Positions 1 through 64,000 of a stretch of 64,000 nucleotides of DNA are shown one piece after another. This stretch comes from Bacteroidales bacterium UBA4893 (GTDB lineage Bacteria; Bacteroidota; Bacteroidia; Bacteroidales; P3), in assembly GCA_002399025.1 (NCBI GenBank), contig DHCV01000027.1, positions 1,023 to 65,022 on the forward strand, written 5' to 3'. A program made the translations under genes and the position numbers. Under the pieces are notes generated by a model, which saw only the letters and a program-made list of their open reading frames with translations, searched no databases and had not been told where the DNA came from. Each line of letters begins with the position of its first letter. Within the stretch, counting starts at the first letter, position 1.

Positions 1-195
1 TATCGCTTTTTATTCATTTTTGGACATATAAATCACGATTTCTATCACTTTTTATTCATTTTTGAACCAAAAATCACGATTTCCACCACTTTTTATTCAT
101 TTTTGGACATATAAATCACGATTTTTATCACTTTTTCTCTATTTTTGGACTAAAAATTACGATTTCCATCACTTTTTATGAATTTTACTGCTTAG
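1..195. repeat. Tandem array of 41-42 bp units, at least 4.7 copies, cut by the window edge (a degenerate extra unit runs to about 231)
   Basis: Unit starts read at 31, 72, 114 and 155 (AATCACGATTTCnAnCACTTTTTATTCATTTTTGGACATATA-like). Bases 1-30 match the 3' part of the unit at 84-113. Confidence 0.85.
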
Positions 196-285
196 AAATC
201 CAGATTTTTGTTCCTATTACTCTTTTACAGCAAGTTAGACTTGCACAATATTATTATTTGGTTAAGCTAAAAAATCTTATCAATA

Positions 286-314
286 TAAAAAATGCAGAAT
301 TGCAAAAATTCTGC
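286..314 (-). terminator. Rho-independent terminator closing the minus-strand pigment operon
   Basis: 8-bp stem GCAGAATT/AATTCTGC (294-301 and 307-314) with a 5-nt loop. On the minus strand it is followed by a T6 run (A-run 287-292 on plus). Confidence 0.6.
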
Positions 315-598
315 GTTATATGTTTTTCTGTAATATTAAAAAGAAATGGAGGTTGTGAAGAGTTGTATTTGTTAAATAGGGAATTTGCTACACATGAGGG
401 GTGATTGCTCTTCAGGGGGAAGCCTTTTTGCCATGTATGTAAGTGGGCACTAAGCATTCTTGTTTGTATTTTATTTCATGTTAAACAACGTGGCAAATCT
501 AATAGATAATTTCCAAACTACCAAATTATTTAAGCGAAAAATACAAAAATATTTCTATCACTCTGAAAATGATAGATTAAAATTCTTTTAAAAACTAA

Positions 599-1363
599 TC
601 ATTTCTTTCTAATAAGCATAGAGAAATAGCCGTAGAATAGGGCGGCTATGGTTAGGAAGGTGTTTAGTAGGCTTATTCTGACGAAATCTTTTGTGGGGCG
701 AAAATGTGATACTCTTTCTTCAAGGGGTGGGTAGTAAACATTGATGGGTTGCTCTATGAGTTTGATGTTTCTCCATGCAATTCGTACTAAGAGTTCGTAT
801 TCGGCTTCGTATCTGTTGTTGAGGGGTTTCATCCTCTTCATCTTTTTTAGGGGGTAGAGCCTGAAGCCTGTTTGTGTGTCGTTTAGTTTTTTGCCTGTTT
901 GGAGCTTGAACCAGAAATTGGAAAACCTATTGGCAAAGCTGTTCTTATTGGGCATATTGGGGTTATTGAAGCTTCGTTGCCCTATGATGAGTGAGTTGGG
1001 ATTATTGGAATAGGCATTTAGTAAAAGGGGGATGTCTTCTGCCAAGTGTTGTCCGTCTGAATCCATTGTTATGGTTGCGTCAAAGCCTTTTTCTCTTGCT
1101 TTTTGAAATCCTTGCTTTATGGCGTAGCCCTTGCCTTTGTTTTTGGGATAGGTGATAAGGGTTATCTTGTCTCTTATTCCTTCTAATATGTTTTTGGTAT
1201 TATCTGTTGAGCCGTCATTGACCACAATTATATCTTTGCAGTAATTCATTGTTGAACTAACTACCTGCTCAATGGTTTTTTCATTGTTATATGTTGGGAT
1301 AAGGATGCAAATCTTTGTTTTTTGCATTTCTTCCTTAATATGTGCAGGTGTTTCTTTGGTCAT
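599..1363 (-). CDS. Family 2 glycosyltransferase (last gene of the aryl-polyene/flexirubin-type cluster)
   Basis: 254-aa ORF with GT-A motifs ILIPTYNNEKTI, VVNDGSTD and MDSDGQH. Its start overlaps the stop of the upstream gene by 1 nt. Confidence 0.85.
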   Translation of the reverse strand: MTKETPAHIKEEMQKTKICILIPTYNNEKTIEQVVSSTMNYCKDIIVVNDGSTDNTKNILEGIRDKITLITYPKNKGKGYAIKQGFQKAREKGFDATITMDSDGQHLAEDIPLLLNAYSNNPNSLIIGQRSFNNPNMPNKNSFANRFSNFWFKLQTGKKLNDTQTGFRLYPLKKMKRMKPLNNRYEAEYELLVRIAWRNIKLIEQPINVYYPPLEERVSHFRPTKDFVRISLLNTFLTIAALFYGYFSMLIRKK

Positions 1364-1734
1364 TAGAGTTGGGTGGTTAGTTCTAAGTTTAGTTTTGAAT
1401 AGGTGGTTTGATTTGCATAAATAGTTGTTGTGGCGCTGTATTCTTTTTCTTTTGGGGATAAGGAAATATCAAATATTATTTCTTGGTTTGAGTCTGGAAT
1501 TATAACATTCAGGAATTTTACGCTCTTAATGAATTTGATATTGAGGTTTGTTTTGAGTGTTTTGGATGCTAATTCTCTAATGATTTCTATTATGCAGGCT
1601 CCTGGGACGATTGGGTTATTGGGGAAGTGAGATAGGAATATTCTATGCTTTTGGTTAAATGAAAGATAATATTTTATATTCATATCATCTTTGATTTCTA
1701 CCTTGTTTATTGAGTAAAAATTGTCCTTTAACAT
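1363..1734 (-). CDS. Hotdog-fold 3-hydroxyacyl-ACP dehydratase (FabZ/FabA-like, ApeP/ApeI-type)
   Basis: 123-aa ORF with the catalytic-His motif HFPNNPIVPGACIIE typical of FabZ-like dehydratases. It lies in the cluster. Confidence 0.75.
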   Translation of the reverse strand: MLKDNFYSINKVEIKDDMNIKYYLSFNQKHRIFLSHFPNNPIVPGACIIEIIRELASKTLKTNLNIKFIKSVKFLNVIIPDSNQEIIFDISLSPKEKEYSATTTIYANQTTYSKLNLELTTQL

Positions 1735-1736
1735 GT

Positions 1737-2372
1737 TTATTTTATGGTGAAGATTTGTTTGGGGATTGGGCTATTCTTTTTCTTGTCGGAAAATGTAATT
1801 GTGGTTATGTCTCCGTTCTTTTCGTCCATTTGGATTATGTCGGCAAGGTTGGTTTTGGTGTCGATGGTTATGGTTATGGTATTAAACATCGATTTTAATC
1901 TTCTGTTAAGAGGCATCATCTTAACAATTAGCAATCCTTTGTCGTTGGTGTAGAAATCGGAATTGAAGTTTTTGCCTTCCTGAAGTTCCTTTCCACTAAT
2001 AATGCCAATGATAATCTTGCTTATCTCTTGGAACATCTTATTGGAATTGGAATATTCTCCCTGCGAGTTCTTGACTTTTATCTTATCGTTGTTTACAACA
2101 AACATATATTGGGTTGGATGAGTGTTTTCCCATCTCAAAAGATTGGGACTTTCAAAATACATCACCCCTTTTGAAACACTAACTCCACTTAATAGGGAGC
2201 TTTTCTTTTCCTGCTTATAGTTGCATTGGAGCGATTTAACTTCGGAAGATAGTTTCTTAATATAGGTTTCCTTTTCTTTGGCTGATAGTTTCTTCAATCC
2301 TGCTTCCTGTGAGAAAGAAACAAGAGAGCCAAAGATAAATATGCTTAATAGTATTATTCTTTTCATCATCAT
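1737..2372 (-). CDS. LolA-like outer-membrane lipoprotein carrier family protein
   Basis: 211-aa ORF with an N-terminal signal peptide (MMMKRIILLSIFIFGSLVSFSQ). Its size and position match the LolA-like gene standard in aryl-polyene clusters. The family call rests on context and general resemblance only. Confidence 0.6.
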   Translation of the reverse strand: MMMKRIILLSIFIFGSLVSFSQEAGLKKLSAKEKETYIKKLSSEVKSLQCNYKQEKKSSLLSGVSVSKGVMYFESPNLLRWENTHPTQYMFVVNNDKIKVKNSQGEYSNSNKMFQEISKIIIGIISGKELQEGKNFNSDFYTNDKGLLIVKMMPLNRRLKSMFNTITITIDTKTNLADIIQMDEKNGDITTITFSDKKKNSPIPKQIFTIK

Positions 2373-2375
2373 AAT

Positions 2376-2729
2376 CTACTTTACTACAAAAAACACGCCA
2401 ATCATTATTATCAAAACTCCAATCCATCTTGTTAGGGGAATAGGTTCGTGGAAAATAAAGTATGCTGCCGCAAGTCCAATTATATAACTTACGCTCAAAA
2501 GAGGATATGCCAAGCTAAACTGATAGTTTTTCAGGACATACATCCAAGTTAGCATTGCTCCCAAAGCACAAATTCCCGATGCTGCGAACTGCCATGTTGT
2601 GAATACTGTTTTGAAATAGCTTAGACTCCATGAGAATTTACCGAAGCTTTGAACCGATAATTTCAAGAAAGCTTGAGCGGCTACTAAAAGCACACTTTGT
2701 CCTAAGATTAAACCTGCAAGTTTTAGCAT
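2376..2729 (-). CDS. Small integral membrane protein (about 4 TM, EamA/SMR-like), function unknown
   Basis: 117-aa ORF that is almost entirely hydrophobic helices. It is tightly packed between cluster genes and overlaps the upstream stop by 7 nt. Confidence 0.6.
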   Translation of the reverse strand: MLKLAGLILGQSVLLVAAQAFLKLSVQSFGKFSWSLSYFKTVFTTWQFAASGICALGAMLTWMYVLKNYQFSLAYPLLSVSYIIGLAAAYFIFHEPIPLTRWIGVLIIMIGVFFVVK

Positions 2730-3784
2730 TTTGATAAGAGTATGAATGAATGTTCGCTGTTTTGGAAATGATTATAGATCAATATATGTTTGGGATTTAG
2801 GATTTCCTTTGGGGAATCAAATACCAAATGTTTAGGGATAATATTTTTCTTTAAGCATGTTGCTCCAATATAAAACCCTAACCCACTCATTGAGAAACTC
2901 TCTCCAAACAAATGCTTATACCAGACAAAAGGAATATCATTAAAGAGATTTTCCTTAGTCTTGGAATAAACCTCATCATTTTCCTTATCTCCACTATGAC
3001 CAACAAGAACAGCATCAATATCCGACAAGGTTAGATTATTCTCTTCCAAAAGTCTTTTGAGGGTTTCTTCCAACTTTTCTTTTGTTGGCTTATGCAGAAT
3101 ATTCATCCCAGCCAATGAACATATTGAATCCTCATTCTTTTCATTGCTAAGGAAAGAACTTACAGCAACCTCTCCAGAGAACGACCCCAAAGTTTCAGAT
3201 TTCCTTAGGGTTTCCACACAAATATCGCCTTTTTTCCAATAGCCTATCTTATCATACAAGGTAAACATATCCTTAGTCATTTCGTCGTGAGCTCCAACCA
3301 AGGCATTAGTTATCTTATTCAGCTTAAATTGTAAAAAGGCATCAAACAAAGCACTCTCAAACGAAATTCCGCGATGAACATAGGTTGAATTATAGTTATT
3401 ACATTTTAGTTCCAAAGCTATTTGAGAGCTAATTGTGTTGTGAGTTGATTGTATAAAATAGGTTGGAGTGAGAAGGGTTTCGTTGTTTTCCAGCATTGAA
3501 TAAAGAAACTTTTCTGTGTTTTCAATACATCCCAAACCAGTTGCAGTTATTATTGCGTCAATCTCGTTTCCCTTTCTTCCTTGCAAAACATTAAGTGAGG
3601 TTGTTACTGCACGCTTTAATATCCTGCCCATACGTCTTGAAGACATTGGGTTAATGTATTGCTTATAGTTTGGTTCTATTGAGGAAACATATCTCTGTCT
3701 ATGATAAATAGGGCTCTCAAACCAATTATCACAAAGAGGCTCTTGAATGGAAATTTGAGATATGGATTGAATATATATAGCCAT
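2723..3784 (-). CDS. Beta-ketoacyl synthase-like protein lacking the Cys-His-His triad (chain-length-factor-type partner subunit)
   Basis: 353-aa ORF directly downstream of a true KS (2-nt gap). It is thiolase-like in length but has no TACSS/AHGTGT/GHT motifs. Confidence 0.65.
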   Translation of the reverse strand: MAIYIQSISQISIQEPLCDNWFESPIYHRQRYVSSIEPNYKQYINPMSSRRMGRILKRAVTTSLNVLQGRKGNEIDAIITATGLGCIENTEKFLYSMLENNETLLTPTYFIQSTHNTISSQIALELKCNNYNSTYVHRGISFESALFDAFLQFKLNKITNALVGAHDEMTKDMFTLYDKIGYWKKGDICVETLRKSETLGSFSGEVAVSSFLSNEKNEDSICSLAGMNILHKPTKEKLEETLKRLLEENNLTLSDIDAVLVGHSGDKENDEVYSKTKENLFNDIPFVWYKHLFGESFSMSGLGFYIGATCLKKNIIPKHLVFDSPKEILNPKHILIYNHFQNSEHSFILLSKC

Positions 3785-3785
3785 C

Positions 3786-4988
3786 TTAGATTATCTTTGA
3801 GAATATGCAAGAAGAGTCGTTTCCGCCAAAGCCAAAGGAGTTTGTCATTATATGTTTGATGTTTGGCAATTGAATTGTTCTTTGAGCAGGGACCAAATCA
3901 ACATCTTCCATTGGAGTTTTGAAATTGAGGTTGGCAGGAATAAAATTATTCTTAAGTGCAAGAATGGATATTACTGACTCAACTGAACCAGCAGCACTTG
4001 TTGTGTGTCCTGTGAAGGATTTGGTTGAGGAAACATAGGGTGGATTTTCTCCAAAGACCCTCTTAATCGCTGAGGCTTCACTCGAATCATTATTATCTGT
4101 TCCTGTCCCATGAGCATTAATATAGTCAATATCTTCTGCTGAAAGCCCACTATCTTCCAATGCTCTTTTCATTGACAGAAAAGCACCCTGACCATCGGGT
4201 GAAGAAGCCGTTTGATGAAAAGCATCACAAGTATTTGCATATCCGCTAAGCTTACAAATTGGCTCAACTCCCCTTTCCTTTGCCGATTCCATTCCCTCCA
4301 AAACAATATATGCAGCACCCTCACCCAAGTTCAGCCCTTGACGGTTCTTGTCAAAAGGTTTGCAAGCCTCCTTATCCAAAATCATAAGAGTGTTGAACCC
4401 ATTGAGATGAAACTTACTCAAACATTCAGTTCCTCCCACCACTGCAATATCAACATATCCTGCCTTAATTAGGTTTGCACCAAGAATAATTGCATTGGCA
4501 GCCGAAGAACAAGCTGTGGAAATTGTTGTTATGAAATCAAACCCTCCAAAATAATCCGCAATATCCTGAGTTGAGGCAGCACAATCGTGAAGAGAAATAT
4601 ACTCATCCTTAGAATTATTCTGGAAAAACTCCAAATAGAACTCCTCGTTCTTCTCCATTCCACCAACAGTTGTCCCACTTATGAAAGCAATCCTTTTGGG
4701 AGTATCCTTATCTATCTTGGCTTGCTCCAAAGCCTCTCTTAGGGCAAGCATTCCAAGAAGGGTTGTTCTGGTTAGAGGATTTTGGGGATTATAATTTAAC
4801 AAAGAAAGCATATCTTTGTCGCTCAATCTTACTTCGCTGACCGGAAGCGAAGAATGAATGGTGTTCAAGTGTTTCAATTCCCCAATGGCTGAGTTCTGAT
4901 TAATCAAGGATTGAAGAGTTTCATCCTTTCCCAATCCCAAACCAGTGAGAATACCCATTGCCGTAACAAGAATATCGTTCAAAGCCAA
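3786..4988 (-). CDS. Beta-ketoacyl-ACP synthase (FabF-like KS)
   Basis: 400-aa ORF with the active-site Cys motif TISTACSSAANAI, His motifs INAHGTGT and GHTTSAAG, and C-terminal SFGFGGNDSS. Confidence 0.9.
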   Translation of the reverse strand: MALNDILVTAMGILTGLGLGKDETLQSLINQNSAIGELKHLNTIHSSLPVSEVRLSDKDMLSLLNYNPQNPLTRTTLLGMLALREALEQAKIDKDTPKRIAFISGTTVGGMEKNEEFYLEFFQNNSKDEYISLHDCAASTQDIADYFGGFDFITTISTACSSAANAIILGANLIKAGYVDIAVVGGTECLSKFHLNGFNTLMILDKEACKPFDKNRQGLNLGEGAAYIVLEGMESAKERGVEPICKLSGYANTCDAFHQTASSPDGQGAFLSMKRALEDSGLSAEDIDYINAHGTGTDNNDSSEASAIKRVFGENPPYVSSTKSFTGHTTSAAGSVESVISILALKNNFIPANLNFKTPMEDVDLVPAQRTIQLPNIKHIMTNSFGFGGNDSSCIFSKII

Positions 4989-4991
4989 AAC

Positions 4992-5249
4992 CTATTTCTT
5001 TCTGTTGTTCTTAATGTACTCTGCCATTACGCTAACACTCTTGAAAATCTCCTTTCCCTGAGCAGCATTTTCTAATTTAATGCCGTAGTTCTTTTCGAGC
5101 AAAACAATAAGCTCTAAGGCATCAATAGAATCCAAGCCCAAACCTTCACCAAACAAAGGAGCATTGCTGTCAATATCCTCAGGAGTTATTTCTTCAAGAT
5201 TTAAAACTTCAATAATCTCTTTTTTAAGCTCTAATATTAAATCTTCCAT
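4992..5249 (-). CDS. Acyl carrier protein
   Basis: 85-aa ORF with the phosphopantetheine attachment motif LGLDSIDALEL. Confidence 0.9.
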   Translation of the reverse strand: MEDLILELKKEIIEVLNLEEITPEDIDSNAPLFGEGLGLDSIDALELIVLLEKNYGIKLENAAQGKEIFKSVSVMAEYIKNNRKK

Positions 5250-5327
5250 ATAATTAAATAAGTTTTTTATTTGTATAACTTGATAATATGTCCGAACCGA
5301 TAGTAATTACTACCTAATTCTCAATTA

Positions 5328-5335
5328 CAAAATTA
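5328..5335 (-). promoter_or_regulatory. Candidate Bacteroidota -7 box (TAATTTTG on the minus strand): possible internal promoter for the distal half of the cluster
   Basis: CAAAATTA on plus matches the reverse complement of TAnnTTTG, 79 nt upstream of the ACP ATG at 5249. Confidence 0.35.
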
Positions 5336-5471
5336 CAAAATAATTCTCAATAACCTAAATAAAGAGTTTTTTTGTTAAGTCAAACACAGATTATTCATAC
5401 ATTAAGCAAGGATTTTTCACTCAAATAATAAATCATTGTATAAGGTATTTGAAATTATCCCCTATATAAAT

Positions 5472-5662
5472 TTATTTTTCTCTGAGATAGTTATTTTTTT
5501 CTCTGAGATAATTTGAAATAAGTCCCGTTTATTTTTGTCTAAGCTTAGTTTATTTTTTTAGAATCAAGTTTTAATTTATTAGAATCAAGTTTTAATTTAT
5601 TAGAATCAAGTTTTAATTTATTAGAATCAAGTTTTAATTTATTAGAATTTGATTCTAATAAA
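5472..5662. repeat. 21-bp-period tandem array: degenerate units 5472-5558, then four perfect copies of TAGAATCAAGTTTTAATTTAT (5559-5642), ending in a hairpin at 5638-5662
   Basis: Perfect unit starts at 5559, 5580, 5601 and 5622. The terminal inverted repeat TTTATTAGAAT/ATTCTAATAAA encloses the stop codon of the 5655 gene. Confidence 0.9.
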
Positions 5663-6308
5663 TGGTCTTTATATTCTCTATATTGAAATTATTAACCTTA
5701 GTGTTCTTCTTAAGGGCAAACATCAATACATCAATATTATTATCTCCGTCTTCAACCCAACCACATAGCAAATTCTCTATGGAATCGTTGGAAAGTGCAT
5801 CTATGGAATATTGATAGAGGTGGTGTGGTGAGAAATCTTTGTGGACAAAGAAAAGTGTTTCGCCCATTATCTTGTTTCTTATGGCTATTTCGCCTGTAAC
5901 TATGTTTGCCAAGGTGTAAACAAAGACTGATGGGGAAGGAAAATAGTTATTGGTGTCTTGTATGGTTTGTTGATAGTTCTTGTCGGTTTCCAATGAGGAA
6001 GAGCTGTTCATAGATATGATTGACCATTTGGGTTTTGGTTCCAAAGGGTCAATATTAAGGCTTCGCATTATTATTTCGGAGGCAAGAAATCCTGCCTTTG
6101 AGAGTGTGTCCATCTTAAAATACTTCGGATAGTCTATCTTTTGGCTTTTGTATATGTTGGTTAGCCAAGATGTGTTTTCTCTTAATGGTATTTCCAACTC
6201 TTCTCCATTAAGCAAAACCTTTGTATTGGTTATCCTGCACCACGATTTTATTTCAATATTTATCATATCCCGATTTTTCAAACATAATTGCTGCATTGCT
6301 TCCTCCAA
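5655..6308 (-). CDS. Small KS-associated protein (ApeC-like chain-length-factor-type partner)
   Basis: 217-aa ORF. The likely true start is the ATG at 6266 (MINIEIKSW), which overlaps the upstream KS stop by 14 nt (ATGATAAATATTGA). The motif PSPSVFVYTLANIVTGEIAI resembles the small KS-like subunits of aryl-polyene clusters, recognised from memory. Confidence 0.55.
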   Translation of the reverse strand: MEEAMQQLCLKNRDMINIEIKSWCRITNTKVLLNGEELEIPLRENTSWLTNIYKSQKIDYPKYFKMDTLSKAGFLASEIIMRSLNIDPLEPKPKWSIISMNSSSSLETDKNYQQTIQDTNNYFPSPSVFVYTLANIVTGEIAIRNKIMGETLFFVHKDFSPHHLYQYSIDALSNDSIENLLCGWVEDGDNNIDVLMFALKKNTKVNNFNIENIKTIY

Positions 6309-7413
6309 ATCCTGAGATTAGTTTTATGAAGGCTGGCTTTTTACTTTCCTTATTTGAAACATTTACAATTATTGATTTCTCAACTCCATAGTTTTGGTGG
6401 TTTAGGGTCTTGATTATGGTGTTATCAATAAGGCTATGGAATGAGATTATGGTTTCTAATATTCCTGCAGCTCCTAATGTGTGTCCAAGATATGGCTTAA
6501 GGCTATTTACTGGAATATTATTTATTCCTCCTCTTTCAATTGCGAAGGATTCCATACTATCGTTGTATGGAGTGGAGGTTGCATGGGCATTAATAAAGGA
6601 TAGTTTACTTGTATCGTATCCTTTTATTGTTTCACTTATTGCATTGAAAAGTCCTTCTCCTGTTCGTGAGGGTCCTGAAATATGGTTTGCGTCATTACGT
6701 ACTGTACCACTAATAAATTCTATTCTCTCCTTTGGCAAAACCTCATCATTATCGGCAAGCTTATATACTATTGATGATGCTCCTTCTCCAAGATTTAGCC
6801 CATCCCTATCCCTGTCAAATGGTTTGCACATCTGCATTGAAAGAGCCTTAAAGGACTGGAAGCCCGAGATTATGAACTTTGACAATACTTCTGCTCCAAC
6901 AACTATAGCATATTTGAAATTATGATTATTAAGAAGGTTGAAAGCGGTCAATTGTGCTGCCACTCCCGATATGCAGGCATTGGTTACAACTATTGGTTGG
7001 TTTGGATTATGGAAATAGTTCTTTATGACCTGTGCAGATTTCCAAAGGTATACCCTTTCTTTCTCAAATTCTTTATTCTCTTCCAAGAGTTCTACGTTTC
7101 CTTTGGTTGTTGAGAATACAAAAATTACATCATTTGAGGAAGGATTAATATTGGAAAGGTTTATTGCATCGGAGCAAGAGAGTATGGAAAGCTTTTCTAA
7201 CTTAGTGTATTTCTCATTTGTGGTTTTGGGAAGTGAGGAAAACCTATCGTTTATCTCTTCTTCATCAATAAGTGATGCAAAGAAAGGCTCCGGAAGATTA
7301 AACCTATTTTCGTATAGTTTTAATCCTGAATTACCATTCTTTATTTGAGAATAGTTATCCTTGGAATTAAATCCCAAAGTAGAGATAATATTGTCGCTTA
7401 ATCTGTAAATCAT
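6253..7413 (-). CDS. Beta-ketoacyl synthase (ApeO-like KS)
   Basis: 386-aa ORF with the Cys motif VTNACISGVAAQ, His motifs INAHATST and GHTLGAAG, and C-terminal SGFGGSNAA. Confidence 0.88.
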   Translation of the reverse strand: MIYRLSDNIISTLGFNSKDNYSQIKNGNSGLKLYENRFNLPEPFFASLIDEEEINDRFSSLPKTTNEKYTKLEKLSILSCSDAINLSNINPSSNDVIFVFSTTKGNVELLEENKEFEKERVYLWKSAQVIKNYFHNPNQPIVVTNACISGVAAQLTAFNLLNNHNFKYAIVVGAEVLSKFIISGFQSFKALSMQMCKPFDRDRDGLNLGEGASSIVYKLADNDEVLPKERIEFISGTVRNDANHISGPSRTGEGLFNAISETIKGYDTSKLSFINAHATSTPYNDSMESFAIERGGINNIPVNSLKPYLGHTLGAAGILETIISFHSLIDNTIIKTLNHQNYGVEKSIIVNVSNKESKKPAFIKLISGFGGSNAAIMFEKSGYDKY

Positions 7414-7862
7414 ATTAGATTATTCATCTTTTTCCATTCCAAAAAGAAATCCGGAATTGACCAAACCAAATTATAATCCTTATCAAGAAAGACTTGAATT
7501 GTATGTGCTGTTGCCAAAACCTCTTCGGTTTCCAAGTCAAGAATCTTATAGTCAAAAATGATTTTGGCAGCTTCGATGTTTCGGTAGGTGATTTGGATTT
7601 TAGCTTTATCCTTATACTTTAATGGACGTTTATAATTTAGTTTCATCTCAACCAATGGAGCATAGAATCCCTTTCCAAACATATAGAGATATTCCAAATT
7701 ATATTTTCTCCCAAAGGCTTCACGAGCATCTTCCAAGTAAAGAGCATAGGAACCATGCCAAACAATATTCATTGAATCTACTTCGCTAAAACGAATTTCA
7801 ATCTCTTTCTCTGTCTGCAATACTATTTCTTGATTCTCCATTTTTATTTTAATTTGTTTCAA
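7410..7862 (-). CDS. 4HBT/YbgC-type hotdog acyl thioesterase
   Basis: 150-aa ORF. EIRFSEVDSMNIVWHGSYALYLEDAREAF matches the YbgC/4HBT thioesterase N-terminal signature. Confidence 0.75.
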   Translation of the reverse strand: MKQIKIKMENQEIVLQTEKEIEIRFSEVDSMNIVWHGSYALYLEDAREAFGRKYNLEYLYMFGKGFYAPLVEMKLNYKRPLKYKDKAKIQITYRNIEAAKIIFDYKILDLETEEVLATAHTIQVFLDKDYNLVWSIPDFFLEWKKMNNLI

Positions 7863-8280
7863 TATCTGTCAATGCCACCTTCATTTCACATTCTGCAATT
7901 AGTTCTCCCTTACACTCAACCTTTGCATTGAGGATAGTCATATTAAAATATCCACTCATTGTTTCCTCAACAGTTGTATCCAAAACATCTCCAACATTAA
8001 GCAGTTTATTAATGCTAAGATTCTTTATAGAGGCTATCATCCCTATCTTTACCTTTTCTTTTTGGAAATGAGTATTTATATAACCTATCCTTGTGGCACA
8101 GGTTTGAGCAATATTTTCTACAATTCCAGCCTCAATAAACTTCCCTTCCCTCACAAAGATATTATCTTCTTCAATAACAAAATTCGTTTTGCAAATCTTA
8201 TCATCGCAAAACAATAAGTCGTCAACCATTACAAAGGGAGGCTTTTGAGGAATATAAATATGAGCTTTTTCTTTTTGCAT
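7849..8280 (-). CDS. Hotdog-fold dehydratase-like protein (second DH subunit of the cluster)
   Basis: 143-aa ORF. The N-terminal YIPQKPPFVMVDDLL is typical of the FabZ-like proteins of aryl-polyene clusters. It overlaps its neighbour by 14 nt. Confidence 0.65.
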   Translation of the reverse strand: MQKEKAHIYIPQKPPFVMVDDLLFCDDKICKTNFVIEEDNIFVREGKFIEAGIVENIAQTCATRIGYINTHFQKEKVKIGMIASIKNLSINKLLNVGDVLDTTVEETMSGYFNMTILNAKVECKGELIAECEMKVALTDIETN

Positions 8281-8298
8281 AATTAACTTGTATTGTAT

Positions 8299-9384
8299 TT
8301 ATTTCTTCTTGCAAATCATTATGCTATGACCTAAGCCCAAGCCATCAACAATTTCTTCAACTTCCAAATTTGCATCTCTTACGCATCTTTCCATATCATA
8401 GGAATAATACATCTTGCTATTTCCATTTGCTAATGCAGTAAAATATAGACTTATTTGGGCTAAACAATAGGAAGCTGTTTCGAACCTTTGTCTATCCCAA
8501 AAGGTTTCCATTATGTAGAGCTTAGAGTCTTTTCCCATTGAATTGGAGGCACGGCTTAATATGCTTGTTACCTCTTGTTCAGAAAAACAATCCAAAAACT
8601 GACTCATCCAAATAATGTCAAATCCCTTTGGAAATGCAGTAGTATTGTCTAAAAGGTTGGCTCCATGTCCATGAATTCTTTCTTTGCCAATTGTGTTTGA
8701 AACATTTTTTCTCATCATCTCCAATTGCTGAGGCAAATCCATAATAGTAACATTCACTTCATTATCATATTCCACACATTTCATTGCAAAACGTCCTGTG
8801 TTGCCACCAACATCTAAAATTGTTTTAACTGGATTTTTAAAAACAATATCTAAAGCCTGTTCAAAGGAACAATCGGAATAGAAATGATCAAAACCAAACC
8901 AGCTCTTCTGAACCTGCTCAGGCAATTCTGATAAGCCTTCGTAAATGGTTGCCCAATTGCCAAAAACCTTTAATCCTTCCGGTTTGCCATTAATTATTGC
9001 TCCCTCCAAATCAAACATCCCTAAATAGTTTACATCATGGTTAAAGTCCATATTTACTTTTGCCATCTTGTCATTTAGCAAGAACCAACCAGCTTTTGCC
9101 AAAAGAAATCTATCTTCCCTGAATATTATTGTCCCAATAGTAAGCGAAGACTCAAGTAAAACCTTCACTCCATATTCACTAATAGAAGTTTTCACTGAGA
9201 TTTCCTTCATCGTTAAACCATTCTTGTTATCATCTAACAATTGGAAAATTCCAAACTTAACCATAAGTCTTGAAACCTGAAAAACAATTGGACCAAAAAC
9301 TATTTCCTGAGCCAAACGCTGTGCCTCTAAGGCAGAAAACCTTTCTTTTGAATATATTTCTTTTTGAGGAGAGTCTAATTTCAT
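8299..9384 (-). CDS. Class I SAM-dependent (O-)methyltransferase with an N-terminal dimerisation-like domain
   Basis: 361-aa ORF with the SAM-binding motif ILDVGGNTGRF and a downstream acidic loop (IMDLPQ). Confidence 0.8.
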   Translation of the reverse strand: MKLDSPQKEIYSKERFSALEAQRLAQEIVFGPIVFQVSRLMVKFGIFQLLDDNKNGLTMKEISVKTSISEYGVKVLLESSLTIGTIIFREDRFLLAKAGWFLLNDKMAKVNMDFNHDVNYLGMFDLEGAIINGKPEGLKVFGNWATIYEGLSELPEQVQKSWFGFDHFYSDCSFEQALDIVFKNPVKTILDVGGNTGRFAMKCVEYDNEVNVTIMDLPQQLEMMRKNVSNTIGKERIHGHGANLLDNTTAFPKGFDIIWMSQFLDCFSEQEVTSILSRASNSMGKDSKLYIMETFWDRQRFETASYCLAQISLYFTALANGNSKMYYSYDMERCVRDANLEVEEIVDGLGLGHSIMICKKK

Positions 9385-9409
9385 TATCTATTTATTTATT
9401 ACTTTATTC

Positions 9410-10303
9410 TTATTCCCAAAACTTATAGTAGTTAAACCATTGGTAAGGATATTTCTTTATTGTTTTTTCTAAGGTATTTATATATTGTTCTGCTATAAAT
9501 TCAGCCTTTTTGGTTGAAGATTTTTCTTCTTCAAGGGAATTTAGCAAATAGGCATATCCTTTATACCTTAGTTTTTTTTCTTTCATTATGAATATTGCAA
9601 TCACTGGAACATTTAGCTGGGCTGCTAATTTAAATGTTCCTATTGGGAATAATGCCTTTTTGCCTAAGAAGTCTTTTGCTATTATTTTGTTGCTTCCCAA
9701 AACCCTATCGCAAGGCAAAGAAACTACTTCTCCATTATCAAGAGCTCCCTTTATTGCGAACAAATGCGACATATCATCACTTACTTCAATAAGATTTATA
9801 CTTGATTTTTCCAATGCCTCTATTCTTTGTTTCTGATAGTTCTTTGTTTCTCCTCCGTAGATAATCCCATTTATCTTCTTTTTGTCTTGCCTCAAACAAT
9901 GACCTACCAATTCAAAATTTCCTATATGTGCACTTGCAATAATAAACCCCTTTTCTTCTTCTATCAGCTTATTAAAATGTTCAATTCCCTCAACCTCAAC
10001 CTGAAATTGTTTGGAATTTCCTGCCAAAAGAGCAAATTTATCTAAAACAACCTCCCCAAAAATATAATGATTTCTATATGTTGACAAGAAAGACCTAAAC
10101 TTATTGAAGCCTAAGTTAAGGTTAAAATAAGAAAAGATTGCTTTATATCCCTTTCTTCCGAAGATTAAATAAAATGGAATAACAAAAAACAGAATTGGAT
10201 AAACCAGACTCACCTTTACTCTTTTCAGAAGTAAGAATAAAAAAACTTGACCAAAGAGTCCTCCTCCTGTTTTGCCTTCCCACTTTTTATTTAACTTAGA
10301 CAC
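9410..10303 (-). CDS. Lysophospholipid/lipid A (LpxL/HtrB-type) acyltransferase family protein
   Basis: 297-aa ORF with an N-terminal TM segment, the motif ASAHIGNFE (HX4-type acyltransferase region) and aryl-polyene cluster context. Confidence 0.7.
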   Translation of the reverse strand: MSKLNKKWEGKTGGGLFGQVFLFLLLKRVKVSLVYPILFFVIPFYLIFGRKGYKAIFSYFNLNLGFNKFRSFLSTYRNHYIFGEVVLDKFALLAGNSKQFQVEVEGIEHFNKLIEEEKGFIIASAHIGNFELVGHCLRQDKKKINGIIYGGETKNYQKQRIEALEKSSINLIEVSDDMSHLFAIKGALDNGEVVSLPCDRVLGSNKIIAKDFLGKKALFPIGTFKLAAQLNVPVIAIFIMKEKKLRYKGYAYLLNSLEEEKSSTKKAEFIAEQYINTLEKTIKKYPYQWFNYYKFWE

Positions 10304-10306
10304 TCT

Positions 10307-10549
10307 CTATTTTAGCTTTTCTTCAATGTAATCGTAGAATTGTCCAAGAGTTTTAACATTCGCCATTTCTTCCGGCTTAATCTTAAAACCAAAGTTTCTT
10401 TCAACAATAACCACAATATCAACAAAATCCAAACTATCTATTCCTAAATCTTCGTTTAGAAGGGCTTCTTCGGATAAGGAAGAGGCTTCAATTTCTATTT
10501 CTTCAATCAGAAATTCATTTACTATTTCTATGATTTCATTTCTTGTCAT
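10307..10549 (-). CDS. Acyl carrier protein (second ACP)
   Basis: 80-aa ORF with the motif LGIDSLDFVDIV. Confidence 0.88.
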   Translation of the reverse strand: MTRNEIIEIVNEFLIEEIEIEASSLSEEALLNEDLGIDSLDFVDIVVIVERNFGFKIKPEEMANVKTLGQFYDYIEEKLK

Positions 10550-10560
10550 AAAACTATATA

Positions 10561-11784
10561 TTATTTAATTTTCTTAATAACTAATGCGCTGTTTGTTCCT
10601 CCAAATCCAAAAGAGTTGGAAAGAAAGATATCAATATTCTTTTCTTTTGTTTGTGCTACAATGTTTAGGTTTTTTGATACTTCATCAGGTGTTTCAAAGT
10701 TAATGTTTGGAGCAACGAATGAATTTTGCATCATTAGAACTGAGTAAATAACCTCGCTTGCTCCTGCCATCCAACACTCATGACCTGTCATTGATTTTGT
10801 GGAACTAATCATTGGGAAGGAAGATCCGAACAGTTTATCCAATGCTATTGCCTCAAAGGTATCTCCCTGTGGGGTTGAGGTTGCATGAGCATTAATATAG
10901 TCAATATCTTTTGCCATTAGGTTGGAATCCTTCAAAGCTCTTTCCATTGCAATCATTGAACCACTATCACTTGGTTGAGAAATGTTCGCCCCATTGGATG
11001 AAAAGCCATATCCAATCACTTCGGCAATAATATTTGCTCCTCTTTTGACTGCATGCTCATATTCTTCTAAAATTAGGGTTGCTGCTCCTCCGCTTGGTAC
11101 CAATCCATCTCTATTTGCATCAAAAGGACGAGAAGCCTTAGTTGGTTCATCAATTCTGGTTGAAAAAGCACTTATTCCGTCAAAACTCCCCATTGAAAGA
11201 TAGTTTGTTTCTTGGGCTCCTCCACAAATAACCATATCCTGCATACCATTACGAATAAACATCATTCCTAAACCTACCGCATGAGAACCACTTGCACAGG
11301 CTGCACTAATTGTCATATTTACTCCTTTTAGTTTTAATATGGTTGAAAGGTTCATGGTTACGGTGGAATTCATTGATTGAAAGATTGCACCAGAACCAAT
11401 CAGGGTTGTGTCTTTCTTCTCCATAGCAATCGTGTGTGCATCAATAACAGCCTTTGCTGAAGAATCATTTCCATAGAATATTCCTACCTCATTATTCTCA
11501 AAATAATCCATATCAATTCCTGCATTCTTCATCGCCTCTAAGGTTGCAATATAGGCATATTCTCCTTGTTCTGCTAAGCAAATACGCAGTCGGCGATTTA
11601 ATAATTCCTTTATTTGAAGAGGTCTTTCAACAATTCCCGTTAGGGGTGAACGATAGCCGTACTCTATTCTCATTGGGTCAATTCCTATCCCTGACTTCCC
11701 TTCATACAAAGATTTTGCGACCTCATCTAAGTTTGTTCCAATGCAAGAATAAATTCCCATTCCTGTTATTACTACTCTTTTCAT
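10561..11784 (-). CDS. Beta-ketoacyl-ACP synthase (FabB/FabF-like KS)
   Basis: 407-aa ORF with the motifs TISAACASGSHAVG, INAHATST, GHECWMAG and SFGFGGTNSA. Confidence 0.9.
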   Translation of the reverse strand: MKRVVITGMGIYSCIGTNLDEVAKSLYEGKSGIGIDPMRIEYGYRSPLTGIVERPLQIKELLNRRLRICLAEQGEYAYIATLEAMKNAGIDMDYFENNEVGIFYGNDSSAKAVIDAHTIAMEKKDTTLIGSGAIFQSMNSTVTMNLSTILKLKGVNMTISAACASGSHAVGLGMMFIRNGMQDMVICGGAQETNYLSMGSFDGISAFSTRIDEPTKASRPFDANRDGLVPSGGAATLILEEYEHAVKRGANIIAEVIGYGFSSNGANISQPSDSGSMIAMERALKDSNLMAKDIDYINAHATSTPQGDTFEAIALDKLFGSSFPMISSTKSMTGHECWMAGASEVIYSVLMMQNSFVAPNINFETPDEVSKNLNIVAQTKEKNIDIFLSNSFGFGGTNSALVIKKIK

Positions 11785-11817
11785 AATGCTCTTGTCTTGT
11801 TGAATTATGTATTAATT

Positions 11818-12546
11818 TTAAGTATAAAGCCCGCCATTGATTGAAATCACTTCTCCTGTTATGTAGGATGCCTGCTCTGAAGCTAAGAAACAAACCAAGC
11901 TTGCAACCTCTTCCGGTTTTCCAAATCTTCCTGTTGGAATAAGTTTTTTTAATGAAGCTTCGTCCATATCCTTAGTCATATCTGTTGAAATAAATCCTGG
12001 TGCAACAGCATTTACTGTAACTTTTCTTGCGGCTACCTCTTGAGCTAATGCTTTTGTTGCACCAATCACTCCTGCCTTTGCTGCTGAATAGTTGGTTTGA
12101 CCAGGAAGTCCTTTAATTCCTGAAAGGGACACAATATTTATTATTCTACCAAAACGCTTTGTTAGCATATCCTTCAAAACTCGTCTTGTTACATAGAAAT
12201 AGGAGTTTAAATTGGTGTTGATTACATCTTCCCACTGCTCATCCTGCATAAATATCATAACAGCATCTTTTCTTATCCCTGCATTATTGACTAAGATAGA
12301 AATATAATCATTTGGGTGCTGCTCCGACCATTTCATCAAAACCTCATCAATTGATTCTTTGTTTGAAACATCAAAAGGAAGAAGTTCTGCCTTGTTGCCT
12401 TCCTTCTCAATAAGTTCCTTTGTTTCCTTGGCAGCAGCTTGATTTGAGAGATAATTTATCAAAACACAATAACCCTTTCTTGCCAAAGCCAAACTCACCT
12501 CTTTACCAATTCCTCGTGAGCCACCTGTAACTAATGCATATTCCAT
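11818..12546 (-). CDS. 3-oxoacyl-ACP reductase (FabG-like SDR)
   Basis: 242-aa ORF with the motifs TGGSRGIGK, NNAG and YSAAKAG. Confidence 0.9.
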   Translation of the reverse strand: MEYALVTGGSRGIGKEVSLALARKGYCVLINYLSNQAAAKETKELIEKEGNKAELLPFDVSNKESIDEVLMKWSEQHPNDYISILVNNAGIRKDAVMIFMQDEQWEDVINTNLNSYFYVTRRVLKDMLTKRFGRIINIVSLSGIKGLPGQTNYSAAKAGVIGATKALAQEVAARKVTVNAVAPGFISTDMTKDMDEASLKKLIPTGRFGKPEEVASLVCFLASEQASYITGEVISINGGLYT

Positions 12547-12565
12547 TGCTCCCTTTATTTTATTG

Positions 12566-14095
12566 TTAGTATAGTTTTATTTTTTCTTCTTTGCTTCTTA
12601 GGAAATCAATTACCTTTTCAATTTCCTCATATTTTGGAGTATCTTCAATGAAAACAGGAACAAGATTTCTAATATCCTTGTAGAATTGTAGGGTTATTGA
12701 AGATAATTTATCTTGAAATTTCAAATACTCCACTGCTTGAACAAGTGCTAAGGACTGAATTGCAAAAACCTGATAGGCATTATCAATTATCTTCCTTGCC
12801 AAAAGAGCTGAATTTGTTCCCATTGAAACAATATCTTGGTTGTCGTTATTGTTTGGTATGCTGTGAACATACATAGGATTGGATAGGGTTTGAGATTCGG
12901 CAGTTGTTGAGGTTGCAGTAAATTGAGAAGCCTGCAATCCATAGTTAAGTCCTAATGTTCCTAAGTTTACAAAAGGAGGAAGTATTCCATTTATTCTGTC
13001 GTGAAGCAAATAGTTAAGCTGTCTTTCTGAAAGCATGGTCATCTTAGTTATGGCTATCTTAAGCTTATCCATTTCAAAAGAAATATAATCTCCATGAAAA
13101 TTCCCTCCATGATAAACATTCTTTGAATCCTTATCAACAATTGGATTATCATCCACAGAGTTAATCTCATTTATCAATACCTTCTCACAATCAACAAGCT
13201 CATCTAAAACAGGTCCTAAAATTTGAGGAACACATCGCAAAGAATAATATGGCTGAACCTTCTTTTCATTGCCAAAGAACATTTCTTGATGCTTTTGATT
13301 ATAGAGTTGCTCCTGACGTTTGAGCATAGACTTAGAGTCTTTTGCAGTTTGACGCATAAGCTCAGCAATTCTTCTCTGACCAAAATGTAGCTTTACTTCA
13401 TTTAGCTCCTTTGCGAAGAAATCATCGTAGGAAGAAGCTATCTCATTCATTAAGACTGAGAAAATTACTGACCACGAAGTTAGTCTTTTTGCATAAATCA
13501 AATTAACCAAGCCAATGCCTGTCATAAATGCTGTTCCATTTACTGCAGAAAGCCCATCCCTCAAATAAAGTTTTAGGGGAGATAAACCTAATTCTTGCAA
13601 TACTTCTTCGGCTAATCTCTTTTGCCCTTTATAGTAAACATTCCCTTCCCCAATCAGGGCTAAAGCCAAATGGGACAATTGAACCAAATCACCACTTGCC
13701 CCAACACTTCCATGCTCTGGAATAGAAGGATAGATTCCTTTATTAATAAATTCTTTTAGCTGATTAACCAAATCAATATGCACACCCGACTTCCCTAAAG
13801 TAAAGGTTTTGTAGCGTGCCAGCATTGCTGCCCTAACATAAAGCTCTTCCAAATCCTTTCCTGCACCTGTGGAATGAGAACGGATAATGTTATATTGAAG
13901 AGCATTGAGGTCTTCATCGCAAATGCGATACTGAGCCATTGGTCCAAAGCCAGTGTTTATTCCATAAATAACTTTATCTCTCGAAAAAGAAAAAAGAAAA
14001 TCATAGCTCTCTTCAATTGCCTTTTTCTCATTTTGAGATAATTCAAGCTTTGAATTATTAAAAAGAATATCTTGTATTTCGTTTAGATTAATCAT
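12566..14095 (-). CDS. MIO-dependent aromatic amino acid ammonia-lyase (HAL/TAL/PAL family; tyrosine ammonia-lyase expected from context)
   Basis: The ORF is open to 14146, but the homologous N-terminus begins at the ATG at 14095 (MINLNEIQD). The MIO-forming triad is in GSVGASGDLVQLSH. It is the first gene of the cluster. Confidence 0.85.
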   Translation of the reverse strand: MINLNEIQDILFNNSKLELSQNEKKAIEESYDFLFSFSRDKVIYGINTGFGPMAQYRICDEDLNALQYNIIRSHSTGAGKDLEELYVRAAMLARYKTFTLGKSGVHIDLVNQLKEFINKGIYPSIPEHGSVGASGDLVQLSHLALALIGEGNVYYKGQKRLAEEVLQELGLSPLKLYLRDGLSAVNGTAFMTGIGLVNLIYAKRLTSWSVIFSVLMNEIASSYDDFFAKELNEVKLHFGQRRIAELMRQTAKDSKSMLKRQEQLYNQKHQEMFFGNEKKVQPYYSLRCVPQILGPVLDELVDCEKVLINEINSVDDNPIVDKDSKNVYHGGNFHGDYISFEMDKLKIAITKMTMLSERQLNYLLHDRINGILPPFVNLGTLGLNYGLQASQFTATSTTAESQTLSNPMYVHSIPNNNDNQDIVSMGTNSALLARKIIDNAYQVFAIQSLALVQAVEYLKFQDKLSSITLQFYKDIRNLVPVFIEDTPKYEEIEKVIDFLRSKEEKIKLY

Positions 14096-14128
14096 CAATT
14101 CAGTATTATTTGTTCTTTTGAAAAGGCA

Positions 14129-14136
14129 CAAAAATA
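14129..14136 (-). promoter_or_regulatory. Candidate -7 box (TATTTTTG on the minus strand) for the pigment operon
   Basis: CAAAAATA on plus lies 33 nt upstream of the ATG at 14095. A second identical box lies at 14174-14181. Confidence 0.4.
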
Positions 14137-14247
14137 AGCATATCACTATTTAAGCACAAGTTTCAACAAAGTGCAAAAATACAAAAAAAACAACTTAAAA
14201 GTAAAATAATAGAAACTAAGATTTTTTTATTGCTTCATTACCTGTTC

Positions 14248-15021
14248 TTAGAAAACAAAACCAAACTTAAAGCCTGTTGACACAGCTATCGGGAATTCAT
14301 TTCCAGCTCCCAAGAAACCAAAGTTAAGTCCAGGGTGTTTAGTAAAACCATAGCCAACACTTCCATACCATTCAATCATAAAGGCACCCTTCAAAACAAC
14401 AGTATATCCAAAGGTTGCCAATATTCCTAAAGAAACTGTTCTTTCTCTTGTATTATCTTCGTAATATCCAGGATAATAATACACTTCGTCTTTATCGAAT
14501 TCATACATTCCAAAAATAATTTCAGGCATAAAATATCCACCTGTTAGAATATGATATTTTGGTGTTTGACGAAGCTTAATACCCATCTTTGCAACTCCTC
14601 CAAAAGCTTCAATATTTTCTGGATCTCCTCCAAGTCCAATTGCACCTAAACCAAACTCAAAACTAATGCCTGGCTTTACAGCTCTTTCGTAGGAGAAATA
14701 GGTGTAGCCAAATAGAGGTGCAATGAAATTAAATTTAATTGCATTCTTTTCATCCTTGCTAAAATCTGTTTTCTTTGGTGCCTTTTGTTCAAAATCAAAA
14801 ACATCACCATTTTCATATTTCACATACTCAACATTGCTTTTATCAATAGAAAAAGAGCCTTCTTCTCCATTAACAATCATTTTGTATTTAACTGTATTAT
14901 TATCTATCTCAACAATCTTACAATTCAATTCACCCTTAGGGTTTTTTCTAACGATTATGTCTTGTGCGAAAACATTAAGTCCAAGAAAAAGGACAACGAT
15001 AAATAAGGTTAATTTTTTCAT
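14248..15021 (-). CDS. Secreted protein with a small N-terminal domain and a C-terminal outer-membrane beta-barrel-like region
   Basis: 257-aa ORF with the signal peptide MKKLTLFIVVLFLGLNVFAQ. The C-terminal half alternates Gly/aromatic residues and ends in GFKFGFVF (terminal Phe, typical of OMPs). Confidence 0.6.
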   Translation of the reverse strand: MKKLTLFIVVLFLGLNVFAQDIIVRKNPKGELNCKIVEIDNNTVKYKMIVNGEEGSFSIDKSNVEYVKYENGDVFDFEQKAPKKTDFSKDEKNAIKFNFIAPLFGYTYFSYERAVKPGISFEFGLGAIGLGGDPENIEAFGGVAKMGIKLRQTPKYHILTGGYFMPEIIFGMYEFDKDEVYYYPGYYEDNTRERTVSLGILATFGYTVVLKGAFMIEWYGSVGYGFTKHPGLNFGFLGAGNEFPIAVSTGFKFGFVF

Positions 15022-15141
15022 ATCAAATAATTTTTAATTCGTAATTTGATTATTAGTTTTATAATTATTAACCCTGCAAAGGTAGTATATTATTTCTAAT
15101 TATAATATTTCAGTTCCTATTTCTTCATGGGGTATTAAAAT

Positions 15142-15176
15142 AAAAAAAGCTTCGCTTAATAACTAAGCGAAGCTTT
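15142..15176 (-). terminator. Rho-independent terminator after the 712-aa gene
   Basis: 11-bp stem AGCTTCGCTTA/TAAGCGAAGCT (15148-15158 and 15164-15174). A T7 run follows on the minus strand (A-run 15142-15148 on plus). Confidence 0.75.
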
Positions 15177-15200
15177 CTTCTGTTTATCAAATATTTGTGA

Positions 15201-17339
15201 TTAGATTCCTAATGAAAGCCCAACACTGAATGGATAGATATCTCTTTCCCTATTATCCTTAAAGAGTGGAGTAAGGGCATACTTAACATAAAGATTCATT
15301 GTTGACCAGCCAACCCCTGCCTGAACCTCAAGCTTAATTGGTTTGAAATTATTATAATTTGTTCCCCATTTTTCTGTTATCTCTGCATTTGGAATATCAT
15401 ATTCTCTTTGGAAACCTGTTGAAGAATTTCTAAAGTTAATTCCAAATACTCCTCCTGCGTGAACGGAGAAATCCTTATAAAAGAAGTATTGAAAATGTAA
15501 TGGGATTGTAACATAGTAAGCATTCAAATTGCTTTCAGCTTTTATCAAAGGATTGGTTTCGTAGGCAAGTCTTTTCACTCCATTAATATCAGTCATCATT
15601 ACATTATTTTGAAACTTAAAAGTGTTAAACTCCATCCCTAACCCTATCAATAGACATAACTTCTTATTAGGTTTATATCTATACTTAATGCCAAAATTCC
15701 AAGAGTTTCCCCATCTTAAATCATATTCATTGGTCGGAGAAGAAAATAAATCATCTATCATAGTTACCCTATCAGACCAATTTAATATTCCATAAGAAAG
15801 AGCTAAGACAAAACTCATTTTATCTCTCCCAAGGTCTTGAGCCTTTATCTTTTCGCTTTTGACTTCTTCTGCCTCAGTTTTATTTGTTTTATCAGTTTTA
15901 AAAGGGATGTGAGTTCCTATCGCAAGCAATTTTATTTTTCTTTCTTTAATTGAATCTATCTTATAGTCTCCTTTAAGATTAATATCATCATACTTATATC
16001 GATCTAATATGCCTACCCTTCCATTTATCTCCAAATCTGAAGTTCCATCTCCCTGCAAGGAAAGATTATCTGCTTTAAGGTCTTTGAAACTTACCTTAGA
16101 ACCATTATCCATTTTTAGAAGAATATCCTCTATTTTGGTTTCCTGATTAAAGTTTAGCTTTGCATCCTTGAATAAAAAATAGGAACGTTCTTTTTCATCT
16201 ATCTTAGAATTAATATTAACTTCTGCTCCATCCATTATTGTTATATCACCTATGTCTTTCCTTATTGTTAGTTCTAAATCTAAAGGATAATCATCCTGAA
16301 CAACCCACTGACCTTTCTCATAACCCTTAATAGGATAGTTAGAAACATAGTCTGTGCCAATTTTATCCTTATCTACAAAGGTAATATTTACTCTTGCATT
16401 TTTCCCAATAATAACATTTTCTTCATGGGAAACTGAATTTGATAATCTATTATATTCTGCTTCTTCTAATGCTTCTGCTTTTGTAATTGTATCTCCTTCT
16501 ATTAATTTTATAGCTTCATATAAAGAAGAATATGAAAAGGTATCCTTAATAAATTTTGAATCCTCATCTTTATCTATTTTTAAAGGGTCTCTTTTATGCT
16601 TTGGTCTGCCTACAAAATTCTTTGAAAAATACTCATCATCTTGAACAGCTAAATTATGAGCCATAAAAGAAGTAGCATTATAGTCTCCTATAATCTTAGC
16701 TCCTTCTCCTTGATTCATTACCTCAATTTCTTTTACTTTGCCATTCAAATCTATTATTGAGCCTTTTTCCATATTCAAAATAGCTGCATTTGCATTAATA
16801 GAATTAAATCTTATCATTGAATTTTCTTGTGCAAAAATGTTTAATAAATCAAATTTTGCTTTTCCTTCTATTATAATTTGTGAGTTGTCCCATATATTAA
16901 ATGTTCCAGCACCTTCTGTAATAATATCTTTACTTATAGTTACATTACCATTACCTCTAAAATAGTATGTGTAAACATCATCTGCTAATTCTAATGTAAT
17001 TCTGAATTTGCTAAAATCTTTTGGTTTTGATTCCTCATCTAAAAATAGATAAGGGGAACTTATTTCAAAAACATTGTTCTTTAAGACACAAAAACTGGAT
17101 AATTTATCTTTTTCATTTTCTTTCATGTCTCCAGTTAAATAGATAGCATTTTCTTTCCCTGATCTAATGGTTACAGGAATTTTTGCCCATATTTTGATAA
17201 CTTTTATTGCGTCTCCATAAGATTCTGCATTTGTTGCACTGTTTTTTATCACCTGCTTGATTGTAACTTCCTCTTGAGAGAAAGAATTAAATGATAATCC
17301 TAAAATAAGGATTAGAAATAATAAATTCTTGGTTTTCAT
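15201..17339 (-). CDS. Large secreted protein: two beta-helix-like (DUF2807/DUF4097-type 'head GIN' style) modules plus a C-terminal porin-type beta-barrel
   Basis: 712-aa ORF with a signal peptide. It has two internally similar segments rich in G-x-G/N-I-x repeats (for example GNGNVTISKDIITEGAGTFNIWDNSQIIIEG and DGTSDLEINGRVGILDRY). The last ~190 aa resemble an OMP_b-brl_2/PorT-type barrel. It lies 24 nt downstream of the anti-sigma gene. Confidence 0.55.
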   Translation of the reverse strand: MKTKNLLFLILILGLSFNSFSQEEVTIKQVIKNSATNAESYGDAIKVIKIWAKIPVTIRSGKENAIYLTGDMKENEKDKLSSFCVLKNNVFEISSPYLFLDEESKPKDFSKFRITLELADDVYTYYFRGNGNVTISKDIITEGAGTFNIWDNSQIIIEGKAKFDLLNIFAQENSMIRFNSINANAAILNMEKGSIIDLNGKVKEIEVMNQGEGAKIIGDYNATSFMAHNLAVQDDEYFSKNFVGRPKHKRDPLKIDKDEDSKFIKDTFSYSSLYEAIKLIEGDTITKAEALEEAEYNRLSNSVSHEENVIIGKNARVNITFVDKDKIGTDYVSNYPIKGYEKGQWVVQDDYPLDLELTIRKDIGDITIMDGAEVNINSKIDEKERSYFLFKDAKLNFNQETKIEDILLKMDNGSKVSFKDLKADNLSLQGDGTSDLEINGRVGILDRYKYDDINLKGDYKIDSIKERKIKLLAIGTHIPFKTDKTNKTEAEEVKSEKIKAQDLGRDKMSFVLALSYGILNWSDRVTMIDDLFSSPTNEYDLRWGNSWNFGIKYRYKPNKKLCLLIGLGMEFNTFKFQNNVMMTDINGVKRLAYETNPLIKAESNLNAYYVTIPLHFQYFFYKDFSVHAGGVFGINFRNSSTGFQREYDIPNAEITEKWGTNYNNFKPIKLEVQAGVGWSTMNLYVKYALTPLFKDNRERDIYPFSVGLSLGI

Positions 17340-17363
17340 ATTCTTTATTTTTTATTGTTTATA

Positions 17364-18203
17364 CTATTTTTTTGCTAATACTAATTCTAATTGGTTAAAC
17401 TTAACATTGTCTTGTATATAGATTAAGGCATTATTAAATTCATTTTTTGTTTTTTCTATCTTGTTTTCAAAATTATTCCTTAACTGGTCTACATATTTAT
17501 TATTAATTAAAGGGTTTAGCAGTGGATTACTTAAAAATGGATTAGTAGTTTGACTATCATTATAAGCAACTAAATTGTCTACCTCAATAATTTTATTTTC
17601 CTTAATCTCTTGCTCATCTATATAGGCTATTAAGTTATCTACTTCATATACAACCATACTATTTGAACGCAATATCTTAGGCTCTGGCTTTATTTCCTCT
17701 ATTACTTCCTTTTGAATTTCCTCTTCTTGTGGTTTTTCTGCTTTTGCAATTGTCCTTATCTTGTTTGTAGATACTCTGGTTTGTGTTTTTCCAATTTCTT
17801 CTTTATCATTTTTTACAGAAGTTGAAGGAGAAATGGAAGGAGTGCTATTTGTGTTTTGAACCATTACTTTATCAAAAGTCTTAATGTTTGTATTATCTAA
17901 AGGGTTAATAAATAACTTAGATACAAACACAAAGAGAATAAAACATGCTGCCACTGCAACAAAAGAATATTTGATATATGGATAGAAAGCCTTTGTTTTA
18001 TTTTTTCTTCTTAGGGAATCTTTGTACTCAAACTTAATATTCTTATCAGCCATAAGGACTAAGGAAGAATCATAACCAACAATCATCTCCTTATATTGAG
18101 GATTATCCATAAGGAAAGCCTCCAACTCCTTAACCTCATCAGGACTTAGATTGCCTTCAAGAAGATCTAATAAATATGCTTCAATGTTTTCTTTTGTTAT
18201 CAT
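17364..18203 (-). CDS. Membrane-anchored anti-sigma factor (single TM)
   Basis: 279-aa ORF starting 2 nt after the sigma gene stop. It has an N-terminal helical domain, a TM segment YSFVAVAACFILFVFVSKLF, and an extracytoplasmic tail with the internal repeat VVYEVDNLIAYIDEQ / IIEVDNLVAYNDSQ. Confidence 0.65.
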   Translation of the reverse strand: MITKENIEAYLLDLLEGNLSPDEVKELEAFLMDNPQYKEMIVGYDSSLVLMADKNIKFEYKDSLRRKNKTKAFYPYIKYSFVAVAACFILFVFVSKLFINPLDNTNIKTFDKVMVQNTNSTPSISPSTSVKNDKEEIGKTQTRVSTNKIRTIAKAEKPQEEEIQKEVIEEIKPEPKILRSNSMVVYEVDNLIAYIDEQEIKENKIIEVDNLVAYNDSQTTNPFLSNPLLNPLINNKYVDQLRNNFENKIEKTKNEFNNALIYIQDNVKFNQLELVLAKK

Positions 18204-18205
18204 AA

Positions 18206-18682
18206 CTAAATTACATTATCTATTGTAACTATATACTCTTTTAACTTTACTCTTGCTCTAAAAATATTAATTTTCACTTGCTCCTGGCTCAAATTAAGAA
18301 TATCTCCAATTTCATTATAGGAATATCCTTCGTAGTCTCTCAAAAGGATTGATGCCTTTTGTATTTGTGGTAGCTGTTCTAAGGCTTCATTAAGCACTTC
18401 GTTAATGTCGTTGTAGGAGTTGGAAGTGATGGTTTGAGCCTCTGGAAGATTATATTTCAAAGAGTTATATTTTATATTATTTATCATTATATGGTAAGCC
18501 GATGTAAATATGTAGCTTTTAGCTTTTAAAAAATCAACATCTTCTCTTTTTTCCCAAAGTTTAGTAAAGGCTTCTTGAAGAATATCCTTTGCAGCATCAC
18601 TATCCTTGATGTTTTTCACAAGGAATAAAAACGCAGAATCGGAATAATTATCAATACAAAGGTTGTATTCTTTCTCAGTCAT
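18206..18682 (-). CDS. ECF-type RNA polymerase sigma-70 family factor
   Basis: 158-aa ORF with a region 2-like segment (ILQEAFTKLWEKRE) and a region 4 HTH (YEGYSYNEIGDILNLSQEQVKINIFRARVKLK). Confidence 0.85.
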   Translation of the reverse strand: MTEKEYNLCIDNYSDSAFLFLVKNIKDSDAAKDILQEAFTKLWEKREDVDFLKAKSYIFTSAYHIMINNIKYNSLKYNLPEAQTITSNSYNDINEVLNEALEQLPQIQKASILLRDYEGYSYNEIGDILNLSQEQVKINIFRARVKLKEYIVTIDNVI

Positions 18683-18910
18683 TAATAGTTTTTTTAGAAA
18701 TGGGAGGCTTGATTTAGCCTCCCAAACAAAAATTAATCTTTACTCTTTAATTTGTTTTCTATAAATAAGACAAGCGAAGATAAGAAAAAGTTACACAACG
18801 GATAAAAAAATTGTTTAATTAGGGGAAAATAAACAAGACTTAAATGTAAAAAAACGAAGTTTAGAACTTTTAAAACAGGGATTAGAACTTTTTTTATAGG
18901 GAGTTGATGT

Positions 18911-18996
18911 CGGAATCATGCCATGATTTACTCGGAATCATGCCATGAAATGGATGAAATCATGCCATGATTTGACCGAAATCATGCCATGATTCC
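18911..18996. repeat. Four copies, 22-bp period, of the 15-bp perfect palindrome AATCATG-C-CATGATT (copy 2 lacks the last two bases)
   Basis: The palindrome cores were read at 18914-18928, 18936-18948, 18958-18972 and 18980-18994. Confidence 0.9.
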
Positions 18997-19145
18997 AACA
19001 TTAAAACGAAGATTAAAAAGTTTGATGTAGTAATAAACTGTTTTTAAACGAAGTATAACGAGAAAAAAGTCAAGAAAAAACTTGAAAAAACAGGGAATTT
19101 TTACTCTAAAAAAAGGGTTATTTTTTAGGGAAAAAAGATATAGAA

Positions 19146-19928
19146 TTATTGAATAAAGAGGCTTGTCATGCTTAGGCTTCCTCCTACTAATTTATCGTTG
19201 AAAAAGCTAATTTTTTCTTCTTTATGCTTTGCTCCCAAAACATAGAGAAGTGGCAAATAGTGATCTGGAGAAGGGATTGCTTTATTGGAGTGTGGAATTT
19301 CTTCTTTATAGTTTATTAATGGTTGAAAATCGCCCTCCATTAGCTTTGTATTAATGTCTTCCCTTATCTCTTTTGCCCAATCATATCCGTAGTTGTCTTT
19401 ATCAAAGTTGTTATAATCAACCATTCTAAGGTTATGGATTATGTTACCACTTCCAATTATCAAAACACCTTTCTCTCTTAATGATTGGAGATTTGTTCCA
19501 CAAAGAAAATGATAATAAGACTCATTGGAATAATTAATACTTAGTTGAACAACTGGAATATCTGCTTTTGGATATAAATGTTTTATAACTGACCAAGCCC
19601 CATGGTCTAAGCCCCAATTCAAATCTAATCCTACTTCTGTTGGAGAAAGGAGTTTTTGAACCTCTTTTGCCAATTCTTTATCTCCTTTTGCAGGATATTG
19701 CACTTCATAAAGCTCCTGTGGAAATCCATAAAAGTCGTGTATTGTTTTGGGATTATCCATATAGGTTACCATTGTTTGGTCAATAAACCAATGGGCAGAA
19801 ACACATAATATGGCTTTAGGGATATGAATTTGTTTTACAATATTGCGAAATCCTTCAACGAATTGATTTTCCTCAATTGCATTCATTGGACTTCCATGAC
19901 CAAGAAAAAGCAAAGGCATTCTTTCCAT
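19146..19928 (-). CDS. Class III extradiol dioxygenase, YgiD-type 4,5-DOPA dioxygenase family
   Basis: 260-aa ORF with LFLGHGSPMNA, SAHW, IHDFYGFPQELY and GLDHGAWS, which match the YgiD/LigB-type signature. Confidence 0.85.
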   Translation of the reverse strand: MERMPLLFLGHGSPMNAIEENQFVEGFRNIVKQIHIPKAILCVSAHWFIDQTMVTYMDNPKTIHDFYGFPQELYEVQYPAKGDKELAKEVQKLLSPTEVGLDLNWGLDHGAWSVIKHLYPKADIPVVQLSINYSNESYYHFLCGTNLQSLREKGVLIIGSGNIIHNLRMVDYNNFDKDNYGYDWAKEIREDINTKLMEGDFQPLINYKEEIPHSNKAIPSPDHYLPLLYVLGAKHKEEKISFFNDKLVGGSLSMTSLFIQ

Positions 19929-19946
19929 ATTAATTGTTTTTATTTC

Positions 19947-19970
19947 AGGGCAGAACTATATTTCTGCCCT
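19947..19970 (-). terminator. G+C-rich hairpin downstream of serS (terminator-like, poor U-tract)
   Basis: 9-bp stem AGGGCAGAA/TTCTGCCCT with a 6-nt loop, 9 nt after the serS stop. The tail on the minus strand is GAAATAAAAAC, so it is atypical. Confidence 0.45.
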
Positions 19971-19978
19971 TATAAATA

Positions 19979-21253
19979 TTAATCTATAATTTCAAATCCT
20001 GTGTATGGAACAAGAGCTTTAGGAATTCTTATTCCTTGAGGAGTTTGGTTATTTTCTAATAAAGAAGCTACTATACGAGGAAGAGCAAGTGCAGAACCGT
20101 TAAGAGTATGTGCTAATTGTGTTTTGCCTTCTTGATTTTTGAATCTAAGCTTTAAGCGGTTTGACTGGAAGGTTTCGAAGTTTGAAACAGAACTTACCTC
20201 CAACCAACGTTCTTGAGCAGCAGAGTAAGTTTCAAAGTCAAAGGTTAGAGCTGAAGTAAAACTCATATCTCCTCCACAAAGACGAAGAATTCTGTAAGGA
20301 AGCTCCAATTTGGAAAGTATTCCCATAACGTGTTGTTTCATCTTCTCCAATTGCTCGTAGCTCTTGTCTGGATGAGCAATACAAACAATTTCCACCTTAT
20401 CGAATTGGTGCAATCTATTTAATCCTCTAACATCTTTTCCATAAGAACCAGCTTCACGACGGAAACATTGAGAATAGCCACATTTTTTTATTGGGAAATC
20501 TTTTTCTTGAAGAATTGTATCACGGTAAATATTGGTTAAAGGCACTTCAGCAGTTGGAATCATATAGAAACCATCCAAAGGAATTGCATACATTTGTCCT
20601 TCTTTGTCGGGAAGTTGTCCTGTTGCCATTGCTGAAGCTTCATTAACCATTAGAGGTGGCTGAACTTCATCAAATCCATTCTTTGTTGCTTCATCTAAAA
20701 AGAAATTAATTAAGGCTCTTTGTAGTTTTGCTCCTTTGCCTTTATAGACAGGGAAACCAGAACCAGTTATTTTATTTCCCAATTCAAAATCAACAATATC
20801 ATATTTTGCACATAAGTCCCAATGAGGTGTTGCTCCTTCCCAAAGTTTTGGTATTTCCCCTTCCATTAATTCAACAATATTATCTTCTGCTGTTTTTCCT
20901 TTTGGAACTGATGAGTGAGGAAGATTAGGTATTGAAAGAAGCAATTCTTCAATCTCTTTTTCTTTTTCAGAAAGTTCTTTTTCCAAATCTTTTGAATTCT
21001 CTTTAAGGGCTGCTACTTCTTGCTTAGTTTTTTCTGCCAAGTCTTTTTCACCTTGCATCATAAACTTGCCTATTTCTTTTGCCTTAACATTTAGGTCAGC
21101 CTTAATGTCTTCTAATTGTTTTTGAACTTGGCGTTTCTTTTCGTCCAAATCAATTAAAGTATTGATTTTTTGGTCAGCATCTTTAAAATTCTTTACTCCT
21201 AAAAGTTCAATTACGTTTTCTTTATTGAGTCTTATCTTATTAATTTCTAACAT
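19979..21253 (-). CDS. serS: Seryl-tRNA synthetase
   Basis: 424-aa ORF with an N-terminal coiled-coil arm and a class II core (FRREAGSYGKDVRGLNRLHQFDKVE, GSALALPR). Confidence 0.95.
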   Translation of the reverse strand: MLEINKIRLNKENVIELLGVKNFKDADQKINTLIDLDEKKRQVQKQLEDIKADLNVKAKEIGKFMMQGEKDLAEKTKQEVAALKENSKDLEKELSEKEKEIEELLLSIPNLPHSSVPKGKTAEDNIVELMEGEIPKLWEGATPHWDLCAKYDIVDFELGNKITGSGFPVYKGKGAKLQRALINFFLDEATKNGFDEVQPPLMVNEASAMATGQLPDKEGQMYAIPLDGFYMIPTAEVPLTNIYRDTILQEKDFPIKKCGYSQCFRREAGSYGKDVRGLNRLHQFDKVEIVCIAHPDKSYEQLEKMKQHVMGILSKLELPYRILRLCGGDMSFTSALTFDFETYSAAQERWLEVSSVSNFETFQSNRLKLRFKNQEGKTQLAHTLNGSALALPRIVASLLENNQTPQGIRIPKALVPYTGFEIID

Positions 21254-21290
21254 AAGTATATCTTTTTCGTCTTTTATCTCTTAATAATTT

Positions 21291-21827
21291 TTATAGTGTT
21301 GGTCTATCAAAGAAAGGGCTCTTTCCCGATACAGAAAGAGGGATTGCAAAACCATAAGCAACCTCTTCTCCATAAAGACCTAATTCTTTAGCTGCAGCTC
21401 CTACAGAATACATAACTCTGGAGTCAATTCTATTGTCTGAAGCTATAGAAACAGCACTTCCAATTGCAATTCCTAAATCATTAGAATTAAACATACATGG
21501 AACTTTTTGATTAGATAGTTTTTCTTCGCAGGTTGCAAATCCACATAATCCACAGTTTAATCCTACCACTGAAATCTTTGTCCCTATCAATACTATTGCT
21601 CCTGCTTTTAAAATATTTTCCGAATCACGAAGAAAGAATTGTTGATTATTCTCTTCATACATCTTTTTAGTATGATTAGAAAGCTTAATTATATCTTCAT
21701 TAGTTATTGTTGCAATAACCAAGTTGTCAATTCCTCTTGCTTTAGGAGCCGTTCTGGCTGCACACATCATGGCTTTAGCTACTTCCATAATGCGATTATC
21801 CCTAATACTTTCTTCGGTAAATATCAT
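21291..21827 (-). CDS. DUF2148-type ferredoxin-like protein
   Basis: 178-aa ORF with the Cys cluster GLNCGLCGFATCEE. Size and pattern match DUF2148 proteins, recognised from memory. Confidence 0.7.
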   Translation of the reverse strand: MIFTEESIRDNRIMEVAKAMMCAARTAPKARGIDNLVIATITNEDIIKLSNHTKKMYEENNQQFFLRDSENILKAGAIVLIGTKISVVGLNCGLCGFATCEEKLSNQKVPCMFNSNDLGIAIGSAVSIASDNRIDSRVMYSVGAAAKELGLYGEEVAYGFAIPLSVSGKSPFFDRPTL

Positions 21828-21830
21828 CCT

Positions 21831-22409
21831 TTAATTATTTAAAATATACTTAACTAATTTATTTACTGCAAGTCCTCTATGGCTAATTTTATTCTTTTCT
21901 TCCAAAGACATTTCTGCAAAACTTTCTCCATAGCCTTTTGGAATAAAGATTGGGTCATATCCAAATCCTCCTTTACCATAACGTTCTGTTAGTATGGAGC
22001 CTTCACACTTTCCTTCAAAATAATATTCTTTATTGTTTTCAATAAGACATATTACAGTTTTAAAGCATGCTTTTCTATTGGTTTTGCCTTCCATTTCATC
22101 AAGAAGCTTATCAATATTATCATCAAAGCTACATCCTTCTCCAGCATAACGAGCCGAATAAACACCAGGACGATTGTCCAATGCTTCTACTTCAAGACCT
22201 GTATCATCTGCAAAGCATGGTTTATTAAATTTTTCATATATGTATTTAGCTTTCTCAAGGGCATTTCCTTTCAAAGTATCGGCAGTTTCGGGAATATCCT
22301 CCCTAAGACCAAGTTCCTTAAGGGTGATTAACCTAATGTTTTTACCTAATGCATCTTGTATTTCTTCAACCTTATGTTTATTATTGGTTGCTATAATATA
22401 TTCTTTCAT
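21831..22409 (-). CDS. rdgB: Non-canonical purine NTP (dITP/XTP) pyrophosphatase
   Basis: 192-aa ORF with the Ham1 family motifs IIATNNKHKVEEI, FADDTGLEVEALDNRPGVYSARY and GFGYDPIF. Confidence 0.92.
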   Translation of the reverse strand: MKEYIIATNNKHKVEEIQDALGKNIRLITLKELGLREDIPETADTLKGNALEKAKYIYEKFNKPCFADDTGLEVEALDNRPGVYSARYAGEGCSFDDNIDKLLDEMEGKTNRKACFKTVICLIENNKEYYFEGKCEGSILTERYGKGGFGYDPIFIPKGYGESFAEMSLEEKNKISHRGLAVNKLVKYILNN

Positions 22410-22429
22410 CTAAAAATTAAATTAAGTAG

Positions 22430-22437
22430 CAAAATTA
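22430..22437 (-). promoter_or_regulatory. Candidate -7 box (TAATTTTG on minus) for rdgB-DUF2148-serS
   Basis: CAAAATTA on plus lies 20 nt upstream of the rdgB ATG (22409). Confidence 0.4.
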
Positions 22438-22459
22438 CTAATAAAACTCCAAAATGATT

Positions 22460-23158
22460 CTACTTCTTCATTTTATTAAGGATATCCTTTATTGGAGATT
22501 CTTCTATATCTTCAGGGCTATAAGTAAGGTCTGAATACACTACTTGAAACAAACAAAATTTATCGTATTGAATAATAGTACTTGTTTCTGTAACATCATG
22601 AATTTCCTCATTAATTTCCATAAAGGCTACTCCATATAATTTATTTGTTGATTGCCATGCTTCTGCACAAAATGCTAAAATATACTTATTTTCATTAAAA
22701 GCGTTTTGGAATTCAGACTGAGAATCATAATCTGCAGAAAGAGAATTAATCGCCCCCATATATTGATAATCATTATTATTATTTGTTGCAGACAAACATT
22801 CTCTCTGACAATACTCATAATTACTAATTGAGTTATCTCTTATTTTACTTTTCATGAAAACATTTGCTTGGTAAATAATATTTGTTTCTACATTAAGCCT
22901 TAATTCATACCATAATGTGTTGACGGAATTTTTAAAGACAATAAAGTTTGGAGCGCTTTCGTGTTCATCAAATACATAACCTTTGTCTTCCAATTTTGTT
23001 TTAACTTCATTATAATCTAAACCAACATACATTTGTGCGTCTTTTAAAGAAATATTTGTGTAAGAAGGAGTGTTTGAAGAAGTATCATTATCTTCTTTAC
23101 AAGAATTAAAATTGATTAAACTAAACGTAATTATAAATAATGCAATAATCTTTTTCAT
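22460..23158 (-). CDS. Lipoprotein, function unknown
   Basis: 232-aa ORF with a lipobox-like signal MKKIIALFIITFSLINFNSC. No family was recognised. Confidence 0.6.
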   Translation of the reverse strand: MKKIIALFIITFSLINFNSCKEDNDTSSNTPSYTNISLKDAQMYVGLDYNEVKTKLEDKGYVFDEHESAPNFIVFKNSVNTLWYELRLNVETNIIYQANVFMKSKIRDNSISNYEYCQRECLSATNNNNDYQYMGAINSLSADYDSQSEFQNAFNENKYILAFCAEAWQSTNKLYGVAFMEINEEIHDVTETSTIIQYDKFCLFQVVYSDLTYSPEDIEESPIKDILNKMKK

Positions 23159-23201
23159 GATGTTTTATTTTATGGTTTATATTTATCTCTGCAAAGATAT
23201 T

Positions 23202-24698
23202 CTATTTTTTGAAATCATATATCCAAATCTCTTGTTCCTGTCCTAAGGAATTGAATTTGTATTTTGGAGCAAACCTATACTTATTCTTTATTATTGGACT
23301 ATTGGAAGGGATTTGATTATTCTTGGTTTCTGCAATATTGGCCCTTGAAAGAACTTCCTTGCCTCCAAAATAATCGGTATATATTGTTTTGTTTTCTTTT
23401 ATCCAATTATCAAATTGCTCTGGACTTACTTCCGAAATCTTAAAGGTATTACTTATGTTTTGGTTTCTTCGCCTATAAGCTACAATATTATCAACCGCAA
23501 CCTTATCCTTTAAGACAAAAACAGCGTCCTCCTTTTGAACAAGATTAGCTATTTCTTCGTTGTTGTTGAGGTTAAGGAGACCTATTGGGGTTAGTGCAAA
23601 GAAAATGTTCCAAGCATACATTGCAAAGCCAAATCCAAATAATGACCAACGAAGGTTTTCAAAGTAGTAGGCTGCCAATAGGACTAAAAGGAATGGGATA
23701 ATCACCATAAACTCAGCATTCCCATTTGAAAATATTGCAAAGGCAAGATTATAGATTAAGAGCCACCAAGTAAATCTAACAAATCGCCTTTCGTTGAATA
23801 AGGTAAGCTGCCTTTTTATTAGCTTAAATAGGAAAATCACTCCAAGAATAAAGAATATTGAACTTACAGCTATTATCAAATATCCAATTACTGGGTGGAT
23901 TGAGATTAGACTTCCAATATACCCGTGTACTTGGAAGAATGTTCTGACAAAACTTATTGAAGAAAGTAGAAGAACATTCTTAAGAATTGGCATTTCTGCA
24001 TTTGAATTTATATAATCGTGAAGGACAAATCTCATTAGCGAATCTATTGATAAGTAACCCTCTTGAAGGTATACTACCAATGAATATGTTAGGGGAATAA
24101 TCAGACTTATAAAGAAAAAATACAAAAAATACTTTCTCCTTCTGTTAAAGATAATAACAATAAAACAACATAGCCATGCAAAAACTACTATTTGATGAAA
24201 TAAACATCCAATCACACAAGCCAAAGCACAAAGGACAACCTTGTAGGTTTTATTGTTTATTAGGAAGCTTTGAATAAAATTTATCGCCAATAAAGTAAAG
24301 AAAAGAGGAATTATGTAGCACTCATTATCTATTGCAAAACGCTGGAAACCAAAACAAGAACCTAAGAAGAAGATAGCTGAAGCAATTAGAGATTCTTTAA
24401 TATGAATTCTCTGCAAGATTACTCTTACGACAACAAAACAAGCCATTGCAAAAATCACATTTACGGTTTGTAGTATTCTGATTGGTTCGATGGAAGTTGA
24501 TTGGAAAGGCAAATAGATTAGGTATCCAAAAGCAGAATAGAGAAGATGATGAGGACGAAAAAGCTCTTCTTTAGTTATGGAGGAGAAAGCATTGGAATAG
24601 GAATCTGATGTTGGGTTATTGGAAAGAAAAAGAAAGTATAATAATCCAAAGGATATAATTATTATCCAAGAGTAGTTCTTTTTTAAATACCTTATCAT
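23202..24698 (-). CDS. Polytopic membrane protein, possibly ArnT/PMT-like (GT-C type) glycosyltransferase
   Basis: 498-aa ORF with more than 10 predicted hydrophobic helices followed by a ~110-aa soluble C-terminal domain. The GT-C assignment rests on architecture only. Confidence 0.45.
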   Translation of the reverse strand: MIRYLKKNYSWIIIISFGLLYFLFLSNNPTSDSYSNAFSSITKEELFRPHHLLYSAFGYLIYLPFQSTSIEPIRILQTVNVIFAMACFVVVRVILQRIHIKESLIASAIFFLGSCFGFQRFAIDNECYIIPLFFTLLAINFIQSFLINNKTYKVVLCALACVIGCLFHQIVVFAWLCCFIVIIFNRRRKYFLYFFFISLIIPLTYSLVVYLQEGYLSIDSLMRFVLHDYINSNAEMPILKNVLLLSSISFVRTFFQVHGYIGSLISIHPVIGYLIIAVSSIFFILGVIFLFKLIKRQLTLFNERRFVRFTWWLLIYNLAFAIFSNGNAEFMVIIPFLLVLLAAYYFENLRWSLFGFGFAMYAWNIFFALTPIGLLNLNNNEEIANLVQKEDAVFVLKDKVAVDNIVAYRRRNQNISNTFKISEVSPEQFDNWIKENKTIYTDYFGGKEVLSRANIAETKNNQIPSNSPIIKNKYRFAPKYKFNSLGQEQEIWIYDFKK

Positions 24699-24961
24699 AA
24701 TATTATCTTATGTTTTGAATCAGCAAAGGTAATAAAATAAAATAGAAACTTGGTTACGCTCCTATTTTTGTACTTAGATTTATATCAATAGTTGTGAGGG
24801 ATACCCTATGACGAACGACAACAAGAAAAACATTTCTTATATTCAATTACCTATAAGTTTATTACCTTTCAAATTCACTTAATTTCACACACTTAAGTAT
24901 TAAGTTTTGGAGTTTGAATTATGGTTATTCTTTTTTATAGAATAATAATAAAATAAAAATG

Positions 24962-24969
24962 TAATTTTG
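24962..24969 (+). promoter_or_regulatory. Candidate -7 box TAATTTTG abutting the dnaG start codon
   Basis: TAATTTTGCAAAGATG: only 5 nt separate the box from the ATG at 24975. Confidence 0.4.
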
Positions 24970-24974
24970 CAAAG

Positions 24975-26996
24975 ATGATAAAGCAAGAAGATATTTCAAA
25001 AATACTTGATGCAACTGAGATAGTTGATGTTATTAATTCTTTTGTTCCGCTAAGGAAACGAGGGGTTAACTATCTTGGTAATTGTCCTTTTCATAATGAA
25101 AAAACTCCATCCTTTACTGTTAGTCCCTCAAAAGGAATTTTTAAGTGTTTTGGTTGTGGAGAGTCAGGCAATGCTGTTAATTTCATTATGAAGCACGAAC
25201 ATTATTCCTATCCGGAGGCTTTGCGTTTTCTTGCAAATAAATATGGAATAGAGATAAAGGAAGAGGAGTTGTCAAATGAGGCGAAAACTCTTCAGGATGA
25301 GAAAGATGCTTTATTTCATGTTACAGAATTTGCTCAAAGGTATTTTGCTGATAATCTTTTTAATGATAATGAGGGAAGGAAGATTGGATTAAGTTATTTT
25401 ATTGAAAGAGAGATTAAGGAAGAGACAATTAAGCGTTGGGGACTTGGTTATTGCAAGGATAATTGGGCTGACTTTACTGAACATGCAAAAAAGAATGGAT
25501 ACACCGATGAGATTTTGATTAAATCGGGGCTTACAATTGCCAAAGAAGAAAGCCACGTTCAATATGATAGGTTTAGGGCAAGAGTAATGTTCCCTATATA
25601 TAATATTGGAGGTCGTCCTTTGGGTTTTACAGGAAGGGTTTTAAGTTCTGAAAAGAGTAAGGCTAAGTATGTTAACTCTCCGGAAAGCGAAATTTATTCT
25701 AAGAGCAAGGTTTTGTTCGGACTCCATTTGGCTAAGAATGAAATTGTCAAGCAAGACCTTTGCTATTTGGTTGAAGGGAATATTGATGCCATTATGTTAA
25801 GCCAAAACAATGTTGAAAATGTTGTTGCAACTTCTGGAACGGCTCTAACTATTGAACAAATAAGACTTATAAAAAGATATACAAAGAATGTTACTATTCT
25901 TTATGATGGCGATTCGGCTGGGATTAAGGCTGCATTTAGGGCGATTGATTTATTTGTTGAGAATGGGCTTAACGTAAAGATTGTCCTTTTCCCTGATGGT
26001 GAAGACCCTGATTCTTATTGCAGAAAACTCCCTCAAGATGATTTTAAGGCATATATTACAGATAAAGCCGAAAACTTTATACTCTTCAAAACAAATCTTT
26101 TGCTTAGTGATGCAAAAGATGACCCTTTCAAAAGAAGTGCTTTAATTAAGGAGATAATAAATACTATTAGCCTTATTCACGATAATATTGAGAAGGCTGC
26201 CTATATCCAACAATGCTCCTCAATTCTAAATATGAAGGAAGAAATTCTGAATAACGAGTTGACCAAAGTACTAAGGGATAAGTATTTTAGGAAGAAAAAG
26301 GAAGGAAGAAAGGAAGAAACCTCATCTTCAACCCAAACTCCTCCCGATGATTTGTTTCTTGATGAGGATGATGGTTCGAGCTATATTACCAATGAAAAAG
26401 CTAAGAAGCAGGTTATTGAAGAATCATTTCCTGATGAGTATCAAGAACGAAAGATAATTTCCCTTCTTCTAAACTATGGCGACAAGCAAACAACTCAAAC
26501 CATTATTGGGGAAAGTGGAGAAAAGGAAGAGGCAAGTTATTTGGTTGCAGCATATTTGGTTGGTGAAATTGCAAATGATAATCTTAGTTTTGATAATAGG
26601 CTCTATCAAACCATTTTCCAAATCTATAAGGATTATATTTTTGAAAAAGGAGGCTTGCCTGAACTAAGCATTTTTACAAATAATCAAGATTCGGAAGTTC
26701 AAAAACTTGCTACCTCTCTTCTAATCAATAATTATATTGTCAGCGACTTATGGGAAAAGAAATGGAAAATAATTATTCCAGACCCTGAAAGCGAGGAAAA
26801 GCTTAATCTAAATGTTAAAGAAAGTCTTTTGAGTTTCAAACTTAACAAGTTAGAACGAAAAATTATTGCTATAGAGGAGAAATTAAAAGATGAGGTTGAG
26901 TATGAGGATCAGTTAATTCTTATTTCTGAACAAAAAATCCTTAGAACATTAAAACAAATCATTTCTTCAGAACTTAATAGGATTGTTACAAAATAA
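24975..26996 (+). CDS. dnaG: DNA primase
   Basis: 673-aa ORF with the CHC2 zinc finger CPFHNEKTPSFTVSPSKGIFKCFGCGESGN and Toprim motifs (YLVEGNIDAIML, LYDGDSAG). Confidence 0.95.
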   Translation: MIKQEDISKILDATEIVDVINSFVPLRKRGVNYLGNCPFHNEKTPSFTVSPSKGIFKCFGCGESGNAVNFIMKHEHYSYPEALRFLANKYGIEIKEEELSNEAKTLQDEKDALFHVTEFAQRYFADNLFNDNEGRKIGLSYFIEREIKEETIKRWGLGYCKDNWADFTEHAKKNGYTDEILIKSGLTIAKEESHVQYDRFRARVMFPIYNIGGRPLGFTGRVLSSEKSKAKYVNSPESEIYSKSKVLFGLHLAKNEIVKQDLCYLVEGNIDAIMLSQNNVENVVATSGTALTIEQIRLIKRYTKNVTILYDGDSAGIKAAFRAIDLFVENGLNVKIVLFPDGEDPDSYCRKLPQDDFKAYITDKAENFILFKTNLLLSDAKDDPFKRSALIKEIINTISLIHDNIEKAAYIQQCSSILNMKEEILNNELTKVLRDKYFRKKKEGRKEETSSSTQTPPDDLFLDEDDGSSYITNEKAKKQVIEESFPDEYQERKIISLLLNYGDKQTTQTIIGESGEKEEASYLVAAYLVGEIANDNLSFDNRLYQTIFQIYKDYIFEKGGLPELSIFTNNQDSEVQKLATSLLINNYIVSDLWEKKWKIIIPDPESEEKLNLNVKESLLSFKLNKLERKIIAIEEKLKDEVEYEDQLILISEQKILRTLKQIISSELNRIVTK

Positions 26997-27040
26997 TAAT
27001 TGGTTTCTTCTGCCCAAAAAGATGGGATATAATTGAAAAA

Positions 27041-27072
27041 AGTCGGGAGATAAATCAGATTATCTCCCGACT
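27041..27072. terminator. Bidirectional rho-independent terminator between convergent dnaG and the M6 protease gene
   Basis: 12-bp stem AGTCGGGAGATA/TATCTCCCGACT with an 8-nt loop. The flanks are an A-run on the left and TTTATAAATTT on the right. Confidence 0.75.
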
Positions 27073-27129
27073 TTATAAATTTAAATCACGGTTTATTTTT
27101 TTAAAACCTTATTCTATTTTATTGAAACC

Positions 27130-29889
27130 TTATTTTGTTATCACAATTTGTTTCTTACCAATAATCTTATCCCCTTCTTTCAAAAGAAGAATATAGGTTC
27201 CATTTTCAAGAGTCGCAATATTGATTTGGGTTTTAGAGTTTAGATTTTCTTTGATGAAAACTGTCTTACCTAATAGATTAACAATTTGTACATCAGCTGT
27301 TTTTCCACTCTCTAAATTTAGATCTAAAGTAAATTCTCCTTTAGAAGGGTTTGGATAAACATTGAAGTTTATCAACTCAGCATTAATATCAAATAACCCA
27401 ATATCTTTAACATAAATAGTTACTGGCGATGTGGTTTTGGAAGGACATGCTCCATTTCTTACCCTAACTCTATATTGGTATTCTCCATCTTCATTTAGGA
27501 TTTCAGAAATAGTTGTTTGTTGTCCAGAATTTTCAACTGGAGCCCATTGTTGAGCTTGATATTTTCTTTGCCAAACAACAACATCTCCAACCTGGCCTGT
27601 GAGAGAAATCTGTCCAGTGGTTTCTGTTTCATTAATGGTATCGAATTCAACTATAATGGTTCCAGCTACAGTTACGGGAACTATTGGAACAAGTTTTGAA
27701 TCTGTAGTGTCTGATTTATCAGCAGAAATTACAACTCTTTTATAATAAGTTGGAACGGTTAGGGTTGAAGGGGTGTAGTCTTTCTTTATCCCTGCATTTG
27801 AAGTAATTTCCCAATTTACATTATCTATACTTTCAAACCAACGATAAGTATATTCTCCGCTACCCCCTTGAGGCTCAGAACCAAGAATTGTTGGCATTTC
27901 TCCTGTTTCGCATGCTGCAAAATTACTATCAACAATAATATTATTTGTTATCGGATCTGAAGTTGTTAAGAATGAGAATTGTTCCCCATAGGCAACTCCA
28001 TTAGCATTTATTCCATAAGCACGGTAGTAATAAGTTGTTCCTGGATTAAGTCCTGCTACTGTTGAATCAAAATTACCTGTTGTTCCAGCAACAATTATCT
28101 TATTATTTGATAATAGTGGGTAAGGTTCAGTATTATATACAAATCCTCTCTCAATTACTGTTGCATCTCCTTGAAGTGAGGTTTGAGATAAGCCTGATAT
28201 TTTGGCTGATGTGTGTGTGATTTGAGTTGGAGCAAAGGTTTGAATTTGAACACCAAGCTCAGCTCCACCATTTACTTTGAAAGAGATATTATCACTATTT
28301 GTAATTTTTGTAATCTCTGTTATTGCTACATTAGAATTTAGATTATCCCATGATTTTAGATTTGTTGTAGTCTGATCTGTTAGTGAGGTGATTGAACTTG
28401 AACCTGGGTAAACCATATTTTTCATGCTTGTATAGTTCCAAGACATTGAGGATTCATTACCTACATATAGACCATCTGCTGATAATAATCTAACGGAATT
28501 CCTGCTTGAGAAACAATTTAGACAATTGTCAGCCCATCCTAATCCATTTGCAGACTCATCTACATGAATTGCAATCATTCCACTATTGCCTCCGCCTTCC
28601 CAATTTCTATAGTTTCTTATTGAATAATGCAAATAATCGTTCCATCCCAAATAACTTAGATTTTCTAATAAGAAGTATTCACCTTCATTAGGAGTATTAA
28701 TTCTATAAACTATCCCTGAATCTGATGAAGGAATTGAAGTAATATCCATTAGCATTGTTGAATCAATAACATAAGGAGATGCCCAACCCAAGAATACTTT
28801 AGAATAAGCATTATATAATGGAGGAGTTTTCTCACTATTATTATATGCACCTTCATCCATTACTTCAAATGTTGAAAAGGTTTTTGAAATTCCATTTAGA
28901 TTATAGTCAGTATCATAATAGTCCAATAAGCCCAAAACATGACCAAACTCGTGAATATGTACTCCAACTCCTGAAATTGAGTTAGATGAATTTTTTTCAG
29001 AAGCACATGAATAGTCAATAATTCTTACTTCATCTAAAATCAAAGGAGGATTTAGTTTTGAACGATGAGCCCAAATTGCATTAGCACCACCTCCATTATG
29101 TTGACCCTTACCTGCATAAACAACATGAATACCGTCAACAATAAGATTTGCGTCATTATCAAAAACACTAAAATCTATAATTGAATCAGCAGCACGACAA
29201 CCATCAATAATCATCTGTCTTGCATTAACATCGTTTTGAGTAGTTGTTTCAGCCCCATAAAATGCTCTTGTGTTTTGTAAAACAAAAGGTCCAACAACAG
29301 TACATTGAAGATCTAATTTACCATAAGAATTAGCTAAAAAATAATCTCTAACACTTCCTGTACTTTGATTGGCTGAATAATTAATTTGATTAAAAAGATT
29401 CTCGAAATCCTGTCTTGAAAATGTAAATGGGAAATCAGAAAATCCAACTAAAATTACTAAGAGTTTTCTAATCCCAATGGTTAAACCTTCTGTTCCTTGT
29501 GCTTTTGTGTTATCTAACATCTCTGTCATTTGAAGCATTAGGTCTATTTGAGATTTAGAATATCTTAATTTCTTTTGAATGGTTAATAAGAAATTAACGT
29601 CAGATATTGAACGTTCATTTTGAGATTTAGCCATAATTCCAGAAGGAATCAAATCTCCTTCTTGATTTTTCATCGCATATTCAAGATACCCCTGTTTGTT
29701 ATACATTAAAGTATAGTTATCTTCTGACTCAACCCAACTTATTCTCTCATCTCCAAAAAGATAAGCAGAAACCTCTGTTCCATTTGGTTGAGAAAGCTGA
29801 ACCAATCCTCTATAGGCAGGAACAGCTACGCTAATTTGTGAAATTAGCAAAATTGCTATAAAGAGCAATTGTGTAAACACTTTTTTCAT
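27130..29889 (-). CDS. M6-family (immune inhibitor A-like) zinc metalloprotease with Fn3-like and Ig-like domains and a T9SS C-terminal sorting domain
   Basis: 919-aa ORF with a signal peptide and the M6 N-terminal signature VPAYRGLVQLSQPNGTEVSAYLFGDE. The zinc site is HIHEFGHVLGL, and there is a YYYRAYGINANGVAYG Fn3-like module. The tail FNVYPNPSKGEFTL...IVITK is T9SS type. Confidence 0.85.
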   Translation of the reverse strand: MKKVFTQLLFIAILLISQISVAVPAYRGLVQLSQPNGTEVSAYLFGDERISWVESEDNYTLMYNKQGYLEYAMKNQEGDLIPSGIMAKSQNERSISDVNFLLTIQKKLRYSKSQIDLMLQMTEMLDNTKAQGTEGLTIGIRKLLVILVGFSDFPFTFSRQDFENLFNQINYSANQSTGSVRDYFLANSYGKLDLQCTVVGPFVLQNTRAFYGAETTTQNDVNARQMIIDGCRAADSIIDFSVFDNDANLIVDGIHVVYAGKGQHNGGGANAIWAHRSKLNPPLILDEVRIIDYSCASEKNSSNSISGVGVHIHEFGHVLGLLDYYDTDYNLNGISKTFSTFEVMDEGAYNNSEKTPPLYNAYSKVFLGWASPYVIDSTMLMDITSIPSSDSGIVYRINTPNEGEYFLLENLSYLGWNDYLHYSIRNYRNWEGGGNSGMIAIHVDESANGLGWADNCLNCFSSRNSVRLLSADGLYVGNESSMSWNYTSMKNMVYPGSSSITSLTDQTTTNLKSWDNLNSNVAITEITKITNSDNISFKVNGGAELGVQIQTFAPTQITHTSAKISGLSQTSLQGDATVIERGFVYNTEPYPLLSNNKIIVAGTTGNFDSTVAGLNPGTTYYYRAYGINANGVAYGEQFSFLTTSDPITNNIIVDSNFAACETGEMPTILGSEPQGGSGEYTYRWFESIDNVNWEITSNAGIKKDYTPSTLTVPTYYKRVVISADKSDTTDSKLVPIVPVTVAGTIIVEFDTINETETTGQISLTGQVGDVVVWQRKYQAQQWAPVENSGQQTTISEILNEDGEYQYRVRVRNGACPSKTTSPVTIYVKDIGLFDINAELINFNVYPNPSKGEFTLDLNLESGKTADVQIVNLLGKTVFIKENLNSKTQINIATLENGTYILLLKEGDKIIGKKQIVITK

Positions 29890-29900
29890 AATCTATCTAT

Positions 29901-32900
29901 CTATTTATTAATTATTATAATTTTTGTCATAATCATGTCTTTATTCTTTAGAACTAAAAGATATGATCCTATTCGAATAGGATTAAGGTTAACTCTATTA
30001 TCTCCAATATTGAGAACTTGGTTATCTATGGTTTTAATCTCCTTTCCATTAATGTCATAAAGACTAAGCTTCCCAACAAATACTTCATTGCTTGTATAGT
30101 GAATATTAATTTCTCCTGAAGAAGGGTTTGGAGATATGGTAATACTATTGCCTTGATCAATAACCTCATCTAAACCTATATCTTTTTTTACATAGGTCCA
30201 GTCCTCTCCTGAAATTTCTTCAGCACAAACTCCACTTGTTACTCTAACTCTATAAAAATACTTCCCAATTTCTCTTGGAGAATCCTCTATCCAATTGCTG
30301 TTTGGTGCTGAAGTAAGCTCTTCCCATGAGAAGTTTAGTTTCTTCCTTTCCCAAATGAATCTATCTCCTACATAAGCCCTTAATTCCATATTAAGGGTGT
30401 CATTTAAGTTTATTGTATCTTGAACCCTAAAGACATTTCCTGCTCTTGTTCGAGGAGAAACATCAATTTTGACTGCGTTACTTGTATCTGAAACTAATCT
30501 TGAAAATACAATTCTTTTATAGTAATTGGTTTGTACTGCTCTAAATGATAAATATGATGGTAAGATTCTTAAATCTGGATCTGAGGCTAATTCCCAATTG
30601 ATACTATCTGGACTTTGCAACCAAAGATATGAGTAAGTACCATTGCCTCCTGTTGGCGATGACCCTTGAAGACTTTGAGTTACAGAATAATAACAAACAT
30701 TCTGATTGCCAGTTATTGTATTATTAAAAATAGGCGTTGGGGGAGTAATAATTAAATAATCTGATCCATAACTTGTTCCAAAGCTATTGGTTGCATAGGT
30801 TCTTACCCTATAAGTCGTTTCAGGAGAAAGATTAGTTAGGGTTGTTGAAAACTGTCCAATTCCACTCCCTACTTGAAGTTTCGAATCGGTTATTTCTGGC
30901 ATAGAACTATCAATGGTCCAGCAAACACCTCTGTCCGTAACAGGACTTAATCCTACATAAACAACCTCTCCTTCTAATTGAATGCTATTATGCGAAGCAA
31001 GAGTTGCTGATAAGGTTTGAACTAAAGGAGTTTGCAAAATTGCATTGATTTCTATGTTGTCAATATAAATTGCACTTCCATTTTGCGAAACTGCTTCAAA
31101 TGCCAAATAATAATTATCTGTTGGAGTTGGTAGATCAATTGAGTCCAATGTCCAATCAGATGTTGAGGACAAATATGTTCTTAGACTGTTCCAAGTTCCA
31201 TCAATTCCTATTTTATAATAAACTATTAATGTATCATTTGAATTTGGCTTTTGATACCAAAATCCTATCTTTGTGTTTGTATGATTTTCAAGATTAAGAA
31301 GAGGAACAATAAGTTTTGATTTGGCATTTATATTTGGAGCAAACCTAAAGAAATTAGTACCATCCTGTGGATTAACTGTTCCGTCCTGCGCTACTAATTC
31401 CCAATAATTTTCTCTCACAAAACAATTGCTGTCAGAGCTTTCAGTAATGAATTGATATGGGAATGAATTTATCCTTTGACATTTTGTGTATGCTTCGAGT
31501 TGTTCTCCATAAGAAATCAACCCTTGATTGATTGCGTATGCCCTAAAATAGTACTTAGTGTTAGATAATAAATTACTTGCAGTTAGATAATACTGCCCTA
31601 AAGTATTTCCGGTTGAAAGATGATTATCCTCAATTGTAGGATTAGGGTTTGTGCTATAGACAATGCCCTTTTCTGATATAGATGTGTATCCTTGTGAAAG
31701 GAGATTTGAAGATACCCTTATTGACACATCTGTAATATTATCTAAAGCTAATGTTTGAACAGAAGGATAGGCAGCCAAATTTGCTTCTCCAATCTCAACA
31801 TTATCAATGCAAATTCCATATCCAGAATATAACTCACTTTCAAAGGCAATATAGTAGGTATTGGATTTAGAAGGTAGGGCAATTGAATCTTTTGTCCATT
31901 GTGGATAACTAGTGAAGTTATAGGATTTCAATACTTGCCAATTATTTGTTGGAGATGTCTTGTAGTACACTTTTATACCATCCTGAAAATCGCCTTGTGG
32001 TTCTGCAGCAAAATAAAATTTTAAGTAGGGTTGGGAAAGGACTGAAATATTTAATGGAGGAGTTATTAGTTTTCTCGTTTGTGCAGTTGGTGATTGTGAA
32101 GAAATATGTGCAAATTTTAAACCATCTTGTGCATCTGAAATACCATCTATTTGTGATGTGTCTTTCGTTTGCCAAATATTTGATTGGAATGCGCTTCCTT
32201 CTTGCGACCAACAATTAAGAGATGAAACAGTTTCAAAACTATTTATATAAGGGAAAAGATTAATAGGACTACATGTTGTTTTTACTTGTATGATTTCGCC
32301 ATAGAAAAAAGCTGATGCAGAATTTTTAACATATGCTCTTACATAGTATGTTGTTGAAGGTTGGAGCCCAGGTATTATTGATATAAAACTATTTACATTG
32401 TCAGTATTAACTATTTTTTGACTATTTGAAGTTGGAATTGGTGAAGTTGAATACAATACTCCTTTTTCAGTAATTTGGTCAGTGGTTTGCGAAACTGTAA
32501 CGCTAACAAAAATTGAATCAGATGTGTATTTTGTTATTGAATTTGTGGTTGCTTGAGGAGCATCTGCAGGGAGAACTCCATAATCAAAACTAATATTCTT
32601 TGTAATACTGTTTTCTTTTATTCTAAAGATTGGCTTATTAAGTTGAGAATAGTTATTTGAAAGGCTATTGGGATTGGTATTGTCTGTAAAGTTTTGAATA
32701 TTACTTGTGCCTGGGAATGTATTACTTGGTCGATTGTATTTAGTTTGTGGATTTGCCTCTTCAATATCAATTCCCATTAATGTTGAATTACAATTCGCAC
32801 AATTACTATTCCATCCTGGAACACTCATATCAATATGAGTTATTATCATTCCGTGACCATAAAGAAATCTATCCCATCCTTCTTTTTGACGGTTTTCTAA

Positions 32901-34136
32901 TACAAAATATTCTGTTGGGCTATGTGCAATTTTATATGCAGTATTATTTGTGTTTAAAGGATGTAGAGTTTTATTACCTACTGGTGTTGAGAAGCTTAGT
33001 TCAACTAAATCCAAAAAACCCATTGAGCTTCGCTGAAAAGCACTCCACAAGCAAGGTGTTTTTCCTCCGTTATTATAATTCCCACTTGCCATAATATCCC
33101 AACCATCTGATGCAAATGCTTGACCATTGTCTTCATAATCTGTATCATATACGTCAGCCAATCCCAAAACATGAGAAAATTCATGACAAACCGTTCCTAC
33201 AACTGGAGGAGTTATGCCATATTGAGTTGTTCCACCAAGCTCTGAAGAACATGCATAATCTTGAACATAAACTCCATCTTTTTGAATTGCAGGATATAAA
33301 CCACTTCTATGAGGCCAGATTGCATTTAGCTCTCCATTGCTATACGAACAGCCTGCATAAATCATATAAACACAATCCACATAATTACCACCGTAGTTCG
33401 CATAGTTTGAATAATTAACATCCTGATCGGCTAAAGAAATCATTTCGGTTAGTAGATTCTTGGCACCTATCATCCCAACTGTATTATAACCATAGGCAGC
33501 TTGTCCTGCACTTGATCTGTATGGACCATAGACATCTGCAATAACTGTTACGTGTCCAAAGGTTGAGGCAGTAAAATAATCCCTTACACTGCCTTCGTTC
33601 CCATTCACATTATATCCCACTTGATTAAAAAGAGCATCAAAATAATCTGCATCGTGAGTAAATTGGACATCAGCAAATTCTGCTAAAAGTACTAATATCC
33701 TCAATTCCCTATTTGTAGATTTGGCTTGATAAAAAGCTTTTAGGAAATTATCAGAGCCCTTAAATTCCCAAATCTGCTTGAGGTAATCTATTTGCTCAGG
33801 AGAATAGAACAAATTTTTGTCTAAACGCGAAACAAATTCTATCTCTTTTGCACTCCTATCCTCTTCGTTATGAGCAATCATTTCTGATGGTTTCATTCCA
33901 CCCTTAGAATCTGGAATTGCATAAACATAATCACCATTCTTTGAAACCATTAGGGTGTAATTGTCAAGAGTTTTTGCCCAATTGACTTTTTCATCTCCTT
34001 TTAGGAATAGATATAACTCAGTATTGTCAGACTGCAAAACAGTTATCTGGAATGGATATGCGGGTACTGCACTTAAATTAGTTGTTTTTAAAACAGCAAA
34101 AATCAGCAATAATATTATAATGAAATTTCTTTTCAT
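29901..34136 (-). CDS. Giant M6-family zinc metalloprotease with three Fn3-like/MAM-like module pairs and a T9SS C-terminal sorting domain
   Basis: 1411-aa ORF with a signal peptide, VPAYPFQITVLQSDNTELYLFLKGDE and the zinc site CHEFSHVLGL. It has three modules carrying the YY(V/F)RAY..N....YG motif. The tail is ITISPNPSSGEINIHYT...IIINK. It lies 11 nt upstream of its paralog. Confidence 0.85.
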   Translation of the reverse strand: MKRNFIIILLLIFAVLKTTNLSAVPAYPFQITVLQSDNTELYLFLKGDEKVNWAKTLDNYTLMVSKNGDYVYAIPDSKGGMKPSEMIAHNEEDRSAKEIEFVSRLDKNLFYSPEQIDYLKQIWEFKGSDNFLKAFYQAKSTNRELRILVLLAEFADVQFTHDADYFDALFNQVGYNVNGNEGSVRDYFTASTFGHVTVIADVYGPYRSSAGQAAYGYNTVGMIGAKNLLTEMISLADQDVNYSNYANYGGNYVDCVYMIYAGCSYSNGELNAIWPHRSGLYPAIQKDGVYVQDYACSSELGGTTQYGITPPVVGTVCHEFSHVLGLADVYDTDYEDNGQAFASDGWDIMASGNYNNGGKTPCLWSAFQRSSMGFLDLVELSFSTPVGNKTLHPLNTNNTAYKIAHSPTEYFVLENRQKEGWDRFLYGHGMIITHIDMSVPGWNSNCANCNSTLMGIDIEEANPQTKYNRPSNTFPGTSNIQNFTDNTNPNSLSNNYSQLNKPIFRIKENSITKNISFDYGVLPADAPQATTNSITKYTSDSIFVSVTVSQTTDQITEKGVLYSTSPIPTSNSQKIVNTDNVNSFISIIPGLQPSTTYYVRAYVKNSASAFFYGEIIQVKTTCSPINLFPYINSFETVSSLNCWSQEGSAFQSNIWQTKDTSQIDGISDAQDGLKFAHISSQSPTAQTRKLITPPLNISVLSQPYLKFYFAAEPQGDFQDGIKVYYKTSPTNNWQVLKSYNFTSYPQWTKDSIALPSKSNTYYIAFESELYSGYGICIDNVEIGEANLAAYPSVQTLALDNITDVSIRVSSNLLSQGYTSISEKGIVYSTNPNPTIEDNHLSTGNTLGQYYLTASNLLSNTKYYFRAYAINQGLISYGEQLEAYTKCQRINSFPYQFITESSDSNCFVRENYWELVAQDGTVNPQDGTNFFRFAPNINAKSKLIVPLLNLENHTNTKIGFWYQKPNSNDTLIVYYKIGIDGTWNSLRTYLSSTSDWTLDSIDLPTPTDNYYLAFEAVSQNGSAIYIDNIEINAILQTPLVQTLSATLASHNSIQLEGEVVYVGLSPVTDRGVCWTIDSSMPEITDSKLQVGSGIGQFSTTLTNLSPETTYRVRTYATNSFGTSYGSDYLIITPPTPIFNNTITGNQNVCYYSVTQSLQGSSPTGGNGTYSYLWLQSPDSINWELASDPDLRILPSYLSFRAVQTNYYKRIVFSRLVSDTSNAVKIDVSPRTRAGNVFRVQDTINLNDTLNMELRAYVGDRFIWERKKLNFSWEELTSAPNSNWIEDSPREIGKYFYRVRVTSGVCAEEISGEDWTYVKKDIGLDEVIDQGNSITISPNPSSGEINIHYTSNEVFVGKLSLYDINGKEIKTIDNQVLNIGDNRVNLNPIRIGSYLLVLKNKDMIMTKIIIINK

Positions 34137-34163
34137 CTATGTAAATTCAATTTATCTAACTCG

Positions 34164-34171
34164 CAAAAGTA
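34164..34171 (-). promoter_or_regulatory. Candidate -7 box (TACTTTTG on minus) for the M6 protease pair
   Basis: CAAAAGTA on plus lies 27 nt upstream of the ATG at 34136. Confidence 0.4.
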
Positions 34172-34376
34172 ATAATAAAACAATAAAAATCAAAATATTT
34201 ACTCTTCAATAATCAATTTTTAACTTATGTACACTCATAAAGTTAAAATGAAGTTATGTGATTTTCATGCAATTATCTTCTTGTCTCCAATTATTATTTT
34301 GACAAAAAAACAACGAAAATCTTAATAAAAAATGAATAATACTTGTTGTAAGGATAGAAGTATAAATTGATTGATT

Positions 34377-34431
34377 AAAACGAAGAGTTAGTAAATTAAA
34401 ACGAAGAGTTAGTAAATTCTTTCTTCGTTTT
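34377..34431. repeat. Two perfect 21-bp units AAAACGAAGAGTTAGTAAATT followed by an inverted half-word CTTCGTTTT
   Basis: The units are at 34377-34397 and 34398-34418, and the inverted word is at 34423-34431. The same 21-mer recurs at 44055-44075. Confidence 0.9.
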
Positions 34432-34511
34432 AAAAATTTAAAATCAAGTTTTAATTTTTGCTTAGAATGTAACTCCAGTAGTAAACTTTATTGCAAAGAT
34501 TATCAAATTAC

Positions 34512-35234
34512 CTATAACAAAAACTCTTTAACTAAATTCTTATAGTCTTCAGTGTAGTTATTTTGCTCGTCTCTAAGTATTATTTCTTTTTCTATAAGAA
34601 CAAATTGAAAATCTTCTTTAATAATAGACTCTTTTAATTTGAGATGTAATACAACCCTTTCACAGACTTTGTTTGGTTTAGAAAATATTTTGGTTCTAAA
34701 AACAACCTCAAACCCTTCATCATTGGCAGAGTGTTCGAATATTTTTGATTCTTTGAAGGGTAGAATTATGGACAAAATCCCATTAGGTGATATAATTCGT
34801 CTGGAATATGAAATCAATTCATTATAGCTAAGTGAAATATTATGACGAGCATTGTTGCGATTTTCTTTAGGGCTTTCCAAACTTGAGATAAAGAAAGGAG
34901 GGTTTGATATTATAAGGTCAAATTTTTGATTATTAGTTAGAACAAAGTCCTCAAGACTTATTTCCTTTGCTACTAATCTTTCAAAATATTTGGAATTTCT
35001 AAAATTCTCACTTGCCTCCAATACTGAATTCTTATCTATATCAATTGCAATTATTTTAGCCTTGGGATATTTTTGAGCCATACAAAGAGAGATTATTCCA
35101 CAACCTGTCCCTATATCAATCATATTTTCCGGAAATGCTTTTGGACTAAGGCAGGAAAGCAATATGGCATCTGTCCCAATTTTCATTGAGCTTTTTGAGT
35201 GGTTTAGAGAAAATTCCTTACAATGAAATTCCAT
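34512..35234 (-). CDS. tRNA1(Val) (adenine37-N6)-methyltransferase (YfiC/TrmN6 family)
   Basis: 240-aa ORF with MKIGTDAILLSC, the SAM motif IDIGTGCGIISL and the catalytic motif ISNPPFF. Confidence 0.85.
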   Translation of the reverse strand: MEFHCKEFSLNHSKSSMKIGTDAILLSCLSPKAFPENMIDIGTGCGIISLCMAQKYPKAKIIAIDIDKNSVLEASENFRNSKYFERLVAKEISLEDFVLTNNQKFDLIISNPPFFISSLESPKENRNNARHNISLSYNELISYSRRIISPNGILSIILPFKESKIFEHSANDEGFEVVFRTKIFSKPNKVCERVVLHLKLKESIIKEDFQFVLIEKEIILRDEQNNYTEDYKNLVKEFLL

Positions 35235-35253
35235 AAAAATACTTCATCTAATA

Positions 35254-35295
35254 AAAAGAAAAACTGCCTAAATAACCAAAAGTTTATTTAGGCAG
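35254..35295 (-). terminator. Rho-independent terminator after the exbB-exbD operon
   Basis: 12-bp stem CTGCCTAAATAA/TTATTTAGGCAG (35264-35275 and 35284-35295). A T-rich run follows on the minus strand (AAAAAGAAAAA at 35253-35263 on plus). Confidence 0.75.
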
Positions 35296-35316
35296 TTGAA
35301 TTAGAATTTTATTTAA

Positions 35317-35787
35317 TTAGTATGTGTCTTTTGCTCTACGAGATGCTGCATACATTATTCTTAATGCACCAACTTGTCGTAATTCTTGTTTAATATCACT
35401 GATATCACCCATCTTTACATCCTTATCACATTTCAATGTGGTTGTAAGGAAAGGAACATCAACCTCATCTCTTGCTGCTCTTTCTGCTTCAATAAATGCT
35501 CTAATATCACTTACTTCAGCAAATTGATCATTAAGCTGAATACGAGGGGCAGAACCAAATTTATTCTCTTCAATCGGCACTCCAACAAAAATATTGCTGG
35601 TTAGAGATTTCTTTTCCAATTTTTGAATTTCTGAACCTTGAGGAACTGTTATCTTTACAAATAATGTACTTTCTCTCATGGTTGAAATAACCATAAAGAA
35701 GAATAGAAACATAAAGATAATGTCCGACATTGAACTTGCATTAAATCCTGGAAGAGATTTTTTTTCTTCTGATTTGAACTTTCCCAT
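35317..35787 (-). CDS. exbD: ExbD/TolR family biopolymer transport protein
   Basis: 156-aa ORF with a single N-terminal TM (MSDIIFMFLFFFMVISTM) and a periplasmic domain. It shares its start/stop junction with the upstream ExbD gene. Confidence 0.85.
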   Translation of the reverse strand: MGKFKSEEKKSLPGFNASSMSDIIFMFLFFFMVISTMRESTLFVKITVPQGSEIQKLEKKSLTSNIFVGVPIEENKFGSAPRIQLNDQFAEVSDIRAFIEAERAARDEVDVPFLTTTLKCDKDVKMGDISDIKQELRQVGALRIMYAASRRAKDTY

Positions 35788-36368
35788 TATTTATTTCCTC
35801 CTATATTTTTTGGTTCAGCTTCAGAGATTGCAGTTGGAATAGCCTTATCAATAGCATCTCTTTGCTCTTCTGTGCAATCTGTGTATGCTCTGCCAAATCT
35901 TGCTCTTGACAATTCATCTTTCAACTCATTGATTGCAGCAGTCAGCTCATTCTGAACCTTGAAATACATATCGTAAGATGTTCCTCTATCATTTTGTAGA
36001 GAAATAACACCTTTAGAAACCTCAAATCTACCAATCAATGGTATATCTGTTGTTGTTTTCTCAGGCAAGTTCTGAAGATTCTGAGGATTTGACAAGAACT
36101 CTTTAGCTCTTTCTTTTAATCCTGTAATCTGTCCAACTTGTCCATCAAATAAAAGCTGGTCTGCACGATTTACCTTGACAGTAAATGTATTCCTCTTGTG
36201 TATTTCAGGTTTTTCAGTTTTATCATCCGATGGCGGTGGCAATCGTCTTTGAATTCCTAAATCCGTATTAATTGATGATGTTAATAGGAAGAAAGTAAGC
36301 AAAAGAAACGAAATATCCGCTGATGACGAACTATTCAACTGAGGAATCTCTTTTTTCTTTCTTGCCAT
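35787..36368 (-). CDS. exbD: ExbD/TolR family biopolymer transport protein (second copy)
   Basis: 193-aa ORF with an N-terminal TM (ADISFLLLTFFLLTSSI) and operon context. Confidence 0.8.
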   Translation of the reverse strand: MARKKKEIPQLNSSSSADISFLLLTFFLLTSSINTDLGIQRRLPPPSDDKTEKPEIHKRNTFTVKVNRADQLLFDGQVGQITGLKERAKEFLSNPQNLQNLPEKTTTDIPLIGRFEVSKGVISLQNDRGTSYDMYFKVQNELTAAINELKDELSRARFGRAYTDCTEEQRDAIDKAIPTAISEAEPKNIGGNK

Positions 36369-36369
36369 T

Positions 36370-36822
36370 TTATTTTAATTTTTTTGCTATTTCTGAATAT
36401 AAAGCAGCTATAACAACACCTATCATAAGTACATAAACAGCATATAGAGAACCTCCAATTAGTTTGGAATTTCCATAACTAGAACCTGTCTTTTCAAACA
36501 ATTCCACTGGGATATCTGTTCCTGATGCAAATAAATAAGTACCTACTAATAGGATTATCATTGCAGCAAATGCAATAATAATTTTCATTTGTTTTTTTGG
36601 ATTGTCCATAAAGCCTTTGATAATAAAGCCTAATGCAAATCCCAAAGCAGAAATAATACTTATAGCTAAAAATATTACAACTGTCCAATAGGATAAATTC
36701 CAAAATAATTGAGCAAGGCTAGTATTATTGAAAAATACTGCATACAAAAAGCTACATAAAGAAGCTAATGTACCCCAAATTATTACGATTATCCAATATA
36801 TTTTCTTAAAATCATTTTTCAT
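36370..36822 (-). CDS. Small 4-TM membrane protein of the ExbB-ExbD operon, function unknown
   Basis: 150-aa hydrophobic ORF between exbB and exbD. This is a common arrangement in Bacteroidota. Confidence 0.6.
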   Translation of the reverse strand: MKNDFKKIYWIIVIIWGTLASLCSFLYAVFFNNTSLAQLFWNLSYWTVVIFLAISIISALGFALGFIIKGFMDNPKKQMKIIIAFAAMIILLVGTYLFASGTDIPVELFEKTGSSYGNSKLIGGSLYAVYVLMIGVVIAALYSEIAKKLK

Positions 36823-36899
36823 TTTTACCTCCTTGGTTTAATTCTTTAGTAAATAAAATAGTTTAATATTTCTTTATGAAGAAATCTTGCTATTAAATA

Positions 36900-37688
36900 C
36901 TATTTTCTGTTTTTAACCAAGATGTCCATGAATGTAATTGAAGAATCTTCCATTGTTGTAACTATACCTTCAATTTTTGAAAGTAGGTAGTTGTAACAAA
37001 CTTGAAGAATTAAAGCAACAATCAAACCAAAGATTGTTGTGATAAGAGCTACTTTCATACCTCCTGCAACAACTGTTGGAGAAATATCACCTGCTTTTTC
37101 AATATCATCAAATGCTTGAACCATACCAACAACTGTTCCTAAGAACCCTAGTGATGGTGCAATTGTAATGAATAATGAAATCCAGCTCATATTGCTTTCT
37201 AATCTTGCCATTTGAACTCCTCCATAAGAGGTTAGAGCCTTTTCTGCATCTTCCAATCCATTTCCAACACGGTCAAGACCTTGGAAAAATATTGATGCTA
37301 GAGGTCCGCGAGTATTACGACAAACTTCTTTAGCTGCTTCATAGTCATTTCCTTCAACTTTTTCTTCAATTTGTTTTAGAAGTTTTTCAGCATTTGTTGT
37401 TGCTAAATTAAGGTAAAGGATTCTTTCAATTACTAAAGCAAGACCTAAAATCATACAAATTAAGATTGGAGTCATCCATGGCACTCCACCCTCAATGTAT
37501 TTAGTTTTTAGAACTTGATGAAATGATTGAGTTTCAGCTGGAACTTCTTCTTGAGCCTGAGCTACAGGTTCTACAACTGCTGATTCGGTTGTTTCTGTTT
37601 CGGTTGCTTGATTTTGTGCAAAAACAGTGTTTGATAAACCTAAAGTCAATATTGCGAATATTGACAAGTAAGCACATACTTTTTTCAT
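36900..37688 (-). CDS. exbB: MotA/TolQ/ExbB proton-channel family protein
   Basis: 262-aa ORF with a signal-like N-terminus and an acidic linker. The conserved C-terminal region is IAPSLGFLGTVVGMVQAF...GGMKVALITTIFGLIVA. Confidence 0.88.
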   Translation of the reverse strand: MKKVCAYLSIFAILTLGLSNTVFAQNQATETETTESAVVEPVAQAQEEVPAETQSFHQVLKTKYIEGGVPWMTPILICMILGLALVIERILYLNLATTNAEKLLKQIEEKVEGNDYEAAKEVCRNTRGPLASIFFQGLDRVGNGLEDAEKALTSYGGVQMARLESNMSWISLFITIAPSLGFLGTVVGMVQAFDDIEKAGDISPTVVAGGMKVALITTIFGLIVALILQVCYNYLLSKIEGIVTTMEDSSITFMDILVKNRK

Positions 37689-37743
37689 AGCTTTTCTTAT
37701 TGTGTTATTAAATTTTTTTATTAAAATTTTGATTTCAATTGTG

Positions 37744-37751
37744 CAAAAGTA
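37744..37751 (-). promoter_or_regulatory. Candidate -7 box (TACTTTTG on minus) for exbB
   Basis: CAAAAGTA on plus lies 55 nt upstream of the ATG at 37688. Confidence 0.4.
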
Positions 37752-37762
37752 TTAAAGATATT

Positions 37763-39064
37763 TTATTTGACCAACTTATTATGAATTTTTTTTATTTCAT
37801 CCTCCATATTTTTTGACACAAGAATTTTATCTATTCTTGCAATATCCATATCAACTATTTCAAAGCAAAATAATTCCCAATATATCTTATCGCCTTCTTT
37901 TGGTATTTTTCCACTTAAATCCAAAATAAGTCCACTTATTGTATTATAATCTAATTCTTGATATTTATTTTCCAACTCAAAATAGCTTAAGAAATCAAAA
38001 AAAGGATATTGACCATCTAAGAGCCATGTGCCATCCTCTCTTTTGACCATTTGATATTCATCACTGACACCTATCTCTTCTGCTGAGCCAATCAATGACT
38101 CTAAAATATCATTCATCGTTACCATTCCAATAATCAATCCAAATTCATCAATTAAAAGAGAATAACTTATTTTCTTCTCCTTAAATACTTCTAAAGCATG
38201 ATAAGCGCTTGAGCTTTCGGGTAAGAATTGTGGCTCCTTAACAATGTCTCTTATTGTACCCTCTTTCTTGTTGAACATATCTTTAAGAAAAACAACCCCA
38301 ATAATATTATCAAGAGATTTATCAGCCACTGGATATATATAATGTATATTATATTTTAACTTTTCTATTATTTGCTCATACCCATCATCAACATCAAACC
38401 ATTCAAAATCTATTCTATGCGTCATAAGAGAAGAAACATCTCTATCTCCCAAACTAAAAACCCTCTCAACAATATCTTGCTCAACTTCTTGAATCTCTCC
38501 GTCTTCAGTGCTTTCATTAATAATTTGTTTGATTTCATCCTCCGTAATTATTGAGTCTTCATTCTTTTTTATCCTAAAGACTTTCAATAAGAAAATAGTA
38601 CTTTTGGAAAGAATAACAACAAAAGGATATGTCAGCTTAGTAAGTAAATTCATTGGAGAAATTATTACCCCTGCAATCTTCTCAGGATTATTTAATCCAA
38701 TCTTTTTTGGGAGCAATTCTCCAAGTACTAATGTAAAATATGTTACGATTACTATTACTAAAATATTAGCAAGCCAAATTGAAGATAATCCAAGTCCCAA
38801 GTTTTCTAAAACATGACTTAGAGGGATTGATAGACTTTTGCCAGAATACAAACCAGTTATTAATCCAATTGCTGTTATGGCTATTTGAACAGTTGATAAA
38901 AAATACTCAGGCTTTTCTGCAGTTTTCAAAATCTTTTGAGCCTTTAAATCTCCCTTTCTGGTTAACGACTCAAGTTTTGACTTTCGAGAAGAAACAACGG
39001 CTATCTCTGCCATAGAGAAAAGACCATTGATAAGTATTAAGATAAGAATAATTATTATTTCCAC
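37763..39064 (-). CDS. CNNM(DUF21)-CBS-CorC_HlyC domain protein (hemolysin/TlyC family, putative Mg/Co efflux)
   Basis: 433-aa ORF with 4 N-terminal TM helices starting MEIIIILILILINGLFSMAEIAVVS, a CBS pair and a C-terminal transporter-associated domain. Confidence 0.85.
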   Translation of the reverse strand: MEIIIILILILINGLFSMAEIAVVSSRKSKLESLTRKGDLKAQKILKTAEKPEYFLSTVQIAITAIGLITGLYSGKSLSIPLSHVLENLGLGLSSIWLANILVIVIVTYFTLVLGELLPKKIGLNNPEKIAGVIISPMNLLTKLTYPFVVILSKSTIFLLKVFRIKKNEDSIITEDEIKQIINESTEDGEIQEVEQDIVERVFSLGDRDVSSLMTHRIDFEWFDVDDGYEQIIEKLKYNIHYIYPVADKSLDNIIGVVFLKDMFNKKEGTIRDIVKEPQFLPESSSAYHALEVFKEKKISYSLLIDEFGLIIGMVTMNDILESLIGSAEEIGVSDEYQMVKREDGTWLLDGQYPFFDFLSYFELENKYQELDYNTISGLILDLSGKIPKEGDKIYWELFCFEIVDMDIARIDKILVSKNMEDEIKKIHNKLVK

Positions 39065-39069
39065 CTTAT

Positions 39070-39729
39070 TTATTGAATGCTATTGTCTAATTCTGAATTC
39101 TGAGAATCAGTTAGGATTACCTTTTCCTTTGTTCCTTCTTTTTTTGTTGGGGAAACAAGTAAGGAAATAAGTAAAATTAAAACTCCTATTGTTATTGAAA
39201 TATCTGCTACATTAAAGATTGCATTAAAAAAGCGAAATGATTCTCCACCAACAAATGGCATCCATTCAGGATAGGTAGTATTTATTATTGGAAAGTAAAA
39301 CATATCTACAACCTTGCCGTGAAGAAATGTTCCGTAGCCTCCTTGGAATATTGTTGCTGTGTTGAAGAGTGAACTTTCTGAAAAGATTAATCCATAGAAA
39401 AGTGAATCAATAATATTACCGATAGCTCCTGCAAAAATCAAAGACATACTATATATTATTAATTTAGATTCTTTTCTTTCTATGAGCTTCTTTAAATAAA
39501 TAAAGATAAGCACTGAGGCAATTACTCTAAACAATGTTAGAAGCAATTTTCCCCAATCTCCACCAAAACTCATCCCAAAAGCCATTCCTTCATTCTCAAT
39601 GAAATGAATCTTACACCAGTTCCCAATTAAAGAGATTTCCTCTCCAATGCACAAATTTAGCTTAACCCAAATCTTTACTATTTGATCTATAATTAGAATA
39701 GAAAAGATAAGAATAAGAGGTTTTTTCAT
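39070..39729 (-). CDS. lspA: Lipoprotein signal peptidase (signal peptidase II)
   Basis: 219-aa ORF with the motifs ENEGMAFGM, GAIGNIIDS and FNVADISITIG. Confidence 0.9.
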   Translation of the reverse strand: MKKPLILIFSILIIDQIVKIWVKLNLCIGEEISLIGNWCKIHFIENEGMAFGMSFGGDWGKLLLTLFRVIASVLIFIYLKKLIERKESKLIIYSMSLIFAGAIGNIIDSLFYGLIFSESSLFNTATIFQGGYGTFLHGKVVDMFYFPIINTTYPEWMPFVGGESFRFFNAIFNVADISITIGVLILLISLLVSPTKKEGTKEKVILTDSQNSELDNSIQ

Positions 39730-39734
39730 TTATA

Positions 39735-40130
39735 CTACTTCTTTTTGCCTTGTTGATTTTTGGCTTCAACCGTAAGGGTTGCGTGAGGAACTAAACGAAG
39801 GCGTTCCTTAGGGATTAATTCTCCTGTAACCCTACAAACACCATAGGTTTTGTTCTCAATCCTAATTAGTGCTGCTTCCAAATCCTTAATGAATTTTTGT
39901 TGTCTTGCAGCCATATTAGCATTTTCTTCTTTAGAATAAACGCTACTCCCTTCTTCCAATACCTTAAATGTTGGAGAAGTGTCGCCTAAATCATTTGCAT
40001 CATTTGAAAAAGCCTCTAATAACATTGCAAGATTTTCTTTAGCTTGAGCAAGTTTGTCCTCAATGATTTCCTTAAATTCGTTCAATTCCTCGTCAGAATA
40101 CCTTTTTACAACTTTATTACTGCCACTCAT
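39735..40130 (-). CDS. DksA/TraR-family protein (Bacteroidota type with a degenerate C4 finger)
   Basis: 131-aa ORF with a coiled-coil N-terminus and the C-terminal YGVCRVTGELIPKERLRLVPHATL, which is typical of the TraR/DksA gene that precedes lspA in Bacteroidota. Confidence 0.8.
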   Translation of the reverse strand: MSGSNKVVKRYSDEELNEFKEIIEDKLAQAKENLAMLLEAFSNDANDLGDTSPTFKVLEEGSSVYSKEENANMAARQQKFIKDLEAALIRIENKTYGVCRVTGELIPKERLRLVPHATLTVEAKNQQGKKK

Positions 40131-40159
40131 ATCAAATAATTTATGTTAAATTAATGTTG

Positions 40160-40167
40160 CAAAGATA
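40160..40167 (-). promoter_or_regulatory. Candidate -7 box (TATCTTTG on minus) for dksA-lspA-CNNM
   Basis: CAAAGATA on plus lies 29 nt upstream of the ATG at 40130. Confidence 0.4.
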
Positions 40168-40281
40168 TAAAAGTTTTTTAGAAATATGTAAATAAACTCT
40201 CTCTGTGCATATTTTTTTCAAATTATTCCCTTTTTGGGGGATAAAAGAAATTCAGAAAAAAATATACGAGACTTATTTGAA

Positions 40282-40344
40282 ATTATCTCAGAGAAAAATA
40301 AAATTATCTCTGACAAAAAATAAATTATCTCTGACAAAAATTTA
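40282..40344. repeat. Three 21-bp tandem units ATTATCTC(A/T)GA(G/C)AAAAA(T)AAA
   Basis: Units at 40282-40302, 40303-40323 and 40324-40344. The segment 40271-40302 is the near-exact reverse complement of 5491-5523. Confidence 0.85.
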
Positions 40345-40543
40345 AAAGGTCGGCAGATAATTTTATTTATACAAGAAGATTTTTTCCTTTTGTTAAAGTT
40401 TAGCGAGATTTTGGAAGAAAGATTTTTCAAAATAATAAATTAGGAATATGAAATTAAGAACAAGAAAATGCGTATTTCTGAATTAAATTATTTTCAATTA
40501 ATATATTATTTGTACTTTTGTCAATTATATTTTTAGCAAAACC

Positions 40544-41830
40544 ATGATTCATACAAAAAATAATAGGATAAATTCACTTCTTAAAACACTCATTTTGATT
40601 TGTTTTATGCTTATTATTTCTTTGCCCTCACAGTCTCAAGACAGAAAAAAATTAGAAGACCAGAAGGCAAAGATAGAAAGAGAAATCAATGCCATTAATG
40701 CAATTTTAAAAGAGACTAAAAACACTAAGAGAATGTCTGCTTCCGAGCTTTCTATTCTTAAACGGAAAATTGCTTCCCGTCAAAAGCTAATTGACAATAT
40801 CTCCAAGCAAATGAATATGATAAATGGAGAAATATTAAATACTCAAAAATCTATTGTTGAGATAAATAATGAAATTTCTGTATTGAAAAAAGATTATGCT
40901 AAAATGCTTCGCTACGCACAGTATAATAGAACTTCAACAGATAAGCTCCTATTCATCTTTTCGTCAAAAAATTATCGTCAAGCCTATCAGCGTTACGTTT
41001 TCTTTCGTCAATATGGCGATATGCAAAAGAATATGATTAGCAACATTAAGGCAAAATCGGACGAACTGGAGAAGAAGACTAATGAACTCTCTTTGAAGAA
41101 GAAAAATCAAGAAAGCCTTCTTCAGCAAGAAGAGAAAAACAAGAAAAGCCTTACTCAAGAACAACAGGTTAAGCAAAGAAATATTAATAAGTTGAGCAAG
41201 AAAGAAAAACAACTCACTCAACAAATAAGACAAAAACAAGCCCAGAGAAAAAAACTCCAAAATCAGATTAACGCTGCCATTGCTGCAGAGGTTAAACGTC
41301 AGGCTGCTATTGCTGCAAAGAAACAAAAAGAAGCCTTGGGCAAGGATGCTGACAAGCCAAAAGCAACTCCTGGCAAAAAGACTGAATATGTTATGAGTGC
41401 AACACCTGAAGAAGTTAAACTTTCTAATAGCTTTGCTTCAAACAGAGGAAGATTGCCTTGGCCAGTTGAACAAGGAGTTGTTACAAGTCAGTTTGGGACA
41501 CATCCTCATCCTGATATAAAAGGAATTATGATTGAAAATAACGGAATAGATATTCAAACTCCTCGCGCAAGTGCAATTAGGGCAGTGTTTGATGGAGTGG
41601 TATCAAGGATATTCCGTGGTCCAACAGGACAACAAAACATAATAATTCGTCATGGAGAATATCTAACCGTTTATACTAATCTTTCCTCTGTAAGCGTTTC
41701 AGTTGGCTCTAAGGTTTCAACCAAACAAACTTTGGGGATAATTTATACAAACAGCGATAACGTTTCAGAGTTCAACTTCCAAGTTTGGAAAGGGAATAGT
41801 AAACAAAATCCTTCTGCGTGGATAAAATAA
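40544..41830 (+). CDS. EnvC-like murein hydrolase activator / M23 (LytM) peptidase with a long coiled coil
   Basis: 428-aa ORF with a signal peptide, a ~250-aa Q/K-rich coiled coil and a C-terminal LytM domain (NNGIDIQTPRASAIRAVFDGVVS...IIRHGEYLTVYTNL). Confidence 0.85.
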   Translation: MIHTKNNRINSLLKTLILICFMLIISLPSQSQDRKKLEDQKAKIEREINAINAILKETKNTKRMSASELSILKRKIASRQKLIDNISKQMNMINGEILNTQKSIVEINNEISVLKKDYAKMLRYAQYNRTSTDKLLFIFSSKNYRQAYQRYVFFRQYGDMQKNMISNIKAKSDELEKKTNELSLKKKNQESLLQQEEKNKKSLTQEQQVKQRNINKLSKKEKQLTQQIRQKQAQRKKLQNQINAAIAAEVKRQAAIAAKKQKEALGKDADKPKATPGKKTEYVMSATPEEVKLSNSFASNRGRLPWPVEQGVVTSQFGTHPHPDIKGIMIENNGIDIQTPRASAIRAVFDGVVSRIFRGPTGQQNIIIRHGEYLTVYTNLSSVSVSVGSKVSTKQTLGIIYTNSDNVSEFNFQVWKGNSKQNPSAWIK

Positions 41831-41855
41831 TATTAGATAAATAAAAATAATAATA

Positions 41856-43889
41856 ATGAAACAAATAAGAATAACAATAACATTTGCAGCAATACTCCTA
41901 TTTGCTGGAAGTGTTTTTTCCCAAGCAAAATGGGATTTCAAAACAAATAAAATCAACGACTCAATTTCTGAGTTACAATTAAGAGTTAAACTCGGAGAAG
42001 GCTGGCATATATATTCTCAACACACAAAAGGGACAGAGCTTCCAATTGTGTTTGAGTTTGAGAAGAGCAACGACTATATAAGAATGGGTAATGTTGTGGA
42101 ACCTAAATCAATTGCAGAATATGATAAATATGCAAAGGACACAACAAGACATTTTGAAGGAACAGTAGTTTTTCGCCAAAAGATTAAGGTTAGAGGGGAA
42201 AAAGATTTTAAGGTAAAAGGAAATGTTAATTTCCAGCTATGCGAAAAGGGTTCTTGTATTCCTCCTGAAGATGTTGCCTTTAGTTTTGATGTTAAGGGAA
42301 ATCCTAAAGCCGCTCAAATGGAAGAGGTTGCAGTGGAGCAAGAGCCAGAAACTGAAACTACAACCCAAGCTCAAGCAACTACACTAACACAAACTCCAAC
42401 AACAACTCAAGCAGATGGAGATGAAAATAAGGATAGTTCTATGTTAATGATTTTTCTAATTTCACTTGGAGCAGGACTTTTGACATTGGTAACCCCTTGC
42501 GTTTTTCCAATGGTGCCAATGACAATAAGTTTCTTTATGAAGGGGAAAAAGAGCAGAAAACAAGGACTTAAGGAGGCTTTCTTCTTTGGAGGCTCAATTA
42601 TTTTTATGTTTGCCGTTCTTGGATTAGCCCTAACCCTTCTTCTTGGAAAGGATGCAATGTATATTATTTCAACGCATTGGCTTCCAAACATCCTTTTCTT
42701 TGTTATATTTATGCTTTTTGCTTTCTCATTCTTTGGAATGTTTGAAATAACTCTTCCTTCTTCTTGGATAAATAAATCGGATAAAAACGCCGACAAGGGA
42801 GGTTATCTCGGAGCTTTCTTTATTGCACTAACAACAGTTTTGGTTTCTTTCTCATGCACAGGACCAATCTTGGGAGCAGCCCTTATGGGAGTTGCATCAA
42901 GCTCAACAAATAGTTTAGTTTTTCTAATTTCCATGATAGGATTCTCCTTAGGATTTGCACTTCCTTTCACTCTATTGGCAATGTTCCCTCAAATGCTTTC
43001 AAAAATGAAGTCTGGCTCATGGCTAAACACTACTAAGATTGTATTTGGATTTTTGGAAATTGCACTTGGGCTTAAATTCCTTTCAATGGCTGACCTTAGT
43101 GCCAATTGGGGACTTTTGGACAGAGAAACTTACTTAGTACTTTGGATAATAATATTTACACTTTTGGGATTCTACCTTCTTGGCAAACTAAAATTCAAGG
43201 GAGACAGCGACCTGCAACAAATTGGTGTTGGACGTTTATTCCTTTCCATAATTACTTTTTCATTTGCTCTTTATATGCTACCAGGACTTTGGGGAGCTCC
43301 TCTAAAAGCTATTTCGGGATATGTTCCTCCAATGACAACACAAGACTTTAATATTGAACGCTCAATCATTGAAAATGCAGACAAGGTTAGTGTTGGGGAG
43401 GCTAATCCTAATTCCCTTCCAGCAAATAGAAAATATGCCGACCAATTACATTTCCCAACAGGATTTGATGGTTTCTTTGACCTTGAAGAAGCAAAAGCCT
43501 ATGCAAAGCAGGTTGGAAAACCTCTATTTATTGACTTCACAGGAAAGACATGTGCAAACTGTCGTGAGATGGAATACTATGTTTGGGAAGACAAGCAAGT
43601 GAAGAAAATCCTTACTCAAGACTATGTTATGGTTGCACTTTATGCTGATGCCAATTTTATTAAACTTCCTGAAAACGAATGGGTAACCCTAAAGGATGGA
43701 ACAGTGGTTAAGACACTTGGGAAGAAGAACCATAACTATCAAATTGAGCATTTTAATGCTAATGCACAGCCTTTATACGTTCTGATGAGTGCAGACGGAA
43801 CAATTCTCAACACTCCAAAGGGTTATGATAGGAATGTGGAAAATTTCGTTAAGTTTTTGGAAGAAGGTAAGGCTAACTTTAAGAATTAA
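41856..43889 (+). CDS. dsbD: Thiol:disulfide interchange protein DsbD-type (N-terminal domain, CcdA-like TM core, C-terminal thioredoxin fold)
   Basis: 677-aa ORF with a TM core containing LVTPCVFPMVP and SFSCTGPILG, and C-terminal FTGKTCANCREME (CxxC). Confidence 0.85.
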   Translation: MKQIRITITFAAILLFAGSVFSQAKWDFKTNKINDSISELQLRVKLGEGWHIYSQHTKGTELPIVFEFEKSNDYIRMGNVVEPKSIAEYDKYAKDTTRHFEGTVVFRQKIKVRGEKDFKVKGNVNFQLCEKGSCIPPEDVAFSFDVKGNPKAAQMEEVAVEQEPETETTTQAQATTLTQTPTTTQADGDENKDSSMLMIFLISLGAGLLTLVTPCVFPMVPMTISFFMKGKKSRKQGLKEAFFFGGSIIFMFAVLGLALTLLLGKDAMYIISTHWLPNILFFVIFMLFAFSFFGMFEITLPSSWINKSDKNADKGGYLGAFFIALTTVLVSFSCTGPILGAALMGVASSSTNSLVFLISMIGFSLGFALPFTLLAMFPQMLSKMKSGSWLNTTKIVFGFLEIALGLKFLSMADLSANWGLLDRETYLVLWIIIFTLLGFYLLGKLKFKGDSDLQQIGVGRLFLSIITFSFALYMLPGLWGAPLKAISGYVPPMTTQDFNIERSIIENADKVSVGEANPNSLPANRKYADQLHFPTGFDGFFDLEEAKAYAKQVGKPLFIDFTGKTCANCREMEYYVWEDKQVKKILTQDYVMVALYADANFIKLPENEWVTLKDGTVVKTLGKKNHNYQIEHFNANAQPLYVLMSADGTILNTPKGYDRNVENFVKFLEEGKANFKN

Positions 43890-43947
43890 ACCCCTATTTA
43901 ATTAAAAATAAGCTCCGACTTTTTTTGCGTAAGTCAAGTTTATTTTC

Positions 43948-43993
43948 AAATAACCTTAGTTTATTTTTCACTAAACTAAGGTTATTTTTTTGG
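43948..43993 (+). terminator. Rho-independent terminator after dsbD
   Basis: 16-bp stem AAATAACCTTAGTTTA/TAAACTAAGGTTATTT (43948-43963 and 43972-43987) followed by a T run. Confidence 0.75.
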
Positions 43994-44012
43994 ATTGAGA
44001 ATTAGGGAAATT

Positions 44013-44096
44013 AAAACCTCGTTTTAGTAAATTAACTCTTCGTTTCAGTAGATTAAAACGAAGAGTTAGTAAATTAAAATAAGGTTTCATTTTTCA
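44013..44096. repeat. Four 21-bp units of the shared-word family, with units 2 and 3 forming a 12-bp-stem hairpin
   Basis: Units: AAAACCTCGTTTTAGTAAATT (44013), AACTCTTCGTTTCAGTAGATT (44034), AAAACGAAGAGTTAGTAAATT (44055) and AAAATAAGGTTTCATTTTTCA (44076). AACTCTTCGTTT pairs with AAACGAAGAGTT. Confidence 0.85.
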
Positions 44097-44148
44097 GAAG
44101 CCTATTATTTATATATGTCAATTTAAGAGCTATTAGGATAAAAACTTG

Positions 44149-44156
44149 TAAATTTG
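44149..44156 (+). promoter_or_regulatory. Candidate -7 box TAAATTTG for the exonuclease gene
   Basis: It lies 38 nt upstream of the ATG at 44195. Confidence 0.4.
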
Positions 44157-44194
44157 CAGTTCAAATACATAAGAACACTAAATAAATAACTCCT

Positions 44195-44812
44195 ATGATT
44201 GATTTTGTTGCCATTGATTTCGAAACTGCTGACATAAATTGTCCTTGCTCTTTGGGTGTTGCTGTTGTAAGGGACTCGAAGATAGTTTTAGTTAAGCAAT
44301 GGCTGATAAAACCTTCATGTTATCCCTATTTTCACTTCTATGCACAAAAAATTCACGGAATTCATAAAGAGGACGTTAAGTTTGAGCCTGAATTTGATGA
44401 ACTTTGGCACGAGATAAAGCCATATATTGAAAATCAAACCTTAGTTGCTCATAATGCGAGCTTTGATATGAGTATTTTACGCAAAACCTTAGATTTTTAT
44501 GAGATTGAACACCCTAAGTTTAGTCATTTTTGTACCTATCAAATCGCACGTTTGGCATGGAAGGACTACAAAAAATATTCATTAGACTTTCTTTGCGAGA
44601 AGGAAAACATTGAGTTTAAACATCATAATGCTGATTCTGACGCCTATGCTTGTGCAAGATTATTGTTGAGAGAGATGGAAGTTTTGGGGATTGAGGATTT
44701 AAACTCACTAAAGAAAATTACCCAAAAAGCAAATAGGGATGAAAAGATTGCAAAGCAGGAAAGAGAAATTTTGAAGAAAATCAAAAGGCAGGAGAAACTG
44801 AATACTAAATAA
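44195..44812 (+). CDS. DEDDh-type 3'-5' exonuclease (DnaQ/epsilon-like domain)
   Basis: 205-aa ORF with Exo motifs [20 protein letters not shown] and [10 protein letters not shown]. Confidence 0.85.
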
Positions 44813-45869
44813 TTACTCCGCTTCCCAAACAGAGCTTTCCCTCATAATCATAAATCACACCAAACTGCCCAGAGGCAATTCCTTGAATCTTATCCTCAGA
44901 TTCAATTCTGTATATGTTGTTAATCTTCTTTAACTTACCATTAGTAAAGTCGGGAGTATGGCGTATTTTGAACAGAATGTCCTTTTCATCGGAAAACTCA
45001 CCCCAAACATCCTCTGTAATAAACTCAAAACCGCTTAGATTAACTATTTTCCCATATTGAGTCTGAGGGTCGTACCCTTGCGAAACATATAGAATATTAT
45101 TATCAATATCTTTTTCAACAACAAACCAAGGACCTCCACTTAAACCCAGTCCTTTGCGTTGGCCTATGGTATGAAACCAGTATCCATTATGCGAACCTAT
45201 CTTTTTCCCCGTTTCAAGTTCAATAATATCCCCTTTTCTTTCGCCCAAATACCTGCGAATAAAATCATTATAGTTTATCTTTCCTAAAAAACAAATCCCT
45301 TGGCTATCCTTACGATAGGCACTTGGGAGATGATTATCCTTTGCAATATTCCTAACCTCAGCTTTTAGGAGATTGCCAATAGGGAACATTAATCTTGAAA
45401 CCTGCATATAGTTTATCTGACCCAAAAAATAAGTTTGGTCTTTTTGTTTGTCCTTTGCAGTGGAGAGATACACCTTCTCCCCTACCTTAGTCGTTGTGCA
45501 GTAGTGTCCTGTTGCAATCTTATCGAACTCCTTCCCCCATTTTCTTTCAAAGGCTCCAAACTTAATTAGCTTATTGCACATCATATCCGGATTTGGGGTA
45601 AGTCCTCTACGAACAGCTTCAATTGTGTAGGAGACAACCTCTTGCCAATAATCCTCCTGAAGAGAAACAATCTCAAACTTGCATGCATATTTTTTTGCAA
45701 TATAGGAAGTTATCTCAATATCCTCTTCAGAAGGGCAGTCAATATAACCATCCTTGTCCTCCATTCCTATCTTAATGTAGAATATTGTAGGGTCGTAGCC
45801 CATTTCTTTTAGCTGATGAACCACAACCGAGCTATCCACACCTCCCGAAACCAATGCCGCAATTTTCAT
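44805..45869 (-). CDS. mnmA: tRNA 2-thiouridine(34) synthase
   Basis: The PP-loop [14 protein letters not shown] is at the N-terminus. The ORF is open to 45884, but the homologous start is the ATG at 45869. Also present: KDQTYFL and GICFLG. Confidence 0.92.
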
Positions 45870-45873
45870 TTTG

Positions 45874-45881
45874 CAAAAATA
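45874..45881 (-). promoter_or_regulatory. Candidate -7 box (TATTTTTG on minus) abutting the mnmA start codon
   Basis: The minus strand reads TATTTTTGCAAAATG, with 4 nt between the box and the ATG at 45869. Confidence 0.35.
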
Positions 45882-45930
45882 CAATAATATTAGGAAACTT
45901 TGCTTAACCTATTTCTTATTTCAATTTATC

Positions 45931-46035
45931 AGAATAAGGTTTTAGAAAATTAAAATCAAGTTATACGGAAATAGAATCAAGTTTTAGTAAATTAGAATCA
46001 AGAGATAAAAAATTAAAACTTGATTAAAAATTTTC
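45931..46035. repeat. Five 21-bp units of the shared-word family in the mnmA/dnaE divergent spacer
   Basis: Units start at 45931, 45952, 45973, 45994 and 46015: AGAATAAGGTTTTAGAAAATT, AAAATCAAGTTATACGGAAAT, AGAATCAAGTTTTAGTAAATT, AGAATCAAGAGATAAAAAATT and AAAACTTGATTAAAAATTTTC. The last carries the inverted word CTTGATT. Confidence 0.85.
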
Positions 46036-46179
46036 TGATTGTATTTATAATTTTGCAAAGGAATAAATATTCCCCTTATTTAAATATATTTAGATTTAGT
46101 AATAAAGTACTTTGATTATTTTTGAGGATTGTTAATAACTTTTTCCTCTTTTTATCTTTATTTGGCAATGGAAGTTCAT

Positions 46180-46187
46180 TATCTTTG
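46180..46187 (+). promoter_or_regulatory. Candidate -7 box TATCTTTG for dnaE
   Basis: It lies 35 nt upstream of the ATG at 46223. A second box, TAATTTTG, is at 46048-46055. Confidence 0.4.
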
Positions 46188-46222
46188 CAATTGATTCTTT
46201 TATATAATAAATTCTAATTTTT

Positions 46223-49200
46223 ATGGCAAAATTTACTCATCTTCACGTTCACTCTCAATATTCTATCTTGGATGGGGCTGCAAGTATTTCTGGTTTGATT
46301 AATAGGGCAAAAGAGCTTTCAATGAATGCTTTGGCAATAACAGATCATGGTAATTTATATGGTGTTTTTGATTTTCATACTATGGCTCTTAAGAATGGCA
46401 TTAAGCCATTGATTGGGAGTGAGGTTTATGTTGCAAGAGAAAGTCGTTTTAAGAAAGATGGAAGGAATTTTAGTGGAGATCATCTAATACTAATTGCCAA
46501 AAATGCAAAGGGTTATCAGAATTTAATGAAGCTAAGTTCACTTTCTTTTGACCCAAAATCATTTTATCGTACTTCGAGAATTGACAAAGAACTCCTCTTT
46601 GAATATAGCGAAGGGTTGATTTGTTCCTCTGCATGTTTGGGAGGTATTGTCCCTCAGTATATTCTTTCAAATAATATTGAGGATGCTGAAAAAACTGTTC
46701 AGGAATACAAGAGTGTTTTTGGGGATGATTACTATTTGGAAATTCAGAATCATGGTTTAGAAGAGCAGGCTATGGTCAAAGAAAAGATAATTGAAATTGC
46801 AAAGAAATATGAAGTAAAGGTTATTGCAACTAATGATGTTCATTATATTAATTCTACTGATTTTGATGCTCATAAGATTTTGATTTGTCTTAATACTGGT
46901 CAAAAGCTTAGCGAATATTCTAAAATGCATTATACAGGCTTAGAGTATTTTAAGTCTCAAGAAGAGATGGAAGAATTGTTTGCTGATATTCCTGAGGCTA
47001 TTTCAAACACTCAAGAGATTGTTGACAAGGTTGAGGAATATCCACTGAAACGTGACCCAATCTTACCGGTTTTTGATATACCAAATAGCTTTGGACTAAT
47101 TGAAGATTTTATTAAAAAGTATCCTAAGGAGGAAATTGAAAAAGAGTTATCTGAAGAGGAAATAACTAAAAAAGGAGGATATGAAAAGATAATAAGAACA
47201 AGGTTTGAGTTTGAGTATTTAAAACATTTGACTTTCAATGGAGCTAAGAAGAAATATGGAGAAGAATTATCTGATGAGTTGATAGAAAGAATTGATTTTG
47301 AACTCTCAACCATAAATAATATGGGCTACCCTGGCTATTTTCTAATTGTTCAAGATTTTATCAACTATTCACAAGACCATTTAGGTGTTATTGTTGGTCC
47401 GGGTAGAGGTTCTGCAGCTGGAAGTGTTGTGGCTTATTGTCTGGGAATCACTGCAATTGACCCTATTAAATATGGACTTCTTTTTGAAAGATTCTTAAAT
47501 CCTGATAGAGTTTCATTGCCCGATGTTGATGTTGATTTTGATGATGAAGGAAGAGCAAGAGTTTTGGAGTATGTTCAAGAGAAATACGGTTCTGCACATG
47601 TTGCTCAAATCATTACTTTCGGTGCTATGGCTGCTAAAAGTTCAATTAGGGACGTTGCAAGAGTTTTAGAACTTCCTCTTCCAGAGTCTGACAGATTGGC
47701 TAAATTGGTTCCTGATAAACCTGGAACAACTTTAGAAGAAGCATATAAGGACGTTCCTGAGCTTAGAGATGCTCTTGAAAATGGAACAGAATTGGTTAAA
47801 AAGACTTTAAAGTTTGCAAAGGAGCTTGAAGGCTCAATAAGAAATATTGGTACTCATGCATGTGGAGTTATAATTGGTCCTGATGATCTTTCAAAATATA
47901 TTCCTTTGGCTACAGCAACTGCAAAGGATGAGCAATCCATAATAACACAATTTGAAGGAAAGATTGTTGAGGATGTAGGAATGATTAAGATGGACTTTTT
48001 GGGACTTAAAACACTTTCCATAATAAAAGATGCTTGTGCCAATATTCAAAAATCTCATCAAATTCATATTAATCCTCGCGAAATTCCATTGGATGACAAA
48101 CCAACTTTTGAACTTTTCCAAAGAGGAGATTCTATAGGGACTTTCCAATTTGAAAGCGATGGGATGAGGCAGCATATGCAAAATCTAAAGCCCGATAGGT
48201 TTGAGGATTTAATTGCAATGAATGCCCTATATCGTCCTGGTCCAATGCAATATATTCCTAACTATATAGCAAGAAAACATAAAAGAGAAAAGATAGTCTA
48301 CGATATTCCAGAGATAATGGAGAAATACTTAGGTGAAACCTATGGAATTACAGTTTATCAAGAACAGGTTATGCAGCTTTCACAAGCAATTGCTGGATTT
48401 ACAAAAGGACAGGCCGATACCCTTCGTAAGGCAATGGGGAAAAAGCAAAAAAAGGACATGGACGTATTGAAAGAGAAGTTTTTGGATGGCAGTAAGGAAA
48501 GAGGACACGATAAAGATTTAATTGAAAAGATTTGGCATGATTGGGAAAAGTTTGCCGAATATGCTTTTAATAAATCTCATTCCACTTGCTATGCCTACAT
48601 TGCTTATCAAACCGCATGGTTAAAAGCACATTATCCAGCAGATTTTATGTCTTCAGTGTTAACTCATAACCTAAGTGATATTAAGAAGATTACCTATTAT
48701 ATTGAGGAGGCTCAAAGGCTAAAGATTTCTGTTCAAGGACCAGATATAAATGAATCAGAAATAAATTTTGCAGTAAACAAAAAGGGAGAAATCCGTTTTG
48801 GACTTGCTGCAATTAAGAGTGTTGGAGTTAATGCAGCACAAGAAATAATTAGGGAAAGAGATGAGAATGGACCTTTTCTATCTCCATTTGACTTCATAAG
48901 AAGGGTAAATGTTAATAAAAGATGTATTGAGGCATTAGTAAGTGCTGGCTCATTTGATAGCTTTACCAAGTATCATAGAGCACAATATTTTAACAAGGTA
49001 AAAACAGCTAATAACGACGAAATAACTATTATTGAGAAATTGGTTATATATGGAAACAAGATTAAGAATAATGAAAATTCTTCACAAGTTTCCTTATTTG
49101 AAGATAGTATTGAAGAAACTTACGCTGAACCTGAAATTCCTAATTGTATTGAATGGTCAAAGATCGAAATACTTAAGCAGGAAAAAGAATCAATTGGTTT

Positions 49201-49840
49201 CTATATATCTGGACACCCATTGGATAGGTTTACTTTAGAACAAAAACTATTTGAGAACACAAAACTCTCAGAACTTTCAGAAAGCCTTACTCCATTTGAA
49301 AATAAGATATTATACTTTGTAGGGATGATAACAAACAGCCAGGAAAAATTGACAAAAACTGGCAAAAATTATGGTAGCTTTGTTTTTGAAGACGAAACTT
49401 CAAGTAGAGAGATTACTCTTTTTAGTAAAGATTATATCAACTTCCATAAATATTTGATTGATGGGTTATTCGTCTTACTTAAAGCTACAGTTAAGAAAAA
49501 AGGATGGGGAGATGAAAATAGTAAGGATGCATTAGAATTTAAGATTTTACAAATTGAAGAATTAGATGAGGTGTTGGTTAAGTATGCAAAAGGTATTAAA
49601 TTAGTTATGCCTATTGAAAATGTAAATAATGAATTTGTTGAAAAGGTTTTGAAAGCAGCTAAAAAATCAAAAGGAAATTCTTTAGTCTCTTTCTTTGTTA
49701 TTGATTCAGAAGCAGATGTTGAAGTTACTCTAAAAGCAAGAAAACACATGGTTTCAATCCCTAAGTTTTTGGAAGAGATAAAAGAATATATTGAAAATAG
49801 AACTATTTATTCATATGATGTTGATGTTAGCACAATGTAA
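46223..49840 (+). CDS. dnaE: DNA polymerase III alpha subunit
   Basis: 1205-aa ORF with the PHP domain start FTHLHVHSQYSILDGA, the polymerase core (GRGSAAGSVVAYCLGIT, PDVDVDF) and the OB-fold region. Confidence 0.97.
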   Translation: MAKFTHLHVHSQYSILDGAASISGLINRAKELSMNALAITDHGNLYGVFDFHTMALKNGIKPLIGSEVYVARESRFKKDGRNFSGDHLILIAKNAKGYQNLMKLSSLSFDPKSFYRTSRIDKELLFEYSEGLICSSACLGGIVPQYILSNNIEDAEKTVQEYKSVFGDDYYLEIQNHGLEEQAMVKEKIIEIAKKYEVKVIATNDVHYINSTDFDAHKILICLNTGQKLSEYSKMHYTGLEYFKSQEEMEELFADIPEAISNTQEIVDKVEEYPLKRDPILPVFDIPNSFGLIEDFIKKYPKEEIEKELSEEEITKKGGYEKIIRTRFEFEYLKHLTFNGAKKKYGEELSDELIERIDFELSTINNMGYPGYFLIVQDFINYSQDHLGVIVGPGRGSAAGSVVAYCLGITAIDPIKYGLLFERFLNPDRVSLPDVDVDFDDEGRARVLEYVQEKYGSAHVAQIITFGAMAAKSSIRDVARVLELPLPESDRLAKLVPDKPGTTLEEAYKDVPELRDALENGTELVKKTLKFAKELEGSIRNIGTHACGVIIGPDDLSKYIPLATATAKDEQSIITQFEGKIVEDVGMIKMDFLGLKTLSIIKDACANIQKSHQIHINPREIPLDDKPTFELFQRGDSIGTFQFESDGMRQHMQNLKPDRFEDLIAMNALYRPGPMQYIPNYIARKHKREKIVYDIPEIMEKYLGETYGITVYQEQVMQLSQAIAGFTKGQADTLRKAMGKKQKKDMDVLKEKFLDGSKERGHDKDLIEKIWHDWEKFAEYAFNKSHSTCYAYIAYQTAWLKAHYPADFMSSVLTHNLSDIKKITYYIEEAQRLKISVQGPDINESEINFAVNKKGEIRFGLAAIKSVGVNAAQEIIRERDENGPFLSPFDFIRRVNVNKRCIEALVSAGSFDSFTKYHRAQYFNKVKTANNDEITIIEKLVIYGNKIKNNENSSQVSLFEDSIEETYAEPEIPNCIEWSKIEILKQEKESIGFYISGHPLDRFTLEQKLFENTKLSELSESLTPFENKILYFVGMITNSQEKLTKTGKNYGSFVFEDETSSREITLFSKDYINFHKYLIDGLFVLLKATVKKKGWGDENSKDALEFKILQIEELDEVLVKYAKGIKLVMPIENVNNEFVEKVLKAAKKSKGNSLVSFFVIDSEADVEVTLKARKHMVSIPKFLEEIKEYIENRTIYSYDVDVSTM

Positions 49841-49843
49841 TCG

Positions 49844-50773
49844 ATGGAAAATTATATTGCATTTGATACAATTAAATCATTAGCATTAAAAGCTGGATTT
49901 CAAGACTGTGGAGCAATTGAGATAAAGAAATTTGATATCTCTTTCTTTAAAAATTGGATAGACAGAGGATATAATGCTGATATGCAATATTTAGAAAGAT
50001 ACATTGATATTAGAGAAAATCCTTCTCTCCTACTTGAAAATTCAAAATCTTTAATTAGTTTTATTGTCTCTTACAACATTGAATTACCTGATAACAAAGA
50101 TGATAATATGCTTAAATTTGCTTCTTACAGCCTCTTTAATGACTATCATAAAGCAATTAAACAAGCATTATATGAATTAATTCATTGCATTCAAGATATT
50201 TATCCTAATTTTAAAGCTATTGCATTTGTTGATTCTGCTCCAATTTTAGAAAAAGTTATTGCAAAAGAAGCAGGCTTAGGATGGATTGGCAAAAACTCTT
50301 TATTGATTAATAAAACCTTTGGGAGTAAGATATTAATAGGAGAAATAATTACTAATTTCTCTACTGATTATAATAAAGATATTGAAATAGACTTATGCAA
50401 AGAATGTAATATATGCATTAATTCATGTCCAAACTCAGCAATCCTTAATAATAAAACCATAGATTCAAGGCTTTGCAATTCATATCATACAATTGAAAAC
50501 AAGCATAATATCCCCCCAAATATAAATCTAAACTATTATATTTTTGGTTGTGACATATGCCTTAAAGCCTGTCCTTGGAATAAAAAAGAAATAGAGATAT
50601 CTAAAATATTAACTCTAAACCCTAATATGCAAATATTTGAACAGAATATAAACAAAAAAATAACTGATAAAACAGATTTTAATAAAGCCAATAAGAACTC
50701 CTCTCTCTCAAGGATAAAGTTTTCAAAATTAATTGATAATATCAATCATAATGGGAAAGAAGTACTTCTTTGA
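49844..50773 (+). CDS. queG: Epoxyqueuosine reductase
   Basis: 309-aa ORF with GLGWIGKNSLLI and two 4Fe-4S motifs, CKECNICINSCP and CDICLKACPWN. Confidence 0.88.
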   Translation: MENYIAFDTIKSLALKAGFQDCGAIEIKKFDISFFKNWIDRGYNADMQYLERYIDIRENPSLLLENSKSLISFIVSYNIELPDNKDDNMLKFASYSLFNDYHKAIKQALYELIHCIQDIYPNFKAIAFVDSAPILEKVIAKEAGLGWIGKNSLLINKTFGSKILIGEIITNFSTDYNKDIEIDLCKECNICINSCPNSAILNNKTIDSRLCNSYHTIENKHNIPPNINLNYYIFGCDICLKACPWNKKEIEISKILTLNPNMQIFEQNINKKITDKTDFNKANKNSSLSRIKFSKLIDNINHNGKEVLL

Positions 50774-50787
50774 GTTAATTTACTTAT

Positions 50788-51405
50788 CTAAAATTGATAA
50801 ACAAGCTTTAAATTAGAATAAGAAATTATATCTGAACAAAATATCAAATCAGAGAATAAAGGAAGATTATGCCTTCTCCCTTGACTTAAATCTATATTTA
50901 ATGACGTTCGGAAGATGTGCCATACAAGCTCTGTACAATAAAAAGAAGTTGTGTCTTGCAAATCCATTGAAACATCAAATAACGGACTCCTATATATTAT
51001 TTCTTTCACTTTACTATAAATAAGAATTGTGTCTTCCTGTTGTAAATCTGCTCTGTAAATACCTCCTGACAATGCTTTATCAGTTGCAAAAAACTCTTCT
51101 ATCAACTCAACTTTTATCTTGTCCTTTTCATTCTTATTGCTTTCATTGGGAACTGCATGAACTACTCTCCATGCTGAATCAAACCAAATAACAAGACCTA
51201 CATGAGAATAGATACTCTTTTTATCAATGCCTTTAACAATTTCACTTTCAACACTTTTTCCCTCACGAAAGACTATGTCCCCCGTTTGAAAAACTAAATT
51301 AGAAGGAATTTGCCAGTTATTATGATCTTCTTTACATGAGAAAAATAAGAAACAAACAAAGCAAAACAAGCAAATAACCTTCTTCATTAGTTTAATCAAA
51401 AACAA
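50788..51405 (-). CDS. YiiX-type permuted papain-like (NlpC/P60 superfamily) lipoprotein
   Basis: 205-aa ORF with the lipobox FFSC (a shorter start, MKKVICLF at 51387, is possible). It has the His region SHVGLV and the Cys region FYCTELVW in permuted order. Confidence 0.65.
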   Translation of the reverse strand: MFLIKLMKKVICLFCFVCFLFFSCKEDHNNWQIPSNLVFQTGDIVFREGKSVESEIVKGIDKKSIYSHVGLVIWFDSAWRVVHAVPNESNKNEKDKIKVELIEEFFATDKALSGGIYRADLQQEDTILIYSKVKEIIYRSPLFDVSMDLQDTTSFYCTELVWHIFRTSLNIDLSQGRRHNLPLFSDLIFCSDIISYSNLKLVYQF

Positions 51406-51417
51406 TTTATTTATATA

Positions 51418-51850
51418 TTAAATTGTTTCATCAATTATTTTTCCTGACTGATAACCATTAACTTCTAAAGAACCCAATGTTTTAGGCTCACTTCGAAGTT
51501 CTTCTCTTAGTTTTTTACCTAAACGGAAAGTTACATTAACTCGCTTTATTGTATCGGCATTTGCCTCTTCCAAAGTATTAACGCTTCGAGCATTCAATGT
51601 TACGCTAAACTCTCCAAACTCATCCAAATCAACTCCTCTACCATCTTTAAAATACTTTCCCATTACAAAAAAAGAAATTATCAATAGCATTCTTAATATC
51701 CCCTCTTGAAAGAGAGGACAAGTCAGTCATATCATCATAAATCTGATTAATCTTGACTTTTTTCGTCTTTTTCTTTATTACAAGAAACTTATTTCCGGGA
51801 TTAAGTCCTGTTACGATCTTTCTTAATACCCTGATATACTCTATTGCCAT
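51418..51850 (-). pseudogene. HU-like (Bacteroidota HU_HIG-type) DNA-binding protein gene interrupted by a +1 frameshift in an A7/T7 run
   Basis: ORFs 51647-51850 (MAIEYIRVLRK...AIDNFFF) and 51418-51690 (...VMGKYFKDGRGVDLDEFGEFSVTL...) overlap. Removing one base of the run at 51667-51673 fuses them into one ~144-aa protein that is collinear with the family. Confidence 0.6.
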
Positions 51851-51945
51851 AATTTAAATATTTTTAATTTGTAATTAAATATCTATCTCTTAATGTTACT
51901 AAAATTCCCTCTTTTATCCTCATAATAAGTTTTCAGTACTATTAA

Positions 51946-52015
51946 AACAAGATTATGAGGCTACTATAACAAGATTATGAGGGCTTGAAAAGCTTGTTTT
52001 AGAAGCCTCATAATC
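51946..52015. repeat. Two 22-bp-spaced copies of AACAAGATTATGAGG plus inverted copies CCTCATAAT(C)
   Basis: Direct copies at 51946-51960 and 51968-51982. Inverted copies at 52006-52015 and 51918-51926. Confidence 0.8.
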
Positions 52016-52025
52016 CTTTATTAGT

Positions 52026-52406
52026 TTAATCTTTAATTTTCCAAACTCCTTCAATCAGTTCAAGTTTGATCTTGTCTTCTTTGTTCTCAGTCTTATCTGA
52101 CATTGTGGAGGTAAAAGAATACTTGACCTTAACAGTTGCTGTTTTACCATCTTCTACAATCTCTTCTGAAAGGATTTCATAGTCTTTCAAATCAAATTTA
52201 AAGCCCTCATACTTTGCAACTTCTTTTTTAATTTCCTCATCAGACATAGTAGTAAGAGACAAAGCCTTTTCTACTTTTCCACTTTTAAGAAAAGAATAAT
52301 ATTCATTTACAGTATTTTTTGGAGTTGATATTTTTCCTCCTTTACAGCCAATGATTAGGGCTGACACAATTAATATGAGTGATAACGCTCCTATAATTTT
52401 TTTCAT
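52026..52406 (-). CDS. DUF4878-like lipoprotein
   Basis: 126-aa ORF with the lipobox LIIGC. The motif VNEYYSFLKSGKVEKALSL resembles the DUF4878 N-terminus, recognised from memory. Confidence 0.55.
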   Translation of the reverse strand: MKKIIGALSLILIVSALIIGCKGGKISTPKNTVNEYYSFLKSGKVEKALSLTTMSDEEIKKEVAKYEGFKFDLKDYEILSEEIVEDGKTATVKVKYSFTSTMSDKTENKEDKIKLELIEGVWKIKD

Positions 52407-52454
52407 AAATCTTGTTTATTAAATTATTAAAATACATTTTTTCCATTTCACTGT

Positions 52455-53036
52455 CTATTCCCATGCAATTGGAATATTTCGAAATTCCATATTAGCATTA
52501 TCGTTGCCGCTGGCACCTTTGTCATTTCCCACATTTAACCACCACGCAATAGAAACCAATTCAAATGCTTCAAGAGTTGCCGGAACACTTTTAAAAGTAA
52601 CTTCATACCTTACAGCAATCCCATTTGGGCACCCCTTATCTACAGATGTATAAGCAGACTTGTTATTAAAAGAGTTGCCTGATTTGTCATAAGCCTTATC
52701 CATTCCTCTCCCTCCAACTCTGAAATCGGCTTTTAGTCTCTTTGATTTGGCTGTGAATGCAATCATTACAGTTTCCGATGCTCTATCTCCAACGCATTCT
52801 ACAAACTCAACATCAAGGTTTCTTTTGATCAAAGCAGGTATTACCGCAAATGGTTCATCGGTCATATTGATGCCAGTTGTCTGCTCTCCAACTTTTTTAA
52901 CAAAGGAACCGAACTTTGATTTCTTTTTTTCTTTTTTCTCTGCTTTTCCCTCTTTTTGTTCCTGAGCCTTTAATGACATTGGACAAACAGCTAATAATAC
53001 TGCAGCTAAAAACAGTATTGTAATTTTTTTGTTCAT
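52455..53036 (-). CDS. Secreted protein, function unknown
   Basis: 193-aa ORF with a signal peptide (MNKKITILFLAAVLLAVCPMSLKAQ) and a Lys/Glu-rich linker. No family was recognised. Confidence 0.55.
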   Translation of the reverse strand: MNKKITILFLAAVLLAVCPMSLKAQEQKEGKAEKKEKKKSKFGSFVKKVGEQTTGINMTDEPFAVIPALIKRNLDVEFVECVGDRASETVMIAFTAKSKRLKADFRVGGRGMDKAYDKSGNSFNNKSAYTSVDKGCPNGIAVRYEVTFKSVPATLEAFELVSIAWWLNVGNDKGASGNDNANMEFRNIPIAWE

Positions 53037-53313
53037 AAGTTTTTAATTTTTAGTAATTGATTTTGAATAATGGAAGCAAATTTAATTGAAGTCTATTTCT
53101 CAATACTTGCTTTAAATAAAATTTAACTGTCATTCTGTAAAAAAATATTTAACTATTTGAAAAGATGGAAAATGCATGAGAGAAAACTAATTTAAAAATC
53201 TGAAAAAGATTTATTTTACATCGTTAAATCTATAAAAAATAGTTTTAATAGTAAGTATTCTGATTTTTTTCTCGTACTTTGCATAGCAAAAAAGAAGAAA
53301 ATAAATAAGAATA

Positions 53314-54357
53314 ATGACAGATTTAAATATTTTATTATCATTTTTATATTTTACCTCAGGTATAAACTTTGCAGCTCTCTTTACTTGCTCAATAATACTT
53401 TACAAAAAAAGGAAGTATAGCTTCCAGAAATTTTTTGCTCTTACATTTTTTTATTGGGGCATTTCGTTTTGTAATATATTTTTCTATGATTACAAAGAAT
53501 TTCACAACATAAACTGCTTTTCAAACACCTTAATCCTTACTCTTGATTTTTGGATTGTAGGCTTTATGATAATATCTTTACTTCATCTTCTACATTATAA
53601 ATCTAGTTCTCTAAAACATACATATATTGTTTCTTTTCCATTTTTTCTTTTTACAATTAGCTTTTATATTACAAAATCGGAATATATACTATATATTTTG
53701 CAGTACTTTACAAGTATTTTATGTTTTGTGATGTATATATATATTGAAATTCAAGTTAGAAAATATGGGCGAAAAATAAAAGCTTACCACTCTAATCTGG
53801 AGAAGATACACCTACAATGGACAGTTAATATTCTTCGCATTTGCCTTCTTATAGTAATTCTATGGCTTATTTTAAGTTTCAATTTTACGCCTATTATAGA
53901 CCTTATATACAATCTCTTGATGCTACCATCAATTCTTTATATAAGCAAAAGAATCTACAATCAGGAACTTTCAAAAGAGTTAGACTTAATTGAGAAAGAA
54001 GAAATTAATTATAACTTCCATTTTGATATTTCAGAAATAATACGAGAAAAGCAATACTATTTAACTGAAGATTTGAATCTTGATGTACTTGCAAGTCACA
54101 TAGGCACCAATCGTACCTACCTATCTCGCTTTATAAACAATGAGTTAAAAACCAATTTTTACGATTATATAAATAATTTTCGAATTGAGCATGCTGAGAA
54201 TTTACTAAAAGATCCCAATTGTAAATTAAACTTAGAATCAATAGCATATGAGTCTGGATTTCGTTCTTACAGTACTTTTAATCGTTTTTTCAAGAAGAAA
54301 TATAACACAACACCAGGGGATTTTAGAACTAAACATTTAAATGGAAATTTTTTATAA
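53314..54357 (+). CDS. AraC-family transcriptional regulator with an N-terminal multi-TM membrane domain
   Basis: 347-aa ORF with about 6 hydrophobic helices over the first ~210 aa. The C-terminal HTH_18 region reads LASHIGTNRTYLSRFI...IAYESGFRSYSTFNRFFKKKYNTTPGDFR. Confidence 0.8.
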   Translation: MTDLNILLSFLYFTSGINFAALFTCSIILYKKRKYSFQKFFALTFFYWGISFCNIFFYDYKEFHNINCFSNTLILTLDFWIVGFMIISLLHLLHYKSSSLKHTYIVSFPFFLFTISFYITKSEYILYILQYFTSILCFVMYIYIEIQVRKYGRKIKAYHSNLEKIHLQWTVNILRICLLIVILWLILSFNFTPIIDLIYNLLMLPSILYISKRIYNQELSKELDLIEKEEINYNFHFDISEIIREKQYYLTEDLNLDVLASHIGTNRTYLSRFINNELKTNFYDYINNFRIEHAENLLKDPNCKLNLESIAYESGFRSYSTFNRFFKKKYNTTPGDFRTKHLNGNFL

Positions 54358-54379
54358 TTTCTCAATCAATTTATTTCTT

Positions 54380-56149
54380 TTAGAAACTAATCAAATAAGG
54401 TATTCTTGCTTGAACCCCTTTCATATCAGATATGCTTTTTAGCTCCAAGAAGAATGAATAAGGCTTACCCAACTCTTTTGTAAATAGTTTCAACTCCACT
54501 TCTTGACCCATAGCACTGAAAATTTGCTCAGCAATATCCTTAGTCTTTGGTAGTGTAACAACTCCATAGTCTTGTATCTTAGCCTCTTTAGCAGCTATTT
54601 CAATAGATTTGTATAAACCTCCGAACTCATCAACCAAGCCCAAATTCTTAGCATCCATTCCAACCCATACCCTACCTTTTGCAATGCTATCGATATATTG
54701 GAATGATTTATTTCTTCCTGTTGCCACTCTATCCACAAAGTTATTATAAAATACGTCTATACTCTTTTGCATAATTGCTCTTGTATCGGTTGACATTGGT
54801 GCTACACCTGAAATAAAAACAGAATTTTTGTGGGTTTGAACCGTATCGAAACCTATTCCAATCTTATTTTTTAAGGCTTTTCCAAAATTAGGAATAACTC
54901 CAAACACTCCAATTGAACCGGTTATTGTTATTGGATTAGCAACTATCTTCTGAGCTCCACAAGCCATTTCATATCCTGCTGATGCAGCCACATCTCCCAT
55001 AGAAACTATAACAGGTTTTATCTTATTGGCTTTAATTACCTCATTAGTCATTTGTTCTGAAGCAATTGCATCTCCGCCTCCTGAGTTAATTCTAAGCACA
55101 ATTGCCTTAATCCTACTATTCTCTACTGCCCTTCTTAATTCTCTAACTATTGTCTCGCTTCCAATTGACAAATCTCCACTCTTTCCTTGTCCAACATCAC
55201 CATAAGCATAAATAACAGCAATTTGATCCTTTCCTTTAGGCATAATATCAACAATTGAACTCCTATACTTTCTATATTGAACCCAATTAACTTTCTTCAA
55301 TTTCAAATCTTTCTTGATTTTTTCTTGAATATCTGTTCTAAATGTGAGATTATCAACATATTTATTCTTTAATGCATCTTCTGCCATAAAAGTTTCTAAA
55401 TTTGATACATTTTTATTTAATGTTGAAATATCTATTTTTCTAGATTCTGAAATATTATTTGATATATAACCCCAAATTGAAGAAATATAAGCTTTGATTT
55501 GAGTTCTACTTGCCTCACTCATTTTGTTATTAACAAACATTTCGCCAGCGCTCTTAAAGTCATTATTTGCTGGACGAAGAAGTTCAACATCAATATCAAA
55601 TTTGTTTAAAAGATCCTTAACGAACATCACCTGACCACCAAGACCAGTAAGCTGTACGTGACCAACTGGATTAAGCGCAATCTCATCGGCAACTGTTGCT
55701 AAGTAATATGCGTTCTGAGTGTAGCTATCGCTAAATGCATATATCTTTTTCTTTGACTCCTTAAAGCCTACTAAGGCATCTCTCATTTCTTGAACAGTTG
55801 CCCAACCATTTGCTTGAATTAGTGATAAATCCAGCATAATGGCTTTAATCTTCGGATCTGCTTTTGCTTTATTGACAACTGCAATAAATTCAGTAAGTCC
55901 AATAGATGAACTAATATCAATATCATCCTTATCTGCCATTAATAATGAAGAAAAATCAGATACTTCCCTATCATAAATAGGTTTGTCCAATTTAATTACC
56001 AATACAGAGTTATCATTGATTGTTGGAACGCTCTTGGTAGAAGACGCAATGATTGAAGTTCCAATAACAAAAAGAAGTACAATTATTAGTATGGTTGATA
56101 AAAACACTCCCAAGCAGGAAGCAAACATGAATTTGAAAAATTGTTTCAT
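54380..56149 (-). CDS. sppA: Signal peptide peptidase SppA, 67K type
   Basis: 589-aa ORF with an N-terminal TM and two ClpP/crotonase-like halves (GDVAASAGYEMA, GSIGVFG). Confidence 0.88.
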   Translation of the reverse strand: MKQFFKFMFASCLGVFLSTILIIVLLFVIGTSIIASSTKSVPTINDNSVLVIKLDKPIYDREVSDFSSLLMADKDDIDISSSIGLTEFIAVVNKAKADPKIKAIMLDLSLIQANGWATVQEMRDALVGFKESKKKIYAFSDSYTQNAYYLATVADEIALNPVGHVQLTGLGGQVMFVKDLLNKFDIDVELLRPANNDFKSAGEMFVNNKMSEASRTQIKAYISSIWGYISNNISESRKIDISTLNKNVSNLETFMAEDALKNKYVDNLTFRTDIQEKIKKDLKLKKVNWVQYRKYRSSIVDIMPKGKDQIAVIYAYGDVGQGKSGDLSIGSETIVRELRRAVENSRIKAIVLRINSGGGDAIASEQMTNEVIKANKIKPVIVSMGDVAASAGYEMACGAQKIVANPITITGSIGVFGVIPNFGKALKNKIGIGFDTVQTHKNSVFISGVAPMSTDTRAIMQKSIDVFYNNFVDRVATGRNKSFQYIDSIAKGRVWVGMDAKNLGLVDEFGGLYKSIEIAAKEAKIQDYGVVTLPKTKDIAEQIFSAMGQEVELKLFTKELGKPYSFFLELKSISDMKGVQARIPYLISF

Positions 56150-56163
56150 AATGATTATTTGTT

Positions 56164-56691
56164 TTAATTGTTTTGTTTATTATTATCGTTTACTTTTTCA
56201 ACTAATTGAAGTAATGATTTGTCTAAAGTAATTGTTAGATCAATACCTAAGGAATCAATGCTAACAGTAAAATTATTCTTAGCCTTTTTATGTTTAACCC
56301 TACCTACTAATCCTGCAAATCCCCCATCAATAATCCTTACCATATCGCCAAGTTTCGGAGTAGTTTGAGACTGTATGTCAATCTCAATCTCCTTTTCTAA
56401 CAAAAGCTTTATTGAATTAATTTGATATTCAGGAATAGGACAAGCCTTACCATTGAACCAAACAAACTTTACACATCCATTAATTTTCACTATTTCCCAA
56501 ATATCTTTCTCTTCAATATTTGTAAATATATAAGAAGGTATCAATGGTGTTTCAACTAACTTTTTCCTATCCTTCCATTGCCTTAGCACTTTTCTTAAAG
56601 GTAAATAGACCTCATATCCTCTTTTCAACAACTCTTTCTCGACAATCTTTTCCTTTCTTGGTTGAACATAAAGAGCAAACCAATTCTTCAT
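56164..56691 (-). CDS. UpxY-family NusG-like transcription antiterminator
   Basis: 175-aa ORF. WFALYVQPRKEKIVEKELLKRGYEVYLPL...RQWKDRKKLVETPLIPSYIF is the UpxY N-terminal signature. A KOW-like segment GDMVRIIDGGFAGLVGRV is also present. Confidence 0.85.
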   Translation of the reverse strand: MKNWFALYVQPRKEKIVEKELLKRGYEVYLPLRKVLRQWKDRKKLVETPLIPSYIFTNIEEKDIWEIVKINGCVKFVWFNGKACPIPEYQINSIKLLLEKEIEIDIQSQTTPKLGDMVRIIDGGFAGLVGRVKHKKAKNNFTVSIDSLGIDLTITLDKSLLQLVEKVNDNNKQNN

Positions 56692-56720
56692 ATAATTATT
56701 TTTACGCTATTCACATCATT

Positions 56721-56736
56721 AGTTTCACATGAAACT
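56721..56736. promoter_or_regulatory. 16-bp palindrome AGTTTCA-CA-TGAAACT upstream of the UpxY-like gene (candidate operator)
   Basis: 7-bp perfect inverted repeat with a 2-nt spacer, 30 nt upstream of the ATG at 56691. Confidence 0.3.
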
Positions 56737-56769
56737 CATAATGTAAGTAACTATGACTAAATAGAATTA

Positions 56770-58761
56770 TTAAAAAATACTATCAATTAAATTCTCATCA
56801 GCAATATTAGGAAGAGTAACCTTTAATCTTGGTTCAACCTCCATAGCTCTCTTTATTGAAAAGATAGCACCTTCATTTCTTGCCCAACTTCTTCTTGAAA
56901 TTCCATTATTAACATCCCAGAAAAGCATATTTCTCAGTCTTCTTTCAGCATCATCAGAACCGTCAATAACCATTCCAAAGCCTCCATTTATAACTTCTCC
57001 CCATCCTACTCCACCTCCATTGTGCAAGGAAACCCATGTTGCTCCACGGAAACTATCTCCAATACAGTTTTGAACAGCCATGTCAGCAGTAAAAGAAGAA
57101 CCATCATAAATATTGGAAGTTTCTCTATAAGGACTATCGGTTCCTGAAACATCGTGATGATCTCTTCCCAAAACAATAGGAGCTGATATTCTTCCATCCT
57201 TTATTGCTTTATTGAATTCTGCAGCTATTTTTGTTCTTCCTTCACTATCGGCATAGAGTATGCGTGCCTGAGAACCAACTACCAAATTATTTTCCTTAGC
57301 ACCTTTAATCCATTGAATATTATCCCTCATTTGTTGCTGAATTTCAGCAGGAGATTCTTTTGCAATTTCCTCTAAAACCTCCATAGCAATATGATCACTA
57401 ACATCTAAATCTTCACTTTTCCCAGAAGTACAAACCCAACGGAATGGACCAAAGCCATAATCAAAACACATAGGTCCCATAATATCCTGTACATAGGAAG
57501 GATAACGAAAAGAACCATCTTGATTCATCACATCAGCCTTTGCTCGAGAGGCTTCCAATAGAAAAGCATTTCCATAATCAAAGAAATACATCCCCTTTGC
57601 AGTTAATTTATTAATTGCGGCAACATGACGTCTCAAACTCTCTTGCACCTTTATCTTAAACTCTTCTGGTTTGTCTGCCATCATTATGTTTGACTCTTCA
57701 AAACTAACTCCTACGGGATAATAGCCACCTGCCCAAGGATTATGAAGCGACGTTTGGTCGGAACCCAAATCTACTTTAATATCATTTTCTGCAGCAGACT
57801 CCCATAAATCAACCACATTACCCTGGTAAGCAAAAGATACTACTTCTTTATTTTTTCTTGCTACACTTACTCTTACCCAAAGTTCTTCTAAATTATCATA
57901 AACCTCATCAACCCATTTTTGATTATGACGAGTGTGAGTAGCCTTTGGATTAATTTCTGCTGTTATTGAAACGCATCCTGCAATATTTCCAGCCTTAGGT
58001 TGAGCACCACTCATTCCACCTAAGCCAGCAGTAATAAATAACTTACCTCCAAGCCCATCATTATCAATCTTTCTTCCTGCATTCAAGACAGTTATGGTGG
58101 TTCCATGCACGATTCCCTGAGGTCCAATATACATATAACTTCCAGCAGTCATCTGTCCATATTGAGAAACACCTAAAGCATTAAATTTTTCCCAATCATC
58201 TGGCTTTGAATAGTTAGGGATTACCATTCCATTTGTAACAACAACTCTTGGAGCGTCCTTATGGCTTGGGTATAAGCCCATTGGGTGTCCAGAGTACATA
58301 ACAAGAGTTTGCTCTTCAGTCATTTCAGCTAAGTATTTCATAGTTAGACGATATTGAGCCCAATTTTGGAATACAGCCCCATTTCCTCCATAAGTTATTA
58401 ATTCGTGAGGGTGTTGAGCAACAGCATAATCAAGATTGTTCTGAATCATTAACATAATGGCTGCAGCTTGTTTTGTCTTTGCTGGATACTCCTCAATATC
58501 TCTTGCATACATCTTGTAGTCAGGACGATACCTATACATATAAATTCTTCCATAGGTATCCAATTCTTCCTTAAATTCCTTAGCCAATTCCTTATGAAAC
58601 TTGGAATCAAAATATCTTAATGCATTCTTTAATGCTAATTTCTTCTCCTCTTTTGTAAGTATATCTTTTCTTTTAGGTGCGTGATTTACAGTGAAATCAT
58701 ATTCTTTTTTAGCTGGAAGATAATCAGGAATACCCTCCAAAATAGCTTGCTTGAATTCCAT
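56770..58761 (-). CDS. hutU: Urocanate hydratase
   Basis: 663-aa ORF with the characteristic length and motifs (GGMSGAQP, GTTITVLNAGRK region, WVSLHNGGGVGWGE). Confidence 0.93.
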   Translation of the reverse strand: MEFKQAILEGIPDYLPAKKEYDFTVNHAPKRKDILTKEEKKLALKNALRYFDSKFHKELAKEFKEELDTYGRIYMYRYRPDYKMYARDIEEYPAKTKQAAAIMLMIQNNLDYAVAQHPHELITYGGNGAVFQNWAQYRLTMKYLAEMTEEQTLVMYSGHPMGLYPSHKDAPRVVVTNGMVIPNYSKPDDWEKFNALGVSQYGQMTAGSYMYIGPQGIVHGTTITVLNAGRKIDNDGLGGKLFITAGLGGMSGAQPKAGNIAGCVSITAEINPKATHTRHNQKWVDEVYDNLEELWVRVSVARKNKEVVSFAYQGNVVDLWESAAENDIKVDLGSDQTSLHNPWAGGYYPVGVSFEESNIMMADKPEEFKIKVQESLRRHVAAINKLTAKGMYFFDYGNAFLLEASRAKADVMNQDGSFRYPSYVQDIMGPMCFDYGFGPFRWVCTSGKSEDLDVSDHIAMEVLEEIAKESPAEIQQQMRDNIQWIKGAKENNLVVGSQARILYADSEGRTKIAAEFNKAIKDGRISAPIVLGRDHHDVSGTDSPYRETSNIYDGSSFTADMAVQNCIGDSFRGATWVSLHNGGGVGWGEVINGGFGMVIDGSDDAERRLRNMLFWDVNNGISRRSWARNEGAIFSIKRAMEVEPRLKVTLPNIADENLIDSIF

Positions 58762-58825
58762 TTTATTTATATTTTATATTAATCTAAACCCTCATTCTAA
58801 GTAAAAATCTCTAATAATTAATCTA

Positions 58826-58833
58826 CAAAAGTA
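58826..58833 (-). promoter_or_regulatory. Candidate -7 box (TACTTTTG on minus) for hutU
   Basis: CAAAAGTA on plus lies 64 nt upstream of the ATG at 58761. Confidence 0.35.
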
Positions 58834-58979
58834 CATAATTTATCCCATTTGCACAAAGTTTATTCATGCTTCATAGAAAGAAAGTTTGGAAGAAACTCCT
58901 ATTTTTTTTTAACTTAAGCTTATTTTCAAAAAGTCATGTAAATATTTCTTTAAACTTAGATTAGTCTAAAAGGGAAAAT

Positions 58980-60251
58980 TTACTTCTTATATGAAGCAAT
59001 AAAATCCTTTATGATATTACAGAAATCAAGATGTTTTGTAAAGGAAAGTCCTTCTCCATTATCATAAATAGTATGATACTCATTATATTCGCATCCAAAA
59101 GTAAAAAGAAAGAAGGCTGGAACTCCTTTTTGAACAAAAGGACAATGATCGGAATTGCAACTCTCCCCTCCAATCCTTATTTCATTAAAATATCTCTTCG
59201 TTTCATTAATTTCTTTCATCGTTTTAGAAGCATCAAACTCCTTTTCACCATTAATAAGTGCAATACCTCCCGACCCTGTTCCACACATATCCATATTGAA
59301 TAGGAATTTAACTTTTGTCAAATCTATTAAAGGGTTTTCAGCAGCGAATTTAGAGCCTAAAAGTCCTATTTCTTCGGCAGTTGTGAAAATAAAAACTATA
59401 GAATAATCGGAAGGGTTTTGGGAGTAGTATTTAGCCAAGTCGAGCAGCACAGCAACACCTGAGGCATTATCGTTAGCACCTGGGAAAAAACAATCTTCTC
59501 CAATTTTACCAAGATGATCGTAATGAGCAGTAAACACATAAAAACTATCTTTATGTACCTTACCCTCAACCATTCCCCATACATTTTGAGTTTCATAATC
59601 TTCTACCCAATTAGATTTAATTGATAGTTCCAAGTAGTCAATCTTCTTACTAAACTCTTTATCTTTGAGCATAATGATAGGAAAGTTATACTTTAATCTT
59701 CCGGAGAAGAATTGCATCTTATCACAATTCTGAATAATAAAAATTTGAGGAGAAATTTCTTTTTCATTTAATAGTCTTATTAAGCTATGAACTTTCACAT
59801 AATCAACTTCTTTCACATCAAATAAAAGAACTTTACCATTGTATTTTTCTAAATTTTCTAAATCTTTTTCTTTCGAAAAATCTATTTTTATTGGCTTTAC
59901 ATTTTTTATTTTAAGCTCAACAGTTGGTGAAGAGCCATAAACTAAAAACTCTTCTCCTAATTTCAAATATGAACTATTGATTGAATGAAGCTTAAGAGTT
60001 GAAGAAAGAATATTATTTACATTTATTGGGAGCTTTTGTTGATATGGATAATTCATTATAGACTTAAGTCCACTCTTCACAAGCTCTCTTTCAATGAAAT
60101 TTGCAGCTTTTCTGTCTCCATCTTCTTGATATCCCCTACCCTTAAATTCTTTTGAAATTAGAGAGTCTAAACAATAATGTGCATACTTATATGATTGTGC
60201 ATTTAGAAAATTAGTTACTATAATAAATAGTATTAAAAGTTTAGTTTTCAT
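58980..60251 (-). CDS. M28-family zinc aminopeptidase
   Basis: 423-aa ORF with a signal peptide and metal-ligand motifs AHYDHLG, GANDNASG, EEIGLLGS and NMDMCG. Confidence 0.85.
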   Translation of the reverse strand: MKTKLLILFIIVTNFLNAQSYKYAHYCLDSLISKEFKGRGYQEDGDRKAANFIERELVKSGLKSIMNYPYQQKLPINVNNILSSTLKLHSINSSYLKLGEEFLVYGSSPTVELKIKNVKPIKIDFSKEKDLENLEKYNGKVLLFDVKEVDYVKVHSLIRLLNEKEISPQIFIIQNCDKMQFFSGRLKYNFPIIMLKDKEFSKKIDYLELSIKSNWVEDYETQNVWGMVEGKVHKDSFYVFTAHYDHLGKIGEDCFFPGANDNASGVAVLLDLAKYYSQNPSDYSIVFIFTTAEEIGLLGSKFAAENPLIDLTKVKFLFNMDMCGTGSGGIALINGEKEFDASKTMKEINETKRYFNEIRIGGESCNSDHCPFVQKGVPAFFLFTFGCEYNEYHTIYDNGEGLSFTKHLDFCNIIKDFIASYKK

Positions 60252-60255
60252 ATAT

Positions 60256-60897
60256 TTAGTTATTTGTTTGTATTAAAACACGTTCATTTACCCAGTTTTT
60301 CATCCAAATTTCCTTGTTAATTATCATGTTATCAGTATTTAAGCTATTACCCTTAAGGTCTTTTTTAATCTTTCTTGCATTTCCTTCTTTTATCTGATAA
60401 CCAATCTCTTGTATTAGATGTTCATCATTAGTATTTCCAATTTTCAAAAACACAAAAATCCCTACCTCATTATTAAATTTATCCATCCACTCCCCTGCTC
60501 TATCGTATCCAGAATTTCTTTTCTTGTAAAAGACCTTTTTATTATAGGACTCATAAATATTACCAAATCTTCTTGCCTTCTCAACTCCAATTTTACTTGA
60601 AAGCTTGTACATTAGATAGATATGCCTAAAGGCATCTTGTTCTCCTTCGGAAAAATTAGAATTTAAGTAACTTATATTTAATTGTTTATTTGAAAAACTA
60701 CTTACCTGTTTAGATACTTTCTTTACTTTCAGAGATGAATTTGGATTTGATAATATCCATACTTTATCCTTAAAATCTAAACTCCAAAAAATCTTATTAA
60801 AATTTTGAGAAAAACTATTATGAAAAAAAAATACAAAAATAATAACAGTAAAAATTTTATTCTTCATTGGGATTTTTTTCTGAACTTTTTCTATCAA
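60256..60897 (-). CDS. Secreted protein, function unknown (DAFRH ... MDxxNNxxG motif pair, DUF6973-like)
   Basis: 213-aa ORF with a hydrophobic N-terminus and the motifs EGEQDAFRHIYLMYKL and WMDKFNNEVG. It ends 4 nt upstream of the M28 gene. Confidence 0.5.
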   Translation of the reverse strand: MIEKVQKKIPMKNKIFTVIIFVFFFHNSFSQNFNKIFWSLDFKDKVWILSNPNSSLKVKKVSKQVSSFSNKQLNISYLNSNFSEGEQDAFRHIYLMYKLSSKIGVEKARRFGNIYESYNKKVFYKKRNSGYDRAGEWMDKFNNEVGIFVFLKIGNTNDEHLIQEIGYQIKEGNARKIKKDLKGNSLNTDNMIINKEIWMKNWVNERVLIQTNN

Positions 60898-61149
60898 AAA
60901 TTATTTTTCAAATTTCTTTACTCAAATTTGCTAATAAATTTTAACTATTCTTAACTATTATAGTTTATACTTTGTCAATCTAATAGAAAATTTTCAATTC
61001 TCAATGTTAAAAAACAAAAAAATTATCCTCAAATATACTATAATAATTATCTGTTTACTACGGGTTTAAACTATGAATTAAATGTTAAAATCTATAATTA
61101 TTTGTTGTATTATTTTCTTTCAATTTTTCAATTTTGGAAGAAAAAATAC

Positions 61150-62097
61150 CTATTTTATCAATCCTAATTCTTTTGAAATATCAAGCATCTTAATTATTGG
61201 TTTTTTTGCACTCTCAATTAATTCGTCATTCAAAATAATTTCAAATTTTTCCTCCTCAAGTGAAGCAAGAACCTTATCAATAGTATTAAGTTTCATATAT
61301 TGACAATCATTACAAGCACAACTTTCATCCTGAGTAACTACAATAAACTCCTTATTTGGATTATCCTTCTTAAGTTGGTGTACAATCCCTGATTCTGTGG
61401 CAACTAAGAATTTTTTATTATCACTATTCTTAACATAATTAATCATTGCTGAGGTTGAACCTACATAGTCAGCAATTTTCAATACAGCATCATTACATTC
61501 AGGATGAGCAATTAAGATAGCATCAGGATGTTCTAATTTTTGTTTTAATGTAAATTCTGCTGTCAATAATTCATGAACCTCACAAGTTCCATCCCAAAGA
61601 AGCATATCTCTTCCAGTTATTCTATTAATGTATCCACCTAAATTCTTATCAGGTGCAAATATAATTTTTTGTTCCTTTGGTATTGAGTTAACTATCTGAA
61701 CTGCATTTCCAGAAGTACAAATTATATCGGATAAAGTTTTTATCTTTGCACTACAGTTAATATAGGAAATAACTATATGATCAGGATTTTTTTCTTTGAA
61801 TTTTCTAAACTCATCCTCAGGACAAGAATCTGCTAATGAACAACCTGCCTCTAAATCTGGAATTATTACTTTCTTCTTTGGATTAAGAATTTTGGCTGTT
61901 TCTCCCATAAAGTGAACACCACAAAAGAGAATTAAATCACTTTCAGCATCCTTTGCCTTATTTGCTAAATTTAAACTATCCCCTATAAAATCCGCAATAT
62001 CTTGTATTTCTGGTATTTGATAATAGTGAGCAAGAATAATAGCATTCTTCTCTTCTTTTAACTTTAAAATTCTTTTTATTTTTTCTTCAGTAGTCAT
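61150..62097 (-). CDS. nadA: Quinolinate synthase
   Basis: 315-aa ORF with AIILAHYYQIPEIQDIADFIGDSL, CGVHFMGETAKIL and the C-terminal Cys region. Confidence 0.93.
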   Translation of the reverse strand: MTTEEKIKRILKLKEEKNAIILAHYYQIPEIQDIADFIGDSLNLANKAKDAESDLILFCGVHFMGETAKILNPKKKVIIPDLEAGCSLADSCPEDEFRKFKEKNPDHIVISYINCSAKIKTLSDIICTSGNAVQIVNSIPKEQKIIFAPDKNLGGYINRITGRDMLLWDGTCEVHELLTAEFTLKQKLEHPDAILIAHPECNDAVLKIADYVGSTSAMINYVKNSDNKKFLVATESGIVHQLKKDNPNKEFIVVTQDESCACNDCQYMKLNTIDKVLASLEEEKFEIILNDELIESAKKPIIKMLDISKELGLIK

Positions 62098-62198
62098 TTT
62101 TCTTTCGCTTAAATATATTAATACTTCTTTTTATAATAAATATAATGATTATTATAGCTTGTTAGTATGGTTGAAAACTAATATTAGATTTTTTTGTT

Positions 62199-62590
62199 TT
62201 ATCCAAAAAGATAATTCACCAAACAAGTTCTTAAAAAGTTCTTATATCCTATTTCATTATTAATTAACTAAATAAATTGGTTATTAACAAATATAACAAT
62301 ATAAGTTTTGTTGATAAATATATTATTGAATTCATATGATTTTTGTAGAAAACTCATTTGAAAACTTATTAATAAACCACCAATTTATCCACAAAATTAT
62401 ATCATATAAAATTGATAAACAAATTTTCAACAAAAAATAATTAGATACTAACAATTATATGTAATAATTTTATGGTTTGAAAAATAATTAGTTGCAAAAT
62501 AATTAGTATTTTTGCTAAGTATATTTTGATTTTATTATCAAAGAATTAAAGGTTAGATAGAGTATTTACACAAATTTAAAGTTATCAACA
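62199..62590. other. Cluster of DnaA-box-like 9-mers in a ~490-bp, extremely AT-rich divergent spacer (candidate oriC-type element or DnaA-regulated promoter region)
   Basis: TTATCCACA (perfect) at 62385-62393. TTATCCAAA at 62199-62207. TGTTGATAA (TTATCAACA on minus) at 62309-62317. TTATCAACA at 62582-62590. Confidence 0.3.
62507..62514 (+). promoter_or_regulatory. Candidate -7 box TATTTTTG for rpiB
   Basis: It lies 77 nt upstream of the ATG at 62592. Confidence 0.35.
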
Positions 62591-62591
62591 T

Positions 62592-63044
62592 ATGACAAAT
62601 AATTCAAAAATTATTCCCATAGGCTCCGACCATGCAGGCTATGAATTAAAGGAATATTTAAAGCAAGAACTCTCAAAATTAGGCTATAACCTTAAAGATT
62701 ATGGAACTTTTTCATTAGATAGTTGCGATTATCCTGATTTTATTCATCCTTTGGCAAAGGATATTAATGATGGAGTTTATCCATTAGGAATAATTATGTG
62801 TGGAAGTGGTAATGGGGTTCAAATGACTGCAAATAAATATATAAATGTTCGCTGTGCACTATGTTGGGAAGTGGAAATTGCTTCTTTGGCAAGACAACAT
62901 AATGATGCTAATATTTGTTCATTACCTGCAAGATTTGTTAGTAGGGAAGAGGGTTTAAAGATTGTAAAAACATTCTTGGAAACACAATATGAAGGTGGAA
63001 GACATCAAAGAAGGGTAGAAAAAATTTCACAAATATTAAAGTAA
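62592..63044 (+). CDS. rpiB: Ribose-5-phosphate isomerase B
   Basis: 150-aa ORF with the motifs IGSDHAGYELKE, CGSGNGVQMTANK and FEGGRHQRRV-like YEGGRHQRRV. Confidence 0.93.
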   Translation: MTNNSKIIPIGSDHAGYELKEYLKQELSKLGYNLKDYGTFSLDSCDYPDFIHPLAKDINDGVYPLGIIMCGSGNGVQMTANKYINVRCALCWEVEIASLARQHNDANICSLPARFVSREEGLKIVKTFLETQYEGGRHQRRVEKISQILK

Positions 63045-63057
63045 TTAGACCAAGTCT

Positions 63058-64000
63058 ATGAATACATTGGAGTATAAATTTTTTATTTCAGACTGTAAGA
63101 AGGCTTTAGAGAAAGGAAATGAAGTTGATATTAAATTTGATATTGACGATATTTGTCTTAAAACCTTTAGTAATTATGGTACTGCAAGGAAAAAAGCTGC
63201 AAATCTAACTCAAAAATATATAAATCATATTGATGAATTGCTGGTTTCTTTCGAAAAGAAATACAACGAAAATGGTGGAAAACTTAATTGGTCAATAGAT
63301 TATGATTCACTTTCTGAAGATATTATTAAGATATTAATTGATAGGAAAATTAAGGGAGTAAATCTTTTCGAAAGCAGGTTTGTTGAGGAGTTGGGATTAG
63401 CCAAAATTCTTAAAAATGAGGAAATAAGTATTAATCTTCAATCAAATAACTGTATAATTTTTGAACCAAGATATATAATTTCTCAAACAGGAAGCATGTA
63501 TTTGGTATTTAATTCTGCAATTGAAATGCAGCAGGTTTTGTCAGCAAACCTTAAAATTTTTGTCCTTCCAATTAATAGCATTTTAAAGAATATTGAAGAT
63601 GTTGAACTATTGTCCAAGCTCTATTCAATAAATAAAAATAAGGAAGAAAACCTACCTTTGACCACCTTTTATACACTAAAACCAAATGAAGAAAATAATG
63701 TAGAGCTATTTATAGTTGACAATGGAAGAACAAATCTCTTAGAGTCAAAGGAACATAGAAAAGCTCTAACTTGCATTGATTGTGATGCATGTAAAAAGGT
63801 TTGTCCGATTTATTCCTTGATAGGTGATATGCCTTATAATAACGTTTTCACAGGACCAATTGCAAATGTTGTTTTGCCTTTTTTGGAAACAGTTAATGGA
63901 TGTATGCATTTGAGTTTTAATTGTATTCTTTGTGGTAATTGCACCAAGGTTTGCCCAATGAATATACCATTAACCGACTTAATTATTGCAAATAGAAACA
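63058..64000 (+). CDS. LutB-like LUD-domain iron-sulfur protein, 3' end beyond the window
   Basis: Not in the ORF track because it has no stop. I translated from the ATG at 63058, and the frame stays open to base 64000 (MNTLEYKFFISDCKK...). It contains two ferredoxin-type motifs, CIDCDACKKVCPIY and CILCGNCTKVCPMN. Confidence 0.7.
   Translation, partial: MNTLEYKFFISDCKKALEKGNEVDIKFDIDDICLKTFSNYGTARKKAANLTQKYINHIDELLVSFEKKYNENGGKLNWSIDYDSLSEDIIKILIDRKIKGVNLFESRFVEELGLAKILKNEEISINLQSNNCIIFEPRYIISQTGSMYLVFNSAIEMQQVLSANLKIFVLPINSILKNIEDVELLSKLYSINKNKEENLPLTTFYTLKPNEENNVELFIVDNGRTNLLESKEHRKALTCIDCDACKKVCPIYSLIGDMPYNNVFTGPIANVVLPFLETVNGCMHLSFNCILCGNCTKVCPMNIPLTDLIIANRN

Follow-up and report, generated by a model that had tools for sequence, protein, structure and literature searches.

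Repeat arrays in the intergenic spacers

The window, that is, the whole 64,000-nucleotide stretch analysed from contig DHCV01000027.1 of Bacteroidales bacterium UBA4893, carries tandem arrays in 8 of its 13 spacers of at least 250 bp. The arrays and associated elements, with the AT-rich families labelled F1 to F4, are the following:

1..231, no strand: tandem array with about 4.5-5 copies of a 41/42-bp unit (83 bp for the dimer), truncated at the window edge; TRF scores 251-292
5446..5560, minus: 21-bp modules of three families in a mosaic, F2 (TTATCTCAGAGAAAAA) and F4 (ACGGGACTTATTT), both on the reverse strand, together with F3 (TAAGnnnAGTTTATTTTT)
5549..5665, plus: F1 array, AGAATCAAGTTTTAATTTATT x4.8, the last unit with flipped core; TRF 97% matches, score 186
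18851..18892, plus: two F1-like 21-bp units, AAAACGAAGTTTAGAACTTTT and AAAACAGGGATTAGAACTTTT, from TRF and sequence
18910..18997, no strand: four copies of a 22-bp unit, with the LigB gene on one side and an ECF sigma gene on the other
19000..19137, plus: degenerate spacer tail; the word AAACGAAG occurs at 19004 and 19046, and TCAAG/CTTGA makes a small hairpin
27091..27136, minus: two-copy 21-bp array in a convergent spacer; TATTTTATTAAAACCTTATTC corresponds to F1 units of the AGAATAAGGTTTTA type in reverse complement
34373..34460, plus: F1 array containing AAAACGAAGAGTTAGTAAATT twice, a unit with flipped core (CTTTCTTCGTTTT) and a AAAATCAAGTTTTAATTT unit
40241..40346, plus: five 21-bp modules, F4 and then 3 x F2 TTATCTCWGASAAAAA, in the divergent dksA / M23-peptidase spacer
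43909..43992, plus: four F3 modules, TAAGnnnnGTTTATTTTTnnn, in 21-bp register
44008..44100, plus: four F1 units forming a near-palindrome (cores CCTCG, TCTTC / GAAGA, TAAGG); inverted repeat I6, 38-nt arms
45919..46035, plus: five F1 units between the divergent mnmA and dnaE genes; the final one has its core flipped (AAAACTTGATT)
51939..52015, minus: 22-bp unit x2 plus an inverted copy, CCTCATAATCTTGTT...; inverted repeat I9

The sequence-only reading had described 21-22 bp tandem arrays in the spacers, and both TRF and lag autocorrelation bear this out on a broader scale. In the intergenic DNA of the window, lags 21, 22 and 42 gave 160, 56 and 104 self-matches of 6-mers, respectively, and 8 independent spacers contributed to the signal. 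Apart from the harmonics 41 (37) and 63 (38), the remaining lags gave 0-26. TRF detected period-21/22 arrays at 5549-5648, 18851-18892, 18910-18994, 34374-34418, 40280-40342, 43936-43989, 44008-44079, 45931-46015 and 51939-51982, the 41/42(83)-bp array at 2-209 and a two-copy array at 27094-27134 that had been overlooked. The arrays are thus real, but the spans first given to them were too short, since the periodic tracts 5435-5665 and 43909-44097 hold 9-10 units apiece in exact 21-bp register, the F1 units at 44008..44100 continuing the register of the adjoining F3 block. An assembly artefact is excluded because independent assemblies give identical arrays.

The proposed dispersed family with a shared vocabulary is genuine, although its eight sites do not form a single sequence family: AT-rich families number at least four (F1-F4), beside three unrelated ones (1-231, 18910-18994 and 51939-52015), for which the period is the sole common feature. 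The array at 1..231 stands as a separate family, with 29 and 27 self-matches at lags 41 and 42 and 0 at lag 21. Every half-word reported was found in its place, as were the exact 21-mer AAAACGAAGAGTTAGTAAATT (34377, 34398 and 44055) and the chimeric unit at 45973, which joins half-words of two other units. For AAACGAAG, claimed as an enriched and purely intergenic word, the enrichment held (11 occurrences vs 1.44 expected, a count reached by 0 of 100 shuffles) and 8 of the 11 sites are intergenic, but three coding matches (10450, 39793 and 59196) had been missed; TTAGTAAATT occurs 6 times vs 0.98 expected. The block 5446..5560 is an inverted copy of 40241-40346 (inverted repeat I1, 76% complementary), with a 106-nt block common to 5448-5553 and 40241-40346, and 27091..27136 pairs with 45919-45954 (inverted repeat I5, 83%). 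The copies at 18910..18997 share an invariant 13-15-bp palindromic core, AATCATGcCATGA(TT), but differ in their 9-nt spacers; the same core family is found at the non-orthologous L127:8102-8190 (a convergent spacer) and L121:338-438.

Inverted copies at the array ends had been read as hairpins, and the predicted folds are indeed stable. The flipped-core end of the F1 array at 5549..5665 makes a long hairpin (5638-5662) overlapping the stop codon of ORF 5655-6308 (fold of 5590-5675(+), -28.6 kcal/mol, z -8.6), the near-palindrome at 44008..44100 folds at -28.7 kcal/mol (z -7.1), and the array at 51939..52015, located within a strain-variable island, has a hairpin (51943-52023) directly 3' of ORF 52026-52406 (fold of 51925-52030(-), -29.7 kcal/mol, z -5.6). 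Read on the minus strand, 34373..34460 has a terminator-like hairpin (34398-34435) 3' of a methyltransferase gene. The last two F3 modules of 43909..43992, with mutually inverted words, are a predicted intrinsic terminator 3' of the DsbD gene (terminator scan, 43948-43987, 16 pairs plus a T-run; fold -17.2 kcal/mol, z -5.0).

Structure of the modules

Each module or "brick" joins a core to an 8-9-nt linker that follows it; the core is short, palindromic or clamped by A/T, and its centre of 1-5 nt is free. For F1 the arrangement is AAAAC-NNN(NN)-GTTT plus CAGTAAATT. Within each family module length is rigid, at 21 or 22 bp and in occasional cases 23 bp, which is close to two turns of the helix. 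Units as long as 41-44 bp also exist, and at least some of them are pairs of 22-bp modules, among these the 44-bp arrays at L025:15205 and L121:338. Anchors of F1 are exactly 21 bp apart in 50 of 54 junctions and 42 in the remaining four, those of ATCATGSCATGA exactly 22, 44 or 66, and those of GGCAGGATG 22 in 6 of 6. Across 58 distinct F1 units there are 398 departures from the seed, and a shifted register was better in only 9 of 74 neighbouring F1 units, all nine scoring only 11-13 of 21; in the non-array intergenic DNA of the clade there are 0.10 indels per substitution. Spacers diverge, cores stay invariant, modules of different families abut in one continuous register and array edges grade into degenerate modules.

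The shuffling of half-words suggested before is real, the explanation being that the centre of the core (first half) flips or varies independently of the conserved linker (second half). Flipped centres come as reverse-complement pairs (GAAGA/TCTTC, TCAAG/CTTGA, GCC/GGC, CCC/GGG and TG/CA, the last seen between orthologues), and such replacement of a centre by its reverse complement is a signature of hairpin-mediated template switching. The F1 "hairpin" itself (AAAAC/GTTTT) is very weak, with A/T-only stems, and its recognition as a hairpin is therefore doubtful.

Distribution and turnover in related genomes

The arrays are not confined to the window. The 37 metagenomic matches to AAAACGAAGAGTTAGTAAATT correspond to 29 distinct loci, including the window's own and L111 (a lone match inside an ORF); the other 27 are in-register arrays in contexts different from those of the window, often adjoining F2, F3 or F4 modules in the same order as here. 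In the intergenic DNA of 80 related loci TRF assigned period 21 to 30 arrays, period 22 to 14 and period 23 to 5; periods 16-20 together accounted for 8 (1 at 20) and periods 24-40 for 1 (none at 24 or 25). In the metagenomic loci 47 arrays had period 21 and 9 had period 22, with periods 20 and 23 absent. The fraction of matching bases has maxima at lags 21, 42 and 63 in both the window and its close relatives; in Dysgonomonas and Parabacteroides it hardly increases.

Multi-module blocks reappear in non-orthologous spacers, both of the same genome and of other species. A composite of about 200 nt with a GGTGGCAGGATGT array lies in the DsbD-Exo spacer in L011 and upstream of dprA in L124, and the ATCATGSCATGAT family is present at three unrelated loci. 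Turnover is visible even between strains: L006 has exactly one 21-bp unit fewer at 34373..34460. Strain L007 shows 6 substitutions inside 45919-45978 vs 3 in the remaining ~9.5 kb. Among sibling species, orthologous spacers exchange one array family for another; the DsbD-Exo spacer has different arrays in the window, L011, L012 and L014, and only the core promoter aligns.

Genomic context and comparison with known repeats

The intergenic location of the arrays and their distinction from CRISPR, both asserted earlier, were supported. Convergent, divergent and both kinds of co-directional spacers carry arrays, at densities per kb of 1.76 (co-directional), 1.15 (convergent) and 0.61 (divergent), and a dedicated promoter or terminator role therefore does not fit, although some inverted module pairs are canonical terminator hairpins. 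There is no strand or orientation bias, and local GC skew at the arrays is negative in 10 cases and positive in 10, which argues against an IS200/IS605-like single-strand transposition. By motif search and a RAYT profile HMM, no Y1/HUH transposase was found in 1.87 Mb of Bacteroidales DNA (a few per cent per genome). As the sequence-only reading had noted, the arrays have no obvious terminal inverted repeats or target duplications. A small-RNA role finds no support, with no Rfam matches to the arrays and random orientation relative to the genes.

The window arrays do not classify as CRISPR, MITE or iterons. Nor do they pass as canonical REP or BrickBuilt elements. The claim of an undescribed family is to be qualified, since REP/BIME and the BrickBuilt repeats of P. 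gingivalis are close analogues.

Possible origin and role of the arrays

Several explanations can be weighed against these data. Intrinsically curved DNA, in which the 21-bp period would phase A-tracts with the helix into planar bends organising promoters or the nucleoid, is very improbable. The period does equal two helical turns, and the 41/42-bp array is the exception, each of its units containing four helix-phased A/T runs (z 9.8 for the AA/TT phase vector at 10.5 bp, 1-186), but for the 21-bp arrays curvature is rejected: their AA/TT phasing at 10-11 bp is at or below shuffled controls (z about -1 at 10.5 bp; -1.1, -1.8, -1.3, -1.3 and +0.8), the sole isolated high value being at period 11.0 in 43909-44097 (z 2.7). 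Their A/T runs are periodic at 21 bp and not at 10.5 bp in 5477-5665, 40241-40345 and 43909-44097, and lags 10-11 and 31-32 have no peaks. We also find it improbable that the arrays serve mainly for termination and mRNA stability, each brick being a half-terminator (stem arm plus T-tract) from which duplication and inversion build uni- or bidirectional intrinsic terminators and protective 3'-end hairpins. The F3 terminator, the hairpins directly after stop codons described above and the 2-3 times higher array density per kb in spacers containing a gene 3' end would agree with it, but divergent spacers are also commonly occupied (7 of 32 arrays in close relatives, 5-6 F1 loci), orientation relative to the upstream gene is random, F1 stems are A/T-only and most units are direct repeats without a hairpin.

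Passive minisatellites, arising by replication slippage and unequal recombination in AT-rich spacers with no reading protein, are a rather unlikely source; 21-22 bp would then be the shortest efficiently recombining unit and dispersal would be ectopic gene conversion. The one-unit change between strains, perfect young arrays such as 5549-5648, fast turnover between species and indifference to orientation and context all speak for it. Against it, the intergenic period distribution is far too sharp, old arrays with scrambled spacers keep invariant cores and exact length, a single register is held across different families and the seeding of new non-orthologous loci is left unexplained. Host protein-binding platforms are unlikely too, but have more in their favour. 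Each family would be an operator array to which a regulator or nucleoid-associated protein, dimeric or oligomeric, binds cooperatively on one helix face, one protomer pair per two turns, like lambdoid tripartite operators, AraC/XylS or PhoB direct repeats or iterons, and kept by selection on gene regulation or chromosome organisation and not by selfish spread. Invariant palindromic half-sites with free centre and inter-site spacer at exact spacing (22 bp for ATCATGSCATGA and GGCAGGATG, 21 bp for F1) are in line with this, as are cores recurring across species (GATAAT-N3-ATTATC in L023 and L025, AAGATGyrCATCTT in L011-L014), the many arrays 50-300 bp upstream of Bacteroidetes-type TAnnTTTG promoters and the clade-wide enrichment of AAACGAAG, one of the most strongly over-represented 8-mers of the spacers once the promoter -7 box is set aside (13 spacers vs ~1 expected). 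However, same-family arrays occupy promoterless convergent spacers (L127:8102-8190 and 6 of ~19 F1 loci), families are swapped in orthologous spacers of sibling species and no regulator gene is consistently adjacent; contigs breaking at arrays and exact 21-mers at dozens of loci look more like copy-and-paste DNA than independently evolved operators.

The reading we prefer, at slightly less than an even chance, is a clade-wide superfamily of REP/BIME-like and BrickBuilt-like, semi-selfish modular intergenic repeats of an uncultured low-GC Bacteroidales lineage, with cores read by a putative protein. A host dimeric DNA-binding protein bound every two turns would equally be expected to give constant spacing and unchanging palindromic half-sites around a free centre, and the missing mobilising gene (1.87 Mb), the absence of terminal inverted repeats and target duplications, the weak F1 hairpin and the lack of strand bias also count against it. 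Modules multiply head to tail and their number varies by strain; under the semi-selfish repeat reading, with behaviour presumably of the REP/BIME type, local amplification may occur by slipped-strand or unequal exchange, and spread between spacers by ectopic recombination via shared modules or by a candidate mobilising enzyme. Invariant cores and fixed module length would be kept because the core is recognised at constant spacing by a sequence-specific protein, which could be this enzyme or a DNA-binding protein of the host. As a by-product, neighbours with inverted cores would form hairpins followed by T-rich linkers, some of them probably acting as intrinsic terminators. The superfamily looks like an apparently undescribed relative of the REP/BIME and BrickBuilt repeats, and most long intergenic gaps in this genome and its relatives would be made of 21- or 22-base bricks, multiplied head to tail and copied between gaps.

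Periodic arrays in the intergenic spacers

Periodicity was measured as the number of 6-mer self-matches per lag in the intergenic DNA of the window, using a crude intergenic map built from ORFs. There were 160 self-matches at lag 21, 56 at lag 22 and 104 at lag 42, the remaining lags giving 0-26 except for the harmonics at 41 (37) and 63 (38), and eight separate spacers contributed. TRF recovered the tandem arrays that had been read from the sequence alone, with a period of 21 or 22 bp at every site and a 41/42-bp array at the left edge. They occupy most of the long spacers (8 of the 13 with at least 250 bp), as had been claimed, and from array lengths and the spacer map we estimate that about one fifth of the intergenic DNA is array repeats. 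The words listed in the sequence-only reading, the exact 21-mer AAAACGAAGAGTTAGTAAATT at 34377, 34398 and 44055 and the chimeric unit at 45973 were all verified. Word over-representation was also found as described: AAACGAAG occurs 11 times (1.44 expected) and TTAGTAAATT six times (0.98 expected), counts reached by no shuffle. The arrays are the same in independent assemblies, indicating that they are not artefacts.

The same reading drew all the units from one shared vocabulary. This holds for four AT-rich families, F1 to F4, whose module is a core with a free centre followed by a linker, while three further arrays share the period alone.

Module families and arrays in the window and related loci
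F1: AAAAC-N3-5-GTT[TA][CA]AGTAAATT; first halves AAAACGAAGAG, AGAATCAAGTT and AAAACCTCGTT; second halves of the TTAGTAAATT type
F2: TTATCTCAGAGAAAAATAAAA
F3: TAAGnnnAGTTTATTTTTnnn
F4: ACGnGACTTATTTnAAA
18910-18997: 22-bp array; 13-bp palindromic core ATCATG-c-CATGA constant in four copies, 9-nt spacers different
51939-52015: 22-bp array sharing with the F1-F4 arrays the period alone
1-231: 41/42-bp array, separate from F1-F4
Related loci, palindromic units: AAAGATG-tg-CATCTTT, AAACAT-cgt-ATGTTT, CAAAACG-c-CGTTTTG and GATAAT-nnn-ATTATC

The arrays are mosaics built in register: the tracts 5435-5665 and 43909-44097 hold 9-10 units in a single unbroken 21-bp register despite the changing unit type, and a 106-nt block of F4 plus F2 is found in opposite orientations at 5448-5553 and 40241-40346 (76% identity). 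The hairpins expected from inverted first half-words do form in the predicted structures, where the cores of neighbouring units are reverse complements of each other (-28.6 kcal/mol for 5590-5675, -28.7 for 44008-44100). The stop codon (5655-5657) of ORF 5655-6308, which has no Pfam match, lies inside the terminal hairpin 5638-5662 of an F1 array, so that array changes could alter the C-terminus of its protein. Many of the units in relatives are 13-16-bp palindromes with a 1-3-nt centre and a variable 7-9-nt spacer, each array having its own unit. Two species carry, at different loci, five-copy 22-bp arrays of GATAAT-N3-ATTATC, with Fur-box-like hexamers (L023:8638-8770 and L025:15183-15300). 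The longest array found has 12.6 copies of the 22-bp unit TTAGAATTATTTTCAACAGGCG, with its CAACAGGCGTT part conserved and its AT-rich part variable (metagenomic locus L097:2463-2737).

Relatives and gene content

The DNA of the window is identical to part of NODE_42 (132.7 kb) of ENA ERZ724041, and close copies (97.8-99.98% identity) are present in two NCBI MAGs (GCA_028685615.1 and GCA_029004755.1) and in further metagenomes from fermentation or digester sources. MnmA places species representatives of uncultured Bacteroidales nearest (92-93% amino-acid identity), with Ca. Onthomorpha and termite-gut lineages next (~80-86%) and Dysgonomonas/Parabacteroides after them (~77%). The GC content is ~32%, and a search for tRNA and tmRNA in the window gave none. 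The proteins encoded include T9SS-sorted M6 peptidases, DnaE, DnaG, MnmA, DksA, DsbD and an ACP/KAS/GT2 cluster, which we take to resemble flexirubin or aryl-polyene-type lipid biosynthesis clusters.

Gene features of the window
599-5250, minus strand: ACP / beta-ketoacyl synthase / GT2 gene cluster (end genes alone scanned for domains)
27130-34136: two neighbouring large M6-family (immune inhibitor A-like) peptidases with T9SS C-terminal sorting domains
50788-54357: strain-variable island between queG and an S49 peptidase gene

One of the two M6 peptidases has MAM and fn3 domains in addition. The island contains a C92 peptidase, an HU-HIG DNA-binding protein, small or hypothetical ORFs and an AraC-type regulator; it is missing from the MAG L004 and from the syntenic loci L011-L013, and its marker genes are also missing in L014. 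Two other regions showed clustered substitutions, ~15-30 packed in 300 bp of the exbD genes (35958-36370) between otherwise near-identical strains, and ~10% divergence at the dnaE 3' end and queG (49000-50588) in L004, otherwise a near-identical strain. Both clusters look like recombination tracts imported from diverged lineages. The right end (60000-64000) has the lowest GC of the window (~27%), and the long spacers 62098-62591 and 63045-64000 show no 21-bp periodicity, indicating that colonisation is not universal among long AT-rich spacers. Among intergenic 8-mers in the spacers of the window and of the related loci L011-L034, the strongest enrichment was for forms of the Bacteroidetes -7 promoter box (nnCTTTGCA, derived from TAnnTTTG); the promoter type is thereby confirmed and the crude ORF-based map validated.

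Period and dispersal across the clade

The arrays are not confined to the window, and the same periods dominate in other genomes. We applied TRF to 80 MnmA-centred loci of other Bacteroidales species (1.40 Mb, with 132 kb intergenic), where intergenic arrays had a period of 21 in 30 cases, 22 in 14 and 23 in five; periods 16-20 totalled eight arrays and 24-40 one, with harmonics at 42-44. In spacers of the window, of its closest relatives and of the 80-86% identity group, the fraction of matching bases has maxima at lags 21, 42 and 63; in the Dysgonomonas/Parabacteroides group it rises only marginally. No group has a peak at lags 10-11 or 31-32. For periods 21-23 and 41-44 taken together, the close clade has 34 arrays in ~28 kb of spacer DNA, and the distant group, with ~65 kb, has 10.

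The exact 21-mer AAAACGAAGAGTTAGTAAATT was found in 37 stretches of metagenome contigs that represent 29 distinct loci, at least 11 of them from a single assembly and with similar coverage. One is the locus of the window itself (L093) and another is a lone match within an ORF (L111). The other 27 all carry F1 arrays of 3-5 units in exact register, often adjoined by F2, F3 or F4 modules in the order of the window, and many lie at contig ends. TRF on the metagenomic loci (272 kb) gave 47 arrays of period 21, nine of period 22 and none of period 20 or 23.

Blocks of several modules have been copied to non-orthologous spacers: a composite of ~200 nt with four GGTGGCAGGATGT units is located in the DsbD-Exo spacer in L011 and upstream of dprA in the locus L124. 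Dispersal thus extends to GC-richer families, the GGTGGCAGGATGT units and also ATCATGSCATGAT, which is present at three unrelated loci (in the window, L127 and L121). Within the orthologous DsbD-Exo spacer the arrays differ among the window, L011, L012 and L014, and the core promoter (with the TAAATTTG -7 box) is all that aligns across species. The boundaries of the F2/F4 composite were not definable, with a single further copy in the loci searched. The 15.5-kb contig L021, which contains mnmA, has the same two 21-bp arrays at either end (48-171 and 15330-15456), one pair inverted relative to the other; the assembly may have been broken by dispersed repeats, or else the segment is bracketed by inverted arrays.

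Array dynamics and module length

Units are gained and lost in tandem, strain L006 being short by exactly one 21-bp unit at 34374. In strain L007 six substitutions fall within 60 bp of the array at 45919-45978, whereas the other 9.5 kb has three. The core centres also flip repeatedly, being swapped for their reverse complement in F1 (GAAGA/TCTTC and TCAAG/CTTGA), in the ATCAT...ATGAT family (GCC/GGC and CCC/GGG) and, as TG/CA, between orthologous units of L011 and L012. Replacement of a core centre by its reverse complement is the footprint of hairpin-mediated template switching (quasi-palindrome mutagenesis).

Module length, by comparison with this variable sequence, is rigid and specific to each family. 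Of 54 F1 junctions, 50 place successive anchors exactly 21 bp apart and four 42 bp apart; ATCATGSCATGA anchors are spaced by exactly 22, 44 or 66 bp, and GGCAGGATG anchors by 22 bp in all six cases. The 58 distinct F1 units show 398 differences from the seed in all, and the non-array intergenic DNA of two sibling species has 21 indels for its 213 substitutions. With independent differences, tens of F1 length changes would be expected, a number that shared ancestry lowers but cannot bring to zero. Nine of 74 neighbouring F1 units fit a shifted register better, each scoring just 11-13 of 21. Rigid spacing and invariant cores beside scrambled spacers suggest that some factor recognises the core and gauges module length.

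Spacer context and candidate functions

The arrays are indifferent to context. When F1 loci were oriented on the 21-mer, six lay in convergent spacers, 5-6 in divergent ones, two were co-directional sense and five co-directional antisense, while local GC skew was negative at 10 and positive at 10 and gene-strand usage was balanced. Density per kb of spacer in the close clade was 1.76 for co-directional, 1.15 for convergent and 0.61 for divergent spacers, a modest excess of arrays where the spacer has a gene 3' end. The mixture of spacer types and the lack of strand bias weigh against any dedicated role as promoter, terminator or RNA and fit DNA-level, orientation-neutral elements. Single-strand (IS200/IS605-like) transposition predicts a bias to the lagging-strand template and was discarded on the 10:10 ratio and the balanced gene strands.

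Several roles had been suggested for the arrays. Curvature was discarded for the 21-bp arrays, where AA/TT phasing at 10.5 bp gave z from -1.8 to +0.8 against shuffles (a single value stands out, z 2.7 in 43909-44097 at period 11.0), and was retained for the 41/42-bp array, in which the phase vector at 10.5 bp of the part 1-186 has z 9.8. By this measure the latter is probably bent DNA and the former are not. A textbook intrinsic terminator (16 pairs plus a T-run) is formed by two adjoining F3 units at 43948-43987 after the DsbD gene, and the hairpin 34398-34435 on the minus strand is plausibly terminator-like, but a dedicated role is disfavoured because most units are direct repeats and divergent spacers also carry arrays. 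A small-RNA role found no support: Rfam, at gathering and at E<=1 thresholds, gave nothing relevant, and spacer type and strand already speak against RNA function. Tandem promoters were rejected, the units lacking on inspection the Bacteroidetes TAnnTTTG/TTTG geometry and a sigma-70 scan remaining at shuffle level. So was an ECF-sigma operator for the ATCATGSCATGAT array, located in the window upstream of an ECF sigma gene, because the family is also found in a convergent hypothetical/TrkH spacer (L127) and at another unrelated locus (L121). Phage origin was dismissed, the 21-mer being absent from 2.9 million viral contigs.

Comparison with described repeats

The pneumococcal BOX elements (boxA-(boxB)n-boxC) and the NIME/dRS3 of Neisseria are, like these arrays, intergenic mosaics with a small module vocabulary and variable internal units, but their modules are of 45-150 bp without a common helical-turn length, and they are unrelated to the arrays in sequence. 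Iterons and tandem operators (lambdoid OR/OL, AraC/XylS, PhoB) share with the arrays a 13-17-bp core plus a short variable spacer in 3-5 copies ~21-23 bp apart, which places proteins on one helix face, but they occupy one dedicated locus by the cognate gene or origin instead of dozens of housekeeping spacers, convergent ones included. Plasmid-type iterons, a single array by a rep gene or origin, were rejected for arrays that flank the housekeeping genes ACP, dksA, DsbD, mnmA, dnaE, dprA and TrkH. The sequence-only reading was right in setting aside CRISPR (24-48-bp repeats with unique spacers of similar length and usually cas), as the units abut or have 7-9-nt spacers and no cas domains appeared in the neighbouring proteins scanned. 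It had also seen neither terminal inverted repeats (TIR) nor target-site duplications, and indeed the F1 loci share no termini and a repeat scan gave no TIR pair bracketing any array, against a MITE.

REP/BIME/REPIN sequences resemble the arrays in being high-copy, extragenic, short palindromic units in tandem or inverted clusters and mosaics, enriched near gene 3' ends, different between related species and prone to break assemblies. The arrays are extragenic and dispersed in the same way, given the 8 of 13 long spacers, the 29 metagenomic loci and a peak specific to intergenic DNA, and inverted module pairs give long hairpins as in REPINs. However, REP elements are 20-40-nt imperfect palindromes, whereas the cores here are 13-16-bp palindromes with a 1-5-nt centre and far shorter and weaker stems (5-7 bp), arranged mainly head-to-tail at a fixed 21/22-bp pitch and not as inverted doublets. 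The tag GT[AG]G or CGTC was absent from F1, ATCATGSCATGAT, AAGATGyrCATCTT and the other families, and this together with the direct, fixed-pitch arrangement excludes canonical REP. A link to REP-associated Y1/HUH transposases (RAYT, TnpA_REP) is attractive since the genes of the Bacteroidetes-specific subclass 2.6 are reported to be flanked by weak, untagged, genome-recurrent structures or "atypical" REPs (PMC6006769, PMC3733652). Neither a regular expression for the HUH...Y motif nor a profile HMM built from RayT homologues (best E 0.54) detected a RAYT/Y1 transposase in ~1.85 Mb of loci, which cover part of each genome, and a protein search seeded with E. coli RayT had enterobacterial proteins only among its best 120.

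The closest described element is BrickBuilt, a minisatellite-MITE of Porphyromonas gingivalis with a 23-nt unit and 19 dispersed intergenic copies (Klein et al. 2015, PMC4596501). A sister element carries 41-nt repeats, and strain W83 has been described as having tandem direct repeats of 22, 23 and 41 nt (PMC4596501). It belongs to the same order, Bacteroidales, is strictly intergenic with a limited host range, and is made of head-to-tail units of about two helical turns without spacers, in dispersed non-identical copies whose number varies by locus and strain. The likeness of periods (two and about four turns) is striking, the second, 41-nt family matching the 41/42-bp array of the window. 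Unlike BrickBuilt, there are many families here, with modules of 21, 22 or 23 bp (21, 22 or 41/42 bp in the window, and not 23); different families are mixed in one register, and their cores are short, flipping palindromes. The analysis recovered neither a constant leader nor a constant tail, the F1 flanks at the metagenomic loci being unrelated and the array edges decaying into degenerate units. The IS5-like TIR of BrickBuilt (GAGACCTTTGCA / TGCAAAGGTCTC) had four matches at up to two mismatches, all within genes, against 5.2 expected. The pattern had been called unrecognised, and this stands in so far as the definitions of BrickBuilt, canonical REP, CRISPR, MITE and iteron all fail, but not entirely, with BrickBuilt so close; beyond it, no 21-bp intergenic periodicity in Bacteroidetes was found described in the literature.

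Nature of the arrays and significance

The arrays are short dispersed intergenic repeats outside every named family tested, and the best-supported reading is that of a clade-wide superfamily of REP/BIME-like and BrickBuilt-like modular repeats. The cores would be recognition sites of a putative protein and the module length a functional distance, with spread occurring through shared modules as recombination substrates or through a putative enzyme, and terminator hairpins may be a useful by-product of the modules. The main rival is that they are host operators or platforms for nucleoid proteins, which would account equally well for the invariant half-sites and the exact two-turn spacing, but less well for copies in convergent spacers, the swap of families at orthologous sites and the copy-and-paste identity. 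To go further within the repeat superfamily, it is conceivable, if rather improbable in our estimate, that dozens of short palindromic core families are read, and perhaps also spread, by a putative protein family whose footprint is two helical turns, so that most long spacers are rebuilt as in-register 21/22-bp mosaics. This would be either a new REP-like class of mobile DNA, mobilised by an enzyme of its own, or a chromatin-like intergenic organiser, of which the 22-, 23- and 41-nt repeats of P. gingivalis, BrickBuilt included, would be outliers.

To our knowledge, much has been learned about short dispersed repeats in Proteobacteria (REP/BIME/REPIN with RAYTs) but very little in Bacteroidales, where BrickBuilt of P. 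gingivalis is the one described case. The arrays break metagenomic assemblies and are currently ignored by annotation pipelines, and as their copy number varies by strain they could serve as typing markers. They are also a natural source of terminators and regulatory variation. The interest lies less in the window than in the clade-wide rule, a single strict length of two helical turns common to many unrelated families throughout a gut and digester Bacteroidales clade, which points to a specific molecular ruler, either a mobilising enzyme or a DNA-binding protein.

Follow-up and report, generated by a model that had tools for sequence, protein, structure and literature searches.

The array of four palindromes that separates a ygiD-like gene from an ECF sigma operon in the window (by which we mean the whole stretch of 64,000 nucleotides analyzed here) is one copy of a genus-specific, dispersed and rapidly exchanged composite repeat. 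Its palindromic core and the spacing of the palindromes are under strong constraint, and arrays of this type are linked to HU-HIG paralogs by position and by abundance, in a clade-specific manner. We consider it probable, from sequence comparison, that the array is a MITE-like dispersed element that acts as the binding platform of a sequence-specific HU-HIG dimer.

The array lies within a spacer that was described in the first-pass annotation as 463 bp long, in agreement with its coordinates (18683-19145). The spacer and the two genes that border it contain the following features:

18206..18682, minus strand: ECF sigma factor gene, downstream of the array (Pfam Sigma70_r4_2, Sigma70_r2, Sigma70_ECF)
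18683..18805, minus strand: promoter-proximal block, with GTAAC (18790-18794), CGCTTGTC (18769-18776) and a leader hairpin (18702-18723)
18851..18892, no strand: one of the two arms that flank the core, built from 21-bp units (AAACGAAGTTTAGAACTTTT / AAAACAGGGATTAGAACTTTT; TRF period 21)
18906..18913, no strand: inner inverted flank GATGTCGG, pairing at 6/8 positions with CCAACATT at 18995-19002
18914-18928, 18936-18950, 18958-18972 and 18980-18994, no strand: core array of four palindromes, consensus R-N-W-TCATG-S-CATGA-W-N-Y, 22 bp from center to center
18995..19002, no strand: inner inverted flank CCAACATT, partner of 18906-18913
19000..19145, no strand: the other arm, of degenerate 21-bp units and A-tracts, up to the ygiD stop codon
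19146..19928, minus strand: LigB/ygiD-like dioxygenase gene, upstream of the array (Pfam LigB, E = 5.6e-26)

Four palindromes at steps of 22 bp had been claimed, and the window sequence, a pattern search and TRF all bear this out. AATCATGCCATGATT is found at 18914, 18958 and 18980, and the copy at 18936, rightly singled out as imperfect, differs at 2 positions (AATCATGCCATGAAA), so that the four sites between 18914 and 18994 share the form AATCATG-C-CATGAWW and every step is exactly 22 bp. TRF assigns a period of 22 bp and 3.9 copies to 18910-18994, and a search of the window for the pattern with at most 2 mismatches yielded 5 matches where 0.93 were expected (0 of 100 shuffles gave 5). The inner flank GATGTCGG corresponds to the GTTTTGATGTAAAGA / TCTTAGATTGAAAC ends of other array copies, and units like AAACGAAGTTTAGAACTTTT / AAAACAGGGATTAGAACTTTT are common to the flanks of all 12 arrays found in the genome. 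The AAACGAAG words reported at 18852, 19004 and 19046 are present at those positions and are parts of these arms of 21-bp units; of the two reported AAAACAGGGA(T/A)T words, the one at 18872 is in place, while the other (AAAACAGGGAAT) starts at 19087 and not at 19091, an offset of 4 nt. Together, 18806-18913 and 19000..19145 form a species-variable composite of ~340 bp, and the arm at 19000..19145 has no counterpart in the array-less spacers of two congeners, G011 and G013.

The array is located 153 nt past the ygiD stop codon and about 120-200 bp upstream of a conserved ECF-like promoter block. The sigma gene is followed by a probable anti-sigma gene and then by a gene for a DUF2807 protein, and we likewise found no regulator gene adjacent to the array beyond the sigma/anti-sigma pair. 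The array could in principle be an operator for a dedicated dimeric regulator of the sigma operon, as its symmetry and helical phasing fit dimer binding and its position upstream of the sigma gene is retained in five species: the orthologous ygiD-sigma spacer contains TCATG sites in the genome of the window (G000, 4 sites), G009 (5), G003 (5), G008 (3) and G014 (4). Against such a role, the promoter-proximal block (the final ~125 bp of the spacer, next to the sigma gene) is kept in 7 of 7 species compared, array or not. In two of these congeners (G011 and G013), the spacer is only 204-205 bp long and retains the block and the leader hairpin without the array, which is replaced by an intrinsic terminator. 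Since the promoter block is kept with or without the array, any effect of the array at the sigma locus would be architectural, as a boundary or as upstream modulation, and not that of a private operator. The hairpin itself (GGGAGGCT/AGCCTCCC) was correctly placed at 18702-18723, 19 nt ahead of the sigma ATG (18682), and its pairing survives A>C and T>G changes (GGGCGGC/GTCGCCC in G011, G013 and G014). The ECF-like GTAAC...CGCTTGTC motif is conserved as well, ~90-110 nt upstream of the sigma ATG, and the conservation of both hairpin and motif is independent of the array. A simple promoter and terminator scan of the spacer returned nothing.

A search for further sites, which had been proposed as a check, was carried out in the genome of the window (2.33 Mb, 32.4% G+C, 41 contigs; the window is C17:1023-65022). 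This genome contains 12 arrays with the core TCATG-S-CATGA, distributed over 10 contigs, and all 37 of their 37 internal spacings are 22 bp. Four sites are the rule, seen in 10 of the 12 arrays; the other two have six and three sites, respectively. The 11 classifiable copies are all intergenic, with none inside ORFs: 8 are located between co-directional genes, 3 between convergent genes and 0 between divergent genes. The genes that flank them are unrelated, and those downstream have no common function.

In every array, the arms consist of 21-bp units of the type TTAAAC-nnnn-GTTTTRATCT that are inverted between the two sides. Five copies are homologous over ~265 bp, down to the sequence of each of the three spacers and a variant form of the second site, ATCATCCCATGAT, which indicates that they were copied as whole units; the array at C6:51603 was excluded from this comparison of flanks, as a run of N (C6 ~51050-51250) interrupts the gene on its left. 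MITEs are short (<~600 bp), non-coding, multi-copy and dispersed, and the composite likewise measures ~265-311 bp, contains no ORF and is present in 12 copies on 10 contigs. Inversion is seen only in the arm units and in the inner flanks that adjoin the core (GTTTTGATGTAAAGA / GTTTCAATCTTAGAA), and neither outer terminal inverted repeats nor a partner IS were evident among the array copies of this draft assembly, in which multi-copy ORFs are few. A screen of the multi-copy ORFs of G000 for a transposase found none, and turned up small HU-HIG paralogs instead. We discarded RAYT/IS200 (PF01797) as a mobilizer, given that G000 has no match to it and that its distribution among congeners does not track the arrays, and also an identity with REP/REPIN-RAYT systems, given the lack of a Y1 gene in G000 and the presence of direct arrays of 3-7 sites rather than inverted pairs. 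A long perfect hairpin across the whole element was discarded too, because the spacers are not complementary and the G/C pattern at the dyad is inconsistent between copies.

The TCATG arrays are part of a larger set of periodic sequences. TRF reports 249 rows of period 21 and 76 rows of period 22 in G000, which merge into 198 arrays. Four more palindrome families share the layout and the TG-S-CA center (GAAATG-S-CATTTC, AAGGTG-S-CACCTT, ACAATG-S-CATTGT and ATAATG-S-CATTAT), and perfect 13-mers of the TG-S-CA palindrome class number 137 in this genome, versus 13 for a TG-W-CA control. Repeat periods of 41-44 bp, or double units, are also over-represented, both in the window (2-209) and in the whole genome, as is a period of 69 bp (13 TRF rows, 4.8 kb in total).

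Of 16 congeners, 10 contain adjacent TCATG pairs, with 8 to 83 of them in each genome. Outside the genus, such pairs were found in one genome of a second genus and were absent from all 23 other genomes that represented the family and order; a reversed-pattern control had zero matches in the genomes sampled. In a public genome collection, nearly all matches belonged to MAGs of uncultured Bacteroidales or Bacteroidetes. The arrays of relatives have 3-7 sites, with a mode of 4, and are located in 28 tandem, 10 divergent and 7 convergent contexts, a mix that is near background. In 24 of the 28 tandem contexts, the array is nearer to the upstream stop codon than to the downstream start. An apparent avoidance of divergent (promoter) spacers did not hold up, with 0 of 11 such copies in G000 but 10 of 45 in the relatives.

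Comparisons of orthologous spacers reveal a high turnover. One spacer on C39 carries TCATG arrays of different sub-types in G000 and G009 and none in G003 and G008, while the TCATG array in a C24 spacer of G000 is matched in G009 by a TAATGGCATTA array. Three further TCATG arrays of G009 correspond in G000 to an AGATG-family array, a non-palindromic 21-bp array and bare 21-bp units, respectively. In a single filled/empty pair (n=1), a 311-bp composite of G009:C6 is absent from the otherwise collinear G000:C30, and the junction has an imperfect direct repeat of ~9-10 bp, CAAAAAnAGAG, so that either an insertion or a deletion may underlie the difference. An alternative explanation is a purely selfish repeat of the MITE or minisatellite type, similar to BrickBuilt, that has no dedicated binder, with HU-HIG genes traveling with the repeats or attracting them, and with hairpin-templated correction and copy-paste keeping the palindromes perfect. 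Copies that are dispersed, intergenic and near-identical with common spacers, a filled/empty site with a short direct repeat, array families that are exchanged at the same spacers and gene contexts near background all speak for this explanation, as do the persistence of arrays in genomes without the cognate gene and the flipping of the dyad base between G and C in orthologous copies; the evidence against it comes from the constraint on the sites and from the HU-HIG genes, both treated below. One locus of G009 deserves mention in its own right (L198, G009:C19:39600-46200): identical five-site TCATG arrays at 1558-1656 and 4915-5013 bracket 3.2 kb of DNA with genes for an ammonium transporter, a porin-like protein and an AraC-type regulator. 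On its outer sides, this locus matches two different contigs of G000, and one of them (C14) begins with an array; the 3.2-kb segment may represent the gain or loss of a cassette through recombination between arrays.

The dispersal and turnover also decide on the operator suggested by the first-pass annotation. With 12 copies in the genome, gain, loss and swapping of arrays between species and 3 of 11 copies between convergent genes, the array is not a dedicated operator. Its sites are not confined to the promoters of a coherent regulon (convergent copies amount to 3/11 in G000 and 7/45 in the relatives, and the downstream genes are without common function), nor is the site conserved together with its promoter, as seen from the array-less spacers of G011 and G013. 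We therefore regard an operator array of the sigma operon as the least credible of the explanations, and a very improbable one. The other half of the suggestion, that a symmetric dimer recognizes double-stranded DNA and that several such dimers share one face of the helix, is supported indirectly by the 22-bp spacing, the symmetric 17-bp motif, the low information content of the spacers and the finding of a candidate dimeric binder. Helically spaced sites that are bound cooperatively by multiple dimers on one face are known from the 7-1-7 boxes of the Fur family, the metbox tandems of MetJ, the 22-bp iterons of plasmids and ParR/parC. Such arrays are found at one or few functional loci (a promoter, an origin or a partition site) and are not dispersed in the manner of MITEs. 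To our knowledge, the array sequence matches neither a Fur box nor any other named operator. More generally, palindrome arrays upstream of regulators in such genomes call for caution in annotation, as they are dispersed repeats rather than private operators.

A total of 426 sites from G000 and its relatives were compared. Part of this sample was chosen for having three sites at 22-bp spacing, and the unselected G000 set agrees with it (37/37 spacings of 22 bp). Of the distances between neighboring sites, 335 of 336 are 22 bp, the remaining one being 44. Every one of the 426 sites has T at -5 and A at +5, and the consensus is W at positions +/-6 and R/Y at positions +/-8. At the dyad, 231 sites have C, 192 have G, 3 have A and 0 have T, which makes the dyad base G or C in 423 sites out of 426. 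In the position profile of the family, each of the ~5 central spacer positions contributes only about 0.1 bit. A G:C pair in either direction at the dyad, a symmetric 17-bp motif, a rigid spacing of two helical turns and free spacers fit the recognition of duplex DNA by symmetric dimers, and are not as an RNA loop would predict.

This bears on the explanation that the array acts at the RNA level, being transcribed into a long hairpin that would serve as a terminator, an RNA stabilizer, an RNase III target or a protein sponge. Indeed, the folding energy of 18840-19060 as minus-strand RNA is -61.5 kcal/mol (z = -7.8), the arrays in tandem contexts tend to be nearer to the upstream stop codon (24/28), and at two loci the array-less orthologs have an intrinsic terminator at the position of the array. 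However, G and C are about equally frequent at the dyad and mixed within arrays, which is neutral for duplex DNA and not for an RNA loop. Likewise, spacers without complementarity and copies in both orientations and in divergent spacers argue against a functional transcript. Replacement of intrinsic terminators by arrays, hinted at by the two loci, was not borne out genome-wide: terminator-like hairpins downstream of genes are not depleted where arrays are present (26% versus 22% without arrays, p = 0.31). No Rfam family matched the array, for which a search returned only sub-threshold chance matches to miRNA and snoRNA models. Altogether, we judge an RNA element to be improbable, if somewhat less so than the operator.

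The second line of evidence for a protein-binding platform comes from the HU-HIG (PF18291) genes, of which G000 contains 21. We counted a gene as adjacent to an array if the 450 bp upstream of it contained one of period 20-24 and at least 2.5 copies. By this definition, 11 of the 21 HU-HIG genes follow an array, compared to 133 of the 1826 other genes of G000 (7%; odds ratio 14, p = 8e-8). The association persists when only genes with an upstream spacer of at least 300 bp are considered (11/13 HU-HIG genes versus 97/331 others, p = 8.5e-5). For all five TG-S-CA families of G000, an array of the same family lies upstream of an HU-HIG gene of one subclade, which is recognizable by the N-terminus MSKIFxxWKKKFK... 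and whose members are each found behind a different palindrome family. The pairs identified were the following:

C12:55007-55423, HU-HIG gene: array ATCATG, 102 bp upstream
C39:105851-106870, HU-HIG gene: array TATAATG upstream
C6:6843-7262, HU-HIG gene: array CGAAATG upstream
C22:51913 and C6:62640, HU-HIG genes: array AAGGTG upstream
C1:31562, HU-HIG gene: array AAAGATG-TG-CATCTTT upstream

The pairing extends to other species. In the TCATG clade, whose orthologs are 61-100% identical to the C12 protein, the gene is preceded by 4-6 TCATG sites in 8 of the 8 species with enough sequence, always at a spacing of 22 bp and with the last site 106-192 bp before the ATG, while the other HU-HIG clades have TAATG/CAATG, AAATG or AGATG sites upstream. 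On the HU-HIG protein tree, the six palindrome labels need 6 changes, the minimum being 5; as a gene and its upstream array can be co-inherited in orthologs, this agreement does not amount to independent proof. The code is also not strictly one-to-one, considering that the near-identical proteins G000_C39 and G009_C61 lie behind TAATG and CAATG, respectively. Homologs in other genera and unlabeled paralogs are preceded by further phased palindromes (GGTATATACC, GATGTACATC, AAACATCGTATGTTT, AAAGTTGCCGACTTT and GACATGGGTATGTC, as well as AAACATGGCATGTTT, TGGTAGGTACCA and CATTCTTGA-CGC-TCAAGAATG). In a comparison across the order, for which few congeners were sampled, 17 strong HU-HIG matches were counted here versus 0 in 14 other families, which shows the expansion to be lineage-specific.

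The paralog paired with the TCATG arrays, C12:55007-55423, is thus the candidate binder. Its protein of 138 aa scores 65.7 bits against Pfam PF18291 (cut-off 26.2) and 29.5 bits against PF00216, and phmmer aligns its residues 35-120 with classical HU, the Asn-Pro of the arm included. An AF2 model (pLDDT 87) has an HU-like core after an extra N-terminal beta-hairpin, and the best Foldseek match of this model is 4FMR, the HU-HIG prototype (E = 8.6e-6), followed by HU and IHF. The protein has the properties by which HU-HIG proteins and the DNABII fold are recognized, namely the PF18291 score and an HU fold with a beta-arm and arm proline. One position varies by clade, with W in the TCATG clade and G, A or S elsewhere, and aligns with an arginine of HU that contacts DNA where the arm begins. 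From adjacency, from the correspondence between clades and sites and from co-abundance, it seems likely that each palindrome is bound by a dimer of the C12 protein, and that four such dimers, aligned on one face of the helix, make up a bent nucleoprotein unit.

Co-abundance was assessed by relating the number of palindromes per genome to the presence of the matching paralog. All eight genomes with at least 24 TCATG pairs encode a TCATG-clade protein (8/8), and the six genomes without TCATG arrays have no such protein. One array-less genome of high quality, G007, retains a truncated remnant of the gene, encoding the C-terminal 73 aa at 81% identity (907-1125 of L178, G007:C14). Three genomes (G004, G006 and G014) contain 8-13 TCATG pairs but no detectable cognate ortholog. 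A second family behaves similarly, in that GAAATG-S-CATTTC sites are commonest in G010 (56), G009 (30) and G000 (24), the only genomes with an AAATG-clade protein; G007 has 18 GAAATG sites without a detectable cognate gene. The two families dissociate from each other, G010 being AAATG-rich without TCATG and G005, G012 and G015 showing the reverse. While the relatedness of the genomes inflates any p-value in this comparison, the double dissociation argues against simple phylogenetic confounding.

These results argue against a purely selfish repeat. The palindromes and their spacing are invariant even though the spacers within the same arrays have diverged, and self-correction would not keep one sequence across species. 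Moreover, in several genera the HU-HIG genes are preceded by palindromes specific to the paralog, the abundance of a family tracks its matching paralog with a double dissociation, and no transposase with matching ends and no Y1/RAYT gene were found in G000. In view of the evidence on both sides, we rate this explanation as unlikely, though it is by some way the most serious of the alternatives. In the explanation that we favor, the repeat is a lineage-specific composite of ~300 bp, in which inverted arms of 21-bp A/T-tract units surround 3-7 (usually 4) palindromes of the form RNW-TCATG-S-CATGA-WNY, set exactly two helical turns apart. Copies are gained, lost and exchanged in intergenic spacers, and would spread as MITE-like DNA does. 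The core would most likely be the cognate platform of a dedicated paralog of the HU/IHF fold, C12:55007-55423, which is encoded on another contig. One homodimer would bind and bend each palindrome, and four of them on one face of the helix would give rise to a compact nucleoprotein structure. Whether this extends to the expanded and fast-evolving HU-HIG family of Bacteroidota as a whole, so that its members are sequence-specific DNA benders, each paired with its own family of phased palindrome arrays at its own promoter and in MITE-like intergenic spread, and co-diversifying through symmetric arm changes around the TG-S-CA core, is a broader proposition whose truth we consider evenly balanced.

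The composite can be compared to several known systems. REP/BIME elements of enterobacteria, among them the IHF-binding RIP/RIB type, and REPIN/RAYT systems are extragenic palindromes that occur in hundreds of dispersed copies and in composite mosaics, and for some of them the bound protein is a nucleoid protein with the HU/IHF fold. The palindromes of REPs are imperfect, 20-40 bp long and set in inverted pairs, with a link to the Y1 transposase RAYT, and IHF is a single housekeeping protein rather than a radiation of paralogs with matching families of sites. Unlike REPs, the elements described here are phased direct arrays, and no Y1 gene is detectable in G000. Closer parallels are BrickBuilt and MITEPgRS/MITE464 of Porphyromonas gingivalis, intergenic repeats of the Bacteroidales of which BrickBuilt has 19 copies (Klein et al. 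2015, PMC4596501). BrickBuilt, a minisatellite within a MITE, consists of contiguous, non-palindromic 23-nt direct repeats, 1 to 22.8 per copy, flanked by terminal inverted repeats of IS5-like type (GAGACC...) with matches among the resident IS elements, and one of its copies, BrickBuilt_14, adjoins a gene for a PF00216 DNA-binding protein (PMC4596501, Table 1). Like these repeats, our composite is always intergenic, present in ~10-20 copies per genome and restricted to a species or genus, and has a minisatellite core (of 22-23-nt or 41-nt units in their case) between a leader and a tail, with a copy number that varies between strains. Unlike BrickBuilt, it combines 17-bp palindromes and free spacers at a strict 22 bp, usually four times, with arms of 21-bp periodicity, has no IS-like ends that we could find, and exists as several parallel palindrome families that are each tied to an HU-HIG paralog.

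With regard to the proteins, HU-HIG members have been considered unlikely to be sequence-specific transcription factors, and they were reported to have undergone lineage-specific expansion and to lack conserved genomic linkage, in the one dedicated study within the literature searched, which offered no more than a guess at their function (Burroughs et al. 2017, PMC5499826). The candidate binder conforms to the HU-HIG clade of the HU/IHF superfamily in its PF18291 and 4FMR matches and in the 21-copy expansion in G000, and departs from the published picture in a conserved linkage to phased arrays that, being non-coding, are invisible to gene-neighborhood analysis. Within the literature searched, this linkage appears to be new. 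Few DNA-binding families of Bacteroidota, a dominant phylum of guts and soils, are as expanded and as poorly understood as the HU-HIG proteins, and pairing paralogs with arrays yields a testable hypothesis on which protein binds which 17-bp site. It would also explain the 21-22-bp periodic DNA that fills long intergenic spacers in these genomes. If true, the pairs would amount to a layer of chromosome architecture that is lineage-specific and programmable, or else to a selfish pair of a new kind, formed by a binder and an array of its sites.

Some additional HU-HIG genes were noted along the way. The window itself contains a short HU-HIG-like ORF at 51490-51696 on the minus strand (PF18291, E = 4.8e-12), ~240 bp downstream of a 22-bp repeat, CTACTAAAACAAGATTATGAGG (51939-51982), which together may be another gene/array pair. 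The TAATG-clade protein (C39:105851-106870; L158/L204; orthologs in G003, G009, G015 and G016) is a conserved fusion of ~340-350 aa, in which the HU-HIG domain is followed by a hydrophobic helix and a ~190-aa domain with a beta-barrel-like ending (...LTLSLKF), an organization that suggests a membrane-tethered DNA binder. Finally, four HU-HIG genes of G000 (C24:115663, C28:10844, C28:40167 and C6:92111) are mutually at least 60% identical (MNYTIVERK...NPAPKGLV), and a non-palindromic 21-bp array (AAAAATATAAAGGAGATAAAT) from a widely dispersed family precedes one of the four.
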